A stretch of DNA of 46,143 nt. Origin: Psammoneis japonica. Lineage: Eukaryota. Shown piece after piece: positions 1 to 46,143 of the stretch; position 1 is the first letter of the stretch, and each line of letters opens with the position of its first letter. The notes beneath the pieces were generated by a model. The model was not told where the DNA came from and made no database searches. It was given only the letters and a program-made list of their open reading frames with translations. The stretch lies in the NCBI GenBank assembly GCA_008632985.1, contig QPGO01000225.1, positions 62,001 to 108,143 on the forward strand, in the 5' to 3' direction. A program made the translations under genes and the position numbers.

Positions 1-699
1 GAACAGGATCCCAATGCCACACAATGTGAGACACCTTTAGCCATCTGGTGCAAGGTTCACTTTCAAGCTGCAAGCATTGGAGCATCTTGACCATCCATGG
101 GAACTTTGGGGTGGCCTTCAATGCAGCAATGCAATTGGCACAACAGTGCATGGACCAGAGTTGAGCAAACATTTCAAGGATGCATTCACCCCTTGGCATG
201 CCAATGACTCTGCAGCAGCAGGAAAATTCAACATCCTGCTGATTTTTTCTTGAGAAACTCTCCAAGCCAAAGGCCCCAGGCATGGATGCTGCCCTGCTGT
301 CAACTCCAATGACATCCTGACAGTCCCAGAGTGCAACTTGGAAAAAACACCAGCGCAACATTCTGCCAGTGCCAATCGGTGAGATCTTGGCTGATGACAA
401 CCACCCAAGAGTTGCCCCATCTGCCATCCCAATCAAAATTTTTGGGGCTGTTCATCTGTCATCCCATGGAGTCTGCAGCTCACAACTGCAAAGCAAGTGC
501 TCTCACATGCTCTCCCATGTGATCAAGTCACTCCATGGCTGATCCCAGCCCTCTTCCACAGTCCACTGGGACACACTGCATGCAAAGTGAAATGAGAAGC
601 AGCCAAATGAAAAGTTGAAACACACGAGGAGACCCTCAAAATGACTCTCAGGACTCTGCCAGACCTCAAGGCCAGAGCTGTCAAGCACAGCAGTGTGAC

Positions 700-1200
700 T
701 GTCAGTGCACCCGTCAACACTGAATTGCACGGAACTGTCGCGCCAAGAGTTCTGCAATGCGCTCTTCTTTTTGTGGCATGGCGGCACTCCGCCAGACCTC
801 TCTGAGCACTGCAATCTGATTGGCAAGGCTTGCAAACCTTCCCACACATGCAATGAACCTCTCATCAACCCCGCTGGTTGTTGCATCTCAGGAAGCCCAC
901 ACACCTTCTCTCCAACAAGTCCAAAGATGGCAATCACAAAAATCTTCTTGCCATGAGATTTTAGGACAGAAAGACAGACATGGTGTTGGGCATTCACGCT
1001 CCTGATGAGGGCAAAGTCTTGCCTGTCTGAAACACCAGAAGAGGTCCTGGCAATGCTGTGGCTGGCGTGGCACCCCCAGAGCATTGTAGAGACAATTTTT
1101 GCTTCTTCTCATCTTGGGGCTGCCCACTCTGGCATGCACTGGCGGTGCCCCCCCCCACCAAGCACCACAGCGTGGCAAGACATTGCCACACTGGTGACAA
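700..1200 (+). pseudogene. possible degenerate tyrosine recombinase remnant (DIRS/Ngaro/Crypton-like)
   Basis: Fragments in different frames: ALFFLWHGG (like FFxxRxGE), ILGQKDRHG (like FxxQKN), and SSHL-GAATLACTGGA across a 1-bp shift near 1105-1150 (like HSxRxGAATxAY). Heavily eroded. Confidence 0.3.
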
Positions 1201-4200
1201 CACAAGTGACCAAGATCAAGGGAAGGCATCTTTCTTTGCACTGGCTTGGTTCATTTTGCTGCCACAGCAAGCAAGGCCCCGCTGGCTTGAGTGGAAGATT
1301 CTGGGTTCCCTCTTCTCAATTTTTCTGTGGATCCCCATCTTGCTCTGGCTGATTGTCACATCCATGAATGACACAAGAACAGTCTGATTCCATTGCTTCC
1401 CATCTTGCATGGTTTTAACTCTCATGATCATGGATCACGCATGTCCTCCACCCCCTGCACTTTTGCATCAACTGGCAATGACAACAATGTTGCCCCTGAT
1501 GAAGTGAGGATTGCCAATGAGCACAAGCACCCAGCTGAGGTGCAAGGTGGTTGAGGCAACATGGAACAAAACAACTCAGATGAACAAGAAGAAGAGTGCT
1601 TGATTGAGCAGCTTGTGTGGGAAGATTTGAGGAGCAACATCTTTGAAATGGTTAAAAAGGTGACCAAGAAACCATGCCATCCAACCAGTGAAGGAAATGT
1701 CCGCTGTTTTGCCAACCTCAAAGATTTTTTATTTTGTTGCCCGGGCAATCATGCTGGGCTTGCTTTTGCAATGTCTGGGAAAATGTGCATTGTGATGATT
1801 TGGCTGTCATTAAAATTGCCTTGACACATGTCTTGTTTGCAACCCAAGACCAAGAACCAACTCAAAAAATGCCACAGTGCCGTGCACTGCACACCATCAA
1901 TTCTTTGAACTTTTCTCATCTCATCCACTTGCAAGATTCTCAAGGACATCAACATGCACATTTGTGGGGAGTTTGCTGTCATTGTTCTGACACATGGACC
2001 AAGTGCTGTTGCTGCCACAGTGCACCAGGAGGAACAGAATGCTCAAGGAAATCCTGGAATCAATTTCCAGCACTCCTGATGACTGTTGAGCAAATTGAAA
2101 GCCATTTCAACAACAGTGGCAGACATGGCCATTTGCAGTGCTGTGCATGAATCAACACTGTCCAAAAATCAAAACATCCGTGAGCTTCGTGCCACATTGT
2201 CAACTCCGTGCAACATTGAGCCACAATCAATTTTTTTCATCTTTGTGCAACCACACAAAAACAGACCCTCATCTGCAATTTGACAAGCAGCTTTTCGTGG
2301 TCCAATCAAAAGCAGTGTGTGGATGTGGCACGGAAGAGCTGGCACTCACAAGTGCACAGACAAAGTGGTGTTGTCACATCAGCATGATGGTTGTGTTTGC
2401 ACAGCTGGCAGCTGACCTCTGTGATCTGTGACAGCTGCTGCCAGCAGTGCAGAGAGCTGCCACTCCAGCTGCTCCTGCAGCAGCAGCTGGAGTGGAGCTG
2501 CTCTCCACCAGCTGGTCATCTGCACAGATGGCACATTTGGGCAAAACATGCTGTCAATGTGATGCCCCAGTCCAAAATGCCACCACTCTTTTTCCAATGA
2601 TCCCCAGCTGTTTTTCCGTTGATGGAACTTTGTCAAACATTGCCGGGCATGTGGGCACATGAAACACACAAGGAAAAATCAATTTGCAGCATCGTTCCAA
2701 GGCTTCTGAATGCACAACAAACGTGTTCATCACAGTTGGGGGCCACAAATCAATTGCTGGCACACTTTTTTCATGTGAAAACATGCAGTTTTGTGTGCTG
2801 TCTTGTGGAATCGGTGCCAGAAATGCCACAACCAGAAACAGCACACATGCTGTCATGCCATCCATGTGGACAACCACTGGCCAGCTCTGCTGGAGCAGAG
2901 AGCACAGAGAGAGCTCTGACAGCAGCATCCACAGGAGCAGAGCTGCTTGCAGCAGCTGTGACATGTCACAAAGACTGCCAAGAAACCACCATCAACCACC
3001 ATCAATGACTCACACCAATCACAGATCAAGAAACAAATGAGATTGGAGGTCTGGGGTTCAAAGCAAGAATGGAGCCCCACTTCTGTTCTTGTTTCATGCA
3101 ACTTGTTCTTGATGAGTCTTTGCACCATTTTCATCTGTGTTGGGTCCAGCACAAATGCGGGTCACTTCTTGTTTCTTTGCAGCTCTTTTGTTGATTGTCA
3201 AGTGGAGTGGTTTTTGTTCTCACAATTTAGAGATTGGTCAATTCACACCTCTCAAGATGTCCATTTTGCCATTTCATTCTCTGTGGTGCAAACCCACAGA
3301 GCAGCAGCTGCAGCGCAGCTGGCTTTTGCCACCAAAGGCACAGATTTGTCCCAGCGTCAATGTTTTTGCAACACCAGCAAGACACACTTCACTGTGTTGC
3401 AACTTCATTGTTTCAGCCCCTTCATTTTTTCATTGCAACAAACAAAGAATGTTGAAGTGTGTCAGCAGGCACTTGTCCTCCACTCATGAAAGCTTTGCCG
3501 CACCTGTTCCCCCATGTGTCAGCTTGCTCTGTCAAGGGCACAAGGAAGGTTGGACTGTGTGCTGATGATGGCCACCAGACACTTTCCAGGTGGACTGCAC
3601 AGCAGTGCACAACCCTGGACCCAGCAGCAAGGCCACTTTCCTGTGTTTGTGGGCTGCTTGCAGTTGACAGCTGATTGCACAGAAGTGCACAGTGGAAAAC
3701 GTGACTTCCAGCATTGCAGGTGCTGCAGGTGCTGCAGGACAAGTCCTTGGGACCAACAAGTTGCAACATGACTGGCCATCATGTAAATGACTTGCTCTGT
3801 GTGAAGGTTCTGTGCAGGGTGCATGTGCTCAGTGCCAAATGTGACCACTGTCACACAGAGATTTAGTTTCCACATGTCCAGCCATTGCACCTGGTCTTGT
3901 GACATCTTCCATCACAACAAACTGTTGTGCTTCAAGCACTTGGGCCTGTCCCTGCACATGTCAAGAGATGAGATGATCTCTCTGACCAAGATCTTCTCTT
4001 GCTCTTTCTTGCTCCAGAGCACATGCATTGTCCACTGCAACCAGTTTGCAGGGGGAGCTCTTGGCTTGTCCTCACTCATGCCACAGGTGTGGCACTTTGA
4101 TGCAGTCAGCATTGAACCAGCTGAGGACTTGAGCACAGCAGAAAGATTTGTTTGGCTGTCCACACTCTGGACATTTGTGAAAGCCCATCCTTGCAAGTGT

Positions 4201-4429
4201 TCCTTTTTTTGAAAATGCTCTGCACACAAAGCATGCATGCTTTGTGCATCACCAAAGGTCATGCTTTGTGTGTGTTTACTTTTGCTCTCTGTTGAAGCAG
4301 GCATCCGCAGTGACACTGATTTTGCAGAAGCACCCAGTGGAAAATGTGTCTCCCAGCACCTGCATGAGAGGCTTGTTGCTGCAACAAAGACAAGAAGACC
4401 AAAACAAAGAAAAGCTTCAAGGAGGAAAT

Positions 4430-4740
4430 GAAGTTGTTCTGTCAGTCATTGATGAGCAGCAACTTGCACAATGCAACATTCAAAGATGCCAAGGAAAAGA
4501 TTGTCAGCCATGTGCAGAAAGAGCATGGTCAAGGCACATGTCTGGAAAGGTCTCCAGAAGACATGACACATGCAAGTTTTGTTGGTGAGAGACCTGCATT
4601 GGAGATGACAACAACAACAGCAAAAGCACCCAGTGGTGCAATTTGCCAGAGACAGGCAAATGAGAGAGTGCGTGAAAAGAAAGACAGCTTGAGTGTGAGC
4701 ACAAGATCAAGTTGCATGACTGCAATGAGAAAGTGAAGAA
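4430..4740 (+). pseudogene. possible LTR-retrotransposon gag remnant
   Basis: NATFKDAKEKIVSHVQKEHGQG..ERSPEDM resembles the N-terminal Gag region of diatom Copia-type elements as I recall them. No zinc knuckle seen. Confidence 0.3.
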
Positions 4741-4786
4741 GCTTTGTCAGAGAGGCAAGAAAGGGCACATCAGTCACAGGACATTG

Positions 4787-5260
4787 TTTGGCACTTTGAC
4801 CTGGTGAGCGTGCTTTTGCGTTGGCCCATCTCTGATTGAAATGCATGCTCCCTTGCAGCATTGGCAGCTGACCTTTCACATTTTTGTTCTGCAAGGACAC
4901 AACCATTGCTTTGCAACCAAATTGTTTTGTGCTTCAGATGTTTGCTCAAGTGCTTGTGCAACAACAGTCACAACAGCCCAGCACCAACTCACTCAATCAA
5001 ACATTTGCAGTTGCAGCACTTGGGCCATCATTTGGCACTTTGACCTGGCCAGTGTGCTTTTGCATGGCCCATCTCTGATTGAAATGCATGCTCATTTGCA
5101 GCATTGGAAGTTGACCTTTTGCGTTTGCATTTCACATTTTTGTTCTGCAAGGATGCAGCCATTGCCTTGCGACCAAATTGTTTTGTGCTTTGGATCCCAA
5201 TGCAAGTGCTTGTGCAATGACAGTCGCAACAGCCCAGCATCATTTCGCTCAATCAAACAT
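4787..5260. repeat. diverged tandem duplication, two copies of ~220-230 bp (4787-5004, 5031-5260)
   Basis: Both copies start tttggcactttgacctgg and end ctcaatcaaacat, and share gcccatctctgattgaaatgcatgctc and tttcacatttttgttctgcaagga. Confidence 0.9.
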
Positions 5261-6929
5261 GCGCAATTGCACTTTTGTGTTGCCACAGACACTTGCAATC
5301 AGCATTTTTTGAAGGTGTCAATGAAATTTTTGCACTCAATGTTCACACATTGGATGTTGACATGCTCAGTTGTCAGGGCAATGCCCAGAGCAAGGCAAGC
5401 ACAGATCCACTTGGTCTGTTGTGTGAAGCAACTTGCACTGCATTTTTTGGTCCTCACTGCAACACTTCTGTGCGAAATTTTCTGGCTGTCAACTTTTTCT
5501 GACTTTGGCAAAGTTCAAGCAATGTGGACAGAAGGTGCGTTCCCATGAACCCACTTGGTCAGCTGCACAAAGCAACTTCCATTGCAACATTTTGTCCTTG
5601 CTGCAAGACTTCTGTGTGAAAAATTTTTGCTTCATTTCAACTGATGTCATGGGGTGAGATTTTTGCATGCCCCGCAGGTGGCGTGGAGAAATCTCCCAAC
5701 CACCATGATGACTCCCTTTTGACTCTGCTCAAATTGTTCCATCATGACAGAAGTGTGCAAGCTTTTCCTGGCCCTTTTGGAGCAACTGGGAAAGTGAAAG
5801 AGGAGCCACCACAGAAAGACACAGATGACACCTTTTTGATGCACTGTTGTCAGGCAGAGGTGGTGCAGCCAGTCATGAGTCATGATGGAGTGCCCTGCTT
5901 TGTGTTTTTGTGTTGTGTCTGTGTGCAGGAATGCACACACTTGGATCTTGGACAGTTCCTGCATAAAAAGTGTGCCAGCTGATCTCTGGACTGCCCCTCT
6001 TGAGTGCTCACATGCAAGTGTGGACTTTTAAAAATGAAGCCACATGGGAAATGTCTCCAAAAACTGCTGAATTTTTGCAAAGCCATTGTTGTCAAATGTG
6101 TCTGCAGATGAAACATGAGCCAACATGTTTTGTGCTGTTTGAGGCCATGTGCACAAAAACAAAACTTGCTTGCATGATCATGGCAGTTGATTGGAAAGGT
6201 GGGCATTGTGCCATCTGTGCACAATGTGATTTGAGCGAGATCTGGTGCTGTTGCCACATCATCAGCAACAGTGTTTTGGTTGTCCTCTTGGGCAAAATGT
6301 TGCGGTCATCTGCAAGTTGGTGGTTGGCACTTGGTCTTGGCAGTGGCAGCCCAACTCAAGTGAAGCCATTTGTTTTTGCAGAGGGACATGCCAATGCCAT
6401 CATTTCACTGGGGATGCCTGGATCTGATCTGGGATGAAGGGATGCATGATCCTCTTAGCCAACGGTGAGCCCCCAGTGTCTCAGTGATGCTCATTCTTGC
6501 ACTGACATGGTTGCATGCCTCTGAGCATGGCTTTTGCCATTTGTCAGCAGCTGGGCTTGAAGAGATCACACACAATGCTGCTTTGGCCTCTTTGCCAAGC
6601 AGCCCATCACACAACAAGACAAAGGGAGCAAAATGGTGTCATTCCTCAAGTTGAGATGCTCGCACTTCTTCTCTCACTCTGTGAGTTGCTGGAGTTGCCT
6701 CTGGGCTTCCTGAGGTGTGACCAACAGTGGGATTGATGAGGTGCTTGTTGCGCACACAGGAGAGCTTGTGAGCCTTGTTTCTAACCAGGTTGCACAGGTC
6801 TTCATGCACTTTGTCATGTCATGAGATGACTGGACCACCCTTCTTGCACCAAAGGGTGTGGCAGCACTTGGGGAGATTGGGGGGAATGCTGCCATGCTGC
6901 AACATGCTGTGCACAGCTCCAATGATCTG

Positions 6930-7330
6930 GGTGCAGAGGGCTCTCTCTGTCCCTTCTCAATGACCACAAATGGCCAGAGCAGGTTGGGCTCAATGTTTGC
7001 CAACAACTTTGTCATGATCCAATCTTCACCATGCTTGGGTTCTGGCAGCAAAGTCCAAGTGAATGCATTTTGCACACAAGCACTCATCACATCACACTTT
7101 TCCATGGCACCAGTTGTGTGACAGCTGTCAGCATTCTTCCTTCCAACAGTGCCATGAGGCTGGCTTGCTTGTCTTTGGCTGGCCACTCCTCTGTTGGTTT
7201 GCCGCTGTGAGCCACTCCCCCTTTTGTGTGACCATTTGTTCTCTGCTGGAAACACCAGAACAGCAACCATGGCCTTGGTCCTTTCACTCAGAGCCACATC
7301 TTTGATGAATGCTGGTGCAAAATGCACTCA
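6930..7330 (-). mobile_element. Ty1/Copia (CoDi-type) reverse transcriptase fragment, degenerate
   Basis: GHTKGGVAHSGKPTEEW..DKQASLMALLEGRMLTAV (like KGRxVYNGKPTREW..ASPT..ESIxLTAV), then after a frameshift DVMSACVQNAFTWT.LP..KHGEDWIM (like DVMTxDVPNAFIQ..GEERIIM). Confidence 0.8.
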
Positions 7331-7369
7331 GTTGTGGAGCTGTCTGACTGACTTCTTTCTTTGAGGCTC

Positions 7370-8040
7370 CATGCAAGCTGCTTTGGTCTGCCACTTTTTT
7401 AAAGAATGTCTGAAGAGAGTCTGTGGTGCCAGATTTTTGAAAATGCAACCAGCTTCTTTGTGAGCAGTCTCAAGTCCTGTGCACAAAAATTGCTTCACTT
7501 TGAGGAAAGAGCTGCCGCCATCACACACCCAAGCTTGATGACGTGGAAGTTGCTTGGGCAGTGACCAGCTTTGAAGCCAAGGAAAAGAACAAAAAGCAGC
7601 AAGTGACAGCACACTGCAAAAGGCACCTTGAGCACGAGGGAGTGCACGCAAAAGCAACCAGCTTCTTGTGCCCCCAAAATTGCCCAGGGAGGGTGGCTGG
7701 ACCTCCTTGGGTGGCAGAGCATCTTGATCCATTCACCCTCATGTGACATGTGACGTCATCAGCCAATGACCAACAACGTCCCTTTCAACTTGACGCAATG
7801 GCGGAGACAAAAAAAACTGCTCAAGACTTTGAAAGAATTGCCATCATGCAATGACCAAGCTGTGCACTGCGTTGGTTTGTTGCCATTCAAAAAATGTCTG
7901 AAGAAAGTCTCTGCATGTCGAAAGGCTCGTGGCACCCAATTTATGAAAGCACAACTGACTTCTTCATGAGCAGACTCAAATCGTGCATGCAAAAATTGCT
8001 TGAGTTCAAAAGAACTGCCTTCATCACATGCCAAGACCAC
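7370..8040. repeat. diverged direct repeat, ~7370-7550 and ~7855-8040
   Basis: Shared blocks aatgtctgaaga.agtct, cttct...tgagcag.ctcaa, caaaaattgctt and ccatcaca/tcatcaca. Confidence 0.7.
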
Positions 8041-9438
8041 GAGCTGTGTCAGTCTTCCATCTTTTAAAACAATGCCCAAAGAAAGTCTCTGCACATCGAA
8101 GTGCTCATGGCGTCGGATGTTTGAAGACACTCCCATGGAGCGTTGCACTTTTCAGTCTGGCCAGTTGGTTTTTCCATGCAATTTCTGCATGGCACGTAAA
8201 ATTCTACGTGGCCTTGGCACTTGCACAAAGCTCCTCACGATGTGTCGCTCCCCGCTGATGCTTGCCATGGCACCGATGCATTGTCATTTGTTGCACAGTG
8301 CTGAACAGGATTTGGTCAACTTCCACGCAACGGGGTTCACACAAAAGCGACAAATCACAGGAGCAAAATGCAACTGCCAAGGGAGAGAATCTTTAAGTGT
8401 CAAAACTGAGCTGACTTTGCAGAAGCAGCGGCCATCAAATTTGCTGCATGCAGATCCCCACCTTTCCATCTTCATTGAGCATGACAATGGAACAGGCCAC
8501 TGGGCACATTTCGCCATTCTTGTTGAAATGACATGATTCTGCAATCATGCGATCGCCCAAGGCTCCCAGACAATTGTTTTCAAAAGGCTGGGAATCCAAA
8601 ATGAAGCAGACAAGACAAATGGCTGAGCATTCTTGGAGAGCCAACAAGAATGGATGGCCCAAGCACCAATCAGAAATCAGACGCTTCTTGGAAAAGCTTC
8701 CAGAAGGCACTTGCCAAAAGCAGACACAAGCACAAATGAAATTTGTCAAAAAGCATGTTGCACCTCCCTTCCAACAACCAGCTCCACACTGAGAAGAACC
8801 TTTTGTGTGCTGCCTTTAAAGAACTTGGTGCAAGAACATCCTGCAGGCAACAATTTGGTCGGTCTGGCATCCCTTTGAACGGAGATGCACATGCTGTTGA
8901 AACCTTTGGCAGGACGTGGGAAAAGAATGTGAAGGAGCATCTCATCCATCAATCCAGAACAAGCCCAAGTCTCTGCATGCTTGGGTTGGTCAAGTGTTGT
9001 TTCCAGGCATCCCAAATCCAGGTGCAACAAAGAGGAGTGTGTTGCATCAACTTGAAAGACTTCAACTTCACTCCTCTGTCCAATGTTGTTGACATGTCGA
9101 AAGACAAGGCAAAACAAGGGGCAAGAGCTGACACCACAAGAGCAAAAGACGTCAAAGGAATGACGAGCCACAAAACAAAGAACACCTCCCAAGCCGGGAG
9201 TGGTTTGAAGACACAACCAGCTTCTGCATGAGCAGCCATCGAACCCCGAGTCACGACTCCTCGTGAATGAATTTTGATCCTTTCGACTCGACTCTCCTCA
9301 ATTGGTTGAGTCACGACTCGTGAATGATTGATGACCCATTCGACTCGACGCAATGGTGGATTCAAAAACTGCTCAAGACTTTGAAAGAACTGCCATCATG
9401 CAATGACCAAGCTGTGCCCTGTGTCGGTTTGTCGCCAT
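7784..9438. repeat. ~100-bp dispersed direct repeat, 7784-7886 and 9339-9438
   Basis: aaaaactgctcaagactttgaaagaa.tgccatcatgcaatgaccaagctgtgc occurs in both. The left copy has ttcaacttgac where the right has ttcgactcgac. Confidence 0.85.
9248..9350. repeat. two tandem ~60-bp units containing the hairpin motif GAGTC-AC-GACTC
   Basis: gagtcacgactc at 9248 and 9308, each followed by cgtgaatga and later ttcgactcgac. Confidence 0.8.
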
Positions 9439-9439
9439 A

Positions 9440-12290
9440 GTCTCTGACATATTGTGTTGATTCGTTGTATTGTGGATGACATAGACTTAGTATGTGTCGG
9501 ATTTCATTGACGACTGGACGAGCATTCTCAAAGCCCTCCTCCGACAATCTACCATGCCGGTGCATCCGCCACCGTTCTAAAAAGCTGTACACGTGAGCTT
9601 CAAGATGATGAAACTTCAGGAACACACTTACCCAAGATCTCGGTCTGTTGGTTTCTTTTGGGATTTCAGAATCTTTTTGATGCTGCAAGCAAAGGCCGCG
9701 CAACTTTTTCAGAGCTCTCCATCACCTGGCTCTGTTGAAGCATCATGTAAGTTTTGATGCTGGTCATACCATGCATGGCACTGCGCCACATTCTCACAAA
9801 TGGTGTCTCACTTTTCTGAGCTGTCATTCCGTCTGCGTGGCTCAACTCGTAACCGCTGTGCTCAGCGCGAAACCTCACCTGCACCAAAACCTCAAAGCTC
9901 TTGTTGTGTACAAACTCACCTCTCCCTTTTGGCTTCATGCTATTCTTGGAGCAATGTGATTGCACAGATGAGACAAATCGAGTAAGTCCCTCCTGCAACC
10001 TATGCTCCTGTCCCAAGTTCGTCATCACGGTAGCATGATGGCATGCTGCAATTCTTCTCGGAGTCCATGTACATTGTTTCTTCATCTTGGTTCCCACTTG
10101 CCATTTCCCTCTCAAAATCCTTTTCTAATTTCCTTTGGGACTTAACATACTGACTTGAATTCCGTCTCGCCTTGAGCCATCCTGGACACTTCTCCTGATG
10201 CGATTCTCTGCCGCGGCATGTTCACGTTCGACCTCAGCGCTCCACGCTGAATTCTTTTCAATGAAACAAATGCGCTTCCTGATTTCATCAGCAAAATGAG
10301 TGAAAACGCCTTGTGGTGTGTGCATGGCTGTCATCGTTTCCTTGTGAGGTGGCACTCTCAAAAGCGGAGCCTTGTGAACGCTTCCGCATTCAAGTCTGTC
10401 TTCTTTGTTGGATGACGGTACGTTGCCGTTGTGGGTGCGTTCGGCCCACTTTTGGTAAAGCAAGTGATTGGCAAAGTCTCCTTCACGTACAGGGGCTGGT
10501 GTGCATTCGACTGTCACTATCTTATTTTCGACATCCATTTCTTGTATCCATTTGGGGGCGTGGCTTGTAAAGTAAATGTGATCTTCCGCGCAAATCAGTT
10601 ACATTGATTGGATGCAGTACCTTGGCCAGAAACTATCAACGACTGCTTTGTATCGTTGCTCGGAAACCCAACTTTTTGCTGGAATGTCACATTGATGTTT
10701 GCGTTGTCCCCAACTACGAGTTTACCTTCTTCGAATTCATGGCGACACACAATTGGCCCGGTGGCACCGACGGAAAGTCTGAAGCCGTCACAGTCACTAG
10801 AAGTTTCACTGAACTTTACAAACGTGGCAATGAGCTCAATCTTGCTCCCTGTGGCAGTCGTGTAGCTTGACAGATCCAACGTGTCAGGCTGTTCTTCATT
10901 TCTTCTTCCTCTGCCGGCAGAGCGGCATTTGAAAAGGAGGCGTCGACTGCAATGCTGTCAAACGTCAATGAACATTCACCGTCACTGGAAGAGGCGATAA
11001 ACTTGATGGAAGCGCATTTGCAACAGCTGCATCCATTGCCGGCGTCGAATGTGATGATGTGGAGGGCATCGTCCACCAGATCTTGCAAGAATGCTGTCAT
11101 TGGAAACATCACAATACTGTAGGCAGAGGCTCGACGGCTGAACTCGCATTCCGCTGCACACTCGTACTGGCACTGGGGCTGGCAATTTGTCCCTTTATTT
11201 CCGTCTCTGTGATTCGCTATTCGAATCAAAAGGGTGAATGCATCACCTCCTTTGTCACCGCCGAATACTACGACGAGTTCGTTCGTTTCGGAACTGAAGG
11301 ATTCGGATTCCTCGAATTTGCCAGCAACGTGGCATACCTCGGTGAGCTTCTCCAAAACCCGTCGCGGTTGCTTTATCCACCAAAAGCCCTTAAAGCTTTT
11401 TTTGTTTCCATTCTTGTCTATGATCACGGGTTTTAGAGTTGCTCCATGCGCCAAACTCCCTTCTGATTCACATCGTGAGATTATCTTCTTCAGCTGGGTA
11501 GAGAATATTCGAATGTTGAGATGAGCCTGGATAAACCTACTGTCCAGCCGCAGCACTCCGTTTAGACTCATCTTAACGTAGTCCCTAAGCGCTGTGACCT
11601 TTGACTCATCGAGCACGAGATCTTGTGTGCTACATAGAGCATAATCGAAACTGCTTGCAACCAGTTTCAAAAGGGCATGGTCCTCATCGCTGCTCTCTTC
11701 AAGCAATTCAATTACTTGGTTGACTGTCTTTGTTTTCGCTGCAGGTTTTCGTGGTTTTGGCAGCACTGCGTAAAGTCTCTTAGTTTTGCGATTTGCCTTG
11801 TCTAGGACGGTCAACTTCGTGATTGCATTTCCTGTCTTATCGGACAATGATTGCAGAACTGGATGGGCAAGTGCCTGCAGTTCTACAAATGGCAGAAAAT
11901 CCTTCTCAGTGCACACTGTCGCAAGCAACTGTGTTACCATGCCAGCTGCAGGAGAGGAGGGGAAACCCATTTGATCCTTGTTGCAAGCAACGACAAGATT
12001 GCAAGTGCACAATTTGATGAAGTTGGGGTGAAATTGTTCTCATCCCTGAGTTCCAGCATGGTGATGAAGAACGCACCAGAACAATCACCAAGTCTGAGCA
12101 TTGGGAATCTTGCAAGAAGCTTGTTCAAGCAACAATTTCAAATTCTTAGTGAGCACCAAGTCAAATGCCTTCTTGGAGATGTCGAGCTGCTCCAGAAGTG
12201 TGACAGCCTTGGGGAAGCGATTTTTTTGTTTCTTGTTGAGCTTGGGGAGGCCACCACAGTTTCCCAGGTTAAAACTCCCTGCCCTTGATT
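9440..12290 (-). mobile_element. RAG1/Transib/Chapaev-like DDE transposase pseudogene (frameshifted)
   Basis: Consecutive minus-strand ORFs 10816-12012, 10595-10879, 10125-10538, 9666-10115 and 9362-9703 give, in order, VVVFGGDKGG (D1), SNDTK (D2), MHTPQG (like LHxxLG) and KFHHLEAHV..F..RW...GRLSEEGFE (like KxHxL..H...G..SEExxE, catalytic E). Confidence 0.7.
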
Positions 12291-12740
12291 CTTTTCATGT
12301 GAGCAATGAAAGGCTCCAACCAAGCCTCTGTCTCTGTGCCAAAACAAGCCACAAAAAATGTGTTGGTCAGCTGCAGAAAGATTTTCAAAACAGGGTTCCA
12401 AAAAAGTGTCAGTGGCAGCCACAATGTTCTTGCTTCCAACACTTGGTCAAGGCTTCCCATGTGAGCCAACATGTGTCAAGGTTCCTGTGCAGGGCCATCA
12501 CACTGAGTGTTCTCACACCTTTGCCCAACATCTTGCCATGGCTTTCACTCATCAGTCAATGCAATTGCAGTGTGTTTTGCTCACAGATTTTGCACTCTCC
12601 CTCCAATCATCTTCAAGTGACACAAAACAATTTTGGTCACATGATTCAATGCCAATGCCATCACCTCACACAGAACTTGAACTGTGGTGTGCTAAAAAGA
12701 TGTGTTTTTGGCAAAAAAGAAAAGCATTCTGTTGCCTGTG

Positions 12741-13207
12741 GTTGTTGACATCATTGATGGTCAAGGGGCAGGGGGGGACACCAACTCTCAAGAGAGACCT
12801 TGCACAGGAACAGCATGATTTGCCACAGTGATTCTGATGACAATGAAGCTGCAAGATTGTTCTTGATGCTCAGTGCGTTGCAAGTCCTGCTGCCGAAACA
12901 CATGGCAAAAGGCAGATTCTGAGTCTGACAAGTCAATGGCAGAGAAAGTGTCGTTGTTGACAAATGCAGCCACATTTGCAAGCAGCACTGTTGTTTCCAT
13001 GGATGCAACAAGTGACAACACTCCTGACAGCATGAGACAGCATGTTTGCCAAAGCCCAAGGAAGACAAGGGGAAGATCCATTTGGGCTGTAGCCTGTTTG
13101 ACATTCTTAAGAGCCAACACAAGTGTGGTGCTGTTCTTGGTCTGTTGGATCAAAATAAAACCAGCTTTGTGGTGCTTTCATCATCTGCCAAAGGAATGGG
13201 AGGACTC
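12741..13207 (+). pseudogene. hypermutated duplicate of the 5' region and first ~120 codons of the TBC1D23-like gene at 39541
   Basis: Colinear with 39417-39900. ADSESDKSMAEKVSLLTNAATFASSTVVSMDATSDNTPD here matches ADSESNKSTAEKESLSTNVATSASSAAASTDAISNDTPD there. Start codon lost, frameshifts present. Confidence 0.9.
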
Positions 13208-13219
13208 AACGCCACCAAT

Positions 13220-14770
13220 CTCTTGCTGCTGCTGTTGCTGCTGCTGTTGCTTGCTTCTGTGTGCAAGATGCTGTTCTTTCACTCTGCTTTGTCAGGAAGT
13301 GAACAAGCAGACAGCCAAAGGAAGGTGGGTGCTTCTTGGTCCACAAACCCCATCATGCACAGCTGCTCAGCTTCCTTTGTTTGTCTTGCAGGAGCTCCAG
13401 CTTTGGCCACTCTGCACAAAGTGCCACATGCTGGCCAGAGCAAAAAAGCTGCTTGTGGTGAGTTCTTGAGGTTTTCCAGCAGCCCTCCTCTTGGGTGTCA
13501 TGAGGCCTTCTTGAAGCCAGCACAGAGAAGCTGTTTGTGAGTTGAGGTGGCTGTTGAGCTTGTGACAGCACACTCTTTTTCATTGCTTGTTCCCCAGTGC
13601 TGCTCATGTTTGCTGCCACCATTGCTGCTGCCAGCACAGCCTGCAGCACCAGATGTCACTCTCTTCCTTTCAGCATTGTCAGGAAATGAGCAAGCAGGTC
13701 ACCAAAGGAAGGTGAGTGCTTTTCATCTTCTAAACCCACAGTGTGCAGCTGCTCAGTTTCTTGCATGGCTTGAGCTGCAGGAGCTCAAGCTTCAGCCAAA
13801 AGCTGCTTGTGGTGGGCTGAGGTGTTGAGCTTCTGACTGTCCATTCTTTTTCATTGCTTGTTCCCCACTCCTTTTTGTGTTTGCTGTCACAGCTGCTGTT
13901 GCAGCCTGTGCAAGATGTTGTTCTTTCTGCCCTTGTTGTCAGGGAATGAACAAGTCTTGGAAACCAGGTGACTGTCAAAGATGTGACAAGGTGCAGCAAG
14001 ATGTTGTTGTTTGTCCTTTCTGCATTGTCAGGAAACAAGCAAGCAGCTCACCATGTGCTGCACCCTGACAGACATCTGTGGAAAAGGCAAGCACATGCTT
14101 GGCTGCACAGCTGCTCAGCTGCTTGTGTTTTTGCAGCATCAGCTTTTGGTTTTTTCATGATGAACAGAGGCAAAAAACAATTCACAGGCAAGGAGGCCCA
14201 ACCCAACAGCTCCACATTTGACAACCTGCTTGCTTCTGTCAGCAGGATCAAAAACTGTGGGAGGCAAGCAAGCCTGCATGCAAGAGGGGTGCTTGTCATT
14301 TCAGCCACCCTGCACAACACCCACATGATGGCCAGCACAGCTTCCACTGGACTGTTGTTTCCCAGTGCTGCTCATGTTTTTGCTTTTTGCCATTGCTGTT
14401 GCAGCCTGTGCAACATGTTGTTCTTCTTTTCCATGTCATGATCAGGGAATGAACAAGCAGAGCAGAGCACCAAAGCAAGGTGGGTGCTCTTTGGGCTTTT
14501 AAGACCCACCAGCATGTGTGGCTGACAAGCTTCTTGTGCTTGTGTTGCAGGACAAGCTCCAGCTTCAGCGACCTGGCAGAAAACACCAGGTGCTGGCATC
14601 ACAGAAGCTGTTTCTTGCATGCAAAGATGATGAGTTTGTGACAGCCCATTCTTTTTTGTTGCTTGTTTCTCAACGCTGCTCATGTTTTGCCATTGCTGCT
14701 GCAGCCTGTGTAAGATGTTGTTCTTCCTTTCCATGCTGTGTGAGAGAGTGAACAGGCAGGTTGCCAAAGG
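13220..14770. repeat. degenerate satellite-like array of ~5-6 related units (~100-390 bp spacing)
   Basis: Recurrent core gctgctg(tt)gcagcctgtgcaagatgttgttct...ttgtcagg(a/g)a.tgaacaagcag...ccaaag near 13240, 13620, 13890, 14000, 14390 and 14690. A related copy lies near 19860-19940. Confidence 0.7.
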
Positions 14771-16399
14771 AATGTGGGGTGCTCACATTTGGAAAATGTC
14801 GCGGCTCTTGTTCAAAACTCACATTCTCTTGTTCAGGGTTCTGTTTTCTTAACAAGTTCCAAGTGATTGTCAACAAAGGGAACTTGGCAATTGTTTGAAC
14901 ATTCCAAGTGGGATTTAACAGCTGATGCAAATCAGTCTTGTTGTGCACACATCCTTGACAATTCTTTGTGTCTGCTCATTTCAAACCTTCCAAGCAGGAA
15001 ATGACACTCAATGAAATGCGTCACTTGCATCTGTTTCCATCTCAACAACCATGTGTTCGCAACAACATTCTGACATTGTCCACTTCTGACAACCATGATG
15101 TTCAATTGTCCTCCATGCTGCTTGTTGTCTGATGTGCAATTGTTCTGTTTTGTTGTTTCCACACTGCATGCTGCAAAATGCTCCCTTTTTCCTGTTCTTT
15201 TTTTCCTGTGTTCCACCAGTTCCTGTTGTCTTTCACAGTCCCCACACCATGGGTGTGATGTTTTCAGCCCTTGTGGCCTCCCTTGCAACCACTCTTGCTC
15301 TCTCCACAATCATCCACACCAGCAATGACATTGTCCTCCAATGGTCAATCTTGCATTCCTTCTGTTTGGCTGGCCAAAGCATCGCCTGCAAAACTGGAGA
15401 AAAAACTTTGTCTCAATGATCAATTTTTGTGCATGTTTGTGTTTCTTACAATTTTGTTTCATGCACTGCTTCTGCTCACCTTTGTGCCCTTCCCCATTGC
15501 CCATCTTCCATTGCAGCTCAGGACATGTGTCTGGACATCTGTGCACAAAGATGTGCACAAGTGTCAGTCATTTGCTTGTGGGCCCATCTCCATGCATTCG
15601 CCACTTGTTTCCTCTTTCTCACCTTGTGTCCTGCATTTTGTTCCATCCCATTCACAACTCCGCTGCCTGTCACCACTGCTCTCATGCATTGCATGTGACT
15701 TGAGATTGCATTTTTGTGTCTTGTGGGGGGAGTGACAATTCGTGTTTTTGGCCAAAATGCAAGCCTTGCTGTCAGTTGATTCCCACCGGCATCTCTTTTT
15801 CAGCAACAATTTTGTTTTAAAATTCAATCTTTTTGTTGCAATGTGATGGTTCAAATGATTTGAAACAACCTCAATGAATCATTTAGTCATCAATGTCACA
15901 CGCATGCATTCAACAAGTTTGATTTTATCACGTTGATGTGTTCTTGTTAAGATTGGAATTTTCACACTCGTGCCTGCACACTCCCATCTCCAGGACTTCA
16001 ATCAACACCTTTTTTCCAATGACAAAACAAGTGACATCCTCTGGGTTGTCAGGAAAGGGGTCTTGTGGCAACCCAATCAATGGAAGAACAAAGGCAGCAG
16101 ACAACAGACAATGTGTCAGAAATTTCAACAACTCTGATTTCTGACTCTGTTTCAGTGCTGAAGAAAAAGGTCAGCAGCAAATCTTTGGATGGCACAAAGC
16201 TCCAAAGTGATTGGATTGCACAAATTGTGGATTTGCCCTCCTTTGTTTTATTTTCCAAGGTTGCCCAACAACACATGAGTTGCAACAGAAATGGCTCATT
16301 TTGTTCTTGTCCCAGTTCACCATGGACCAGCTGTGCCAACTCCTTTGTTCCCATGGGCAGGAGTGAAAGTGAGGGTGGCATCTTAGAATGTCATGTTTG

Positions 16400-19280
16400 T
16401 CATTGACAGGGCCCAGAGCATTGCATCCAAAACAAATGAAAATTCACAATGTCAACTGGGAAACCTTTGCAATGTTCCGCATGATCCAGCAAGGAGGTGA
16501 CCCACTCCTTGCTGCAATGGCCAGGAACAAAAGGACATGACAGTGTCTCCAGCTGTTTGTTGCCACATTTTACAGACCATGTGGCATTGTTGTGATCCAT
16601 GCTTGTAACCCAAGCAGTCACCAACACAGATTCACATGGTTTGAATCCACTTGCAGGGTCAGTGCATGCACAATTTGATGGTGGAGAGTCAGGACGAGCC
16701 TCTTCCTCTTGTGCATGCAGCCAACCCACCTCCAGCAAATGCTTCTCTGATCATTTCCCAACCACAAGGTCCTCACAGTGGCAATTCATCACATCCAGGT
16801 TGAGCCCATCTTGCCAATGACTTGTGTTTTTAGTGAGTTGCTTCAAAAAAGCATCTTGAGGAGAGCTTCACAGAATCCACCAAAAAAGTGTTGACATTGC
16901 CCCGCTGACGAACATAAAAAAGGAAGTGAAGAAGGACATGGAACTTGGGTGTGCAAAGTCTGGAACAAGAGTGGCACTCTCTGAATGGGCTGACTGCAAA
17001 TCAAAACAATTGGAGATGCTTGAGGATGCATTTCTGAAGCCAAGTGAGAAGAAAGCTTTCCTTGTTGGAGGACATGGACAGTGCTGCATCCAATCCCAAA
17101 GACATGAACATCAGGTGGGAAAGTTGACTCTCCAGTGGCTTGAGGCTTTCATCTTCCTTCGAAAGCATGCCTTTCATTGCACAAGTGTTGCAAGCAACAA
17201 ACCTGGATGCTCTTGGCCAGAAAGATGAGTCTGGTTGGTGACTCCATTCTTGAATGGAGCTCTTGGCACCTTCCAATTGCTTTGCCTCCTGGGTGCATGT
17301 GTGGCAACTCTGAAGCATCTCTCAAACTCAGCTTTGTCAAACAGCTCAGGGAGCTCCTTGAATGTGATGGATGGTCAGTTGTCCATTGTGCATTCCCAGC
17401 AACATGACATTTGCAACACCATGACAACATGTTTTCTGGGACTTGATGCAGGTTGAAGAAGGCATGAAGCAGATGCTTGCAAAGACCAAAGTGCAAGGCA
17501 TGCAACAGGTTCCAGGGGAGCATGACAAAAATGCTGTGCTTTCCTCCACCATGAGAGATGTCCCAAAACATGGGATGAGTGAAGTGCTGAGAAATGTCCT
17601 TGCACTGTTCACAAGCAGCAGCTGCCTTGCCATGATGCCTTTCCTCCTCCATGGCTGTCATGGCAGCCTCCACTGTCTCCTCAATGTTCTCTTGTTCCGC
17701 CAAAATGCAGCCAAACAAGGGATTGTCACCAAAATGCTGTGGTGTGTCACAGTCCCTGTTCATCCAGGAGATGTTGCTTGAATGGGGTTGTGGTGACAAG
17801 CCATGTTGTTGTGACCTTTTTCATGGCTGATTGTTGTGCACGATCAAAAGTGGAGATGAACAAAGCTGAGAGATGGCACCACAATTGGGAAACCAGTCTT
17901 TTGCTTTGACAGTTGAAGCAACTCTGTGAACATCTTGTGCAAAGTGCTGTGGCGGAACTTGATGCATGTCGCCTGTCTGAGCTTTGACTGAAAGTTGGCA
18001 GTGCACTCATTGCTTGTCTTTGGGTGTGGCAGCACCATTCCTGGTGTTGACCAAAGGGAGTGGCTGCAATGACACTCATCATTAAAATTGCCCAATGTCA
18101 CAAGAATGGGTTGTGACTGCAAATGACCCATGTTTTCACAAAGGAGGGTGGAATTGTCAAACAGCACAACTGGGCAAACAAAGTGTGATCCAGTCATTGC
18201 CAAGTTGACCAAGGGAAGATTTGAGAGATCATGCTCCACTTGCTTCCACCAGTTCCAGTGTCAAGAGAGTCACAAATGTGCTTGTTTAGTTTGGGGCAGC
18301 ACTTCTCATTGCACAACCACTGACAAGACTGGACAACCTGGGGATTGCAGAAAACCCTTCTCACACAGTGCAGAAAGGAAAATCAGTGCACATGCATTGG
18401 GGGGAAATCTTGGGGTCCACATGCACTGTGGAGCAAATGTGCTCTGGGCCACCAAAACCAAAATGCTCAGCTTTCAAGAGAGACTTGCACTCACAGCCAC
18501 TCTCCTTGGCATGTTTGGCCCAAAAACAAAAAGCCTTGTACAAACCAGGGGAGAGAAAATGCTTCTTGCACAAACCATGGGAGAGACAATGCTTCTTCAT
18601 CATCACAACCAGCTCTTCCTCCACTGAATGAAGCTTCTTGGTGCTGCTGCTGTTGGTCACACAAATGCATGGAGGTTGCAACAGCTGAGCTTCTTCCATC
18701 TAAGTGTGTCAAAGCAGTGCAGTCCATCATCATCCTTGTCATCATTGGGGAGGGAAGAGGATGACACAGAGTGTTGTGCTGAGAGAACGTCAAACTCCTT
18801 CTCCAGGAAAAAGACATCATCACAGAAGATGCCATCATCAGAAGGGTCTGGGGCAAGAGACCCAACACTGAGTTCTTCTGGCAGTGGTGCATGATGAGAA
18901 TCAACAACATTGTTGTTAAAGGAAAAATCCAATGGCAGTTCATTGGAGAAGGGATCAACATGGGTGGACAATTGAAACTCTTGATCACTGCCATTCTGAA
19001 AAGGCAGGATGGATCACCACCCCAACCAAGAGACAGGGACAAGAATCATTTGGCACTTGAATCAAGGGGAACGGTTGAGAGGCACTGATGCATCAAAAGA
19101 GATGGAGGCACCGTTGTCACACAAAAGTGGTTGGGAGAGGAAGACACATTGTTGAGGCCACAACAAAAGAAAAAAGAGCACTGGGGATGTCTTTGGAAAT
19201 GTTGGTGGAGAGCATGCTGGTCATTGTTGTCAGACATCTGACTGGGACAGAGTGGATTGTGACAGGGGTGCGCCATTGTC
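16400..19280 (-). mobile_element. Plavaka/CACTA-like DNA transposase relic
   Basis: N-terminal CHNPLC...LHQHFQRHPQC zinc finger (~19270), then CPVVLFDNST...LQSQPILVTLGNF, FWDISHGGG..SIF..LPWNLLHALHFGL and RRQSNWKVPRAPFKNGVTNQTHLSGQEHPG (~17200-17295). These match motifs I associate with diatom Plavaka-like transposases. Confidence 0.7.
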
Positions 19281-21919
19281 ATTGGCAGATTTTGGGTTGG
19301 CAGAAAGAGAAGGGATGAAATGCATGCAAACTTAACAAGTTTAATGATGCACACACAAAAAGCAAAACTGGCAACTTAAAACAAGTGAAAACAATTGAAT
19401 CATTTGCAACTTGACAGCCATCAAGAAGAACAGTCAATGTCCGTGTGTGATGAAGATTGACAGAAACAATGGGCAGACATTTAGGAACTTCAATTGTTGA
19501 CAAGCATCGCTCTGGTTCAGCACAGAAACATGTCACAGATGACTCTTTAGTGGGGGAGCAGGCAAGCAGGTCATGACTTGCCAAACTCTGGCTTTCACCT
19601 TCCTGCTTTTGTCAGCAAGAGCCAAAATTGTGGCAGACAAGCAGGCTTGCATGCAAGAGGAGTGCTTGTCAAGAGTCTCAAGCATTGCATTTGCAAGTGT
19701 GGCTCATGTCACAGAGCTTCAAGGAACCTCCCAAATGGCCAAAGTGACAGCAGGCACTCCACATGCAATGAAGGCAATCACTGAGAACCTGTCAAAACCT
19801 GCTTGACTGTGAGTGCAAAATGTGCCACAAAGCATCAAACACACCCAAGTGACAGCTGGTTGTGTGACAAGGCAATGCAAAATGTTGTTTGTCCTTTCCA
19901 TGTTGTCAGGAAATGGACAGGCAGCTTGCCATGTGCCCCCCATCATCACATGCTGGCACAGCTTTCCAGCACATCTTCTTGCCTGTTTTGGTTGTGAGGC
20001 CAAGACCAAGAACATTTCAAGCCCTTCTTTGAGTGACTGGAAATGATTGAGGATTTTTTGAATGACAAAACCAAATGTCACAACATCCTCCTCTCTGGCA
20101 AGCATGCTGGCAGAGATGCATGGTCTCAAATCTGAGCACTGCAGTGTCATTGATGGAAACCCCATTCTGACAACCCAACAATGTTGGCTCACAACTTGCC
20201 AACTGCACTTTGCCAAATTGCAAGCCTGCATCTTTTGTGCTTCTCAAGATCAGCAACTGTTGCCACACAACTTGCATGAAATTCTGCTTGCTGAGTGCAT
20301 GTCAACTTGGCACCAGATTGCATTTTCCCACATGAGATTTGCTTCTCATCACACCAGTTTTGAACATTCTCCAGACTTGGGCTGAAACTTTTGCCCTGGG
20401 AAATGTCAAATGATTCAAGCACGCAGGTTCAACTCTGATGTGCAGAATTTCATCACTGCAGGGTGATTCCAGCCTGCAAAATTTTGTTTGCAACAATGAT
20501 TTGCAACAATGACAAGCCTTTGTGTCCTCTCATGTGTCATCTGGGCTGACACCTGTTGCTCCCTGTTTTGCTGAAGTTGAGCTGTGCCACTCTGTGTCAT
20601 GCAGGGTTTGATGACCCTGTCATTCAACAAATCTGCTGCAAGTCAATGTGGAGATGACATGCGTGGTGCTGATTTGATGCTGCACACAGCATTGCCACCA
20701 GCGCTGTGTGCCACCAGGATTTACAAGTTTGCCTTGTAAATCCTTGGCGCCACATCAGCTCAGTGTGCCTTGCTGTCCCTCAGAGACAATCAGTCAAGTT
20801 GGTTTGTGTCTGTGCACAGCTGTTCTGTCAAACACACAAAAAGCAAAAAAAGTTCATTGCACCTCAAAGAACTGTGCCACCTTTGTCATTCTCCAACATT
20901 GTGGATCATCTGATGGGAGCTCTGTCAGGTGTTTGCTTGGGGTCTCTCTCTCTCTCTGAAATGAACAAACAGATTTGGTGCCACTGATTCTCTGCATCAA
21001 ATGTGACCAACAAGGATGAAAGAAGCTGAGGTGGGAGCTGCTGGTTTGGACATTTGTCCATCTGTTTGACAAATGGCAGGTGCAATTTGTTGGGCCACCT
21101 CCAAAGTGTCAATGACCCCTTGCCTCCTCTCTGCCAGAGCTGCACTGCATGCATGACACAAACTGCTTTTACATTCGCACCTGTGACACACTGTCAAATG
21201 CAACAAGCCTGAAGCTGTTGGCCCTCCCAAGCCGGGGCACCCATGTCTTTGAAGTCACGCTGCTTCACAAATGACGATGGCACACGTGACACATGATGAA
21301 GGGCAGATGTCCTCACAAAAAATTGTGTCATCACGTCATCCTCTGTCTGCCTGCTGCTGGCTCTCTGGTTGATTGGCTGCTTGTGGTTGTGATTGCAGCA
21401 ATGGACAATGGCTGCATTTTGCAGTGGTGCCCATCAATCACATCACCGCTTTGCCTGCCCATCATGATTCTTAACCTGCCCTTGCATTTGTCAGGAGCCT
21501 TCTTCTGACAAGCTCGTCCAAGTCTTTGAGAGATGTTTCCATGTTTCGTTGGGCTTCTTGAGAGCCCCAAATGTGCAACAATGTCATCAAAAGTGTGCAA
21601 AGAGCCACAGTTCCAACTGTGTCAAAGGAGCTCACACAACCAATGTTGCCAGAGAATGGCAGGCAATTGCAAAAGTTGATGGACGGATGGATGAGTCAGT
21701 GGCAAGAGGAAGCTGTTGTTTTGTTCTTGGAAAAACACATCCCAACAAATTCCTCGCTGAATGTCATGTGACACACAATGCCAGTTTTTGATTGTTTGCA
21801 CCACTGGTGGTAAAAATTGAACCTTTCTCTGTTGACTTCTGGAGTTCAGCAGGAGGATGATCCTGCTCATTTTTCCAATGATTGTGGCTGCGCCAGCCAG
21901 CATCGTGAGTCCTCTCACC

Positions 21920-22855
21920 ACTGTCACTGTTCTTGGAGCAGCTGTGGCCTCAACTCTTTTGGACAGTCAAGTGAAGCACCCACTGGCAGATTGACCCATG
22001 ATTGACATGGGCGTTGTCATTGTGATGCTGGCAGGAACACTGTCGGACACCATGCTTCATCAAATCACAAGCAACAAAGTTTTGCTGGTCTTGCTTGTGG
22101 CACTTTGAGCTTCTGTGTTGTGTTGAACTCTTAAAAAAGGCAAAAAAATTACAGTGCCAAAGGCAAGTGCATTGCTCAACTCAAAAAAATGATGGGAATG
22201 TTTTGGCAGAAGCATCTGGGGATCAATGGACAGACCACATGGCTGTCACATTGGCTTGTCAGGCAATGCATGCATTTGAAGGTTTTGCAGCCAAACTGGG
22301 AGGACAGAAGAATGACAAGCAAATGAACAACAGTCAAGATGCAAGAAAGGCCACACTGTTGACTGAAATGATGGAAGAATGAAATTTTGCTCCAAGGTGC
22401 AAAATTGTGGCTGTCTGTGGCATTTTTGCCATGGCTGTCTTTTTCAATGCAACATCAGTTGGCGGAGCTTTCCCCAATCCCCTGGGGTGTTTCATGTGGC
22501 AGCACACTGTTTTGGATGGTGCATGTGGTCATGGTTTCAACTTTGCAAACACTGTTGGGTGCCATGACTCATCAAATCATGAGCAACAAAGTTTTGCAGG
22601 TCTTGCTTGTGGCACTTTTAGCTTCTGTGTCACATCAAATGCTGCTGCTTCTGCTGCAATGCATGCAATCTTTTGATTGATTCATTGGGGCTGTGCTTTG
22701 GTTTGCACAGTGATTGGGTTTGCGGCTTCACTCCTTCAGAAGAAAAGAGTTAAAAGGGACAAGATCAATGGGATTGAGCTCAAAAGAGTGTTGTTCATTG
22801 CATTTGCTGTTGGCAGTGTCGTGCTTCTGTTGGGGATTCTGTTGTGCATCAAATG
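21920..22855 (+). pseudogene. TauE/SafE (TSUP) sulfite-exporter family pseudogene with an internal ~90-bp duplication
   Basis: VTVLGAAVASTLLDSQVKHPLAD*PMID (like NVTxLGGxxAN...KRHPxADRPLID), then hydrophobic segments KVLLVLLVAL and CALVCTVIGFAAS...FIAFAVGSVVLL. 22040-22120 is repeated at 22545-22630. Confidence 0.7.
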
Positions 22856-23375
22856 AATTTTTGTGATTGGGAACATTGCAGAAGATGACGTTGGAGGGCT
22901 CTGTTGTGATTCTTGACTGTGATCAGCAATGGATCAGAAAGGCAAAGATTTGCTCCAAGGCTCACTTGGCACAACTTGAGGTGAAGGTGGTGTCACCATT
23001 GTGGAACATTGTTCTGTGGATGTGCCGCAGAACACAAAAAATCAGAGTTCACGGAGCGCAGGCCTGGAGGCCAGTTGCCTCTGCCGTTGCTCTTGATGCT
23101 GCAGACGAATTTGCACAACACTCTAGCAACACTGCTTGCTCATGGCTCATGCAGCAAATGCAACATTTTGAAAAGGCATCAGCAGTCTTGGACTGCTCCT
23201 TGCTTGGCATCATCATTGATGCATGTCTCCTGAATGACGATGACGAAGCTGAGTGCATCATGGCAGGATGTGGCTCCAGCCGGAAGAAGGGAGCAGTGGC
23301 CCAGAACAGCAAGAATGATGGGTCATCCGTTGACAACCCAAAAGGCAGGAACAGGAGAGAAAATCCACTCATGGC

Positions 23376-23376
23376 N
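23376..23376. other. single N, probable scaffold/contig join
   Basis: atggcNtctg; the sequences on either side appear unrelated. Confidence 0.7.
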
Positions 23377-23833
23377 TCTGTTCGGTCCGATTTGCAAAAG
23401 GGAGAGAAGAAACGCAATTGTGGATGCGTTGGAAGGAAGGGAAAGAAGAAATGAAATTTGGGGCACAACAGAGGCAAAGTGCGGCAAAAGAAGAGGAAGA
23501 AGAATCAACAGAAGAATGCCAGGTGGACTTCACACGTGGGAGTTGGGACACATGTCATCGAAAATCTGCAGACTGCAGCACTTTTTGACTGGCGACCTTT
23601 GCAAAGTGCGTTCGAAGGTCTCATGTGCAGCACTCCTCCTGCAGCAGAATGAGCTCTGTCGAAGTGGCACTGGGTGTGTCATTGTAGATGTCAGCTCCAA
23701 AGTTGATACATTCATTATGGATACATCCAACATCAGTCTCCGTGTCTGATTGCTTTCACCTCTTCCACAGCCAGCTAGAGCCCCGCCGGCAGTCGTACCG
23801 GTACGAGTAACCCGACATGGCAATCGTCCAGCT

Positions 23834-25598
23834 ACGTAGGTAGCTCTTTATAAACTGTGTAGGAAATGTACCAGGGTTTGTGTAGAATTTGATAACGACA
23901 CAATTCCATTTTGATAGCGACAAGTAGAAACCTACATGGTTTTCCAGTTCAAATTTGATAGCGACGCCACAGACGGAATCATTGTCAACGTCCCAATCAC
24001 CGCATTATTATAGGTTTTCGATCATAGGGAATTCCTTATTTGGCGCTGAATTTCCTAGACAAGGAAATATAAGAAATAAGAAAAGGAAAAAATAATTAGT
24101 GATTCAATGCGTGGTTGCAACCGTCATGAACCTTTCATCTAGAAGTTGATTTGCACAGAGCCTGTGGCTGCCAAAACACCTCTTTTTGTGCAATGCACTC
24201 AATGAGTGAGGCAGACACCATTGGGAGGCACTTTCTCAAGGACAAAAAGATGTGCTTCCATGGTCTCTTCAAGTGTGATCTGCTCCAAGCAAGCCAACAA
24301 AAGCTCAAATTGGTGTGGCAAATCTGGTGCACATTGTGCAACAAAACAAAAGAGGAAAGCCTCTTTGTTTTCTTCATTTAACAAGCCAATGAGAGGGAAA
24401 TCAAGATGTGAGCATGAGCGAGGTTTTGGGCCATGGGGGGCTCATCTCTCAGCAGCCCCAAAATTTCCTCGGATGAAAGGAAAATTTCCCGCACTTGTTT
24501 GGTGCCAGTTGTGACCAACACAGTCCTTTCATCTTGCAGCCAACATTGTGCTCCACTCATCTCTGTTGGATGGCCAGCACAGAGCACAGCTGCTGCAGCA
24601 CTTCAAGCAGCCTGCCACTGTGAGGGGGGCAGATGGCTCCTTTCCTTTTGCAATCATTTTTTCATGCAGAGCTGGCAGAAATGCCATTTGACTGCAGTGG
24701 CACAGCTGCGTGATGTGGCCCAATGCCAACATCATGAGAGGAGGCCAGCACCCACTGTGCTGGCGGTGGCTGGCTGGCTGGGCTGTGCCTCGCAGCTGGT
24801 CTTGCCAGCACAGCACCACAAACAAGCACATTTCCTTTGACACCAAACCACAGGAAAATGCACTCTTGATTGCTTGTCTCTTGTGTTGCAGCAGGCAGAT
24901 CCTTTCCTTTTGCACAGCCATTTTTCACAGAGAGCTGGCTGCTGGATTGCCGAGCAACCTTGGCGCTGCTGCTCACAGGCACAGTGTGACAGCAGAACCT
25001 GACACCTGATTGCTGAAAGTCAGCCTTCAATCTGTCTGGTGCAAACTCAAATTGAAGTGCACAAGCTGTGAGAGCTGAGAGCCTGAGTCTTGTGGCAAAA
25101 CCGCGCAAAGGGCCTTTGTGTTTGCCCTGCTTGCTTGGGTTTTTTCCTGCTGTGCCTCTCTTTTCGCTGGTGCACTTGCCAAAGAGAAACAGCACAGCAT
25201 GCTGATCATCAGCAATTTTGGCAGGAAAGGTTTGGCAGCAAAAACAGAACATTGGCTGTTGCTGTGCAAGTTGTGAAAATGTGCAGTCTGGGCAGCGGCA
25301 CAGCTGCAGGAAGGAGCTTTTGTTGTTCATTTTTGGGTTTTCTCTTGTGTCTCTTGCAATTGACAAACTTGTCACAGCAAAATGTGGATGTCATGCATTG
25401 ACATTTTTGGCAGGAAAAGGTTTGGTGGTAAGATCAAACATCGGTTGTTGCCGCATCATGGTTGGTTTGTTTTTGTCGCAGCAGCATGAATGTCGTGAAA
25501 CGTCTGTCCATCGTACGTGCGAATTGAACGTATGGCGTTTTCTCCTCCCCCTCCTCCTTTTCCTCTCTTTTTTTTCATAAACTCGGAGCTACCTACGT
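23834..25598. mobile_element. putative non-autonomous DNA element bounded by a 13-bp perfect inverted repeat
   Basis: acgtaggtagctc (23834-23846) is the reverse complement of gagctacctacgt (25586-25598). It can be read as a 9-bp TIR plus an ACGT target duplication, or as a TA duplication. Confidence 0.35.
24130..25440. other. small CpG/TpA-depleted hypermutated block C
   Basis: Same TG/CA-rich, TA-poor composition, flanked on both sides by short TA/CG-rich sequence. Confidence 0.85.
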
Positions 25599-25821
25599 GA
25601 CCGGACACATGCCCCCGACATGCAAACCTGCCAACTCCCGCGAAATCGAAAATCGTGAGCGGCGGACTCCGTCGGATTTCCTACGGGCTTCTCCGGCACA
25701 GTTTCTACGCATTCACGAATGGGCCAGAAGCAACAAGTCACCACACAATTTCAAGTTTTGCTTGCATTGAATCAAACACTGTTATTACCAATCTATCTTT
25801 ATTGATACCACTACCCCCATT

Positions 25822-27492
25822 ATGATTGCATATATTGCACTACTCATTCTCTTTATGAACCTCCTGCTACGCATATTTCACGGTAAGCAGAACCATGGCC
25901 GAATCGTCAGCGGTTTTCTTTGGGAACTTTGGATATTCTCGTGCGTTGCAATGGACGGGATCCGCTGCATGATTGAAGAACTGGCGTCCTTCATTGTAGG
26001 AGTCTGTACAGCTCTCCTCGCTTTATATGCTGTGTTGTTCGTATACTCCTCGTTGAAGTCGGTTGTCTATTTTCTGTACCGCCGAATTATGGAAATTGAC
26101 GACCTGACGACTCTTTTTTGGAATCGAGCGTGCGATGCTGTTGCGGCTGCTCTCGCGGTTGCTGTGGTTGTATGGACCGTGTATTGGTTCTTCTACTTCG
26201 TCTACATTGCTTTTCAATTTGTGATCCTTTGGGTACTCTTCTGGAAACGCAAATGCTTTGGTCGCGGGCGTGTCAGATGGAGACCTGCAGGACTGGAGAA
26301 CCTGTACGGTGTCGTTCACGATCGTCCCGTCCGAACCGGCGTGGCTGCTCCAAAAGTTCTTCGATATCCAAAGTATACAACCAAGATTCCAGTGCTATTG
26401 GATCAGAGGTTGGACTTTGCATTGAGACGAATCGACAAGGAGCAAGACAAGCTGGCTCGGCAGTATCGTCAGCCGCATTTAAAGTGGCTGCCGGACGAAG
26501 AACTGGTCAGGAATGTCTTTGTCGGCGACCTTCCCCCAACCCATACCGGCGTGGTTGCTAAACCTGTTCTTCGACGTCCACGTTACACTCGTATTATTCC
26601 CGTCCTGAATGATCAGCAGTTGACTGCGGCACTGCTTGAGTTTGACTCGAAACAAAACCTGTATATTCGTGAATATCAAACTCACCCAATATATGATCAC
26701 TGGCGGGGCTGGGTACGGACTGCAGTGGCGATTGAACCGGCTGATGCTATGGATAACAATCCTATTGCGGCGGCAGAAGTAGTTCCTGCTGCTGCTGCTG
26801 CTGCTGCTGCTGAAGAGACTTGGGATGCCTTGAACGAGCCTGCTGTGGCTGTTGACGACGCTGCAGTCGATGCGGAGGTGGGCGTTCCCGGTGCTGACGT
26901 TGAGGAACCTGCTGTGGCTATTGACGATGCTCCAGTCAATGCAGAGGTGGGCGTTCCCGGTGCTGACGTTGAGGAACCTGCTGTGGCTATTGACGATGCT
27001 CCAGTCGATGCAGAGGTGGGCGTTCCTGTTGCTGATGCTGAGGAACCTGCTATGGCTATTGACGATGCTCCAGTCGATGCGGAGGTCGGCGTTCCTGTTG
27101 CTGATGCTGAGGAACCTGCTATGGCTATTGGCAATGCTCCAGTCGATGCGGGGGTGGGCGTTCCCGGTGCTGACGTTGAGGAACCTGCTGTTGCTGACGC
27201 CACGGACGATCATGCGATTGCTACACAAGACGACGAGGAAGTCGTTCTTGGAGTTGTAGCGGAGGAGCCTGACGATACATTCGACATTCAGGATATGGCT
27301 GCTGACAACAATCCAGTGACAGAGGAGGATGTTGTTCCTGATGCTGTACTTGTGAGAAACAAGGAAAAGAAAGCCCACACTGTCCCATTGAGACGCTCGC
27401 CTAGGCTCCGTCAAGCCACTGGCAGTGTCTTTCTTTCGTCGAATACCGGGCGTGTCGTGCGTAGATCCGCAAGGATCATGAGTCGCCGCTAG
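25822..27492 (+). CDS. orphan 556-aa protein: N-terminal multi-pass hydrophobic region, two ~45-aa repeats, acidic 23-aa tandem repeats, C-terminal RRSPRL/RRSARI basic tail
   Basis: Uninterrupted ATG-TAG ORF of normal composition with 3-4 hydrophobic helices. PVRTGVAAPKVLRYPKYTTKIPVLLDQ is paralleled by PTHTGVVAKPVLRRPRYTRIIPVLNDQ. Confidence 0.75.
   Translation: MIAYIALLILFMNLLLRIFHGKQNHGRIVSGFLWELWIFSCVAMDGIRCMIEELASFIVGVCTALLALYAVLFVYSSLKSVVYFLYRRIMEIDDLTTLFWNRACDAVAAALAVAVVVWTVYWFFYFVYIAFQFVILWVLFWKRKCFGRGRVRWRPAGLENLYGVVHDRPVRTGVAAPKVLRYPKYTTKIPVLLDQRLDFALRRIDKEQDKLARQYRQPHLKWLPDEELVRNVFVGDLPPTHTGVVAKPVLRRPRYTRIIPVLNDQQLTAALLEFDSKQNLYIREYQTHPIYDHWRGWVRTAVAIEPADAMDNNPIAAAEVVPAAAAAAAAEETWDALNEPAVAVDDAAVDAEVGVPGADVEEPAVAIDDAPVNAEVGVPGADVEEPAVAIDDAPVDAEVGVPVADAEEPAMAIDDAPVDAEVGVPVADAEEPAMAIGNAPVDAGVGVPGADVEEPAVADATDDHAIATQDDEEVVLGVVAEEPDDTFDIQDMAADNNPVTEEDVVPDAVLVRNKEKKAHTVPLRRSPRLRQATGSVFLSSNTGRVVRRSARIMSRR
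26836..27195 (+). repeat. coding minisatellite, 69-bp unit (EPAVAIDDAPVDAEVGVPGADVE) x5 plus a partial unit
   Basis: Units start at 26836, 26905, 26974, 27043, 27112 and 27181. Confidence 0.95.
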
Positions 27493-28248
27493 ATTCATTA
27501 ACTGCTTCTTTTGTACCCTTGGAAATCGAGCATGCACGGGGGCATCTCTCGATTCCATTTTACGGTACAATGCAGCTTTGATGCGCATCAAAGACTCGCC
27601 AACATTGCACGACTTTGTCGTGCAATTCATAATACCATGGGGTGCGCTCGTTGTGTCACGTTACATTCGATTGCACCCCCAATGTAAGTCAATTTCGTGC
27701 CTCCTTTCCCTTTTCATGCGAGACTTGTTTACTGACCTTGTTTTTTGTTTTCATTTCACAACATAGAAATATGCCCTTTACCCGGTTCGACCACCCGACT
27801 TGAAACGATATGTACGACAGACAGTCCTTGTTGAACTACTAAGGTTCAAGTAACCGTGGGTCCCGCCCCGCAACTTACGTTTTTTCAAACAAAATGTGTA
27901 CCAGGCATGATTGGTCTTTCAACATCAAGAATACTCTGTTCGTATCTGCTCCTATAACTTTGAATGTCGGATGCGGAGAAATACGAATTAAAATACGGTA
28001 GTAGTGACAAAACGGAATCGGACGTCAAAGGATAGCGGCTCCATTGTTGCTACGTATTCCGTGGCGTCTAGTAATATTAGTAGGACCGGGGTTTAACTGT
28101 GTAGTGGTACTTTAATTTTGTATTCCCGTCCTGTGTCGTCAGATATTGTGTAAAGCTTGCGTACGAAGTAATTCTATGTTGCCATGAAAAATTACTACAC
28201 GAAGGAAATCAGACGTATTTCCGTGTTCTCATAGGTCCAACACGGTAG

Positions 28249-28908
28249 CTACAAGCATTTTCGAATCATGGCCAGAGCCATGTCTTCTTGCACCTTGATG
28301 TCAATGCTGCCGCCAGTATCCTGGTCACCGCTACTTGATGACGACGACGACGATTCTGAATCGCTCTCTTCGTCGCTGCTGCTGCTGCTGCTACTACTAG
28401 AAGACACCTCGTCGTCACTATGTCCACCAAGAGTCACCATCATGCCAGTATCCTACTGCTGCTCATCCAAAGCACCCTTTGCTTTGATTCGTTTCTGTTT
28501 GTGCATTTCCCGTACTCGCTCGTTTTCCTGTCGACGATCCTGCTTCATATTATCCTCCAACCGCTGACGCACCTTGTCGACATAAGCATCCGCCAATGAG
28601 TCCCGTTCCTCATGCATAGTGTCCGTATTTTTCAAAGAAAGCATGGTAGGATCCTGTTCCTGCCCATCGTCATCAAAGACGATTCGAGTATTCTTGATAT
28701 CTGAGCCTCCATCGACCTTGATTCTCGTGGCCTTTCGAGATTTGTTAACTTCATGAATGCCACCCTCGGTTGCGTCTACCGGTACATCCTCATGGCTCCA
28801 CTCGTGCCGTTGCTTTACAACCAACAGGTCGTCCTCTTCTTTTTCCTCCTTGTTTGTGCTTTCCAGCGGACGCTTCTTGTAGTGGAGCTTAGCAATCTTT
28901 TTCGCCAA
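28249..28908 (-). pseudogene. C-terminal fragment of a DBP4/DDX10-like DEAD-box helicase with an in-frame stop
   Basis: EDDLLVVK, NTRIVFDDDG, DRRQENERVREMHKQKRIK, an acidic Ser tract and QEDMALAMIR. ORFs 28453-28908 and 28249-28443 are in the same frame, separated by one TAG. No helicase core is seen upstream. Confidence 0.6.
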
Positions 28909-30797
28909 CTTTTCCGCAAGCTGATATAACAGTAATCTGCATTATTCTCACTTCGATTCCACGCTGTCAATGTGTCGGCGAGAGAATCGATCCATCAAAT
29001 AATGTGAAACCAAAAGAAAGCGACGGCTTAGGGAAATGACTGTACGAAGAAAATCATTTTTGGGCCTCATCAACAGCATGAGAAGGAGCGTGCAATTCAT
29101 TCCTTTCCATCTTGGAGTGCTGTAGCTTTTACTTGTACGCTACAACACATCACGAATCTCTTCATTTGCGCTCAAGAGATCACTGAGAAGGATTTTTTCA
29201 GTAAGCAAGAGACTATTGGCTGGATCTAAACGCTCATAGCTCGTCCATCGGATGTCATTGTTCATCATGTCTTTTTATGCCTTCTTCGTCTTTGAATCAT
29301 TATTCTGCAACCCGGGCAATTTATATGTATGGAGATTAATGTGGTATAATAATGTATAATATAAGGCAATAAACTGTATATAACTAATACCTTCCTCAGT
29401 CAACTAAGAGTATATTAATTATATTCTATTCGCCGAATAACATATAAAAAAGCATTTGATTAGTTTGACTGAAAAAAATCATGATGTACCCCCTTTGGAA
29501 AATTTCAGTCCATCTAATCAAATGAAATTTATGTGTTTCAACATTTATTTTTAAATATTAATAAAGGGAGCGCGCATGTTTTCAAACATTAAAAAAGCTT
29601 CAACATTATATAATTTAGATTAAACAGTATTTCCGAACACACGCCTACATATGATACAACCACGTCAGACTGCAAGTCGCCGACGCCATGGCGAACGTTG
29701 CGTTGGGAGGCTTGTTTCCGTCAACTAACAACAACGGAACGCTATGGTATGGAGCGACTGACTGTGAAGCACTGTGCATTGAGGCCCGGGTATCAACGGA
29801 TATTATAGTACAACCATATTGCGGTGGAAAAAGGGAGTGGGAGGTTCTATGGATTGTGATGCTTTACCGTATGCGTTTGCTTTGTTTGCAGTTTCTCTTC
29901 ATCCTCCGACGAATCTGGACTGAGTGTGAGCTATTATTCTTACCGTTACGCTACGATTTTTTGGAGCATGGGAACTTCACAAAAGAGAAGTACAAGGAAC
30001 AATACCGAAAAACGGCTATATGAACTTACAGAGTGATAGGGTACTATCCCGCCGCTCTAGAGAGTACTATCTATCTAGCTAGAGGGCCTAGAGCTAGCTA
30101 GAGAGGGCCCTCTAGCATAGCTTAGCTAGCCCTGCAGGAGACCCGAGAATCCTTCGTCTACTCGAAGCTAGAAAGAAGCTAGAAAGAGAATCATCCAAGA
30201 AGTGCCGTAGAGAAATCGACGAGACGTGAAGAACTCTAACGTATTGACTCCTACAAACAGCGCGAGATGTTGGACTACCGGGTACGGCATGTATGATCTC
30301 CTTCGGCTTGGAAACGAGTGCGGTGCTTTCCGATTGATTTGATTCTTTAGAGAAGGACGTTCCTTTACAAATAACTAAAGAGATTGGGTGAACAAGGCCT
30401 GTTTCGCAAAAACCGGAGGATTTGGAGAGGTAACGACAATTCTCTACAAGTGACATGCTTCGATACCCCCTTCCCTTTAACTTCAATTTGCCCACTCGAT
30501 CAACAAGATTCCATGTTTGAGGTAAGATGCAGAGGCGGTGACGGTATCAAGGACGACGCCCTACCAGGTACTATTTGACTTCGCTGTAGAGACGCCGCCA
30601 CGAGTAATAGCGCCGTATTTCCGAGTAACTCGTTGCCTGAGGGAAGCGATTTGGAGAAGCGCTGAGTGCCCACTCCACATCCTTGGTATCCAACCACTTA
30701 TCCTCTGTACTTAGCACGGGGTTCCCTGGGATTTCTCGCAATGCACGTCATCTTCTTTGTTGCGTCGTGCCGTGCCCTGATTGGAAAGGAATCTAGT

Positions 30798-30863
30798 TTC
30801 GAAGCAAGTTGATGCTATGTCGTAGCAGTTTTCGAAGCAAGTTGATGCTATGTCGTAGCAGTT
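30798..30863. repeat. perfect 33-bp tandem duplication
   Basis: ttcgaagcaagttgatgctatgtcgtagcagtt x2 (30798-30830, 30831-30863). Confidence 0.95.
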
Positions 30864-30869
30864 CCGACG

Positions 30870-32617
30870 TCGTTGTCAACGCTGCTTTGATCACTCATGT
30901 TGAATCCTAACTTGAATGCCAGCAAGTACAGACAAGCTCCGGCAATGATACCATACTCGACCCCCAACACCTGGATCAAACCAGGTACCAAGGCATGTAA
31001 TGTAGCTCGCACTCGTGAATTTTGATCGAACGTCCCATAGCCATTCGTGCATTAGATCAATGCAAATCATGATCAAGAGACTTCCAAAAAAGAAGTTGGG
31101 AACAAACGACAAAACCGAGAAGGGGAGAACAAAGACAATCAATTCGCAGCCGGCGATAACGAAACCAGCTAATCTTGAAGTGATTCCCGCACAAAGAGAA
31201 AAGATGCTTTGACTAAGAATGTAGCTTCCAGTATACCCGGCCGCCAGTCCTAAACCAAATTGCTCGTTCCCACCATTTGCAGTTCCCGATTGTAGTCTAG
31301 CGGCTGCTTCTTGAGTTCCAATCCAATCGCCGCAACATCCAAGCTACTAGAAATAGCAACGACAAAATTCATGCTGCACAACGTAAGTGCTTGTTGTGGC
31401 AAGGCTGACCAAACAGCCTTGTTCAACCGGACATAGTCCCAAGTATAATACCACAAATGCGTGATCCATCCCAGTTCTGTAGCTTGAGCTATGGATGTGT
31501 TTGTTATCCAAAGACTGGCATAGAACAACATCAGAATAAAGAGGATGCATCTAGGCAACACCGCCATATGTTGCAGTGATCTGACAAGCACGTAAATCAA
31601 CAACCCCCCAGCAACACCCGGCAACCAAAACATCCACTGTGACTCAAAAAGAGAATCAGCATTCGTGTCGTCGATATCAATGCACATGAGCTTGAAAGCA
31701 GATAGTCCGCAGAACCAGCCAATAAATGCGAGGTATCCTCCCACCACGGGTGTAGGTAAGGCTTGAACCCACTGCGCGAGTTGTGCTTTGCCAATCAGAA
31801 TTAGACCGCATCCCAACAATGCAGTAGAAAGCCCCAACCCAACCGTGATGGTTGCCAGCATTTCGTCGTCAGCGTAAATATTATTCTTACAGATAGCCAT
31901 GGTCCGAGCCATTTGTGACAAAAAGATAAGACCTGCATCGTGCACTTGTTCCACGGCAAAAGGCAAAGTCGACAGAGACGAAAAACAAACTTGATGAACC
32001 ATGCCCGATACTATTGTGAGCTTGATCAAACTTGACATGTACGGAGCAAAGAACGGGATCGCAATAAATAATGCTCCCAAACGACATGAGGACGGGTACA
32101 TACGGTAGTACAATGCTGGTGTTGATGAGTCCGTAGAGTATGGAAACCCAAATTGGATTCGGCTCTTTTCGCTTGAAAACATTGTTTTCGTCAGCATCGC
32201 TCTGTTTCTGTTGAGAAAAAGGCACAGGATCGGTCGTTATGGTGTCATGATTGTCCTTTTATTCCCCAAGCAGTTTCGCAGACTCCTCCACTGCATTCAG
32301 CATCGTCGGCAACGTCAGGGTCTGCAGAGAGAAATGCGGAGCGGTCCGATTGTCCAAGTTCGTGATTACTTGGAAAGAGCAGTGAAGGCGATAGTGTTGA
32401 CAGTATGTTACCAAGGGATCTGGACCTTATGCGACGTAACGGATACTGCTGAGATGATGGTTGACTTGTGGAGATGTTTCAACGGTCGACATGTACCTGA
32501 TGGGCATAGCAAGGGCGACACAGAATCCATCGATTCTTCACTGAGACATTCCACCGCTTGAAAGAGATGTTCATCATCCTCGTTCTGCGCAGCATTCGGA
32601 GCACGCTCTTGACTCAT
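30870..32617 (-). pseudogene. SulP/SLC26 sulfate-anion transporter family gene, disrupted
   Basis: SILYGLINTSIVLP..LMSFGSIIY, VQALPTPVVGGYLAFIGWFCG, VVAISSSLDVAAI, LDYNRELQMVGTSNLV* and SFVPNFFFGSLLIMICIDLMHEWLW. Several frameshifts, a stop codon and a truncated C-terminus. Confidence 0.8.
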
Positions 32618-32888
32618 GTTGTTGACGGCCCGACAGGGAAAAAAAGAGAATAGCGGACGAATGATTTGGCCAATCTGTACTCTAGCCTTTTGAAGTTGTT
32701 ACGAAATGAAAGCCATTGACGACACTCTCTAGAGTAGGGTGCGACTAAGAGCTAAGAGTACTCACTGTCATACCTCTGCAGACCGCGATATGATGCCGCG
32801 AAAAAAATTGCAGGCGAAACGCACTCCTGTCGGTCCCTCGCGCCCGCCCCTGCGCCTGCGGCGCAAGTAAGACCCACAGCATCGCCGT

Positions 32889-33052
32889 CTAGAGAGGCGG
32901 CAGCGTTGCCGTTGGAGCCATTCGGTGTTGTGAGTCTTCTTTCAGGTGACAACAACATGAAATGGTTGCCTGCATTTTGCACGATGGTGGAGTGCTTGGG
33001 AAGATCCATGCCAACAGGAACACTCATTTCAAGCTGCAATCAGTCAGAGCGA
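32889..33052. repeat. 164-bp exact copy of 35697-35860, ending at the N at 33053
   Basis: ctagagaggcggcagcg...cagtcagagcga is identical in both places. Confidence 0.95.
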
Positions 33053-33053
33053 N

Positions 33054-35697
33054 TTTCTACGTGGCTTGGTACAAGTGGGTTGAGCAGACAGCTGGCACCG
33101 CACAATCAACCGTTACGATAAGAAAATAGCCGTTACGTAACGGACGTCTCTTCCATAAGTGCAACATTCTTTCGTTGCGAGGTCCTTTATCAAAAATCAC
33201 TTGACACATTTCTCCTCACAAAAAGTTAACGAAATTTGGTTCTCATCACAACCGTTCATGAAAATTCACACAAAGTGTCTAGATGATGTAGACGATTATT
33301 CATTTAAAGCAATTCTTCTTGGTCTTCGTCGTCAGAATCACTATCAGCCGAAGAGTTCTGAAGCTTTGATTTGAGGTCATCGAGATCGCGCCTTTTCTGA
33401 ACGTAAATAGAGTCGAGATATTCTTTTGTAACGTTCCGCTCTTTAAGCTCCTTCTTCTTTACTTCAATGCTCTTCCCTAACAAACCGGCGTTTGGACAAA
33501 CCAGCCGAATCAAGATCTTCAGCTCATCTCCCTTCAACGTCTCGTACTCACCGTACTGAGGCGTACTGGAGCGAAGTGCATCAAACTCGTCGAGCGCTTT
33601 CGATTGCTTGGCGATGTCAGCCTTCAGTTTCGTTTGCTCTGCCTCTCCCATCTTGGCATGCAGGCGTTTGTTGACACCTCGATCGTTTGGTTGCGTCCAG
33701 ATGGATGTGTGAGATGGTAGAAAAAAACAATAGACGTTGTGATCCCAGAAATACTTGAGAGCGGCGTAGCACCAACGCGAGGCGTGTCCGTCGAGCAGCA
33801 GTATCGTGGCGTTCCTCATTCGTTCCTCGTCTGTCGCGTAACTTGTTTTTCCTTGACCCTTGGGAAGGTTCTTGCAGTGATGAATGGCAAAGTCGAGCAT
33901 TGTATCTTTTTCCATACTTCCGTTTGTGGTTGTCCGGACATCAAAGCCGTACGGGTTGTCGCTGAACTTGGCGTTGGGGTTTGGATTTGCTGGGGCGAGG
34001 CCGTCAAGATACATTTCACCAACAGTAGTCTCGTCTTCTGGAGTATTAATGCGGTTGGAATCATTGGTCTTCTTCTTGGATTTGGAGGCATGTACAAGGA
34101 ACGGCGGCGGGGCACCTTCAATTTCTTGGCACGGAATTGCGTTGACGCCTGCGGAGGCGGACGGGCACAAGGTAAGTACATTCAACAATTATCCAGAGCA
34201 AGGTAGTAACAACAAATAAAGTAGCACCCCTTTACTTACCATCTGCTCTAGAAGTGATACACATAGTAAGATGATGGCTCATCTTGCCGTCGCCCTCGGG
34301 AGTCCTCTGAAAAATACGTAACTTCTTCATGACCTCCTTGAAGACTAGCACTTTCTTGCGGCGTTTCGTAGTATCCATTGCAACTTCATCCATGTTGTAT
34401 TTTCTAAAAGCCTCAAGCTTCTCAATGCAATCAACATCAATTTTACCTGTAGCATGGAGATGCTTCACAAAAGACTGCAACTTTGCAAAATATGCGTCCC
34501 GAACCTCTTTCGTCCCCTGCTCAGCACGAATTGGGTCCAAACTTGAAGCTGAAGCTAGTTTTGCTAGCTTTGGATGGCGTTGGAGCATGGAGTACACAAA
34601 ATAATCAGACACAGATGGTTTTTCACGCTCATCAATGTACTCATTAGCCAAGTCATTCACAATATCAAGAATGGTGTCCTTTGATACTCCGTATCCCATC
34701 TGACCCAACCAGCAGCAAACTTCAACAACATGCTGCTCTTCGTCGTCAGTAAGAATTCTATTCCCCTTGTGCAAGGCAGTGATTGCCTCCTTTGCCTTCT
34801 TATCTTTCGCTCCAAAATAGTTGCAAATGGCTTCTTGTGCTTTCTCCACTGAAGCACTTTCTTGATGAAGACGACGAAGTCCACTTTGTCCCCATGCCCG
34901 ATTCAGGGTGTTGTAACGGGTGCTGTGCTCGGGGTGGACATTCTTGCAGTAATAGCTTAAAGAAACTCCATTGCCGTTTGCATAGAAGTCCATAAGAATA
35001 TGAAACTTCAAAGACTTCTCCACACGTGGGCATTTCGTTCCCTTTGCTCTACCTTTCGCCTTGGCTTTTTCCAAAGGTTTGAATGCATCCGCCGGTGAAG
35101 GAGCAGTGACAGTATCAACACACTGAGGATGAATGTACATGGTGGCAAACACAGATTGCTATTGTAAGACAAGTCTACTTTATGTTGTGGGTGTTTTTGA
35201 AATTTATGTCGAGCTGATTGTTGCATACGGATCATTATAAAATTCAAACCTCATGTAAAATCACTACTGGGATGTACGTCGACAATGACAGAAAAAAATA
35301 GCGCGACAATGCATTGCGCACATACTGCGCATAGTCTCTTGTTATATCGACTCTTACGAATCGAATGGTGTATCAACAGCTCAACAGTATGGACGATAGG
35401 CTCGGAACTAGAGCGCCATGGTCGACGAGTCGGGATGACGGTTTTTGCGTTTTTTTTTCTCGGCGAGAAGTTGAGTGGAGGAGAGATGAGAGATGAGATG
35501 GAGGGATAGATTTTTCTCTCATCTGGAACTCGACGGCAAACTTTACTGTGGCGATTTGTATGCAAATGATTATATCCATTAATAAATCACAACATAAGTT
35601 GGTGGCGTTCTGATCAGAATTTCAGTACTAGAAAAAATACGTACAATTCTACGTGATCACTTCACACCAAATTATCACTTCACAGATGGGAATCCCC
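33054..35697 (-). mobile_element. pogo/Tigger-type (Tc1-mariner superfamily) DNA transposon, one end at a TA site and the other lost at the gap
   Basis: Encodes a DDE_1-type transposase. The element ends ...cacagatgggaatcccc|TA at 35697-35699, with subterminal atcacttcaca x2 (35656-35684). Composition is normal (unmutated). Confidence 0.8.
33304..35140 (-). CDS. pogo-like transposase (CENP-B-type HTH + DDE_1), intron 34149-34239, possible extra 5' exon
   Basis: LTDDEEQHVV..CWLGQMGYG (HTH), YNMDE, LLLDGHASR and FFLPSHTSIWTQPND. Removing the GTAAGT...CCGCAG intron joins SRADG to VNAIP in frame. The region after the third Asp looks short and may carry an internal deletion. Confidence 0.85.
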
Positions 35698-36090
35698 TAG
35701 AGAGGCGGCAGCGTTGCCGTTGGAGCCATTCGGTGTTGTGAGTCTTCTTTCAGGTGACAACAACATGAAATGGTTGCCTGCATTTTGCACGATGGTGGAG
35801 TGCTTGGGAAGATCCATGCCAACAGGAACACTCATTTCAAGCTGCAATCAGTCAGAGCGATTCTCAAGATGAGCAAGTTGCGTGTGGTTGCAAGTGGGGT
35901 GGATTCAAGAGTGGTTTCCATCAAGAAACAGCTTCACAAAAAGTGGATCTTGGCTCATGCACAAAGACCACATGTGCATGATGTCACCTCTCAAGTGCTG
36001 GGCTTGGCCATCTTGACAACGGGCAGCCTTGAAGGTGCAGCAGTCACAAAACAGACCCGCAATCTGGGGCTGGTGCACCCGCAATTCTGA
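35697..36090 (+). pseudogene. WD40 fragment resembling UTP4/Cirhin, degenerate
   Basis: RVVASGVDSRVV....KWILAHAQRPHVHDV (like UTP4 VFxxGVD...W......RxHTHDV). Stops and deletions present. Confidence 0.5.
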
Positions 36091-36842
36091 CTCTCACTGT
36101 GTCCATTAAGATGGACCTCAATGTGGACAAGAACACTGGCATTTCATCAAAGGGCCAGGAAACCATGTCAGGATTTGCTGCAAAGCTCTGTTTGCACATT
36201 TGCGGCCTGTTCATGCTTTGCAACCTTGACCATTGTTTGTGGCATGTGGCGGCACGGTGGGGAGAGCAAAGTGAGACTGACACAGTGTCAGCAACATTTG
36301 AAATGACAGAGGTGGAAGTCAGCATCACAATGTCACCATCCTGTGAGAATCCCAACTTGGTGTCATTGCATTGACACAGTCTCTGGCAAGGTTGAGTGTG
36401 AGTTGCGCATTTCAGGATGCTCGCTGGGGGCTGGGTTCGTTTGGGTGCTTTTTTGTGATCCTTCAAACAAAATTTGCTTGACCAGGCAGAGAGAGTGTGC
36501 CATCAGACTGACTGCAGTTCAGAGCTGTGCATGAGCACAGGGGGTCAGATGGTGAAATCCCATGCAGAGCCCTCCTGGCATGGTTTTTACGTGATCTCAA
36601 CAAGAGCACACACAGTCTGTTGAGCTGGAGGGGGGAAACTTTGCAATGCACCGCACAGGACATGTCTCCAGCAGAATGACAGGAGGTCATGACTTTTCAA
36701 GACATGGCACTGGGTGCAACCAACAGAGCCCAAGACTGCTGACAGCAATTGTTTGCACTCCCACCTGTCTCTTCACTTGGTCTGAGCCTCCTGTGTCTGC
36801 CCCCCACCCCCCACCAAAGACGTGATGCCAACAGGCAGGAGC

Positions 36843-38138
36843 TCAAAATGCAGACTCAGATCTTGAGGGCAGCTCAAGGTTGTAAAATGGATGTGCTGTG
36901 ACAAAGATGCCATGCCAAAACCTTCTTTTCCAAGGTTTGACACTTTCTGGAGTCATCCAACATCTGAGAAAATCGGTTTTTTGAACGGCCCATTCACACT
37001 TGAGTGGATTTACTTTCAAACCATTCTCTTCTGGCTGTTTCAGCATCGCACTCAACACTGCCAGATGATCCAACCAAAGGATTGAGAAGAGACCAACATC
37101 ATCAATGAAGCAGTCTGTGTCCATGTCAGTCAGCACTTCCTCAATCACCACTTGAGCAATGGTGCCTGGAGCTGGCTTTAATCCCATCTCAAGTTGACAA
37201 CATTGGAGCTTGCCACAAGGAGCAACAACAGTGCACAGTTCCTTGGATTCTTCATCCAGCTCCAAATTGCAGTGGAACATGGACAAGTCCAACTTGGTGA
37301 AATGCTTGTGTCCCTTTCTCTTCTTAAAAATGTCTTGAATTCTTGGCAAAGGACAGATCAACCTCTTTAGCACCTTGTTGAGCACGCAAAAATTGGATGC
37401 CCACCACACTTGTTGATCCTTTTCAGGTGTGACAAATGCAGGAAATGCCCACTGAGTGGGACCACAAGGCCTCAACACCCCCATTCAGACAAGATGCTGA
37501 AGTTCTTTTTTGAAAATGTCTTGGTGAATTCTTGGAACAGCACATGCTTGAGCATGGACAGGAATTGCTTTGGCATCAATTTCCAAGTGAACCAACATGT
37601 GTGGATGCTGACCCCATTCTCTGTCAAACAGCTTGGAAAATTTGGCCAGCACTTGTTGCAACTCCAATTGCTGCTCTCTTGATTGATGCTTTTGCTTCTT
37701 GGCCACTTCTTCTGGAGATGCTGACTCACACTTGGCACCCAAAATTTGAGCAGCGCATGAATGAAACTCAAATTTGTCAATGTCCTCCTTGTCTGCTTCT
37801 GGACCTGCAAGAGCAAAACAAGCATTCTCTGCATTGTCCCAAAAGGTGAGTTCTTTCACAGGCATGGACTTGTCCAACCATTTTGCTGTTCTTGATGAAA
37901 AATTTACATCTGTCCCTGCTTTGGTCAAAAAATCCAATCCAAGAATCATGTTGCATTGACACAGCATTTGAAATGCCAGCGCTTGTTGACAGTGAATGCT
38001 CCTTGACCTGTCAAATTCAGGTGATGCAATTGTCTCTCCAAACCAATCACTCCATTGCTGTTCATTGGTCCTGCAGCCACATTGCATGCAACTGTCTTCT
38101 TGCACAGACTTGGAGTGGCTCTGTGTGCCAAACATCAT
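36843..38138 (-). mobile_element. Ty3/Gypsy pol relic (aspartic-protease end + reverse transcriptase)
   Basis: MILGLDFLTKAG, WAFPAFVTPEKD, LNKVLKR..CPLPRIQDI, FTKLDLSMFHCNLELDEESKELCTVVAPCGK, CFIDDVG and GLKVNPLKCEWAVQKTDFL. Confidence 0.92.
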
Positions 38139-38539
38139 TCATGAATGAGAGCAGCTGCACTGCCTGAATCAAACAACACTCTCAACAAACGAGATGAGTG
38201 AGCTCCACTCATTTGTTTGCACACCAGCCAAGACTGATGTGGGTGCCATGCATGTCAGCATTCATGCTTTTTGCCTTGGGCACTGGCACTCCACTGCAGC
38301 TCAATTCCACTTGTTCATCTTCATTTTTCTCATTTTTGATTTGGTTTCCATGCAACAAATGTGTGTCATGTGAAGGCTTGTGTTCAATTGGTGCATTTGT
38401 GTCAACGGCAATGGTGCTGTCAACTTCAAAGCTGACACCAGGACTGGAGCAGCACTCCAAACTGGATTGCAATCCAGGTCCTCTTGGGTGCAGACCTTGT
38501 CCAATGTCCATTCCTTCTGACCTCTTGTCAGAACCTCCT

Positions 38540-39390
38540 GGTGGACCACAGCCCACATTTCAGACCCTCGCCCCCCTCTCCGGCATTTGCACCGACTCTT
38601 CCACCGTCCATCATGAACCCACCAACCTCGAACCCCTCACCCCTCAAACACCCCGCTGATGCAGGCATCCAGCTCAATCCAGCTGCTCCCACTGCCTCCC
38701 CCTGTGGCCACCAATGCCTTGCAATCAACACCACCATTCCCAAACCTCCTCCACTGCCTGCTCCTGGCTTGCCTGCCCCATCCTCAAACCTTGTGCCAAG
38801 GCACACCACGTGCACGAGCACCAAACAGAAGTTGGACAGAACACACAAAACTCAACACAAAGCAACCCTTGCATCTGCCCTCAATGACACTGGCACCCAC
38901 CTTGTCCCCTTCTCCATTGATCACTTTGAAGCAACTGGCTGCTTTGAACACCGCCTCCTCTGAGGCCCTTTGGAGCCGATTGGCAACACCCCATCTCTGC
39001 CCCACCTGCTCCCCCCTTGGACCACCAAATCCTCCTTCCAACACCCCACTGCCCATGCTGCCCAGGCCTTCACACAACTGTCCCCATCTGCCATCCTCCC
39101 CACTGCCGCCGCCACTTGGAAAAACACACACCCCTGCACATTTTGGCTTGACACCCCCACCACACTTCGACTCCATCACAATGGGGCCTTCAAAGCCTTG
39201 GCTTTGCGATGACCAAATCTCTTGCTGACCAACTCACCCGCCACTCCACCAAACTGCTGTCCCAGCTCGCCACTCCCAACCCCAATCCCATGGTCCCTTT
39301 CCCTGCCCATGTTAAATGTGACAAGTAAGTGCCACCCCTCCTCAGCGTCTGTCCCTCCCCCCATAAACATGTCCCTGCCGCACACCACAC
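38540..39390 (+). mobile_element. 3' fragment of a non-LTR retrotransposon with a restriction-like endonuclease (CRE/R2-type), degenerate
   Basis: C-rich strand. FQTLAPLSG....VHHEP, HPADAGI...CLAINTTIP (like RPAD...AIDVT) and LVPFSIDHF (like PFxxDxxG). Confidence 0.55.
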
Positions 39391-39540
39391 CCTATTGTGT
39401 TGTTGTTGGTGTTGTCGTTGTCGACGTCGTCATTCAAGGCTCGTACCGTACCGTAGTCGAGGGGCAAGGTGGGCAAGGGCGACTTGCATTGTACCGGTGT
39501 CTCCCAAGAGAGACATTGTACAGTAACAGCGTGATTTACC

Positions 39541-42500
39541 ATGAGTGATTCCGACGACGATGAAATTGCGGACTTGTTCTCGTTCAGTGCTGCGAGTCCT
39601 GCCACAGAAGCACAGCCCAACGCAGATTCCGAGTCCAACAAGTCGACGGCAGAAAAAGAGTCATTGTCGACAAACGTGGCAACGTCTGCAAGCAGTGCCG
39701 CTGCTTCCACGGATGCGATAAGTAACGATACTCCTGATGGTATGAAAGGCTTGCCAGAGGAAGACGAGGAAGATCTGTTCGGGCCGCAGCCTATTGGACG
39801 TTCAAGAACTGATACAAGTGATTCTGTTCTCGGTCTGTTGGATCAAGACGAAACCGACTTGGTAGTGCTGTCGTCATCGGCCGAAGAAACGGAAGGACTC
39901 GTCGAGGAAGCTCAAGATGCTCCTATTCAAAGTTCAGATACGCAGGAAATTCTAGATTGGTTAGATAAGCCATCGACAACAGCCGAGAAGACGGACGCTG
40001 ACGGAGAGAAACAGAAAGAGACTGACGAAGAAAAATCATCGCCGGCTGACCCGACAGAATCCAACGTTGACAACAAAGAGACGAGTGAAGAACAATCAAA
40101 GGATCCTACAGAGGATGACGCGAAACCAGACCCACCAGAATTGGGCAGTCCGTTTGTAACGTTGGAAGAGGCCATTGCTTCGCCGCATTCCACCATGGAC
40201 CAAATTCGACGCTTATTCATAAAGTCAAATTCCACTTGCACCCAAGAATTCGTCCTTACTTATGGTGTCGCTCCGTTTGCGGTAAACCCCTCGAGCAAGT
40301 CCGTGAAAGTAGCAACGCTGACTCGTATATCGAGTGGGAGAAGGAATACTCCGAGCACGGCACTACCCACGTGAAGGAACGTATCAAGAAGTGGATTCTT
40401 AAGGAATCTTCGATATTGGCGGATAGGATTGTGGCTGTTGTAGATCACAACAACAAGCAGTGTCTACAACAAGAAGACGATGAAGACGGGGATGGTTTAC
40501 CACCCACCGTCACGAACGTGACGTTGGAACAAGCCACCAAGGAGTTGACGTGTTTGTTGCTGTTTCACTATCAATCCAGCAACACCAGTACAGACAAGGA
40601 GGTGGATTTAGACCCCTTGTTGCCACCCGTAGCCTGTGCGTTACTGACTGCAGGAATACCAACGGCTGTGGCAAGTGTCATGCTCTCAAACATTGTCCCG
40701 ACCTTTATGCCTCTTTTGGCGTTGGCCAATACAGAACGACTGGAAGCCTCAAGGCCCCTGCACACACAGTTCTATTTGCTGGCATCCTATCACTTGCCAC
40801 TTTTGGTTCATCATTTAGATCGATATCTACCGGGATGGTATTGGCCAAAGGTGAATACCAGCCACGGTAAAGAAGACAACGCGACTCTTCGCAATCGCAA
40901 TTTGGAATCTCAAGGACTCATTCCACAGTCGTGGTCATCTCTCACTTGGCTGGTGAATGCGATGGGACACTGATGAACCCAAATGGCTGGTGGCTTTGTG
41001 GGATTTGATTCTCATTAGCAACAACAACTCCCTTCGATTCTTTTTCTCGCTGGCGCTGTTGGAAAAGAACTCGGATACTCTTCTAATGGTTACCGGCGAT
41101 ACACTTAGAAGGAATTGAACGAATACTGGAATTCAAAGAAGAAACGACATTGGAAGGGTTTGCGATCGAGCCAGAAGAGGAATCCTCGAGTCAAGAGGCT
41201 GTCGATTGGGTGCAGGAATGGTGTGACTGTGCTCGAAACTTGTGGGAGTCGACTCCAAAGTCAGTCACGTTACACCTCCGTGCGGCAGAGGACGAAGCCG
41301 TCTCAACAGCACTTGTGCAGCGACAGCAGGCCAAGGAAGTTGCGTTACAGGAGCGCTTGGAATTGGAGGCCAAGGAACACGTTCAAGCTGTGCAAGCTGA
41401 GAAGGAGCGAAAAATGGACGAGGCCCGCGCCAAACTGACACGAGCACGGTTGGTTGCATACTACCGTAAATACAACCCGGAAAAAGAAGACACGGTTGAC
41501 AAGATATTGAAGACTTTTGATGGTCGGTTGGAGGTTCTGGATGCAAAGCTGAAGAAGAAGTACGGGGAGGGTTTCAACCCAGCTTTGCGACCAAAGCAAC
41601 CAGAGAAGAATAAATTGTTGAGTACAATGAACCAAAGCATTAATGAGACGAAACGACGCATGGCCGATGCCTTGGCAAAGCGAAATAGCGACAGCCAGTT
41701 AACAGGGTTTGAAGACCAACATCATGAAGTGACTGTCGCAGTCTCCCCTGCAGAAGTGTTACCCGTGCTTTGTTGGAGCAAGCAAAGTGGATCTACATCG
41801 CGAGGAAGGCAAATACTCGCGAAACGGCAGCAGCGTCTCAAGGGAAATGACCAGGATGACGAGGAAAGGATACCCATAAAGTTCTTTTTGGTGGATAGTC
41901 GTCCGGCTGATACATGTCTTGAACAAGGACGCTTTCCGACAGCAGCCAATCTATCACCCGAAACATTGCTGGATCCGGATCGTATTCAACAGCTCGAAGA
42001 GACGTTTGAATCGCTCCGTGGAGCTGTACACATCTGTGTGATGGTAAAGCACGTTGTATTCTGAGCTGACTAATCATCTTTGTATTCTTCGTCTAAGCTG
42101 TTTGTCATTTGCGTTGTTGTTTGAAATCAACTAGGGCGAAGGATTTTCGGCAGTTCCGGAGCTGTATGGCCAGAAGATGAATTCCAAACTCCAGGAATTG
42201 ATTAAAGAAGATGATTCAAGGACGAGTCTTTGCGCCTTGTTTTTGGTGAAGAAGGGCTTTCCTTTCGTTTCAATTTTGGACGGGGGATTTGCAGCGGCTC
42301 ATGCTTGGCTCTCTCGCGAGGGACCGAAACAGGGTCTTGATCCTAATACTGCCCTTGTCGACTACAACGCTGGTGTTTCTCTGTTTGCACAACTGGAGGA
42401 TGCGTATCGAGAACACGAAGCAATGGCGAGCGCATCTACGAGAGAAAAGACTCAGCATGCAATGCAAAACCTCTTTGATGGGTCCTTGGCATCTCTCACT

Positions 42501-43519
42501 AGAAGCCAGCAGCGTTTAGAGCAAATATCATTCAAAATCGAACAAGAGAGGATTCGCAAATCCATGTCTAACATTTTTGGCAAGAAGCAACCAAACAAGA
42601 GTGGAGAAAGTAACTCTAAAGCCGACCGTCGTCAATCTGAGGTCCGCCAATCCGTTTCGAAGCTCTTTAGCAAAAAGGCATCCAAACCCGAGCCGACGGT
42701 AGCATCGCCGGAGAAAGAGGGAGCAGGAAGAGACGATATGGAAAGCCAGACTTCAGAAACAGTCAAGCCGAACGAAGAATCTTCACGCTTCTCGTTAGCT
42801 GGTCTCGCTGATAGTATCAAGAAGGATCGCGATGCGAAGGACGAGGGAGAGGGGGAAGCGAGGTAAATCGCTTCCGCAACCCCTTCGCCAGAAAGAACGA
42901 TGAAAAGGATAAGGTTGCTACAATCGATGCCACGCCGTCAACTACAGAGCCCTCAGTTTCTATTGCGAATTCGTTTGCAAAGCTTAAGCAAGTTGCATCC
43001 TCACCAAGATCTTCAACGTCTGAGGAACAACCGAAATCCGAGGAATCTGGGGAGGAGGAAGTGGAGGCTTCTTCCTCGGCGTCAAAGGGAATGAAGAATC
43101 GGTTCGCCGGCTTTGGTGTGGATACACAGGCAGCAGGTGGCAAGAAAAACCGATTTGCAGGATTGGGCTCTGCTCTTGGTGCTGCGAAGCGTGGCAGTTC
43201 GACTCAACCTAGGCGGAATAATCCTTTCGCAAGATTCGGTGGTGCTGGAGGTGCTGCCTTCGCGAAGCAAGGAGATGCCAATACCACAGACGAAACAACC
43301 GGCGACGGTGCTGTCACGAACCGTTTTGCTAATCTCGGCATGAATCAGCTTCGAAAAATGAGAGCGAACTCCAAAAAGCATGTCCAAGAGCAAGATACGA
43401 CAGATGATATCGTAATGATTGAGTCTACCGAAGTCGTTGAAGAGTCCATATCGTTTTTCGACGGAGATGACGACGATGTCGAGGTTGTAGATATCGATCC
43501 TCAGCAGCCATCTACGTGA
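39541..43519 (+). CDS. TBC (Rab-GAP-like) + rhodanese-like domain protein, TBC1D23-like; intron 42044-42134; several apparent 1-bp frameshifts
   Basis: IRPYLWCRSVCGK and FYLLASYHLPLLVHHLDRY, WLVALWDLIL (TBC); FFLVDSRP...EQGRFPTA and FLVKKGFPFVSILDGGF (rhodanese). The GT..AG intron joins ICVM to GEGFS in frame. Confidence 0.8.
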
Positions 43520-43736
43520 GGATACCGAGTCGAGTGTGACGTACCGGTAGATAGAGGCATCAGCTCTCTAGAGAGAAGCATACACACATAGCGCTTTCAA
43601 ATTATTGGCTTTGTTTCCCCCTGTTTATCCTATTCATGTTCTTCTCGTACTGTCTCATGTCACAAGTAAAATACAGCTAGTAGCAAGAATTTTACTCTTT
43701 ATCTATTCCACGACCGTACTTATTGTAACCTCGTTT

Positions 43737-45820
43737 TTAAACTGGAGTCTCGTCACAAACTTGGGGAGGAATACACTGGCACCTTCCATTGTTACCAACC
43801 TTGGCTATAAATGGATTGGCCGGTAGTCTTGAAGTGCTCGTCACAATGGGGCAGGAACCCAGTGGACAAGGACCCGACAAATCGTTGTTGCAGCACGTAC
43901 CATGCCAAACATATCGAACGGCGTAGGCAACACCACCAGTGCTGGACAGATCCACGACGACTTGAGCCCGTTCCGTTGGGTGCTCCCAAAAATCAACAGG
44001 GACCCAGCCCTCATGCTTTAACCCGGGTTTTTCATAGCTTTTGCCGTCCCCGTCATCGACGCACACGCCTTTTATGGTTTGCAGGCAAAATAGGGAGGAA
44101 TTGACCAGCACTTCCATCTTACTGCGACCAGGAGAATAACCTTGGACTCTGACTGTTTCTTTGACAAGGAGTGTACGATTGAAAGCGATCGTCAACGTGT
44201 TGTCTGCACGTGATTTTGTACAGCCTGAAAGGGTAGGTCCAGTAGTTGGCCTTCCATTGGTACCGTACACCGTAATAGCAGCAGCCCTCCCAAGCCTGCG
44301 CCCAATTATTTTCTTGGTTCGAGGGTGAAGAAGACCCATAAAGATTGGAGTGGCTGACGCATACAAGCAAAACCCACGACACCTTTTGTCACAATCATCC
44401 CCGCACGTTCCCTTTCTATAGAGATTGATACACTGGTCTCTGTTACATGATCTAGCCAAGCCAAAATAGGGATCATCTTGATCGTATGATTGTACTAGGA
44501 ATGTGTTTGGCATTGCTGGATTCGGTAGCACACCGTAACCCTGCAGGGTCAAGTGAAGTAGGAGATGAACGCACGTCAGAGTCGCCAATATCAAGAACGC
44601 GCATTTCAACTTGATCGAGTTGTGATACTCACCGCGGTTTGAGCTAAACGCATTGTGCCGATATCACTTCCGCCAAGACTGCCGCTTTCTGGTAGCGCAA
44701 CAGTGCCAAATGGTGCCTCGGGATTGGTAGTTCCTGGTGTCGCACTCCATAACGCTCTCCACGACTTCACCAACGCAGCAATGTGGCAACTATACCCACT
44801 TTTTCTAAGGTAATTTCCGTGCTTGCAAGACCAAGACGCCATGTTCGCCTCCCCCTGATACCACACCCATCCCTTGATGGTCATATCCAAATACGGCTCC
44901 ACAAACTGGTAAAACAGTCCGCCTTGGTTGTGCACGCACCCGTCACTACATAAGTCCAGCGTTGCGTCGTCCAGCCAATCTTCGATGGTCGATCCGCCGA
45001 TCGCTGTATGAACCAATCCTATTGGAGGTACTTCTTCATTCATGCTCACAAGCTCGTCCGTCAGTGCCTGGGCAAAGTACCAGCATGTGGAACTAAACTT
45101 GTTAAAGTAGTTTTGTCTCATAGCGACGGCGGCTGACCACCATGGGATTCGGGTCGTACCGGATTGTTTCCCGGCTCCGTAATATCGAATGTTTCTGTAT
45201 CTCCCAGCCTCGACAGCAGCGATGCTTTCATTTCGCATCACTGAATAACGCATCCAAAGGGCCATATTACTTTGCCCCCCGCAGTACCACACGTCCCCAA
45301 AGGAAACTCGAGTAAGTTTTGCAGTTTCGCCAATTGCGACGGGTGAGTTCCCATGAGCCGGGGTACCCAACGTTGCACTCTTGTAAGTATTACACTGCGC
45401 CGTAATTCTGTACGATCCACCAGTAGGCATGGGACGCAACAGAGCCTTGAACTTGTACGCACGGACAGGGCTACCCTTAAACGAGGTTAGAAATGTGTTT
45501 GTAGCCTCGACGCTGTACAAGACTCCAGTGAAATTCGCAACCGTCACGGTGACCCGTACTGTGTAGGGTGAAGCTGTACCTAGGAGTGTACTTTCAAATG
45601 TCCCATACACAGCAGCAGCTTCAGGCTCGCGCTGAAGAACCATTGAGCGACCGAGAGTATTGCTGAATCGGAGGTTCATACAATCGGTTTGAACAGCTAA
45701 GGTCGGGGCACACCAAGATAGAAATACTAGGGAAATACAAGCCAGCAACAGCGGCAAGCTTGCATCATTCCTCGGTCTGCGGACAATCGACTTTGATTTT
45801 GATAACATGGTATTTTGCAT
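43737..45820 (-). CDS. secreted sialate O-acetylesterase (SASA/SGNH family); exons 45820-44633 and 44540-43737
   Basis: N-terminal hydrophobic signal, FSNTLGRSMVLQRE, FGDVWYCGGQSNM, GWVWYQGEAN and HPRTKKIIGRRL. The GTGAGT...CTGCAG intron (44541-44632) gives in-frame RLAQTA-GYGVLPN. Confidence 0.9.
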
Positions 45821-46143
45821 TCAGTGTGGGCTTCACTTCTTACAGATCTGCAACAACCACAACAATGCTGACCTAAACAAAATTGAAAATGTGGTTGCGA
45901 GTTGCGACGACGATAATGTGGATGCCGATGGACCGATGGATGATGAAATTTTGGCGGGCACTGTGGCTGCTATGATTTTTCAAAATTTATGGTCTTCTAC
46001 AGATCGTAATTCTATCATACGTGATAGTTTACAAATATATTTAGTAATTAGCCTTGAATATATATATACTTGCCAACGGATAGGAAAGCATGTCTAATCT
46101 ACACTGTCTACAGTATATATTTGTACGTCCTGACACTGCTCTG

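Follow-up and report, generated by a model that had tools for sequence, protein, structure and literature searches.

Stretches of DNA with almost no TpA, as well as almost no CpG, lie beside DNA of ordinary composition in the window analyzed here (the whole stretch of 46,143 nucleotides). The question raised by this locus is what removes TpA, and whether it acts apart from CpG decay. The original prediction was a second, TpA-specific A:T>G:C process on both strands, separate from CpG decay; a pair of paralogues, the conserved tyrosine columns of two transposon remnants, the block edges and a runs test all bear it out. It had also been thought that such a process was without published description. 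However, the available text of a 2026 preprint already describes, from mutation-accumulation lines of Bigelowiella natans, TpA>TpG/CpA hypermutation that strikes integrated viral DNA (Mettrop et al., bioRxiv 2026; 10.64898/2026.01.13.699255). Our reading, to which we give roughly two chances in three, is that two context-specific transition processes drove four stretches of mobile-element and pseudogene DNA to a TpG/CpA end state.

Four blocks depleted of TpA and CpG

Dinucleotide observed/expected ratios (o/e) were scanned in sliding 1-kb steps across the window, and block boundaries were set from TA positions (Table 1). At the 1-kb scale, TA o/e is 0.00–0.10, CG 0.00–0.25, and TG/CA 1.6–2.2 in four blocks, vs. 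0.5–0.9 for TA and ~1 for CG in the flanks. Both the scan and the counts agree with the four blocks first noticed in the sequence, whose coordinates fall within ~100 bp of the TA-defined boundaries. The latter are sharp to tens of bases. Pooled (26.1 kb), the blocks contain 73 TA (o/e 0.04), 240 CG (0.16), 2951 TG and 2990 CA (both ~1.8; CpA 1.81). The normal DNA of the window (20.1 kb) has 874 TA (o/e 0.63), 1086 CG, 1496 TG, and 1427 CA. The GC content is ~0.47 inside and outside the blocks alike (0.477 vs. 0.473, from counts).

With the flank composition taken as the ancestral composition of the blocks (an assumption), the TA counts expected in blocks A to D are 432, 538, 59, and 166, and those observed are 22, 42, 1, and 8 (log10 Poisson P of −151, −170, −24, and −59). 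In 200 mononucleotide shuffles, the minimum number of TA in any 9437-bp segment is 577 (vs. 22 observed). The longest run without TA is 1687 bp in the blocks vs. 182 bp in the flanks. On the other hand, the summed YpR frequency is nearly equal (0.2398 in blocks vs. 0.2436 in flanks), and the loss of TA and CG (0.0858, in frequency) is balanced by the gain of TG and CA (0.0819). Since the YpR sum is kept and loss and gain balance, the change is a conversion and not the result of selection.

By their sequence, the blocks are decayed mobile-element and pseudogene DNA, and within the window the TpA process is confined to such DNA, as had been proposed. ORFs of at least 100 aa are denser in the blocks (4.2 per kb vs. 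2.4 outside). Blocks without TAA and TAG stops inflate ORFs, and gene callers will be misled by them.

Table 1. Coordinates and composition of the features in the window
Feature	Coordinates	Strand	Details
Hypermutated block A, continues beyond window start	1..9437		TA 22 (o/e 0.035), CG 105 (0.19), TG 1.88, CA 1.82
Block A edge, TA gone, CG partly depleted	7501..9437
Little-mutated island between blocks A and B	9438..11935	−	TA o/e 0.42, CG 0.84; minus-strand ORF run
Hypermutated block B	11936..23684		TA 42 (o/e 0.050), CG 80 (0.125), TG 1.81, CA 1.86
Hypermutated pseudogene copy of gene start 39501–39900	12785..13207	+	blastn 73% identity, 424 columns
Plavaka-like (CACTA-type) DNA transposase remnant, frameshifted	16018..18660	−	Pfam Plavaka E 9.1e-6, 25.5 bits, slightly below 26.3 cut-off
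Unmutated 456-bp island between blocks B and C	23685..24140		TA o/e 0.83, CG 1.00, GC 0.42
Hypermutated block C	24141..25428		TA 1 (o/e 0.012), CG 12 (0.153)
Hypermutated block D	35699..39312		TA 8 (o/e 0.035), CG 43 (0.196), TG 1.91, CA 1.66
Ty3/Gypsy protease–RT remnant, single frame, one in-frame TGA	36846..38138	−	Pfam RVT_1 E 3.9e-12; Ty3 RT 4ol8 E 3.3e-13
Unmutated paralogue, start of ORF 39541–40374; ancestral-like reference	39501..39900	+	Normal DNA: TA o/e ~0.54, CG 1.14

Polarity, context and strand of the losses

The direction of change can be read from the two paralogues of Table 1, compared by MAFFT alignment with the intact copy as reference. All 10 TA of the intact copy are altered in the block B copy (nine to TG or CA, one to GA), and 25 of its 29 CG have become TG (13) or CA (12). 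Transitions outside these two dinucleotides amount to 11–14%; at the remaining A/T sites, they occur in 22/176 positions and, at the remaining C/G sites, in 19/145 (Fisher P of 0.001 and 1e-6 for the comparisons of TA and CG with other sites). The identity between the two copies is 95% in purine/pyrimidine terms vs. 75.7% in nucleotides.

Products of the opposite type are rare in this pair (TA>CG 0/10, CG>TA 1/29). In nanopore data, modified bases are a known source of systematic C>T and A>G miscalls, so that 5mCpG and modified TpA in heterochromatin could appear as TG/CA in an assembly built from long reads only. On indirect grounds, we consider such an artefact improbable. Strand-specific miscalls, merged at each position, should yield a mixture including TA from CG and CG from TA, both of which are near-absent, the sites being cleanly TG or CA. 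In addition, the block sequences hold many indels, transversions, and frameshifts, as is typical of old pseudogenes, and the available text on B. natans presents the same signature in genuine de novo mutations called by Illumina (Mettrop et al. 2026).

The remnants of two transposons show the same direction. In the Gypsy RT remnant, none of the 10 tyrosines conserved among 55 homologues is kept (6 Cys, 3 His, 1 Phe), vs. 147/212 of the other conserved columns (P 1e-5). Of the 75 altered conserved columns, 21 are compatible with TA>TG/CA, 10 with CG>TG/CA, and 10 with other transitions; the rest are transversions (21) or need more than one change (13). The motif SMFHC (37269–37283, minus strand), expected to contain Tyr–Tyr, indeed faces Tyr in 37/55 and 53/55 homologues at those two positions. 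In the Plavaka-like remnant (114 tblastn HSPs from 50 homologues), 0/11 conserved tyrosines are kept (six are now His), while His is kept in 12/12 columns. The histidine of GQEHPG (codon CAT at 17209, minus strand), suspected of replacing a tyrosine, corresponds to Tyr in 17/17 homologues. These polarised comparisons, though small in sample (10 TA sites in the paralogues, 10 and 11 Tyr columns in the remnants), show the loss of TA and CG to be mutational.

Could the blocks be of foreign origin, their odd dinucleotide composition acquired before arrival and not by mutation in place? Sharp boundaries would fit, as would the large part of block sequence without recognizable protein (no Pfam match at E ≤ 1e-5 in 116/118 ORFs). 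Yet a block carries a degraded copy of a nearby host gene with TA and CG specifically altered, the Tyr and Arg codons of the catalytic domains have given way to codons one TA or CG change away, and the YpR total is conserved. This origin is hardly credible.

The loss of TpA depends on both neighbors. The 73 surviving TA of the blocks comprise 27 TTAA, 41 one-sided contexts (TTAB or VTAA), and 5 VTAB, vs. 29, 256, and 519 in the flanks, with block/flank density ratios of 0.63, 0.11, and 0.0065, respectively (chi-square P 1e-36). VTAB is thus 99.4% lost and TTAA mostly spared; part of the surviving TTAA could be newly created and not spared. The (VTGB+VCAB)/VTAB ratio is 624 and the (TG+CA)/CG ratio 25–36, which would be lower bounds on each rate over background back-transitions. 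Surviving CG are enriched in GC-rich contexts. In runs tests on the order of TG and CA, z is 0.52, 0.37, −1.63, and −0.31 for blocks A to D. The loss of TpA is strand-symmetric, without clustering by strand.

The WA>WG spectrum of somatic hypermutation includes A>G at TA, and Pol-eta-like error-prone repair recruited to repeats had been named as a candidate on that pattern. It fails on the neighbors: AA is not depleted (1.09× the flanks), AG is barely raised (1.06×), A>G at the non-TA sites of the paralogues (14/101) shows no excess after A, and the VTAB rule differs from the Pol-eta motif. We consider it very improbable. Another proposal is a TpA-specific 6mA in silenced DNA, subsequently deaminated or miscopied, alongside 5mC at CpG. 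The target is a palindrome whose two strands are hit symmetrically, the extended VTAB motif resembles methyltransferase specificity, and the parallel with 5mCpG is attractive. However, known eukaryotic 6mA is located at ApT, not TpA, and AT is only mildly down in the blocks (0.86× the flanks). It constitutes a minor possibility.

The two losses separate at the block edges. The boundary of CG depletion is less sharp than that of TA, and the depletion is weaker at the edges. In the pooled edges (7501–9437, 22701–23684, and 38401–39312), TA o/e is 0.034 and CG 0.381, vs. 0.043 and 0.115 in the cores. There, TA loss is uncoupled from CG decay. A single deaminase of dual specificity (e.g., of ADAT2/3-type), able to strip targeted chromatin of both TpA and CpG, would explain why both depletions share blocks with nearly identical boundaries, and amphioxus enzymes of this type deaminate A and C in DNA (cited in the available text of Mettrop et al. 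2026). With edges devoid of TA where CG o/e is still 0.38, contexts that differ in kind (A needs a 5′ T, C a 3′ G), apparent rate ratios ~20-fold apart (624 vs. 25–36), and, in B. natans, TpA hits virtually without C>T (Mettrop et al. 2026), such an enzyme is unlikely.

Two transposon-like regions escape hypermutation, the DDE_1 ORF at 33307–34188 and the island at 9438–11935, and they count against our explanation. The island is possibly a young transposon. ORF 10819–12039 has a weak DUF1280 match (Pfam E 6.5e-4, under the cut-off), and its Atlas neighbors are RAG1/DUF1280-like, which is a lead only. In the island at 23685–24140, no clear terminal repeats are found.

Proposed processes and their agents

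In the two-process reading, the first would be a very fast A:T>G:C change limited to TpA (TpA>TpG or CpA), with the strand chosen randomly at each site, VTAB preferred, and TTAA mostly spared. Its chemistry would most likely be enzymatic deamination of adenine in DNA to inosine, which is read as G, with certain silenced or foreign elements as targets. A DNA adenine deaminase is the most plausible agent. The second process would convert CpG to TpG/CpA more slowly; its most likely cause is that 5-methylcytosine deaminates where repeats are methylated at CG, and by analogy ordinary 5mC decay is the best reading of the CpG loss. What the sequence itself shows is the composition, polarity, context, and strand symmetry of the losses and their separation from each other, whereas deaminase, methylation, silencing, and a role in defence are inferences. 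Neither process remakes the substrate of the other, so that TG and CA are absorbing for both. In the available text on mutation accumulation in P. tricornutum, the mutable context is CG and not TA (PMC6604790), which counts against this explanation.

Tentatively, TpA-specific editing of adenine in DNA may be a genome defence common to distant SAR lineages (Rhizaria and stramenopiles), perhaps wider, with a VTAB rule and refractory TTAA, sharing its silenced domains with CG methylation and running to saturation. If so, whole transposon graveyards would be without TA, TAA/TAG stops, and Tyr codons, and the enzyme would be a natural DNA adenine editor with sequence-context specificity. Before the 2026 preprint, we know of no natural targeted mutation of A in DNA; RIP, APOBEC, and 5mC decay act on C. 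With a second case so far away in phylogeny, what is now a curiosity of one species would become a candidate for a widespread defence. The saturated end state (TA and CG both near zero, TG/CA ~1.8) is easily scanned in any genome. Any candidate enzyme must reproduce the motif, with VTAB hit and TTAA spared, and the same motif is predicted for the mutations tabulated in B. natans. For base-editing work, a DNA adenine deaminase that occurs in nature and is specific to a dinucleotide would be of interest as well.

Comparison with known systems

In fungal RIP, C>T changes fall chiefly on CpA, which leaves TpA and AT-rich DNA behind, and both copies of a duplication are mutated. Common to RIP and the present blocks are transition-only hypermutation, permanent inactivation of mobile or duplicated DNA, and kilobase-scale blocks with sharp edges. 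In contrast, TpA is destroyed here (o/e 0.04), CpA is enriched (1.81), and GC is unchanged. RIP is ruled out by the TpA loss, and also by the single mutated copy (12785–13207) of a gene start that remains intact at 39501–39900.

Deamination of 5mC, as in vertebrates, plants, and diatoms, likewise turns CpG into TpG/CpA in repeat blocks, with both strands affected, but it covers the CpG half only and leaves TpA untouched. In the available text on Cyclotella cryptica, CpG methylation covers diatom repeats in blocks that reach up to 30 kb and adjoin unmethylated, gene-rich DNA (PMC5124317). The TCG-targeted hypermutation of basidiomycete TEs (Horns et al. 2012; PMC3318451) resembles the present case in its repeat-targeted C>T at CpG-containing motifs, outside ascomycetes. 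It involves cytosine only, and TpA loss is not among the features reported in the text available.

Editing at the RNA level is a further comparison. ADAR and ADAT enzymes (TadA-family) convert A to I, read as G, favor U/T 5′ of the A, and act on RNA (tRNA, dsRNA). Here, on the other hand, both DNA strands are affected, and a DNA transposon and a pseudogene are hit symmetrically. RNA-level editing of retroelements (ADAR/APOBEC-like) before integration is rejected, TG and CA being equal and interspersed; since the DNA-transposon remnant also loses its tyrosines, such editing alone is insufficient. Deamination of ADAR/ADAT-type is put forward as candidate chemistry in the preprint on B. natans (Mettrop et al. 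2026).

That system is the closest, and B. natans is the one other alga with a report of TA-specific hypermutation of foreign DNA so far. According to the available text (Mettrop et al. 2026), 210/211 NCLDV-region and 20/20 virophage-region mutations of B. natans are A>G/T>C, all of them at TpA, with a rate excess >1000-fold, and TpA-depleted clusters enriched in CpA and TpG contain RT and DDE domains. The main text of the preprint, as available, has no mention of CpG, TTAA, flanking or context; it thus describes neither the co-depletion of CpG nor the VTAB/TTAA rule. The viral regions of B. natans are partly depleted (Rho 0.45), whereas the present blocks are near saturation (0.04). In B. natans, de novo events were measured, and here the process is read from its end-state sequence. 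As far as the preprint is available, both cases show solely TpA>TpG/CpA for the TpA process, on both strands, restricted to delimited foreign or TE-like regions with the remainder normal, and the ratio of 624 here, a putative lower bound, is of about the same order as the B. natans excess. The host in that case is a chlorarachniophyte (Rhizaria). Named homologues, at 42–65% identity, suggest a raphid pennate diatom as the present host, and the window probably represents a second lineage with TpA hypermutation.

TA- and CG-depleted blocks

All 16 dinucleotides were counted as observed/expected ratios (o/e) in 1-kb sliding windows across the window. In four stretches, TA has an o/e of 0.00-0.10 and CG of 0.00-0.25, with TG and CA at 1.6-2.2; outside them, TA is at 0.5-0.9 and CG at about 1. 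The GC content is about 0.47 throughout, inside and outside. The edges of these blocks (A to D in the table), which are sharp when placed by individual TA positions, agree very closely with the original prediction. Pooled over the blocks of dead mobile-element DNA (26.1 kb), there are 73 TA (o/e 0.041), 240 CG (o/e 0.162), 2951 TG, and 2990 CA, as against 874 TA (o/e 0.63), 1086 CG (o/e 0.97), 1496 TG, and 1427 CA in the flanks, the rest of the window (20.1 kb). The log10 Poisson P for the TA deficit, relative to flank density, lies between -151 and -24 for the four blocks. Among 200 mononucleotide shuffles, the lowest TA count in any 9437-bp window is 577, and the longest run without TA is 1687 bp in the blocks versus 182 bp in the flanks. 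A chance origin of the TA depletion is excluded, and the depleted blocks are a real and striking observation.

Blocks, element remnants, and host genes in the window
Feature	Positions	Strand	Details
Block A	1-9437		Edges from TA positions; TA obs/exp 22/432 vs flank density
Block B	11936-23684		Edges from TA positions; TA obs/exp 42/538 vs flank density
Block C	24141-25428		Edges from TA positions; TA obs/exp 1/59 vs flank density
Block D	35699-39312		Edges from TA positions; TA obs/exp 8/166 vs flank density
Ty3/Gypsy protease-RT remnant	36846-38138	minus	Pfam RVT_1 E 3.9e-12; Ty3 RT 4ol8 E 3.3e-13
Plavaka-like DNA-transposase remnant, several frames	16018-18660	minus	Pfam E 9.1e-6, just below cut-off
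SulP/SLC26 sulfate permease exon	30894-31343	minus	Host gene, normal part of window
SASA-type carbohydrate esterase ORF	44609-45820	minus	Host gene, normal part of window

In the blocks, the stop codons TAA and TAG are nearly absent and TGA is almost the sole one; ORFs of at least 100 aa are 1.7 times denser there (4.2 per kb vs. 2.4 in normal DNA). Gene callers are likely to produce spurious predictions in such DNA. A degenerate internal repeat array, with copies 65-86% identical, occupies 13260-14784 in block B, so that tandem repeats made up part of the DNA that was hypermutated.

In normal DNA, the named best matches of the SulP exon are all raphid pennate diatoms (Mayamaea 65%, Cylindrotheca 63%, Seminavis 63%, Amphora 62%); environmental matches reach 77%, and no near-identical protein is found. 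Pfam gave nothing further for 65 small ORFs around that exon. The esterase ORF has no match above 51% identity over at least half its length. With no near-identical protein for either gene and with diatoms alone among the named SulP matches, a diatom is the most likely source of the window, and an origin from Bigelowiella natans is rejected. A 69-bp tandem repeat (26839-27195, 5.2 copies, 92% match) lies within a 573-codon open frame at 25771-27489, which has no Pfam match and probably encodes a repeat-containing orphan protein. The 169 bp at the left-hand border of block D (35697-35865) have a 98.8% identical copy 2.8 kb upstream, at 32889-33057 in normal DNA; the upstream copy stops at a single N (33053), and the pair may have arisen by local duplication or from a join made in assembly.

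Conversion of TA and CG into TG and CA

Between blocks and flanks, the loss in TA+CG frequency (0.0858) is close to the gain in TG+CA (0.0819), and the four pyrimidine-purine steps together keep their frequency (0.2398 in blocks vs. 0.2436 in flanks), as predicted for transitions inside such steps. The loss is a conversion, and a derived one, with three concordant polarised comparisons.

The first is internal to the window. Self-BLAST shows that block B contains, at 12785-13207, a degraded copy of sequence from normal DNA (39501-39900), where an ORF starts. Over 399 columns aligned with MAFFT, the two agree at 75.7% of nucleotides and at 95% when scored as purine or pyrimidine. None of the 10 TA in the intact copy survives in the block copy (5 CA, 4 TG, 1 GA), and 25 of its 29 CG have become TG (13) or CA (12). 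Background transitions affect 22/176 A/T sites outside TA and 19/145 C/G sites outside CG (Fisher P 0.001 and 1e-6 for TA and CG, respectively).

The second is the Ty3/Gypsy remnant, aligned with 55 homologues (those of 81 spanning query residues 60-395); among named relatives, only one, from Nitzschia inconspicua, exceeds 40% identity. The residue is identical in 147 of 222 conserved columns. Arg is retained in only 3 of its 12 columns and Tyr in none of 10, where the remnant has 6 Cys (TGY), 3 His (CAY), and 1 Phe. The 75 altered columns comprise 21 one-step TA>TG/CA, 10 CG>TG/CA, 10 other transitions, 21 transversions, and 13 multiple changes. The motif SMFHC had been read as a decayed Tyr motif, and the homologues do carry Tyr-Tyr at that place. 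In the third, the Plavaka-like remnant (tblastn, 114 HSPs from 50 homologues), 0/11 conserved Tyr columns are retained (6 His, 3 Phe, 1 Leu, 1 Arg) and His is kept in 12/12; the His of GQEHPG, likewise suspected to replace Tyr, is Tyr in 17/17 homologues. Among 118 block ORFs, Pfam found nothing beyond RVT_1 and the sub-threshold Plavaka match. The effect is equally strong in the retroelement, in a DNA transposon, and in a gene fragment, so pre-integration editing of retroelement RNA does not suffice as an explanation.

A sequencing artefact, in which miscalled modified bases produce the TG/CA state, is very improbable. Strand-specific miscalls in a consensus would be expected to keep or create TA or CG at an appreciable fraction of sites; instead, ancestral sites in the pair resolve cleanly to TG/CA (0/10 TA>CG, 1/29 CG>TA), with TA and CG nearly absent. 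As is typical for old pseudogenes, the block sequences also show indels, frameshifts, and transversions, and in B. natans the same signature arises by genuine mutation (10.64898/2026.01.13.699255).

Context, strands, and the separate decay of CpG

The 73 surviving TAs are a non-random sample by flanking context. Relative to 804 TA in the flank segments n2, n3, and n4, TTAA has a density of 0.63 (27 in blocks, 29 in flanks), sites with only a preceding T or only a following A (TTAB or VTAA) of 0.11 (41 and 256), and VTAB, with neither, of 0.0065 (5 and 519). The classes differ between blocks and flanks with a chi-square P of 1e-36, and the pattern holds separately in A, B, and D. The TpA process thus strips VTAB almost fully and mostly spares TTAA; TTAA sites persist where VTAB are lost, even if some have newly arisen. 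As to which flank inhibits, the 5' T or the 3' A, the three one-sided sites polarised in the pair are discordant.

TG and CA follow one another at random in the four blocks (z 0.52, 0.37, -1.63, and -0.31 in runs tests) and are about equally frequent, so either strand is struck, site by site, without processive one-strand tracts. Processive, strand-coordinated editing is ruled out by these runs tests, in the light of which the His:Cys ratios of 6:0 (Plavaka remnant) and 3:6 (RT) are treated as small-number noise. AT is slightly lower in the blocks (0.86 times flanks). The ratio (VTGB+VCAB)/VTAB is 624 in the blocks, which would set a floor for the TpA rate, measured against that of an ordinary transition, because background transitions at TG and CA keep regenerating TA; the corresponding figure for CG is 25 across whole blocks and 36 in their cores. 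A second, TpA-specific mutator acting on both strands, as originally proposed, is supported. The Pol-eta-like candidate (WA>WG) put forward with it is argued against by AA, which is not depleted (1.09 times flanks), and by AG, which is barely up.

The TpA and CpG losses are read as separate processes on several grounds. At three block edges (7501-9437, 22701-23684, and 38401-39312), TA o/e is 0.034 versus 0.043 in the cores, while CG o/e is 0.38 versus 0.115. The apparent rates are about 20-fold apart, the sequence needs differ in kind (5' T for A, 3' G for C), and surviving CG are enriched in GC-rich contexts. Diatom repeats carry mainly CpG methylation, which forms blocks as long as 30 kb beside unmethylated gene-rich DNA (PMC5124317). 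On these grounds, CpG would be lost through the usual 5mC decay of silenced DNA and TpA through a separate, much faster process. Neither change can make the substrate of the other, and TG/CA is therefore their common sink.

Targeting and comparison with known systems

The 400-bp duplication has one mutated and one intact copy, a pattern unlike that of RIP. A DDE_1 (pogo/Tigger-type) transposase ORF at 33307-34188 is not hypermutated (TA o/e about 0.5-0.6, CG about 1), and the island between blocks A and B (9438-11935) is transposon-like yet also not hypermutated. With one mutated duplicate and such spared regions, targeting looks element- or domain-specific rather than homology-driven. The DDE_1 ORF and an adjoining 308-aa ORF form a spared transposon-like region at 33307-35158 (minus strand). 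Five adjoining ORFs lie in the little-mutated island (9365-12039, minus strand); the largest, of 407 aa, has a sub-threshold DUF1280 match and Atlas neighbours with RAG1 RNase-H-like domains. These ORFs may represent a Transib/RAG1-like transposase, as a lead only. A search for terminal inverted repeats and target-site duplications around the unmutated islands gave nothing convincing.

The original prediction knew of no published description of such a process, a claim overtaken by a 2026 bioRxiv preprint on mutation-accumulation lines of the chlorarachniophyte B. natans (10.64898/2026.01.13.699255). There, two integrated viral regions account for 231 of 302 nuclear single-nucleotide mutations, mutating at about 6e-7 per site per generation; 210/211 and 20/20 of the mutations in these regions are A>G/T>C, all at TpA, and the NCLDV region is hypermutated in only 11 of 15 lines. 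The preprint also reports 124 clusters of 1-kb windows depleted in TpA and enriched in CpA+TpG, 324 low-TpA CDS enriched in RT and DDE domains, and an ADAT2 homologue as candidate (10.64898/2026.01.13.699255). By word search, CpG, diatom, TTAA, flanking, and context are all absent from its main text. In mutation accumulation of P. tricornutum, the mutable context given is CG, not TA (PMC6604790). A full-text literature search found TpA hypermutation only in the B. natans preprint and no TpA loss in diatom repeats.

The window represents a probable second host lineage for TpA hypermutation. Diatoms and chlorarachniophytes are both SAR lineages, far apart. To the process described in B. natans, the window adds a saturated end state, a CpG decay that co-occurs with the TpA loss yet is separable from it, the VTAB/TTAA context rule, strand symmetry without clustering, and evidence against Pol-eta.

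Follow-up and report, generated by a model that had tools for sequence, protein, structure and literature searches.

The window, i.e., the whole analysed stretch of 46,143 nucleotides, contains four blocks in which TpA was removed in a context-dependent manner. The underlying changes are transitions at dinucleotide targets, act on both strands, are arranged in blocks, are balanced by a corresponding gain of products and depend in a graded way on the flanking bases. The blocks are probably relics of mobile elements which were rewritten by TpA hypermutation of the type described for Bigelowiella natans, with graded protection by A/T tracts, in addition to a slower decay of CpG. The initial annotation had left the mutator nameless, whereas a comparable TpA-only hypermutation has since been described in B. 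natans (Mettrop et al., 2026, bioRxiv 10.64898/2026.01.13.699255). What is new here is the flank detail of an already known kind of process.

Composition of the depleted blocks

The four blocks (Table 1; 23,053 bp in total) were compared with the non-depleted, here called normal, parts of the window (9300-11900, 25500-35900 and 39300-46143; 19,846 bp in total). The blocks are sharply bordered, hold between them the relics of a reverse transcriptase and a Plavaka-type transposase and are highly repeated in the sequencing run X1, the one DNA run retrieved in a run search, which matches 79% of the words of the window (no RNA run is among the matches listed). In block 2, the summed contig depth reaches about 1300, compared to about 60-120 in single-copy parts.

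Table 1. Features of the window (O/E, observed/expected ratio; VTAB, TA with neither a 5' T nor a 3' A).
Feature	Positions	Strand	Characteristics
TA-/CG-free block 1	1..7700		TA O/E 0.00-0.07, CG O/E 0.07-0.23, TG/CA O/E 1.6-2.1; 16 TA, 1 VTAB (1087)
Margin	7750..9350		6 TA (O/E 0.05), 5 of 6 flanked; 45 CG (O/E 0.51), half kept
Mildly TA-poor normal stretch	9351..11900		TA O/E 0.41, CG O/E 0.83; VTAB 40 of 70 TA
TA-/CG-free block 2	11950..22900		Contains the interval of the initial annotation
Hypermutated copy	12785..13208	+	Counterpart of 39501-39901; identity 73%, 90.6% in purine/pyrimidine code
Plavaka-type (KDZ) DNA-transposon transposase relic	17847..18260	-	Block 2; Pfam PF18759, E 9e-6, slightly below gathering score
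Margin	22900..23120		0 TA, 5 CG (O/E 0.38)
TA-/CG-free block 3	24200..25400		Sole TA flanked (attTAaca at 24379)
Margin	35700..36100		0 TA, 10 CG (O/E 0.39)
TA-/CG-free block 4	36000..39200		8 TA, all flanked
Reverse transcriptase relic	36846..37484	-	Block 4; Pfam RVT_1, E 3.9e-12; 1 Tyr in 213 aa
Unmutated paralog	39501..39901	+	10 of 10 TA and 29 of 29 CG differ in copy 12785-13208

From normal DNA to the blocks, the density of TA falls from 42.4 to 2.9 per kb (block TA O/E 0.04) and the CG O/E from 0.96 to 0.12. Only these two dinucleotides drop (TA by 39.6 and CG by 47.1 per kb) and only CA (+44.6 per kb) and TG (+39.3 per kb) increase, with a CpA O/E of 1.85 in the blocks and a G+C content that stays at 0.44-0.52. 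TC is nearly constant, amounting to 62.0 per kb in the blocks and 68.5 per kb in normal DNA. The gain of TG+CA roughly balances the loss of TA+CG in each flank class (VxxB 49.8 vs 48.4, TxxB 15.6 vs 15.0, VxxA 15.2 vs 17.6 and TxxA 3.2 vs 5.6 per kb), and thus VTAB sites were once present in the blocks and then converted. Both strands are affected, since the ratio |TG-CA|/(TG+CA) does not exceed 0.17 in 24 of 25 block bins, the exception being an end bin of 201 bp; the sign of the TG/CA bias changes between bins. The losses of TA and CG are correlated (Spearman 0.78 over 92 bins). Nevertheless, the margins combine a TA O/E of 0.04 with a CG O/E of 0.47, and the margin at 7750..9350, nearly emptied of TA yet retaining half of its CpG, indicates that TA is lost faster than CpG or independently of it.

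The conversion can be followed in a mutated and an unmutated copy of one sequence. A purine/pyrimidine-coded self-search of the window revealed a sole sizeable pair of this kind (12785-13208 with 39501-39901) and a second, TA-free one of about 113 bp. Nine of the ten TA of the unmutated paralog became TG or CA (CA 5, TG 4, GA 1), as did 26 of its 29 CG (TG 13, CA 13, and one each of TA, GG and CT). As noted initially, flanked sites can be converted as well: ttTAcc at 39537 is matched by ttTGcc in the depleted copy and agTAac at 39723 reads agTGac, while a second agTAac at 39524 corresponds to agGAac. A metagenome search with the reverse transcriptase relic yielded a single distant, unmutated relative. 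Six Tyr of this relative (L001, 43% identity) align to three Cys, two His and one Leu in the relic, and these are the replacements expected from TAY to TGY or CAY.

The blocks consist of decayed repeats in which no intact genes were detectable, and Pfam searches of the normal parts returned only DDE_1, SASA and a weak DUF1280. The best relatives of the window's proteins are metagenomic and 47-49% identical, none exceeding about 50% in the collection searched; named relatives comprise a haptophyte, dinoflagellates (also for the SASA gene), choanoflagellates and a diatom. No match was found in PHROGs for 15 open reading frames of the normal parts, no relative in a viral-contig search with the frame at 41087-42064, and no tRNA or Rfam family in the window.

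Flanks of the residual TA sites

Enumeration of every TA between 11900 and 22800 gave 42 sites, 40 of which carry a 5' T or a 3' A; solely ctgTAgcc at 13090 and ttgTAcaa at 18539 are VTAB. The composition of this interval predicts a VTAB share of 0.54 (mononucleotide) or 0.45 (first-order Markov), which makes 2 of 42 highly improbable (binomial p=1.5e-8). Between 1 and 7750, VTAB accounts for 1 of 16 TA (ttgTAgag at 1087; p=6.5e-4). These counts bear out the initial annotation, which had named the same two sites among about 40 TA, had extended the pattern to 1-7750 and had expected chance to leave about half of the sites unflanked. When the four blocks are pooled, 3 of 66 TA are VTAB, compared to 540 of 842 in the non-depleted parts (Fisher p=4.4e-23). 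TTAA makes up 24 of the 66 residual sites against 6.9 expected, and is under-represented in normal DNA (32 vs 73.8 expected). A null model in which new TA arise evenly from the present CA and TG sites predicts 52.6% VTAB, against the 3 of 66 seen (p=5e-17).

The flank effect is graded. Comparing the NTAN classes between depleted and normal DNA, as had been proposed, gave a result far from uniform: the density per kb in the blocks, as a share of that in normal DNA, amounts to 0.5% for VTAB, 7.6% for VTAA, 18% for TTAB and 65% for TTAA. Sorted by the longest abutting A-run, 3 TA in depleted DNA stand against 540 in normal DNA for no such base (density ratio 0.005), 15 against 196 for one base (0.066), 20 against 87 for two (0.20), 16 against 13 for three (1.06) and 12 against 6 for four or more (1.7), with A-runs in general being 1.5-fold commoner in the blocks. 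Survival thus rises from 0.5% without flanking A/T to 7% for one such base, 20% for two and about 100% from three onwards, provided that the original composition of the blocks was that of the present normal parts. Around the residual TA, the frequency of A is 0.66, 0.55, 0.51 and 0.35 at positions +1, +2, +3 and +4 and returns to background by +5. The base at the free flank matters as well (depleted vs normal counts: T 6/101, C 15/110, G 18/59; chi-square p=0.0016), resulting in an order of permissiveness for the 3' neighbour of T > C > G >> A with a mildly protective G at +1. For CpG, the flank trend is the opposite, as 18% of VCGB but only 3% of TCGA were kept, and hence duplex weakness in general does not account for the TA pattern.

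The data are described better by a rule for the whole site, with protection of the step by either flank, than by independent one-strand trinucleotide rules. An independent per-strand model based on the +1 base was rejected, since it predicts 17.7 VTAB survivors and 3 are seen. The same per-strand rule, with an A at +1 blocking editing, does predict the observed product bias (+9.95 per kb, bootstrap 95% interval 4.4-15.8), but this bias could equally be explained by asymmetric CpG decay. Accordingly, the initial proposal of a mutator preferring the VTAB 4-mer holds with regard to the strong context dependence, whereas the signal is not limited to a 4-mer but graded with the length of the A/T run out to about +3/+4. 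Likewise, the context effect is real, but its assignment to the mutator is one of two readings, as the preference of an opposing repair process gives the same sequence pattern; we infer that the effect is a property of the editing enzyme and not of repair.

When ordered by TA O/E, 49 of the 92 bins lie below 0.12 and only three at 0.12-0.30, so that intermediate stages are practically missing in the window. Due to this near-absence of half-converted DNA, the window yields no kinetic conversion rates by context. VTAB makes up 0.60-0.64 of the TA in bins whose TA O/E exceeds 0.12, apart from the two above 0.9, in which it reaches 0.78.

Origin of the residual sites and competing explanations

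The initial annotation had conceded that its reading would fail if the residual TA were newly created or due to sequencing error. The former applies in part: about half of the polarisable residual TA are, on comparison with related copies, newly made and not survivors. The residual TA at 13090 corresponds to CA in the unmutated copy, the one at 13156 to CG, and the one at 13108 lies inside a 2-bp indel; at 7942, two paralogs have TT, and at 22619, a paralog has GA. Ancestral-looking residual TA are only those at 13731/14500, 14711 and 8065. Since several residual TA are newly created, the residue represents a balance of creation and removal, and the flank bias was measured on a mixed population. 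Assembly errors, in contrast, do not account for the sites: 22 residual TA are covered by near-identical contigs of the independent run X1 (which differ from the window by 0.2-0.6%), and the 27 differences listed for these contigs, to which at most five unlisted ones add, all lie elsewhere. X1 contigs at 80% likeness comprise many paralogs and differ from the window at 1812 positions; among 40 of these differences that were listed, TA stands opposite TG or CA in 9 and CG opposite TG or CA in 14. Within 9717-11741, the window has TG and X1 has TA at four of eight listed differences (9737 TTAA, 9956 ATAT, 10853 GTAG, 11741 CTAC). This TA/TG polymorphism suggests that the process is recent and not long halted.

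An alternative that makes creation rather than removal selective assumes a context-blind, complete removal of TpA that has now stopped, with all present TA made later at the edges of A/T runs, e.g., by indels, by a C-to-T change in CAAAA or by a T-to-A change within T-runs. It would accommodate the new sites at 13090, 13108, 13156 and 7942 as well as the finding that 28 of 66 residual TA lie next to an A/T run at least three bases long. Nevertheless, the 30 TAAAA on both strands would require conversion of about 10% of the 298 CAAAA and TGAAA sites, and the same rate at the 2796 VCAB and VTGB sites would have produced hundreds of VTAB instead of three. Moreover, TAAAA, at a relative density of 1.36, behaves like the remaining NAAAA words (1.5), which simple retention would predict; the demonstrably new TA at 13090 is itself VTAB, and hence creation is not limited to runs; and the polymorphism with X1 speaks against a process that stopped long ago. 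Altogether, this makes biased creation quite improbable. Far less credible still is that the residual TA are homopolymer errors of sequencing or assembly, or TTA/TAA sites kept as functional signals. Many of them do touch homopolymer runs, but such errors alter the length of a run and do not create TA, the sites under near-identical X1 contigs are free of listed differences, and selection site by site is unlikely in decayed repeats without detectable intact genes.

Two further explanations concern the chemistry. A to G on one strand is T to C on the other, which the sequence cannot distinguish, and the target might therefore be thymine: a TET/JBP-type oxidase would mark the T of TpA in silenced repeats, and the oxidised T would pair with G. 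The flank rule would then become 'T not preceded by T', and 5hmU or 5-formyluracil would have to cause T to C at the rates needed. In Crypthecodinium, 5hmU favours TA and TC and is found mainly in repeats, where it overlaps with 5mC (according to the available part of PMC11572971), comparable to the joint loss of TA and CG found here, and dinoflagellates are among the named relatives of the window's SASA gene. Still, TC is almost unchanged in the blocks while TA is erased, base-resolution mapping in Breviolum revealed no 5hmU sequence motif (available part of PMC11071213), and dinoflagellate spliced-leader relics are not above chance in the window (6 matches at 3 mismatches vs 3.1 expected), so that we consider thymine modification unlikely. 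It is very improbable that transposon transcripts were edited by an ADAR-type enzyme and then reverse-transcribed into DNA. On RNA duplexes, ADARs prefer a 5' U together with a 3' G, whereas the 3' order T > C > G >> A observed here places G as the second most protective base. The strands are hit equally, and the relic of a DNA transposon and non-coding repeats were converted along with the reverse transcriptase relic of block 4, the presence of which would fit such a route. The 5' U favoured by ADARs is pointed out by the B. natans authors as well, but the mutations in that organism arose in place in a single-copy insert (bioRxiv 10.64898/2026.01.13.699255, as far as available).

Under the preferred explanation of TpA hypermutation with tract protection, the blocks would be old DNA of mobile elements, comprising a retroelement, a Plavaka-type DNA transposon and further repeats, that was rewritten on both strands by two transition processes at the DNA level. 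The first would be a TpA-directed hypermutation to TpG or CpA, the second a slower decay of CpG to TpG or CpA, for which cytosine methylation of the same silenced domains is the simplest cause and the one we infer. TpA steps would be nearly all erased unless they abut an A-tract on the 3' or a T-tract on the 5' side, with protection rising from about 10-fold for one base and about 40-fold for two to near-completeness for three or more. A flank would protect both strands of the step, and a 3' pyrimidine would be the most permissive neighbour. The present TA may then reflect a balance of rare new TA and context-dependent removal, which would explain why nearly all of today's sites are TTA or TAA. 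By analogy with B. natans, the chemistry is presumably adenine deamination, with an ADAT2-like enzyme as candidate, and not thymine modification.

Relation to known systems

Repeat-induced point mutation (RIP) of ascomycete fungi converts CpA to TpA and thereby raises TpA and AT content. The process described here resembles it as a region-wide transition hypermutation of repeated and mobile DNA at the DNA level, in which certain dinucleotides are preferred and the affected blocks end abruptly. It differs in that TpA is destroyed, CpA and TpG rise and G+C is unchanged. Methylation-driven CpG decay of silenced repeats is known from vertebrates, plants and many protists, and the conversion of CpG to TpG and CpA in the blocks, with AT-flanked CpG lost most, corresponds to it. 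However, CpG decay leaves the loss of TpA unexplained, and the margins show the two processes to be separable. Dinoflagellate 5hmU prefers TA and TC in transposable elements and is not reported as mutagenic in the available part of the source (PMC11572971); TC, in contrast, is not depleted here.

The closest likeness is to B. natans, in which TpA-only hypermutation of integrated viral DNA was reported in 2026 (Mettrop et al., bioRxiv 10.64898/2026.01.13.699255; statements on this species refer to the available part of that preprint). In two hypermutable viral regions, 230 of 231 new mutations were A-to-G or T-to-C changes, each of these 230 being located on TpA. The mutation rate in the hypermutable region was directly measured to be raised about 1000-fold, and an ADAT2-like candidate was proposed. 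Genome-wide, 124 TpA-poor clusters rich in CpA and TpG were found, and DDE and reverse transcriptase domains were enriched in low-TpA genes (bioRxiv 10.64898/2026.01.13.699255). Both cases share TpA-directed transitions to TpG/CpA on either strand, the restriction to stretches of foreign or mobile DNA, TpA-poor, CpA+TpG-rich clusters as the long-term result, and reverse transcriptase or transposase domains in the affected DNA. On the other hand, the depletion is near-complete here (TA O/E 0.04 compared to 0.45 in the B. natans NCLDV insert) and concerns transposon relics instead of a giant-virus insert; CpG loss and the graded A/T-tract flank rule are found here and neither appears in the main text of that paper. 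In the literature searched, no other report of TpA-to-TpG/CpA hypermutation was found, and no paper on DNA methylation naming B. natans is among the matches listed.

The window represents the end state of a TpA-specific hypermutation on transposons, probably in an organism other than B. natans. It adds three testable properties, namely graded protection by A/T tracts, the 3' order T > C > G >> A, and a co-location with CpG decay from which the process is nevertheless separable. These properties argue against an ADAR-like neighbour preference and a simple dependence on duplex breathing. For genome scans, the absence of VTAB combined with the retention of TTAA and TAAAA provides a sharper signature than TpA depletion alone. 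A more far-reaching reading, which is conceivable but rather doubtful at present, is that a second protist lineage possesses a B. natans-like TpA-erasing defence which runs to completion on transposons, with an editor that reads about 4 bp on each side of TpA, is blocked by A-tract geometry and acts in the same chromatin domains as CpG methylation. If true, nature would possess a TA-specific editor of A:T to G:C that reads duplex DNA within a defined footprint, and the flank rule would serve as a diagnostic, both in the search for the enzyme and in scans of other genomes for the process.

With regard to annotation, TA loss deletes TAA and TAG stop codons as well as Tyr codons, so that many long open reading frames in the TA-depleted blocks are spurious and should be treated with caution.

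Conversion of TA and CG in mobile-element relics

A scan of dinucleotide observed/expected ratios (O/E) resolves the window into a mosaic of depleted and normal stretches (see the feature table). TA O/E amounts to 0.04 and CG O/E to 0.12 in the depleted blocks (0.62 and 0.96 in the normal parts), while TG and CA are almost doubled (both 1.85) and G+C is unaltered at about 0.44-0.52. Large shifts concern four dinucleotides only, i.e., TA (-39.6/kb), CG (-47.1/kb), CA (+44.6/kb), and TG (+39.3/kb). Families were assigned by searching the six-frame ORFs of the depleted blocks, which matched two kinds of mobile element. Over 8.3-9.7 kb and 15.0-19.7 kb, contigs of run X1, an independent sequencing run, are stacked to about 10-20x the depth of single-copy DNA; these stretches thus represent dispersed repeats. 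Both strands of the depleted blocks (1-25400 and 36000-39200) carry dozens of ORFs (100-250 aa) that overlap one another and nearly all lack a family match, because TA loss removes TAA and TAG stops along with almost all Tyr codons; gene finders would over-call here.

Features of the window (VTAB, TA without 5' T and without 3' A)
Feature	Position	Strand	Remarks
Depleted blocks	1-7700, 11950-22900, 24200-25400, 36000-39200		Almost without TpA and CpG; total 23,053 bp
Normal parts	9300-11900, 25500-35900, 39300-46143		Total 19,846 bp
Margins	7750-9350, 22900-23120, 35700-36100
Plavaka-type transposase relic	17847-18260	minus	E 9e-6, slightly below gathering score
Reverse transcriptase (RT) relic	36846-37484	minus	RVT_1, E 3.9e-12
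Island between depleted stretches	23124-24140		~1 kb, roughly normal composition, many VTAB and CG; N at 23376
Open frame	25771-27492	plus	573 aa, no Pfam match
Tandem array	26767-27264		69-bp unit x6, 62-92% identical to reference copy
Direct repeats	32889-33057, 35697-35865		169 bp each, 99% identical, 2808 bp apart
DDE_1 transposase ORF	33304-34188	minus
Second ORF	34232-35158	minus
Sialate O-acetylesterase (SASA) ORF	44606-45820	minus	404 aa, intact-looking
AT-rich end	46001-46143		Final 143 bases, sudden change; G+C 0.33, TA O/E 1.43

The depleted copy 12785-13208 and its normal counterpart 39501-39901 share 73% identity over 425 alignment columns, rising to 90.6% after collapsing purines and pyrimidines, so that nearly all differences are transitions. 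None of the 10 TA in the normal copy is preserved in the depleted one (CA 5, TG 4, GA 1), nor is any of the 29 CG (TG 13, CA 13, TA 1, GG 1, CT 1). A metagenomic relative of the RT relic, itself unmutated (43% identity, TA O/E 0.72), has Tyr at six aligned positions where the window has Cys (3), Leu (1), and His (2), which fits a change of TAY to TGY or CAY. In the depleted blocks, TG and CA are about equally frequent in all but one of 25 bins, and the sign of the bias is inconsistent; thus, the process works on both DNA strands. The gain of TG+CA per kb matches the loss of TA+CG within each flank class (VxxB 49.8 vs 48.4, TxxB 15.6 vs 15.0, VxxA 15.2 vs 17.6, TxxA 3.2 vs 5.6), meaning that VTAB sites were once present and then converted.

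TA and CG O/E are correlated over 92 bins (Spearman 0.78). Still, the pooled margins are TA-free (TA O/E 0.04) with about half of their CpG left (CG O/E 0.47), and TA conversion is accordingly faster than CpG decay and separable from it. Divergence between the window and near-identical run X1 contigs is about 0.2-0.6% (3000-22999), indicating that the run comes from a different strain or haplotype. TA and CG steps are the main source of this variation, with 23 of 40 listed differences (9 TA vs TG/CA, 14 CG vs TG/CA). Within 9300-11900, four listed sites, three of them VTAB, read TG in the window and TA in run X1. Both TA conversion and CpG decay seem recent or ongoing.

Flank dependence and origin of the residual TA

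The flank bias of the residual TA is real and highly significant, far beyond chance. The initial annotation had counted some 40 TA in 11900-22800, two of them unflanked, with about half expected; the full listing holds 42, of which 40 carry a 5' T or 3' A and exactly the two named (13090 and 18539) do not, and composition gives an expected VTAB share of 0.45-0.54 (p=1.5e-8). The bias it reported for 1-7750 was likewise recovered (VTAB 1/16). VTAB accounts for 3/66 TA in all depleted blocks vs 540/842 in the normal parts (Fisher p=4.4e-23), and 24 of these 66 are TTAA. Survival, as depleted/normal density per kb, is not uniform but increases from VTAB (0.5%) through VTAA (7.6%) and TTAB (18%) to TTAA (65%).

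TA counts by longest adjoining A-run on either strand
A-run	Depleted	Normal	Relative density
0	3	540	0.005
1	15	196	0.066
2	20	87	0.20
3	16	13	1.06
4 or more	12	6	1.7

The bias extends beyond the tetramer, as tabulated by run length; A-runs overall are 1.5-fold commoner in the depleted blocks. A frequency near residual TA declines from 0.66 (+1) through 0.55 (+2), 0.51 (+3), and 0.35 (+4) to background at +5. Where one flank is protective, survival depends on the other, increasing from T (6 depleted vs 101 normal) through C (15 vs 110) to G (18 vs 59; p=0.0016). CpG shows the opposite trend, AT-flanked sites being lost most (TCGA 3% kept, VCGB 18% kept), and a general effect of weak duplexes therefore does not account for the TA pattern.

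A separate rule for each strand, with the A of 5'-TAB-3' edited and that of TAA spared, was modelled as an explanation. It predicts conversion of TTAB to TTGB and of VTAA to VCAA, and the composition does show this product bias: TTGB+VCAA gain 19.9/kb vs 10.0/kb for TCAB+VTGA, a difference of 9.95/kb (bootstrap 95% interval 4.4-15.8; predicted 11.6). Nevertheless, asymmetric CpG decay could produce the same bias, and independent strands predict 17.7 VTAB survivors where 3 are observed. The independent rule was rejected on this misfit, which implies that a single flank shields both strands of the step. The effect is closer to the whole-site rule of the initial annotation, plus a gradient with tract length.

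The residual TA might alternatively all have been created after removal, without any context-dependent removal. In part they are indeed new: against the unmutated copy, TA 13090 faces CA, 13156 faces CG, and 13108 lies within a 2-bp indel; TA 7942 is TT in two paralogs and 22619 is GA in its paralog. Further, 13731 and 14500 have TA in common where a third copy has CA, and the paralogs of 14711 and 8065 read CA. However, even creation from present CA/TG sites predicts 52.6% VTAB vs 4.5% observed (p=5e-17). The 30 TAAAA words of the depleted blocks would need about one tenth of the 298 CAAAA+TGAAA sites to be converted, and at an equal rate the 2796 VCAB+VTGB sites should have yielded VTAB by the hundreds, not 3. 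Removal must still be context-dependent despite the mixed residue, which, judged from these alignments, reflects rare creation set against context-dependent removal and is not a pure remnant. Errors are an unlikely source: near-identical run X1 contigs cover 22 residual TA, and none coincides with a listed difference (27 of 32 listed for those contigs). Of the objections foreseen at the outset, new creation thus applies to some sites (13090, 13156, 13108, 7942) and sequencing error is unlikely. The proposal of a context-dependent mutator most efficient on VTAB holds in substance, with protection graded by A/T-tract length; the bias may be located in the enzyme or in repair.

Known systems

Fungal RIP produces TpA and is excluded, since TpA is lost here. 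RNA editing of the ADAR type is disfavoured by the strand symmetry of the changes, by the affected DNA-transposon relic, and by a 3' neighbour order differing from the generally known ADAR preference. A chemical route by thymine oxidation is a live alternative: dinoflagellate 5hmU is described as preferring TA and TC, in repeats with 5mC (PMC11572971). TC is not depleted in the blocks.

A literature search for TpA-type hypermutation gave one matching report. In mutation-accumulation lines of Bigelowiella natans, A->G or T->C made up 230/231 mutations in integrated giant-virus and virophage regions, all of these transitions on TpA and with a rate near 6e-7 per site and generation; 124 TpA-poor, CpA+TpG-rich clusters occur in the genome, DDE and RT domains are enriched among low-TpA genes, and an ADAT2-like adenine deaminase was proposed as the cause (bioRxiv 10.64898/2026.01.13.699255). 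The process underlying the window is of this kind described in 2026, here carried to completion and on transposons; the window thus contributes testable details of specificity and does not represent a system of a new kind. Compared with the main text of that report, in which the words flank, context, CpG, trinucleotide, and logo are absent, the flank rule and the joint loss of CpG are additional; its Fig. 2B and supplements may bear on the flank question.

Elements outside the hypermutated blocks

The best relatives of the SASA ORF are metagenomic proteins (47-49% identity), followed by haptophyte, dinoflagellate, choanoflagellate, and diatom proteins; relatives above about 50% identity were sought for this esterase and the DDE ORFs, and none was found in the collection searched. 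The window probably does not stem from the B. natans reference strain. The 69-bp tandem array sits within the 573-aa open frame. The island at 23124-24140 may be a younger insertion in an old hypermutated block. The 169-bp repeats bracket the DDE_1 and second ORFs, and this unit looks like a young mobile element, with TA O/E of about 0.5-0.6, CG of about 1.0, and no hypermutation, in contrast to the old relics.

Follow-up and report, generated by a model that had tools for sequence, protein, structure and literature searches.

The window analysed here is the whole 46,143-nucleotide stretch of Psammoneis japonica DNA at positions 62,001 to 108,143 of contig QPGO01000225.1 (assembly GCA_008632985.1). 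Two kinds of DNA are found in this 46-kb window and are distinguished by dinucleotide statistics: gene islands, and tracts which are almost free of TpA and CpG (Table 1). The islands contain 41-50 TA and 47-58 CG per kb; the tracts contain 2-4 TA and 5-8 CG per kb. Borders between the two are sharp at 250-bp resolution. The tracts make up ~55% of the window, with an observed/expected ratio (O/E) for TA of 0.04.

Table 1. Features of the window, with positions counted from its first nucleotide
Feature	Position	Strand	Basis or remark
TpA/CpG-free tract	1..9250		border zone 7751-9250: TpA already lost, CpG about half lost
Gene islands	9251-12000, ~23690-24150, 25501-35750, 39391-end		dinucleotide statistics
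Island 1, gene island with part of its TpA lost, possible DNA transposon	9251..12000	-	TA 25.8/kb, CG 46.9/kb
TpA/CpG-free tract holding the gene copy	12001..23680		deep part: TA 3.7/kb, CG 5.4/kb
Pseudogene fragment, a decayed partial copy of gene 39541 (5' end)	12741..13236	+	alignments, translation
Degenerate tandem array, units ~270-390 bp, TpA/CpG-free	13220..14790	+	directly downstream of the copy
Short TpA/CpG-free tract	24251..25500		dinucleotide statistics
Sulfate-permease (SulP transporter) exon	31250-32236	-	named homologues all diatoms
Unmutated DDE_1 (pogo/Tc5-like) transposon	33054..35696	-	between identical 164-bp direct repeats
TpA/CpG-free tract	35861..39390		ends ~150 bp upstream of the intact gene's ATG; includes the reverse-transcriptase relic
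RVT_1 reverse-transcriptase relic	36843-37484	-	E=3.9e-12; in tract 35861-39390
Source segment of the copy	39410..39927	+	~130 bp 5' leader and first ~129 codons; 15 TA, 41 CG
Intact gene, first ORF	39541..40374	+	277 aa, acidic N-terminus

Genes in the window are split into exons. A Pfam search with 27 stop-to-stop ORFs from tracts and islands gave convincing matches for the RVT_1 relic and the sulfate-permease exon only; no family was convincingly matched by the remaining 25, which include 21 tract ORFs. Named matches of the sulfate-permease exon have 50-59% identity, and the best unnamed match reaches up to 64%. A sialate-esterase-like gene is also present, the relatives of which are just 47-49% identical and all come from marine protists. 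Searches for tRNA genes and Rfam families found none, and the 460-bp island at 23690-24150 has no assignment.

The DDE_1 element adjoins a tract but is unmutated, with O/E values of 0.60 for TA and 0.98 for CG. Either transposon identity alone is not a trigger for the depletion or the insertion is too young, since this element has been spared; it is used here as a control, as young DNA which is not yet affected. The observations that bear on targeting by foreign origin are thus mixed: the reverse-transcriptase relic lies in a tract and a fragment of a host gene is affected, whereas the young DDE element is not.

Counted over ~25 kb (25,453 bp), the tracts hold 75 TA, 221 CG, 2931 CA and 2881 TG; the corresponding O/E values are 0.04, 0.15, 1.82 and 1.84. 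AA is raised in the tracts, to an O/E of 1.24. Base composition is unchanged, with a G+C content of 0.477 in the tracts and 0.474 in the islands. It stays level because the loss of TpA and the loss of CpG both converge on CA and TG. In a simulation, island DNA was given solely TA>CA/TG and CG>TG/CA changes until the sites were exhausted, and the tract dinucleotide profile was the result. The simulated O/E is 1.93 for CA (observed 1.82) and 1.98 for TG (observed 1.84), and the other dinucleotides fall within ~0.13 of the observed values. These two kinds of change are sufficient to explain the composition of the tracts. CA and TG are present in similar numbers, and tests by zone deviate from strand symmetry locally at most. 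It should be noted that TA-free DNA carries long false ORFs, since TAA and TAG stop codons are missing from it.

The gene at 39541 lies at the start of the last island. Its 277-aa first ORF has no match in Pfam, and a phmmer search against 1.84 billion representative proteins gave 0 homologues. ORFs downstream of it (40119-40973, 41087-42064 and 42177-42866) match no family at E up to 1; they may resemble a TBC/rhodanese protein. The 5' end of this gene is present a second time, as a partial copy in the tract that follows island 1. The copy lacks the ATG, is frameshifted and is nearly without TpA or CpG: it holds 3 TA and 4 CG, compared with 15 and 41 in the intact segment. When every tract was aligned locally with every island on both strands, with tolerance for transitions, this was the only good pair found (score 501.5). 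A weak second pair, 9138-9438 and 7585-7886 (score 169), was left out of the counts; its alignment is good over just ~110 bp, which contain no TA.

Local alignment of 39457-39927 with 12754-13236 gives 456 columns, of which 350 are identical; the 106 mismatches include 77 transitions. MAFFT alignment of 39410-39930 with 12735-13240 gives 479 aligned columns and 351 identities. None of the 11 TpA sites of the intact gene in the local alignment is kept in the copy (5 became CA, 5 TG and 1 GA), and MAFFT gives the same picture (0/12 kept; 6 TG, 5 CA and 1 GA). CpG is kept at 1 of 32 sites in the local alignment, the rest reading TG (14), CA (13), GG (2), TA (1) or CT (1), and at 1 of 37 sites with MAFFT. 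An initial annotation of the DNA, which was made from the letters alone, had counted 10 TpA in the ~400 bp from caagagagac to 39900, all lost (5 to CA, 4 to TG and 1 to GA), and these figures were reproduced exactly. Its estimate of about 30 lost CpG, nearly all to TG or CA, agrees with the 27 sites that read TG or CA here.

Other dinucleotides are unchanged at 252 of 398 positions, or at 212 of 310 when those touching TA or CG are excluded. Sites outside TA and CG are therefore not equally diverged, a possibility which the annotation had raised against itself (Fisher's test against other dinucleotides: TA, p=2e-5; CG, p=4e-12). Its statement that other positions are largely conserved is borne out by 79-88% identity outside TA and CG, but is somewhat generous given a background divergence of ~17%. 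As a result of that background, the pair alone provides a lower bound on the excess in rate. The changes depend on the neighbouring base. A>G is found at 5 of 12 sites after T; after A, C and G it is found at 4/36, 3/30 and 6/47 sites, respectively (13 of 113 together). C>T is found at 15 of 34 sites before G and at 8 of 74 before the three other bases; after T it is not raised (6/31). CA>TA is absent from the frequent fates.

Two known signatures were considered and rejected. The WA signature of Pol-eta and somatic hypermutation, which the annotation had proposed to look for, is not seen: A>G is not raised after A, and AA is in excess in the tracts. Repeat-induced point mutation (RIP) was rejected as TpA is lost rather than gained and the source copy is unaffected.

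The products in the pair are balanced between the strands: TA gave 5 CA and 5 TG, and CG gave 13 CA and 14 TG. Together with the tract counts and the equal depletion of the flanks, this agrees with the earlier suggestion of a strand-symmetric process at the level of DNA. Strand symmetry and equally depleted flanks indicate a process which acted in place on double-stranded DNA. The alternative that the copy is a retrocopy, changed by ADAR-type editing of an RNA intermediate before integration, is extremely improbable. Its left end corresponds to position 39410, within ~20 bp of the start of the island, which could be a transcription start and would suit an RNA origin. However, ADAR would not give balanced CA and TG, CpG loss is not an ADAR product, and the non-homologous DNA on either side of the copy is equally depleted over 11.7 kb. 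In the copy, neither a poly(A) nor a target-site duplication was seen, and no intron loss either. The copied segment is collinear and has no recognisable intron; a poly(A) or a flanking duplication could have been erased by decay.

Selection or biased gene conversion, rather than mutation, might also remove TA and CG. TA>CA/TG is a weak-to-strong change and has the direction expected of GC-biased conversion, but CG>CA/TG runs in the opposite direction and the tracts have the same G+C as the islands. Other weak-to-strong changes, such as A>G after A, are at background. The affected DNA consists of a pseudogene, a reverse-transcriptase relic and repeat debris, and selection site by site over 25 kb of such sequence is implausible. 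This explanation is given hardly any weight.

The direction of change is indicated by parsimony and by the pseudogene status of the copy. The copy is taken as the decayed member of the pair because its ATG is lost and the gaps in it (1, 2, 5 and 8 bases) are not multiples of three; its translation shows stops and is readable only in the middle. Composition follows location: the copy resembles the 11.7 kb of non-homologous tract around it, and the gene resembles its own island. Since each copy matches its non-homologous surroundings, it is location, rather than the fragment's history, to which the change is tied. The pair can thus serve as the before/after control that the annotation had seen in it. 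The reverse direction would require about half of the CA and TG in the gene lineage to have become TA or CG while other sites remained ~83% identical; to our knowledge, no process converts about half of CA and TG into TA or CG selectively. A metagenome scan for an outgroup had 451 matches to the pattern, none of which was confirmed as a relative (0 loci), and the phmmer search likewise provided none. Double differences in which one member of the pair has TG and the other CA are found at 5 of 30 sites, which suggests that an ancestral CG or TA changed independently in both lineages.

It was also observed that, at one site in the copy, the window and a contig from a sequencing run hold the alternative products of a CG which is kept by the gene.

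Loss of TpA and loss of CpG do not go together everywhere. The border zones at 7751-9250, 23001-23680 and 38501-39390 have only 1.5-4 TA/kb yet retain 20-29 CG/kb. In island 1 TA is reduced and CG is near normal. The loss of TpA is therefore ahead of that of CpG, so that two separable processes are at work.

The TpA sites that survive in the tracts are not a random set. Survival relative to islands is highest for TTAA (0.67), followed by CTAA/TTAG (0.235), GTAA/TTAC (0.12), ATAA/TTAT (0.054), CTAC/GTAG (0.027), CTAG (0.019) and GTAC (0.009). ATAC/GTAT, ATAG/CTAT and ATAT are found 136, 99 and 65 times, respectively, in the islands and 0 times in the tracts. A T before TA or an A after it protects the site; TTAA largely survives, and ATAT, ATAC and ATAG are gone. 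Among 74 surviving tract TA, 5 have neither a T before nor an A after, 42 have one of them and 27 are TTAA. If survivors were fresh TA derived from CA or TG, the same classes would be expected to number 39, 30 and 5 (chi2=127, p=3e-28). This departure means that the TpA process reads at least four bases.

A single enzyme or process could in principle remove both dinucleotides, either as a dual A/C deaminase or as a reader of the self-complementary pyrimidine-purine step. The two losses share their tracts and their strand symmetry, and CA or TG is the end product of each; ADAT2 enzymes are reported to deaminate A and C in DNA (cited in 10.64898/2026.01.13.699255). On the other hand, border zones without TA keep about half of their CG, and island 1 has lost TA at near-normal CG. 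The differences listed between island 1 and its second version, described below, number 21 at TpA and 1 at CpG. The effect of flanking bases is ~70-fold for TA survival and ~4-fold for CG survival. C>T is not raised after T, contrary to what a deaminase with a 5' T preference would produce. A single process is thus improbable, and the TpA process would be separate from CpG decay and faster.

Contigs from a public sequencing run, X1 (k-mer depth ~113), on 9000-28999 match the tract sequence, the copy included. Records 2-8 of these contigs, 661-1709 bp in length, show 3-18 differences and 0-2 gaps over the TA/CG-free tracts, and a single contig of the run, from 11646 to 13349, takes in the copy, with 10 differences and 0 gaps. 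As run X1 could stem from the very sample behind the assembly, the independence of this support is incomplete. For run X2, contigs fall in only 12 of 30 bins, most of them in islands, and for X3 there are none; the library types are not on record.

Island 1 differs from the run X1 sequence in a particular way. Comparison of the window with the run yielded 424 differences, of which 40 are listed, for a library type not on record. Twenty-five of those listed lie in island 1 (9519-11936), and at 20 of them the window has CA or TG (13 TpG and 7 CpA) where the run has TA. The rest are 1 in the reverse direction, 1 at CpG and 3 others. At some sites, such as 10973, both versions are present (64.5 of 112 depth). 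At others only the TA version is present, at full depth, where the window reads CA/TG (104.8 of 104.8 at 10210). The second version could be allelic or paralogous, could come from a subclone or could reflect consensus errors at modified bases; every one of these readings points to a recent TpA-directed event on island 1. Because the differences listed between island 1 and the second version lie almost solely at TpA, the process appears to be recent or still active.

The long ORF of island 1 is a possible transposase, as a lead only. In a protein atlas its nearest clusters are DUF1280 and a RAG1 RNase-H-like group; this too is a lead. It has one homologue with 33% identity and a sub-threshold DUF1280 match, and a search against the PDB gave no match.

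The last of the readings of island 1, if extended to all tracts, would make the signature an artefact of sequencing or assembly, in which a long-read consensus wrongly gives CA or TG where silent DNA has modified bases at TpA and CpG. The one-directional differences in island 1, and run contigs that have TA at full depth where the window has CA/TG (as at 10210), are what such miscalling would give. However, run contigs at ~113 k-mer depth show the same TA/CG-free tracts, including the copy, a point limited by the platform not being on record and by the chance that these are the assembly's own data. The indels in the pair, and its 17% divergence at other sites, show that the copy is truly old. 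An artefact is very improbable.

The preferred reading, which is held with good confidence, is that a dead partial copy has been changed by two context-specific transition processes acting on silent double-stranded DNA. The copy would be a dead duplicate of the leader and the first ~129 codons, which was inserted into, or absorbed by, a silent tract without genes. Both processes would have reached saturation in the copy and its tract, and the source gene, in a protected island, would have kept its TA and CG. The change of CpG to TpG and CpA most likely reflects deamination of 5-methylcytosine. As expected of such decay, CG gave 14 TG and 13 CA and other C>T changes are at background. The change of TpA to TpG and CpA would bear the same signature as the localised hypermutation of Bigelowiella natans. 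This process would erase TA that has neither a preceding T nor a following A, and would leave TTAA nearly immune. The pattern of substitutions, its symmetry and regional limits, the flank rule and the lead over CpG loss are observed, and from them the direction of change, targeting through the state of the chromatin and the enzyme are inferred.

Two chemistries may be proposed for the TpA process. In the first, a deaminase guided to silent chromatin would turn adenine in 5'-TA-3', whichever the strand, into hypoxanthine. In the second, a TET/JBP-type oxidase would convert thymine to 5-hydroxymethyluracil or 5-formyluracil, which pairs with G and gives T>C, and CpG decay would again be separate. 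Formyluracil mispairs with G, and hydroxymethyluracil is enriched at TpA in dinoflagellates. The site is palindromic, so that T>C on one strand is A>G on the other and nothing in the window distinguishes the thymine route from adenine chemistry. A preference between strands was sought at TTAB sites through the tetramers (TTGB O/E 0.96-1.15 and TCAB 0.79-0.84, relative to simulation), but CpG-derived products and the composition of the source confound this measure, and it was not used. With a palindromic site and a confounded measure of strand choice, the window cannot separate the two chemistries. The sole published proposal found for the signature is adenine deamination, at least in the parts of that work compared here. 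If the process is real, adenine deamination to hypoxanthine is favoured, with a chance just short of even. Thymine oxidation is unlikely, both as an account of the locus and as the chemistry of a real process, and the remainder falls to something not yet considered.

TpA hypermutation has already been described in B. natans, in a preprint by Mettrop et al. (10.64898/2026.01.13.699255). In mutation-accumulation lines, 230 of 231 changes in two integrated viral regions were A>G or T>C, all at TpA; these regions mutate ~1000-fold faster than the rest of the genome, and the effect is seen in some lines only (10.64898/2026.01.13.699255). The genome has 124 clusters poor in TpA and rich in CpA+TpG, which are enriched for reverse-transcriptase and DDE domains, and the virus region has a Rho_TpA of 0.45 (10.64898/2026.01.13.699255). 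The authors propose an ADAT2-like adenine deaminase and note in their Discussion that adenine deaminases prefer a 5' U or T (10.64898/2026.01.13.699255). A literature search found no other description of the TpA signature.

As far as the available text of the preprint allows a comparison, the likeness lies in transitions at TpA only, to TpG and CpA, which are confined to regions and look episodic or recent. In the present window, 10 of 11 TpA sites in the pair became CA or TG, 21 of the 25 differences listed in island 1 are TA versus CA or TG, and the depletion is confined to tracts (2-4 TA/kb against 41-50 in the islands). There are also differences. B. natans is a chlorarachniophyte, whereas the named homologues of the genes here are from diatoms. 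Saturation is greater, with a TA O/E of 0.04 over ~55% of the window compared with the value of 0.45 given for the viral region. The targets here are general gene-free DNA and a host-gene fragment, whereas the rates reported for B. natans were measured in viral inserts. CpG is depleted together with TpA here, and the term has 0 occurrences in the preprint as available. The rule of flanking bases is likewise particular to this locus as far as the main text goes, in which flanks, trinucleotides and TTAA are absent; the figures or supplements may hold motif data. What is new here, relative to those parts of the preprint, is the second lineage, the saturation, the flank rule and the lead over CpG loss.

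Other systems of context-dependent decay share some of these properties. In vertebrates, methylated DNA loses CpG and protected CpG islands remain; transposons of diatoms are CpG-methylated. The present tracts are similar in the symmetric change of CG to TG and CA (14:13) and in the sharp protected islands around genes. They differ in that the islands have the size of transcription units and are not limited to promoters, and in that TpA is removed even more completely than CpG. RIP in fungi converts CpA to TpA, raises TpA and A+T, and strikes both duplicates. The resemblance to RIP is that duplicated or mobile DNA decays through transitions in a specific context, in a manner which looks like a defence and hides the DNA from similarity searches; here, however, TpA is destroyed, G+C is constant and the source gene is untouched. 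Deaminases of the ADAR, APOBEC/AID and ADAT2/TadA types work on RNA or on DNA that is single-stranded, and the runs of changes they leave are usually coordinated by strand. Clustered transitions with a preference for a neighbouring base are common to those defences and to this locus, but here the products are balanced between strands and the substrate is apparently resident chromosomal DNA.

A broader proposal can be put forward tentatively, at somewhat less than an even chance of being right: diatom-like algae would have a chromatin-directed DNA editor with a four-base context, which acts on all silent DNA, independently and ahead of CpG decay, and which is still firing on a transposon-like island. 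The locus provides a clean internal control for such work, as the same 0.5 kb is present both in a protected gene island and in a tract. It also places constraints on the mechanism, namely the near-immunity of TTAA, kinetics that are independent of CpG decay and one island which is seemingly mutating now. The mechanism can be tested in an organism that can be cultured. Decayed transposons of this kind are missed by ordinary similarity searches, and transition-tolerant alignment is needed for finding them.

The same TpA signature is thus found in a second and distant algal lineage, and it is complete over more than half of the locus. If the proposal is true, a natural editor works on double-stranded chromosomal DNA; a natural TA-specific editor of double-stranded DNA would be relevant to base-editing research. 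TpA hypermutation would then be a genome defence widespread in the SAR supergroup (stramenopiles, alveolates and rhizarians), rather than something peculiar to the viral inserts of one chlorarachniophyte.

In the tracts, the stretches of this DNA almost without TpA and CpG, loss of the two dinucleotides does not coincide at the borders. In the border zones 7751-9250, 23001-23680 and 38501-39390, TpA is gone (1.5-4 TA per kb) but CpG is kept at 20-29 per kb, about half the level of the gene-bearing islands. TpA erasure therefore reaches further, or proceeds faster, than CpG decay.

Island 1 (9251-12000) is partly depleted; its 25.8 TpA per kb is about half the density of the other islands, and its CpG density is near normal. 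Among the differences listed for this island between the window and the contigs of a public run, 20 of 25 sites have CA or TG in the window and TA in the run contigs. A much smaller island of 460 bp (23690-24150) has normal composition (69 TA and 43 CG per kb) and sharp edges, and the DNA around it is otherwise TA/CG-free; it is explained neither by a tRNA gene nor by an Rfam family, and it has no long ORF to explain it.

Coordinates of ORFs and repeats in the window
Feature	Position	Strand	Description
407-aa ORF of island 1	10816-12039	minus	nearest clusters: DUF1280, RAG1 RNase-H-like
Degenerate tandem array	13220-14790		units of ~270-390 bp, 4-5 copies, 62-96% alike
573-aa ORF	25771-27492		no known family; contains 69-bp tandem repeats
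69-bp tandem repeats	26836-27195		87-92% identical; inside 573-aa ORF
164-bp direct repeats (two)	32889-33052 and 35697-35860		100% identical; bracket DDE_1 transposon

Immediately 3' of the decayed gene copy, a broken partial duplicate, comes the degenerate array. The array may have grown out of this fragment, since every unit repeats short motifs of the copy's 3' end. Run contig depth over the island with the 573-aa ORF is several times that of the tracts, which suggests that sequence there is multi-copy.

In composition the 164-bp repeats themselves resemble the tracts; between them lies the DDE_1 transposon, unmutated, with a 308-aa ORF upstream. Because a single N (33053) immediately follows the first repeat, the arrangement may represent an insertion present in the heterozygous state, or else a join made in scaffolding.

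TA is absent from tracts 1-9250, 12001-23680 and 35861-39390, and the stop codons TAA and TAG are therefore absent too. The many stop-free frames of 150-250 codons found there on both strands are false ORFs, which would mislead gene callers.
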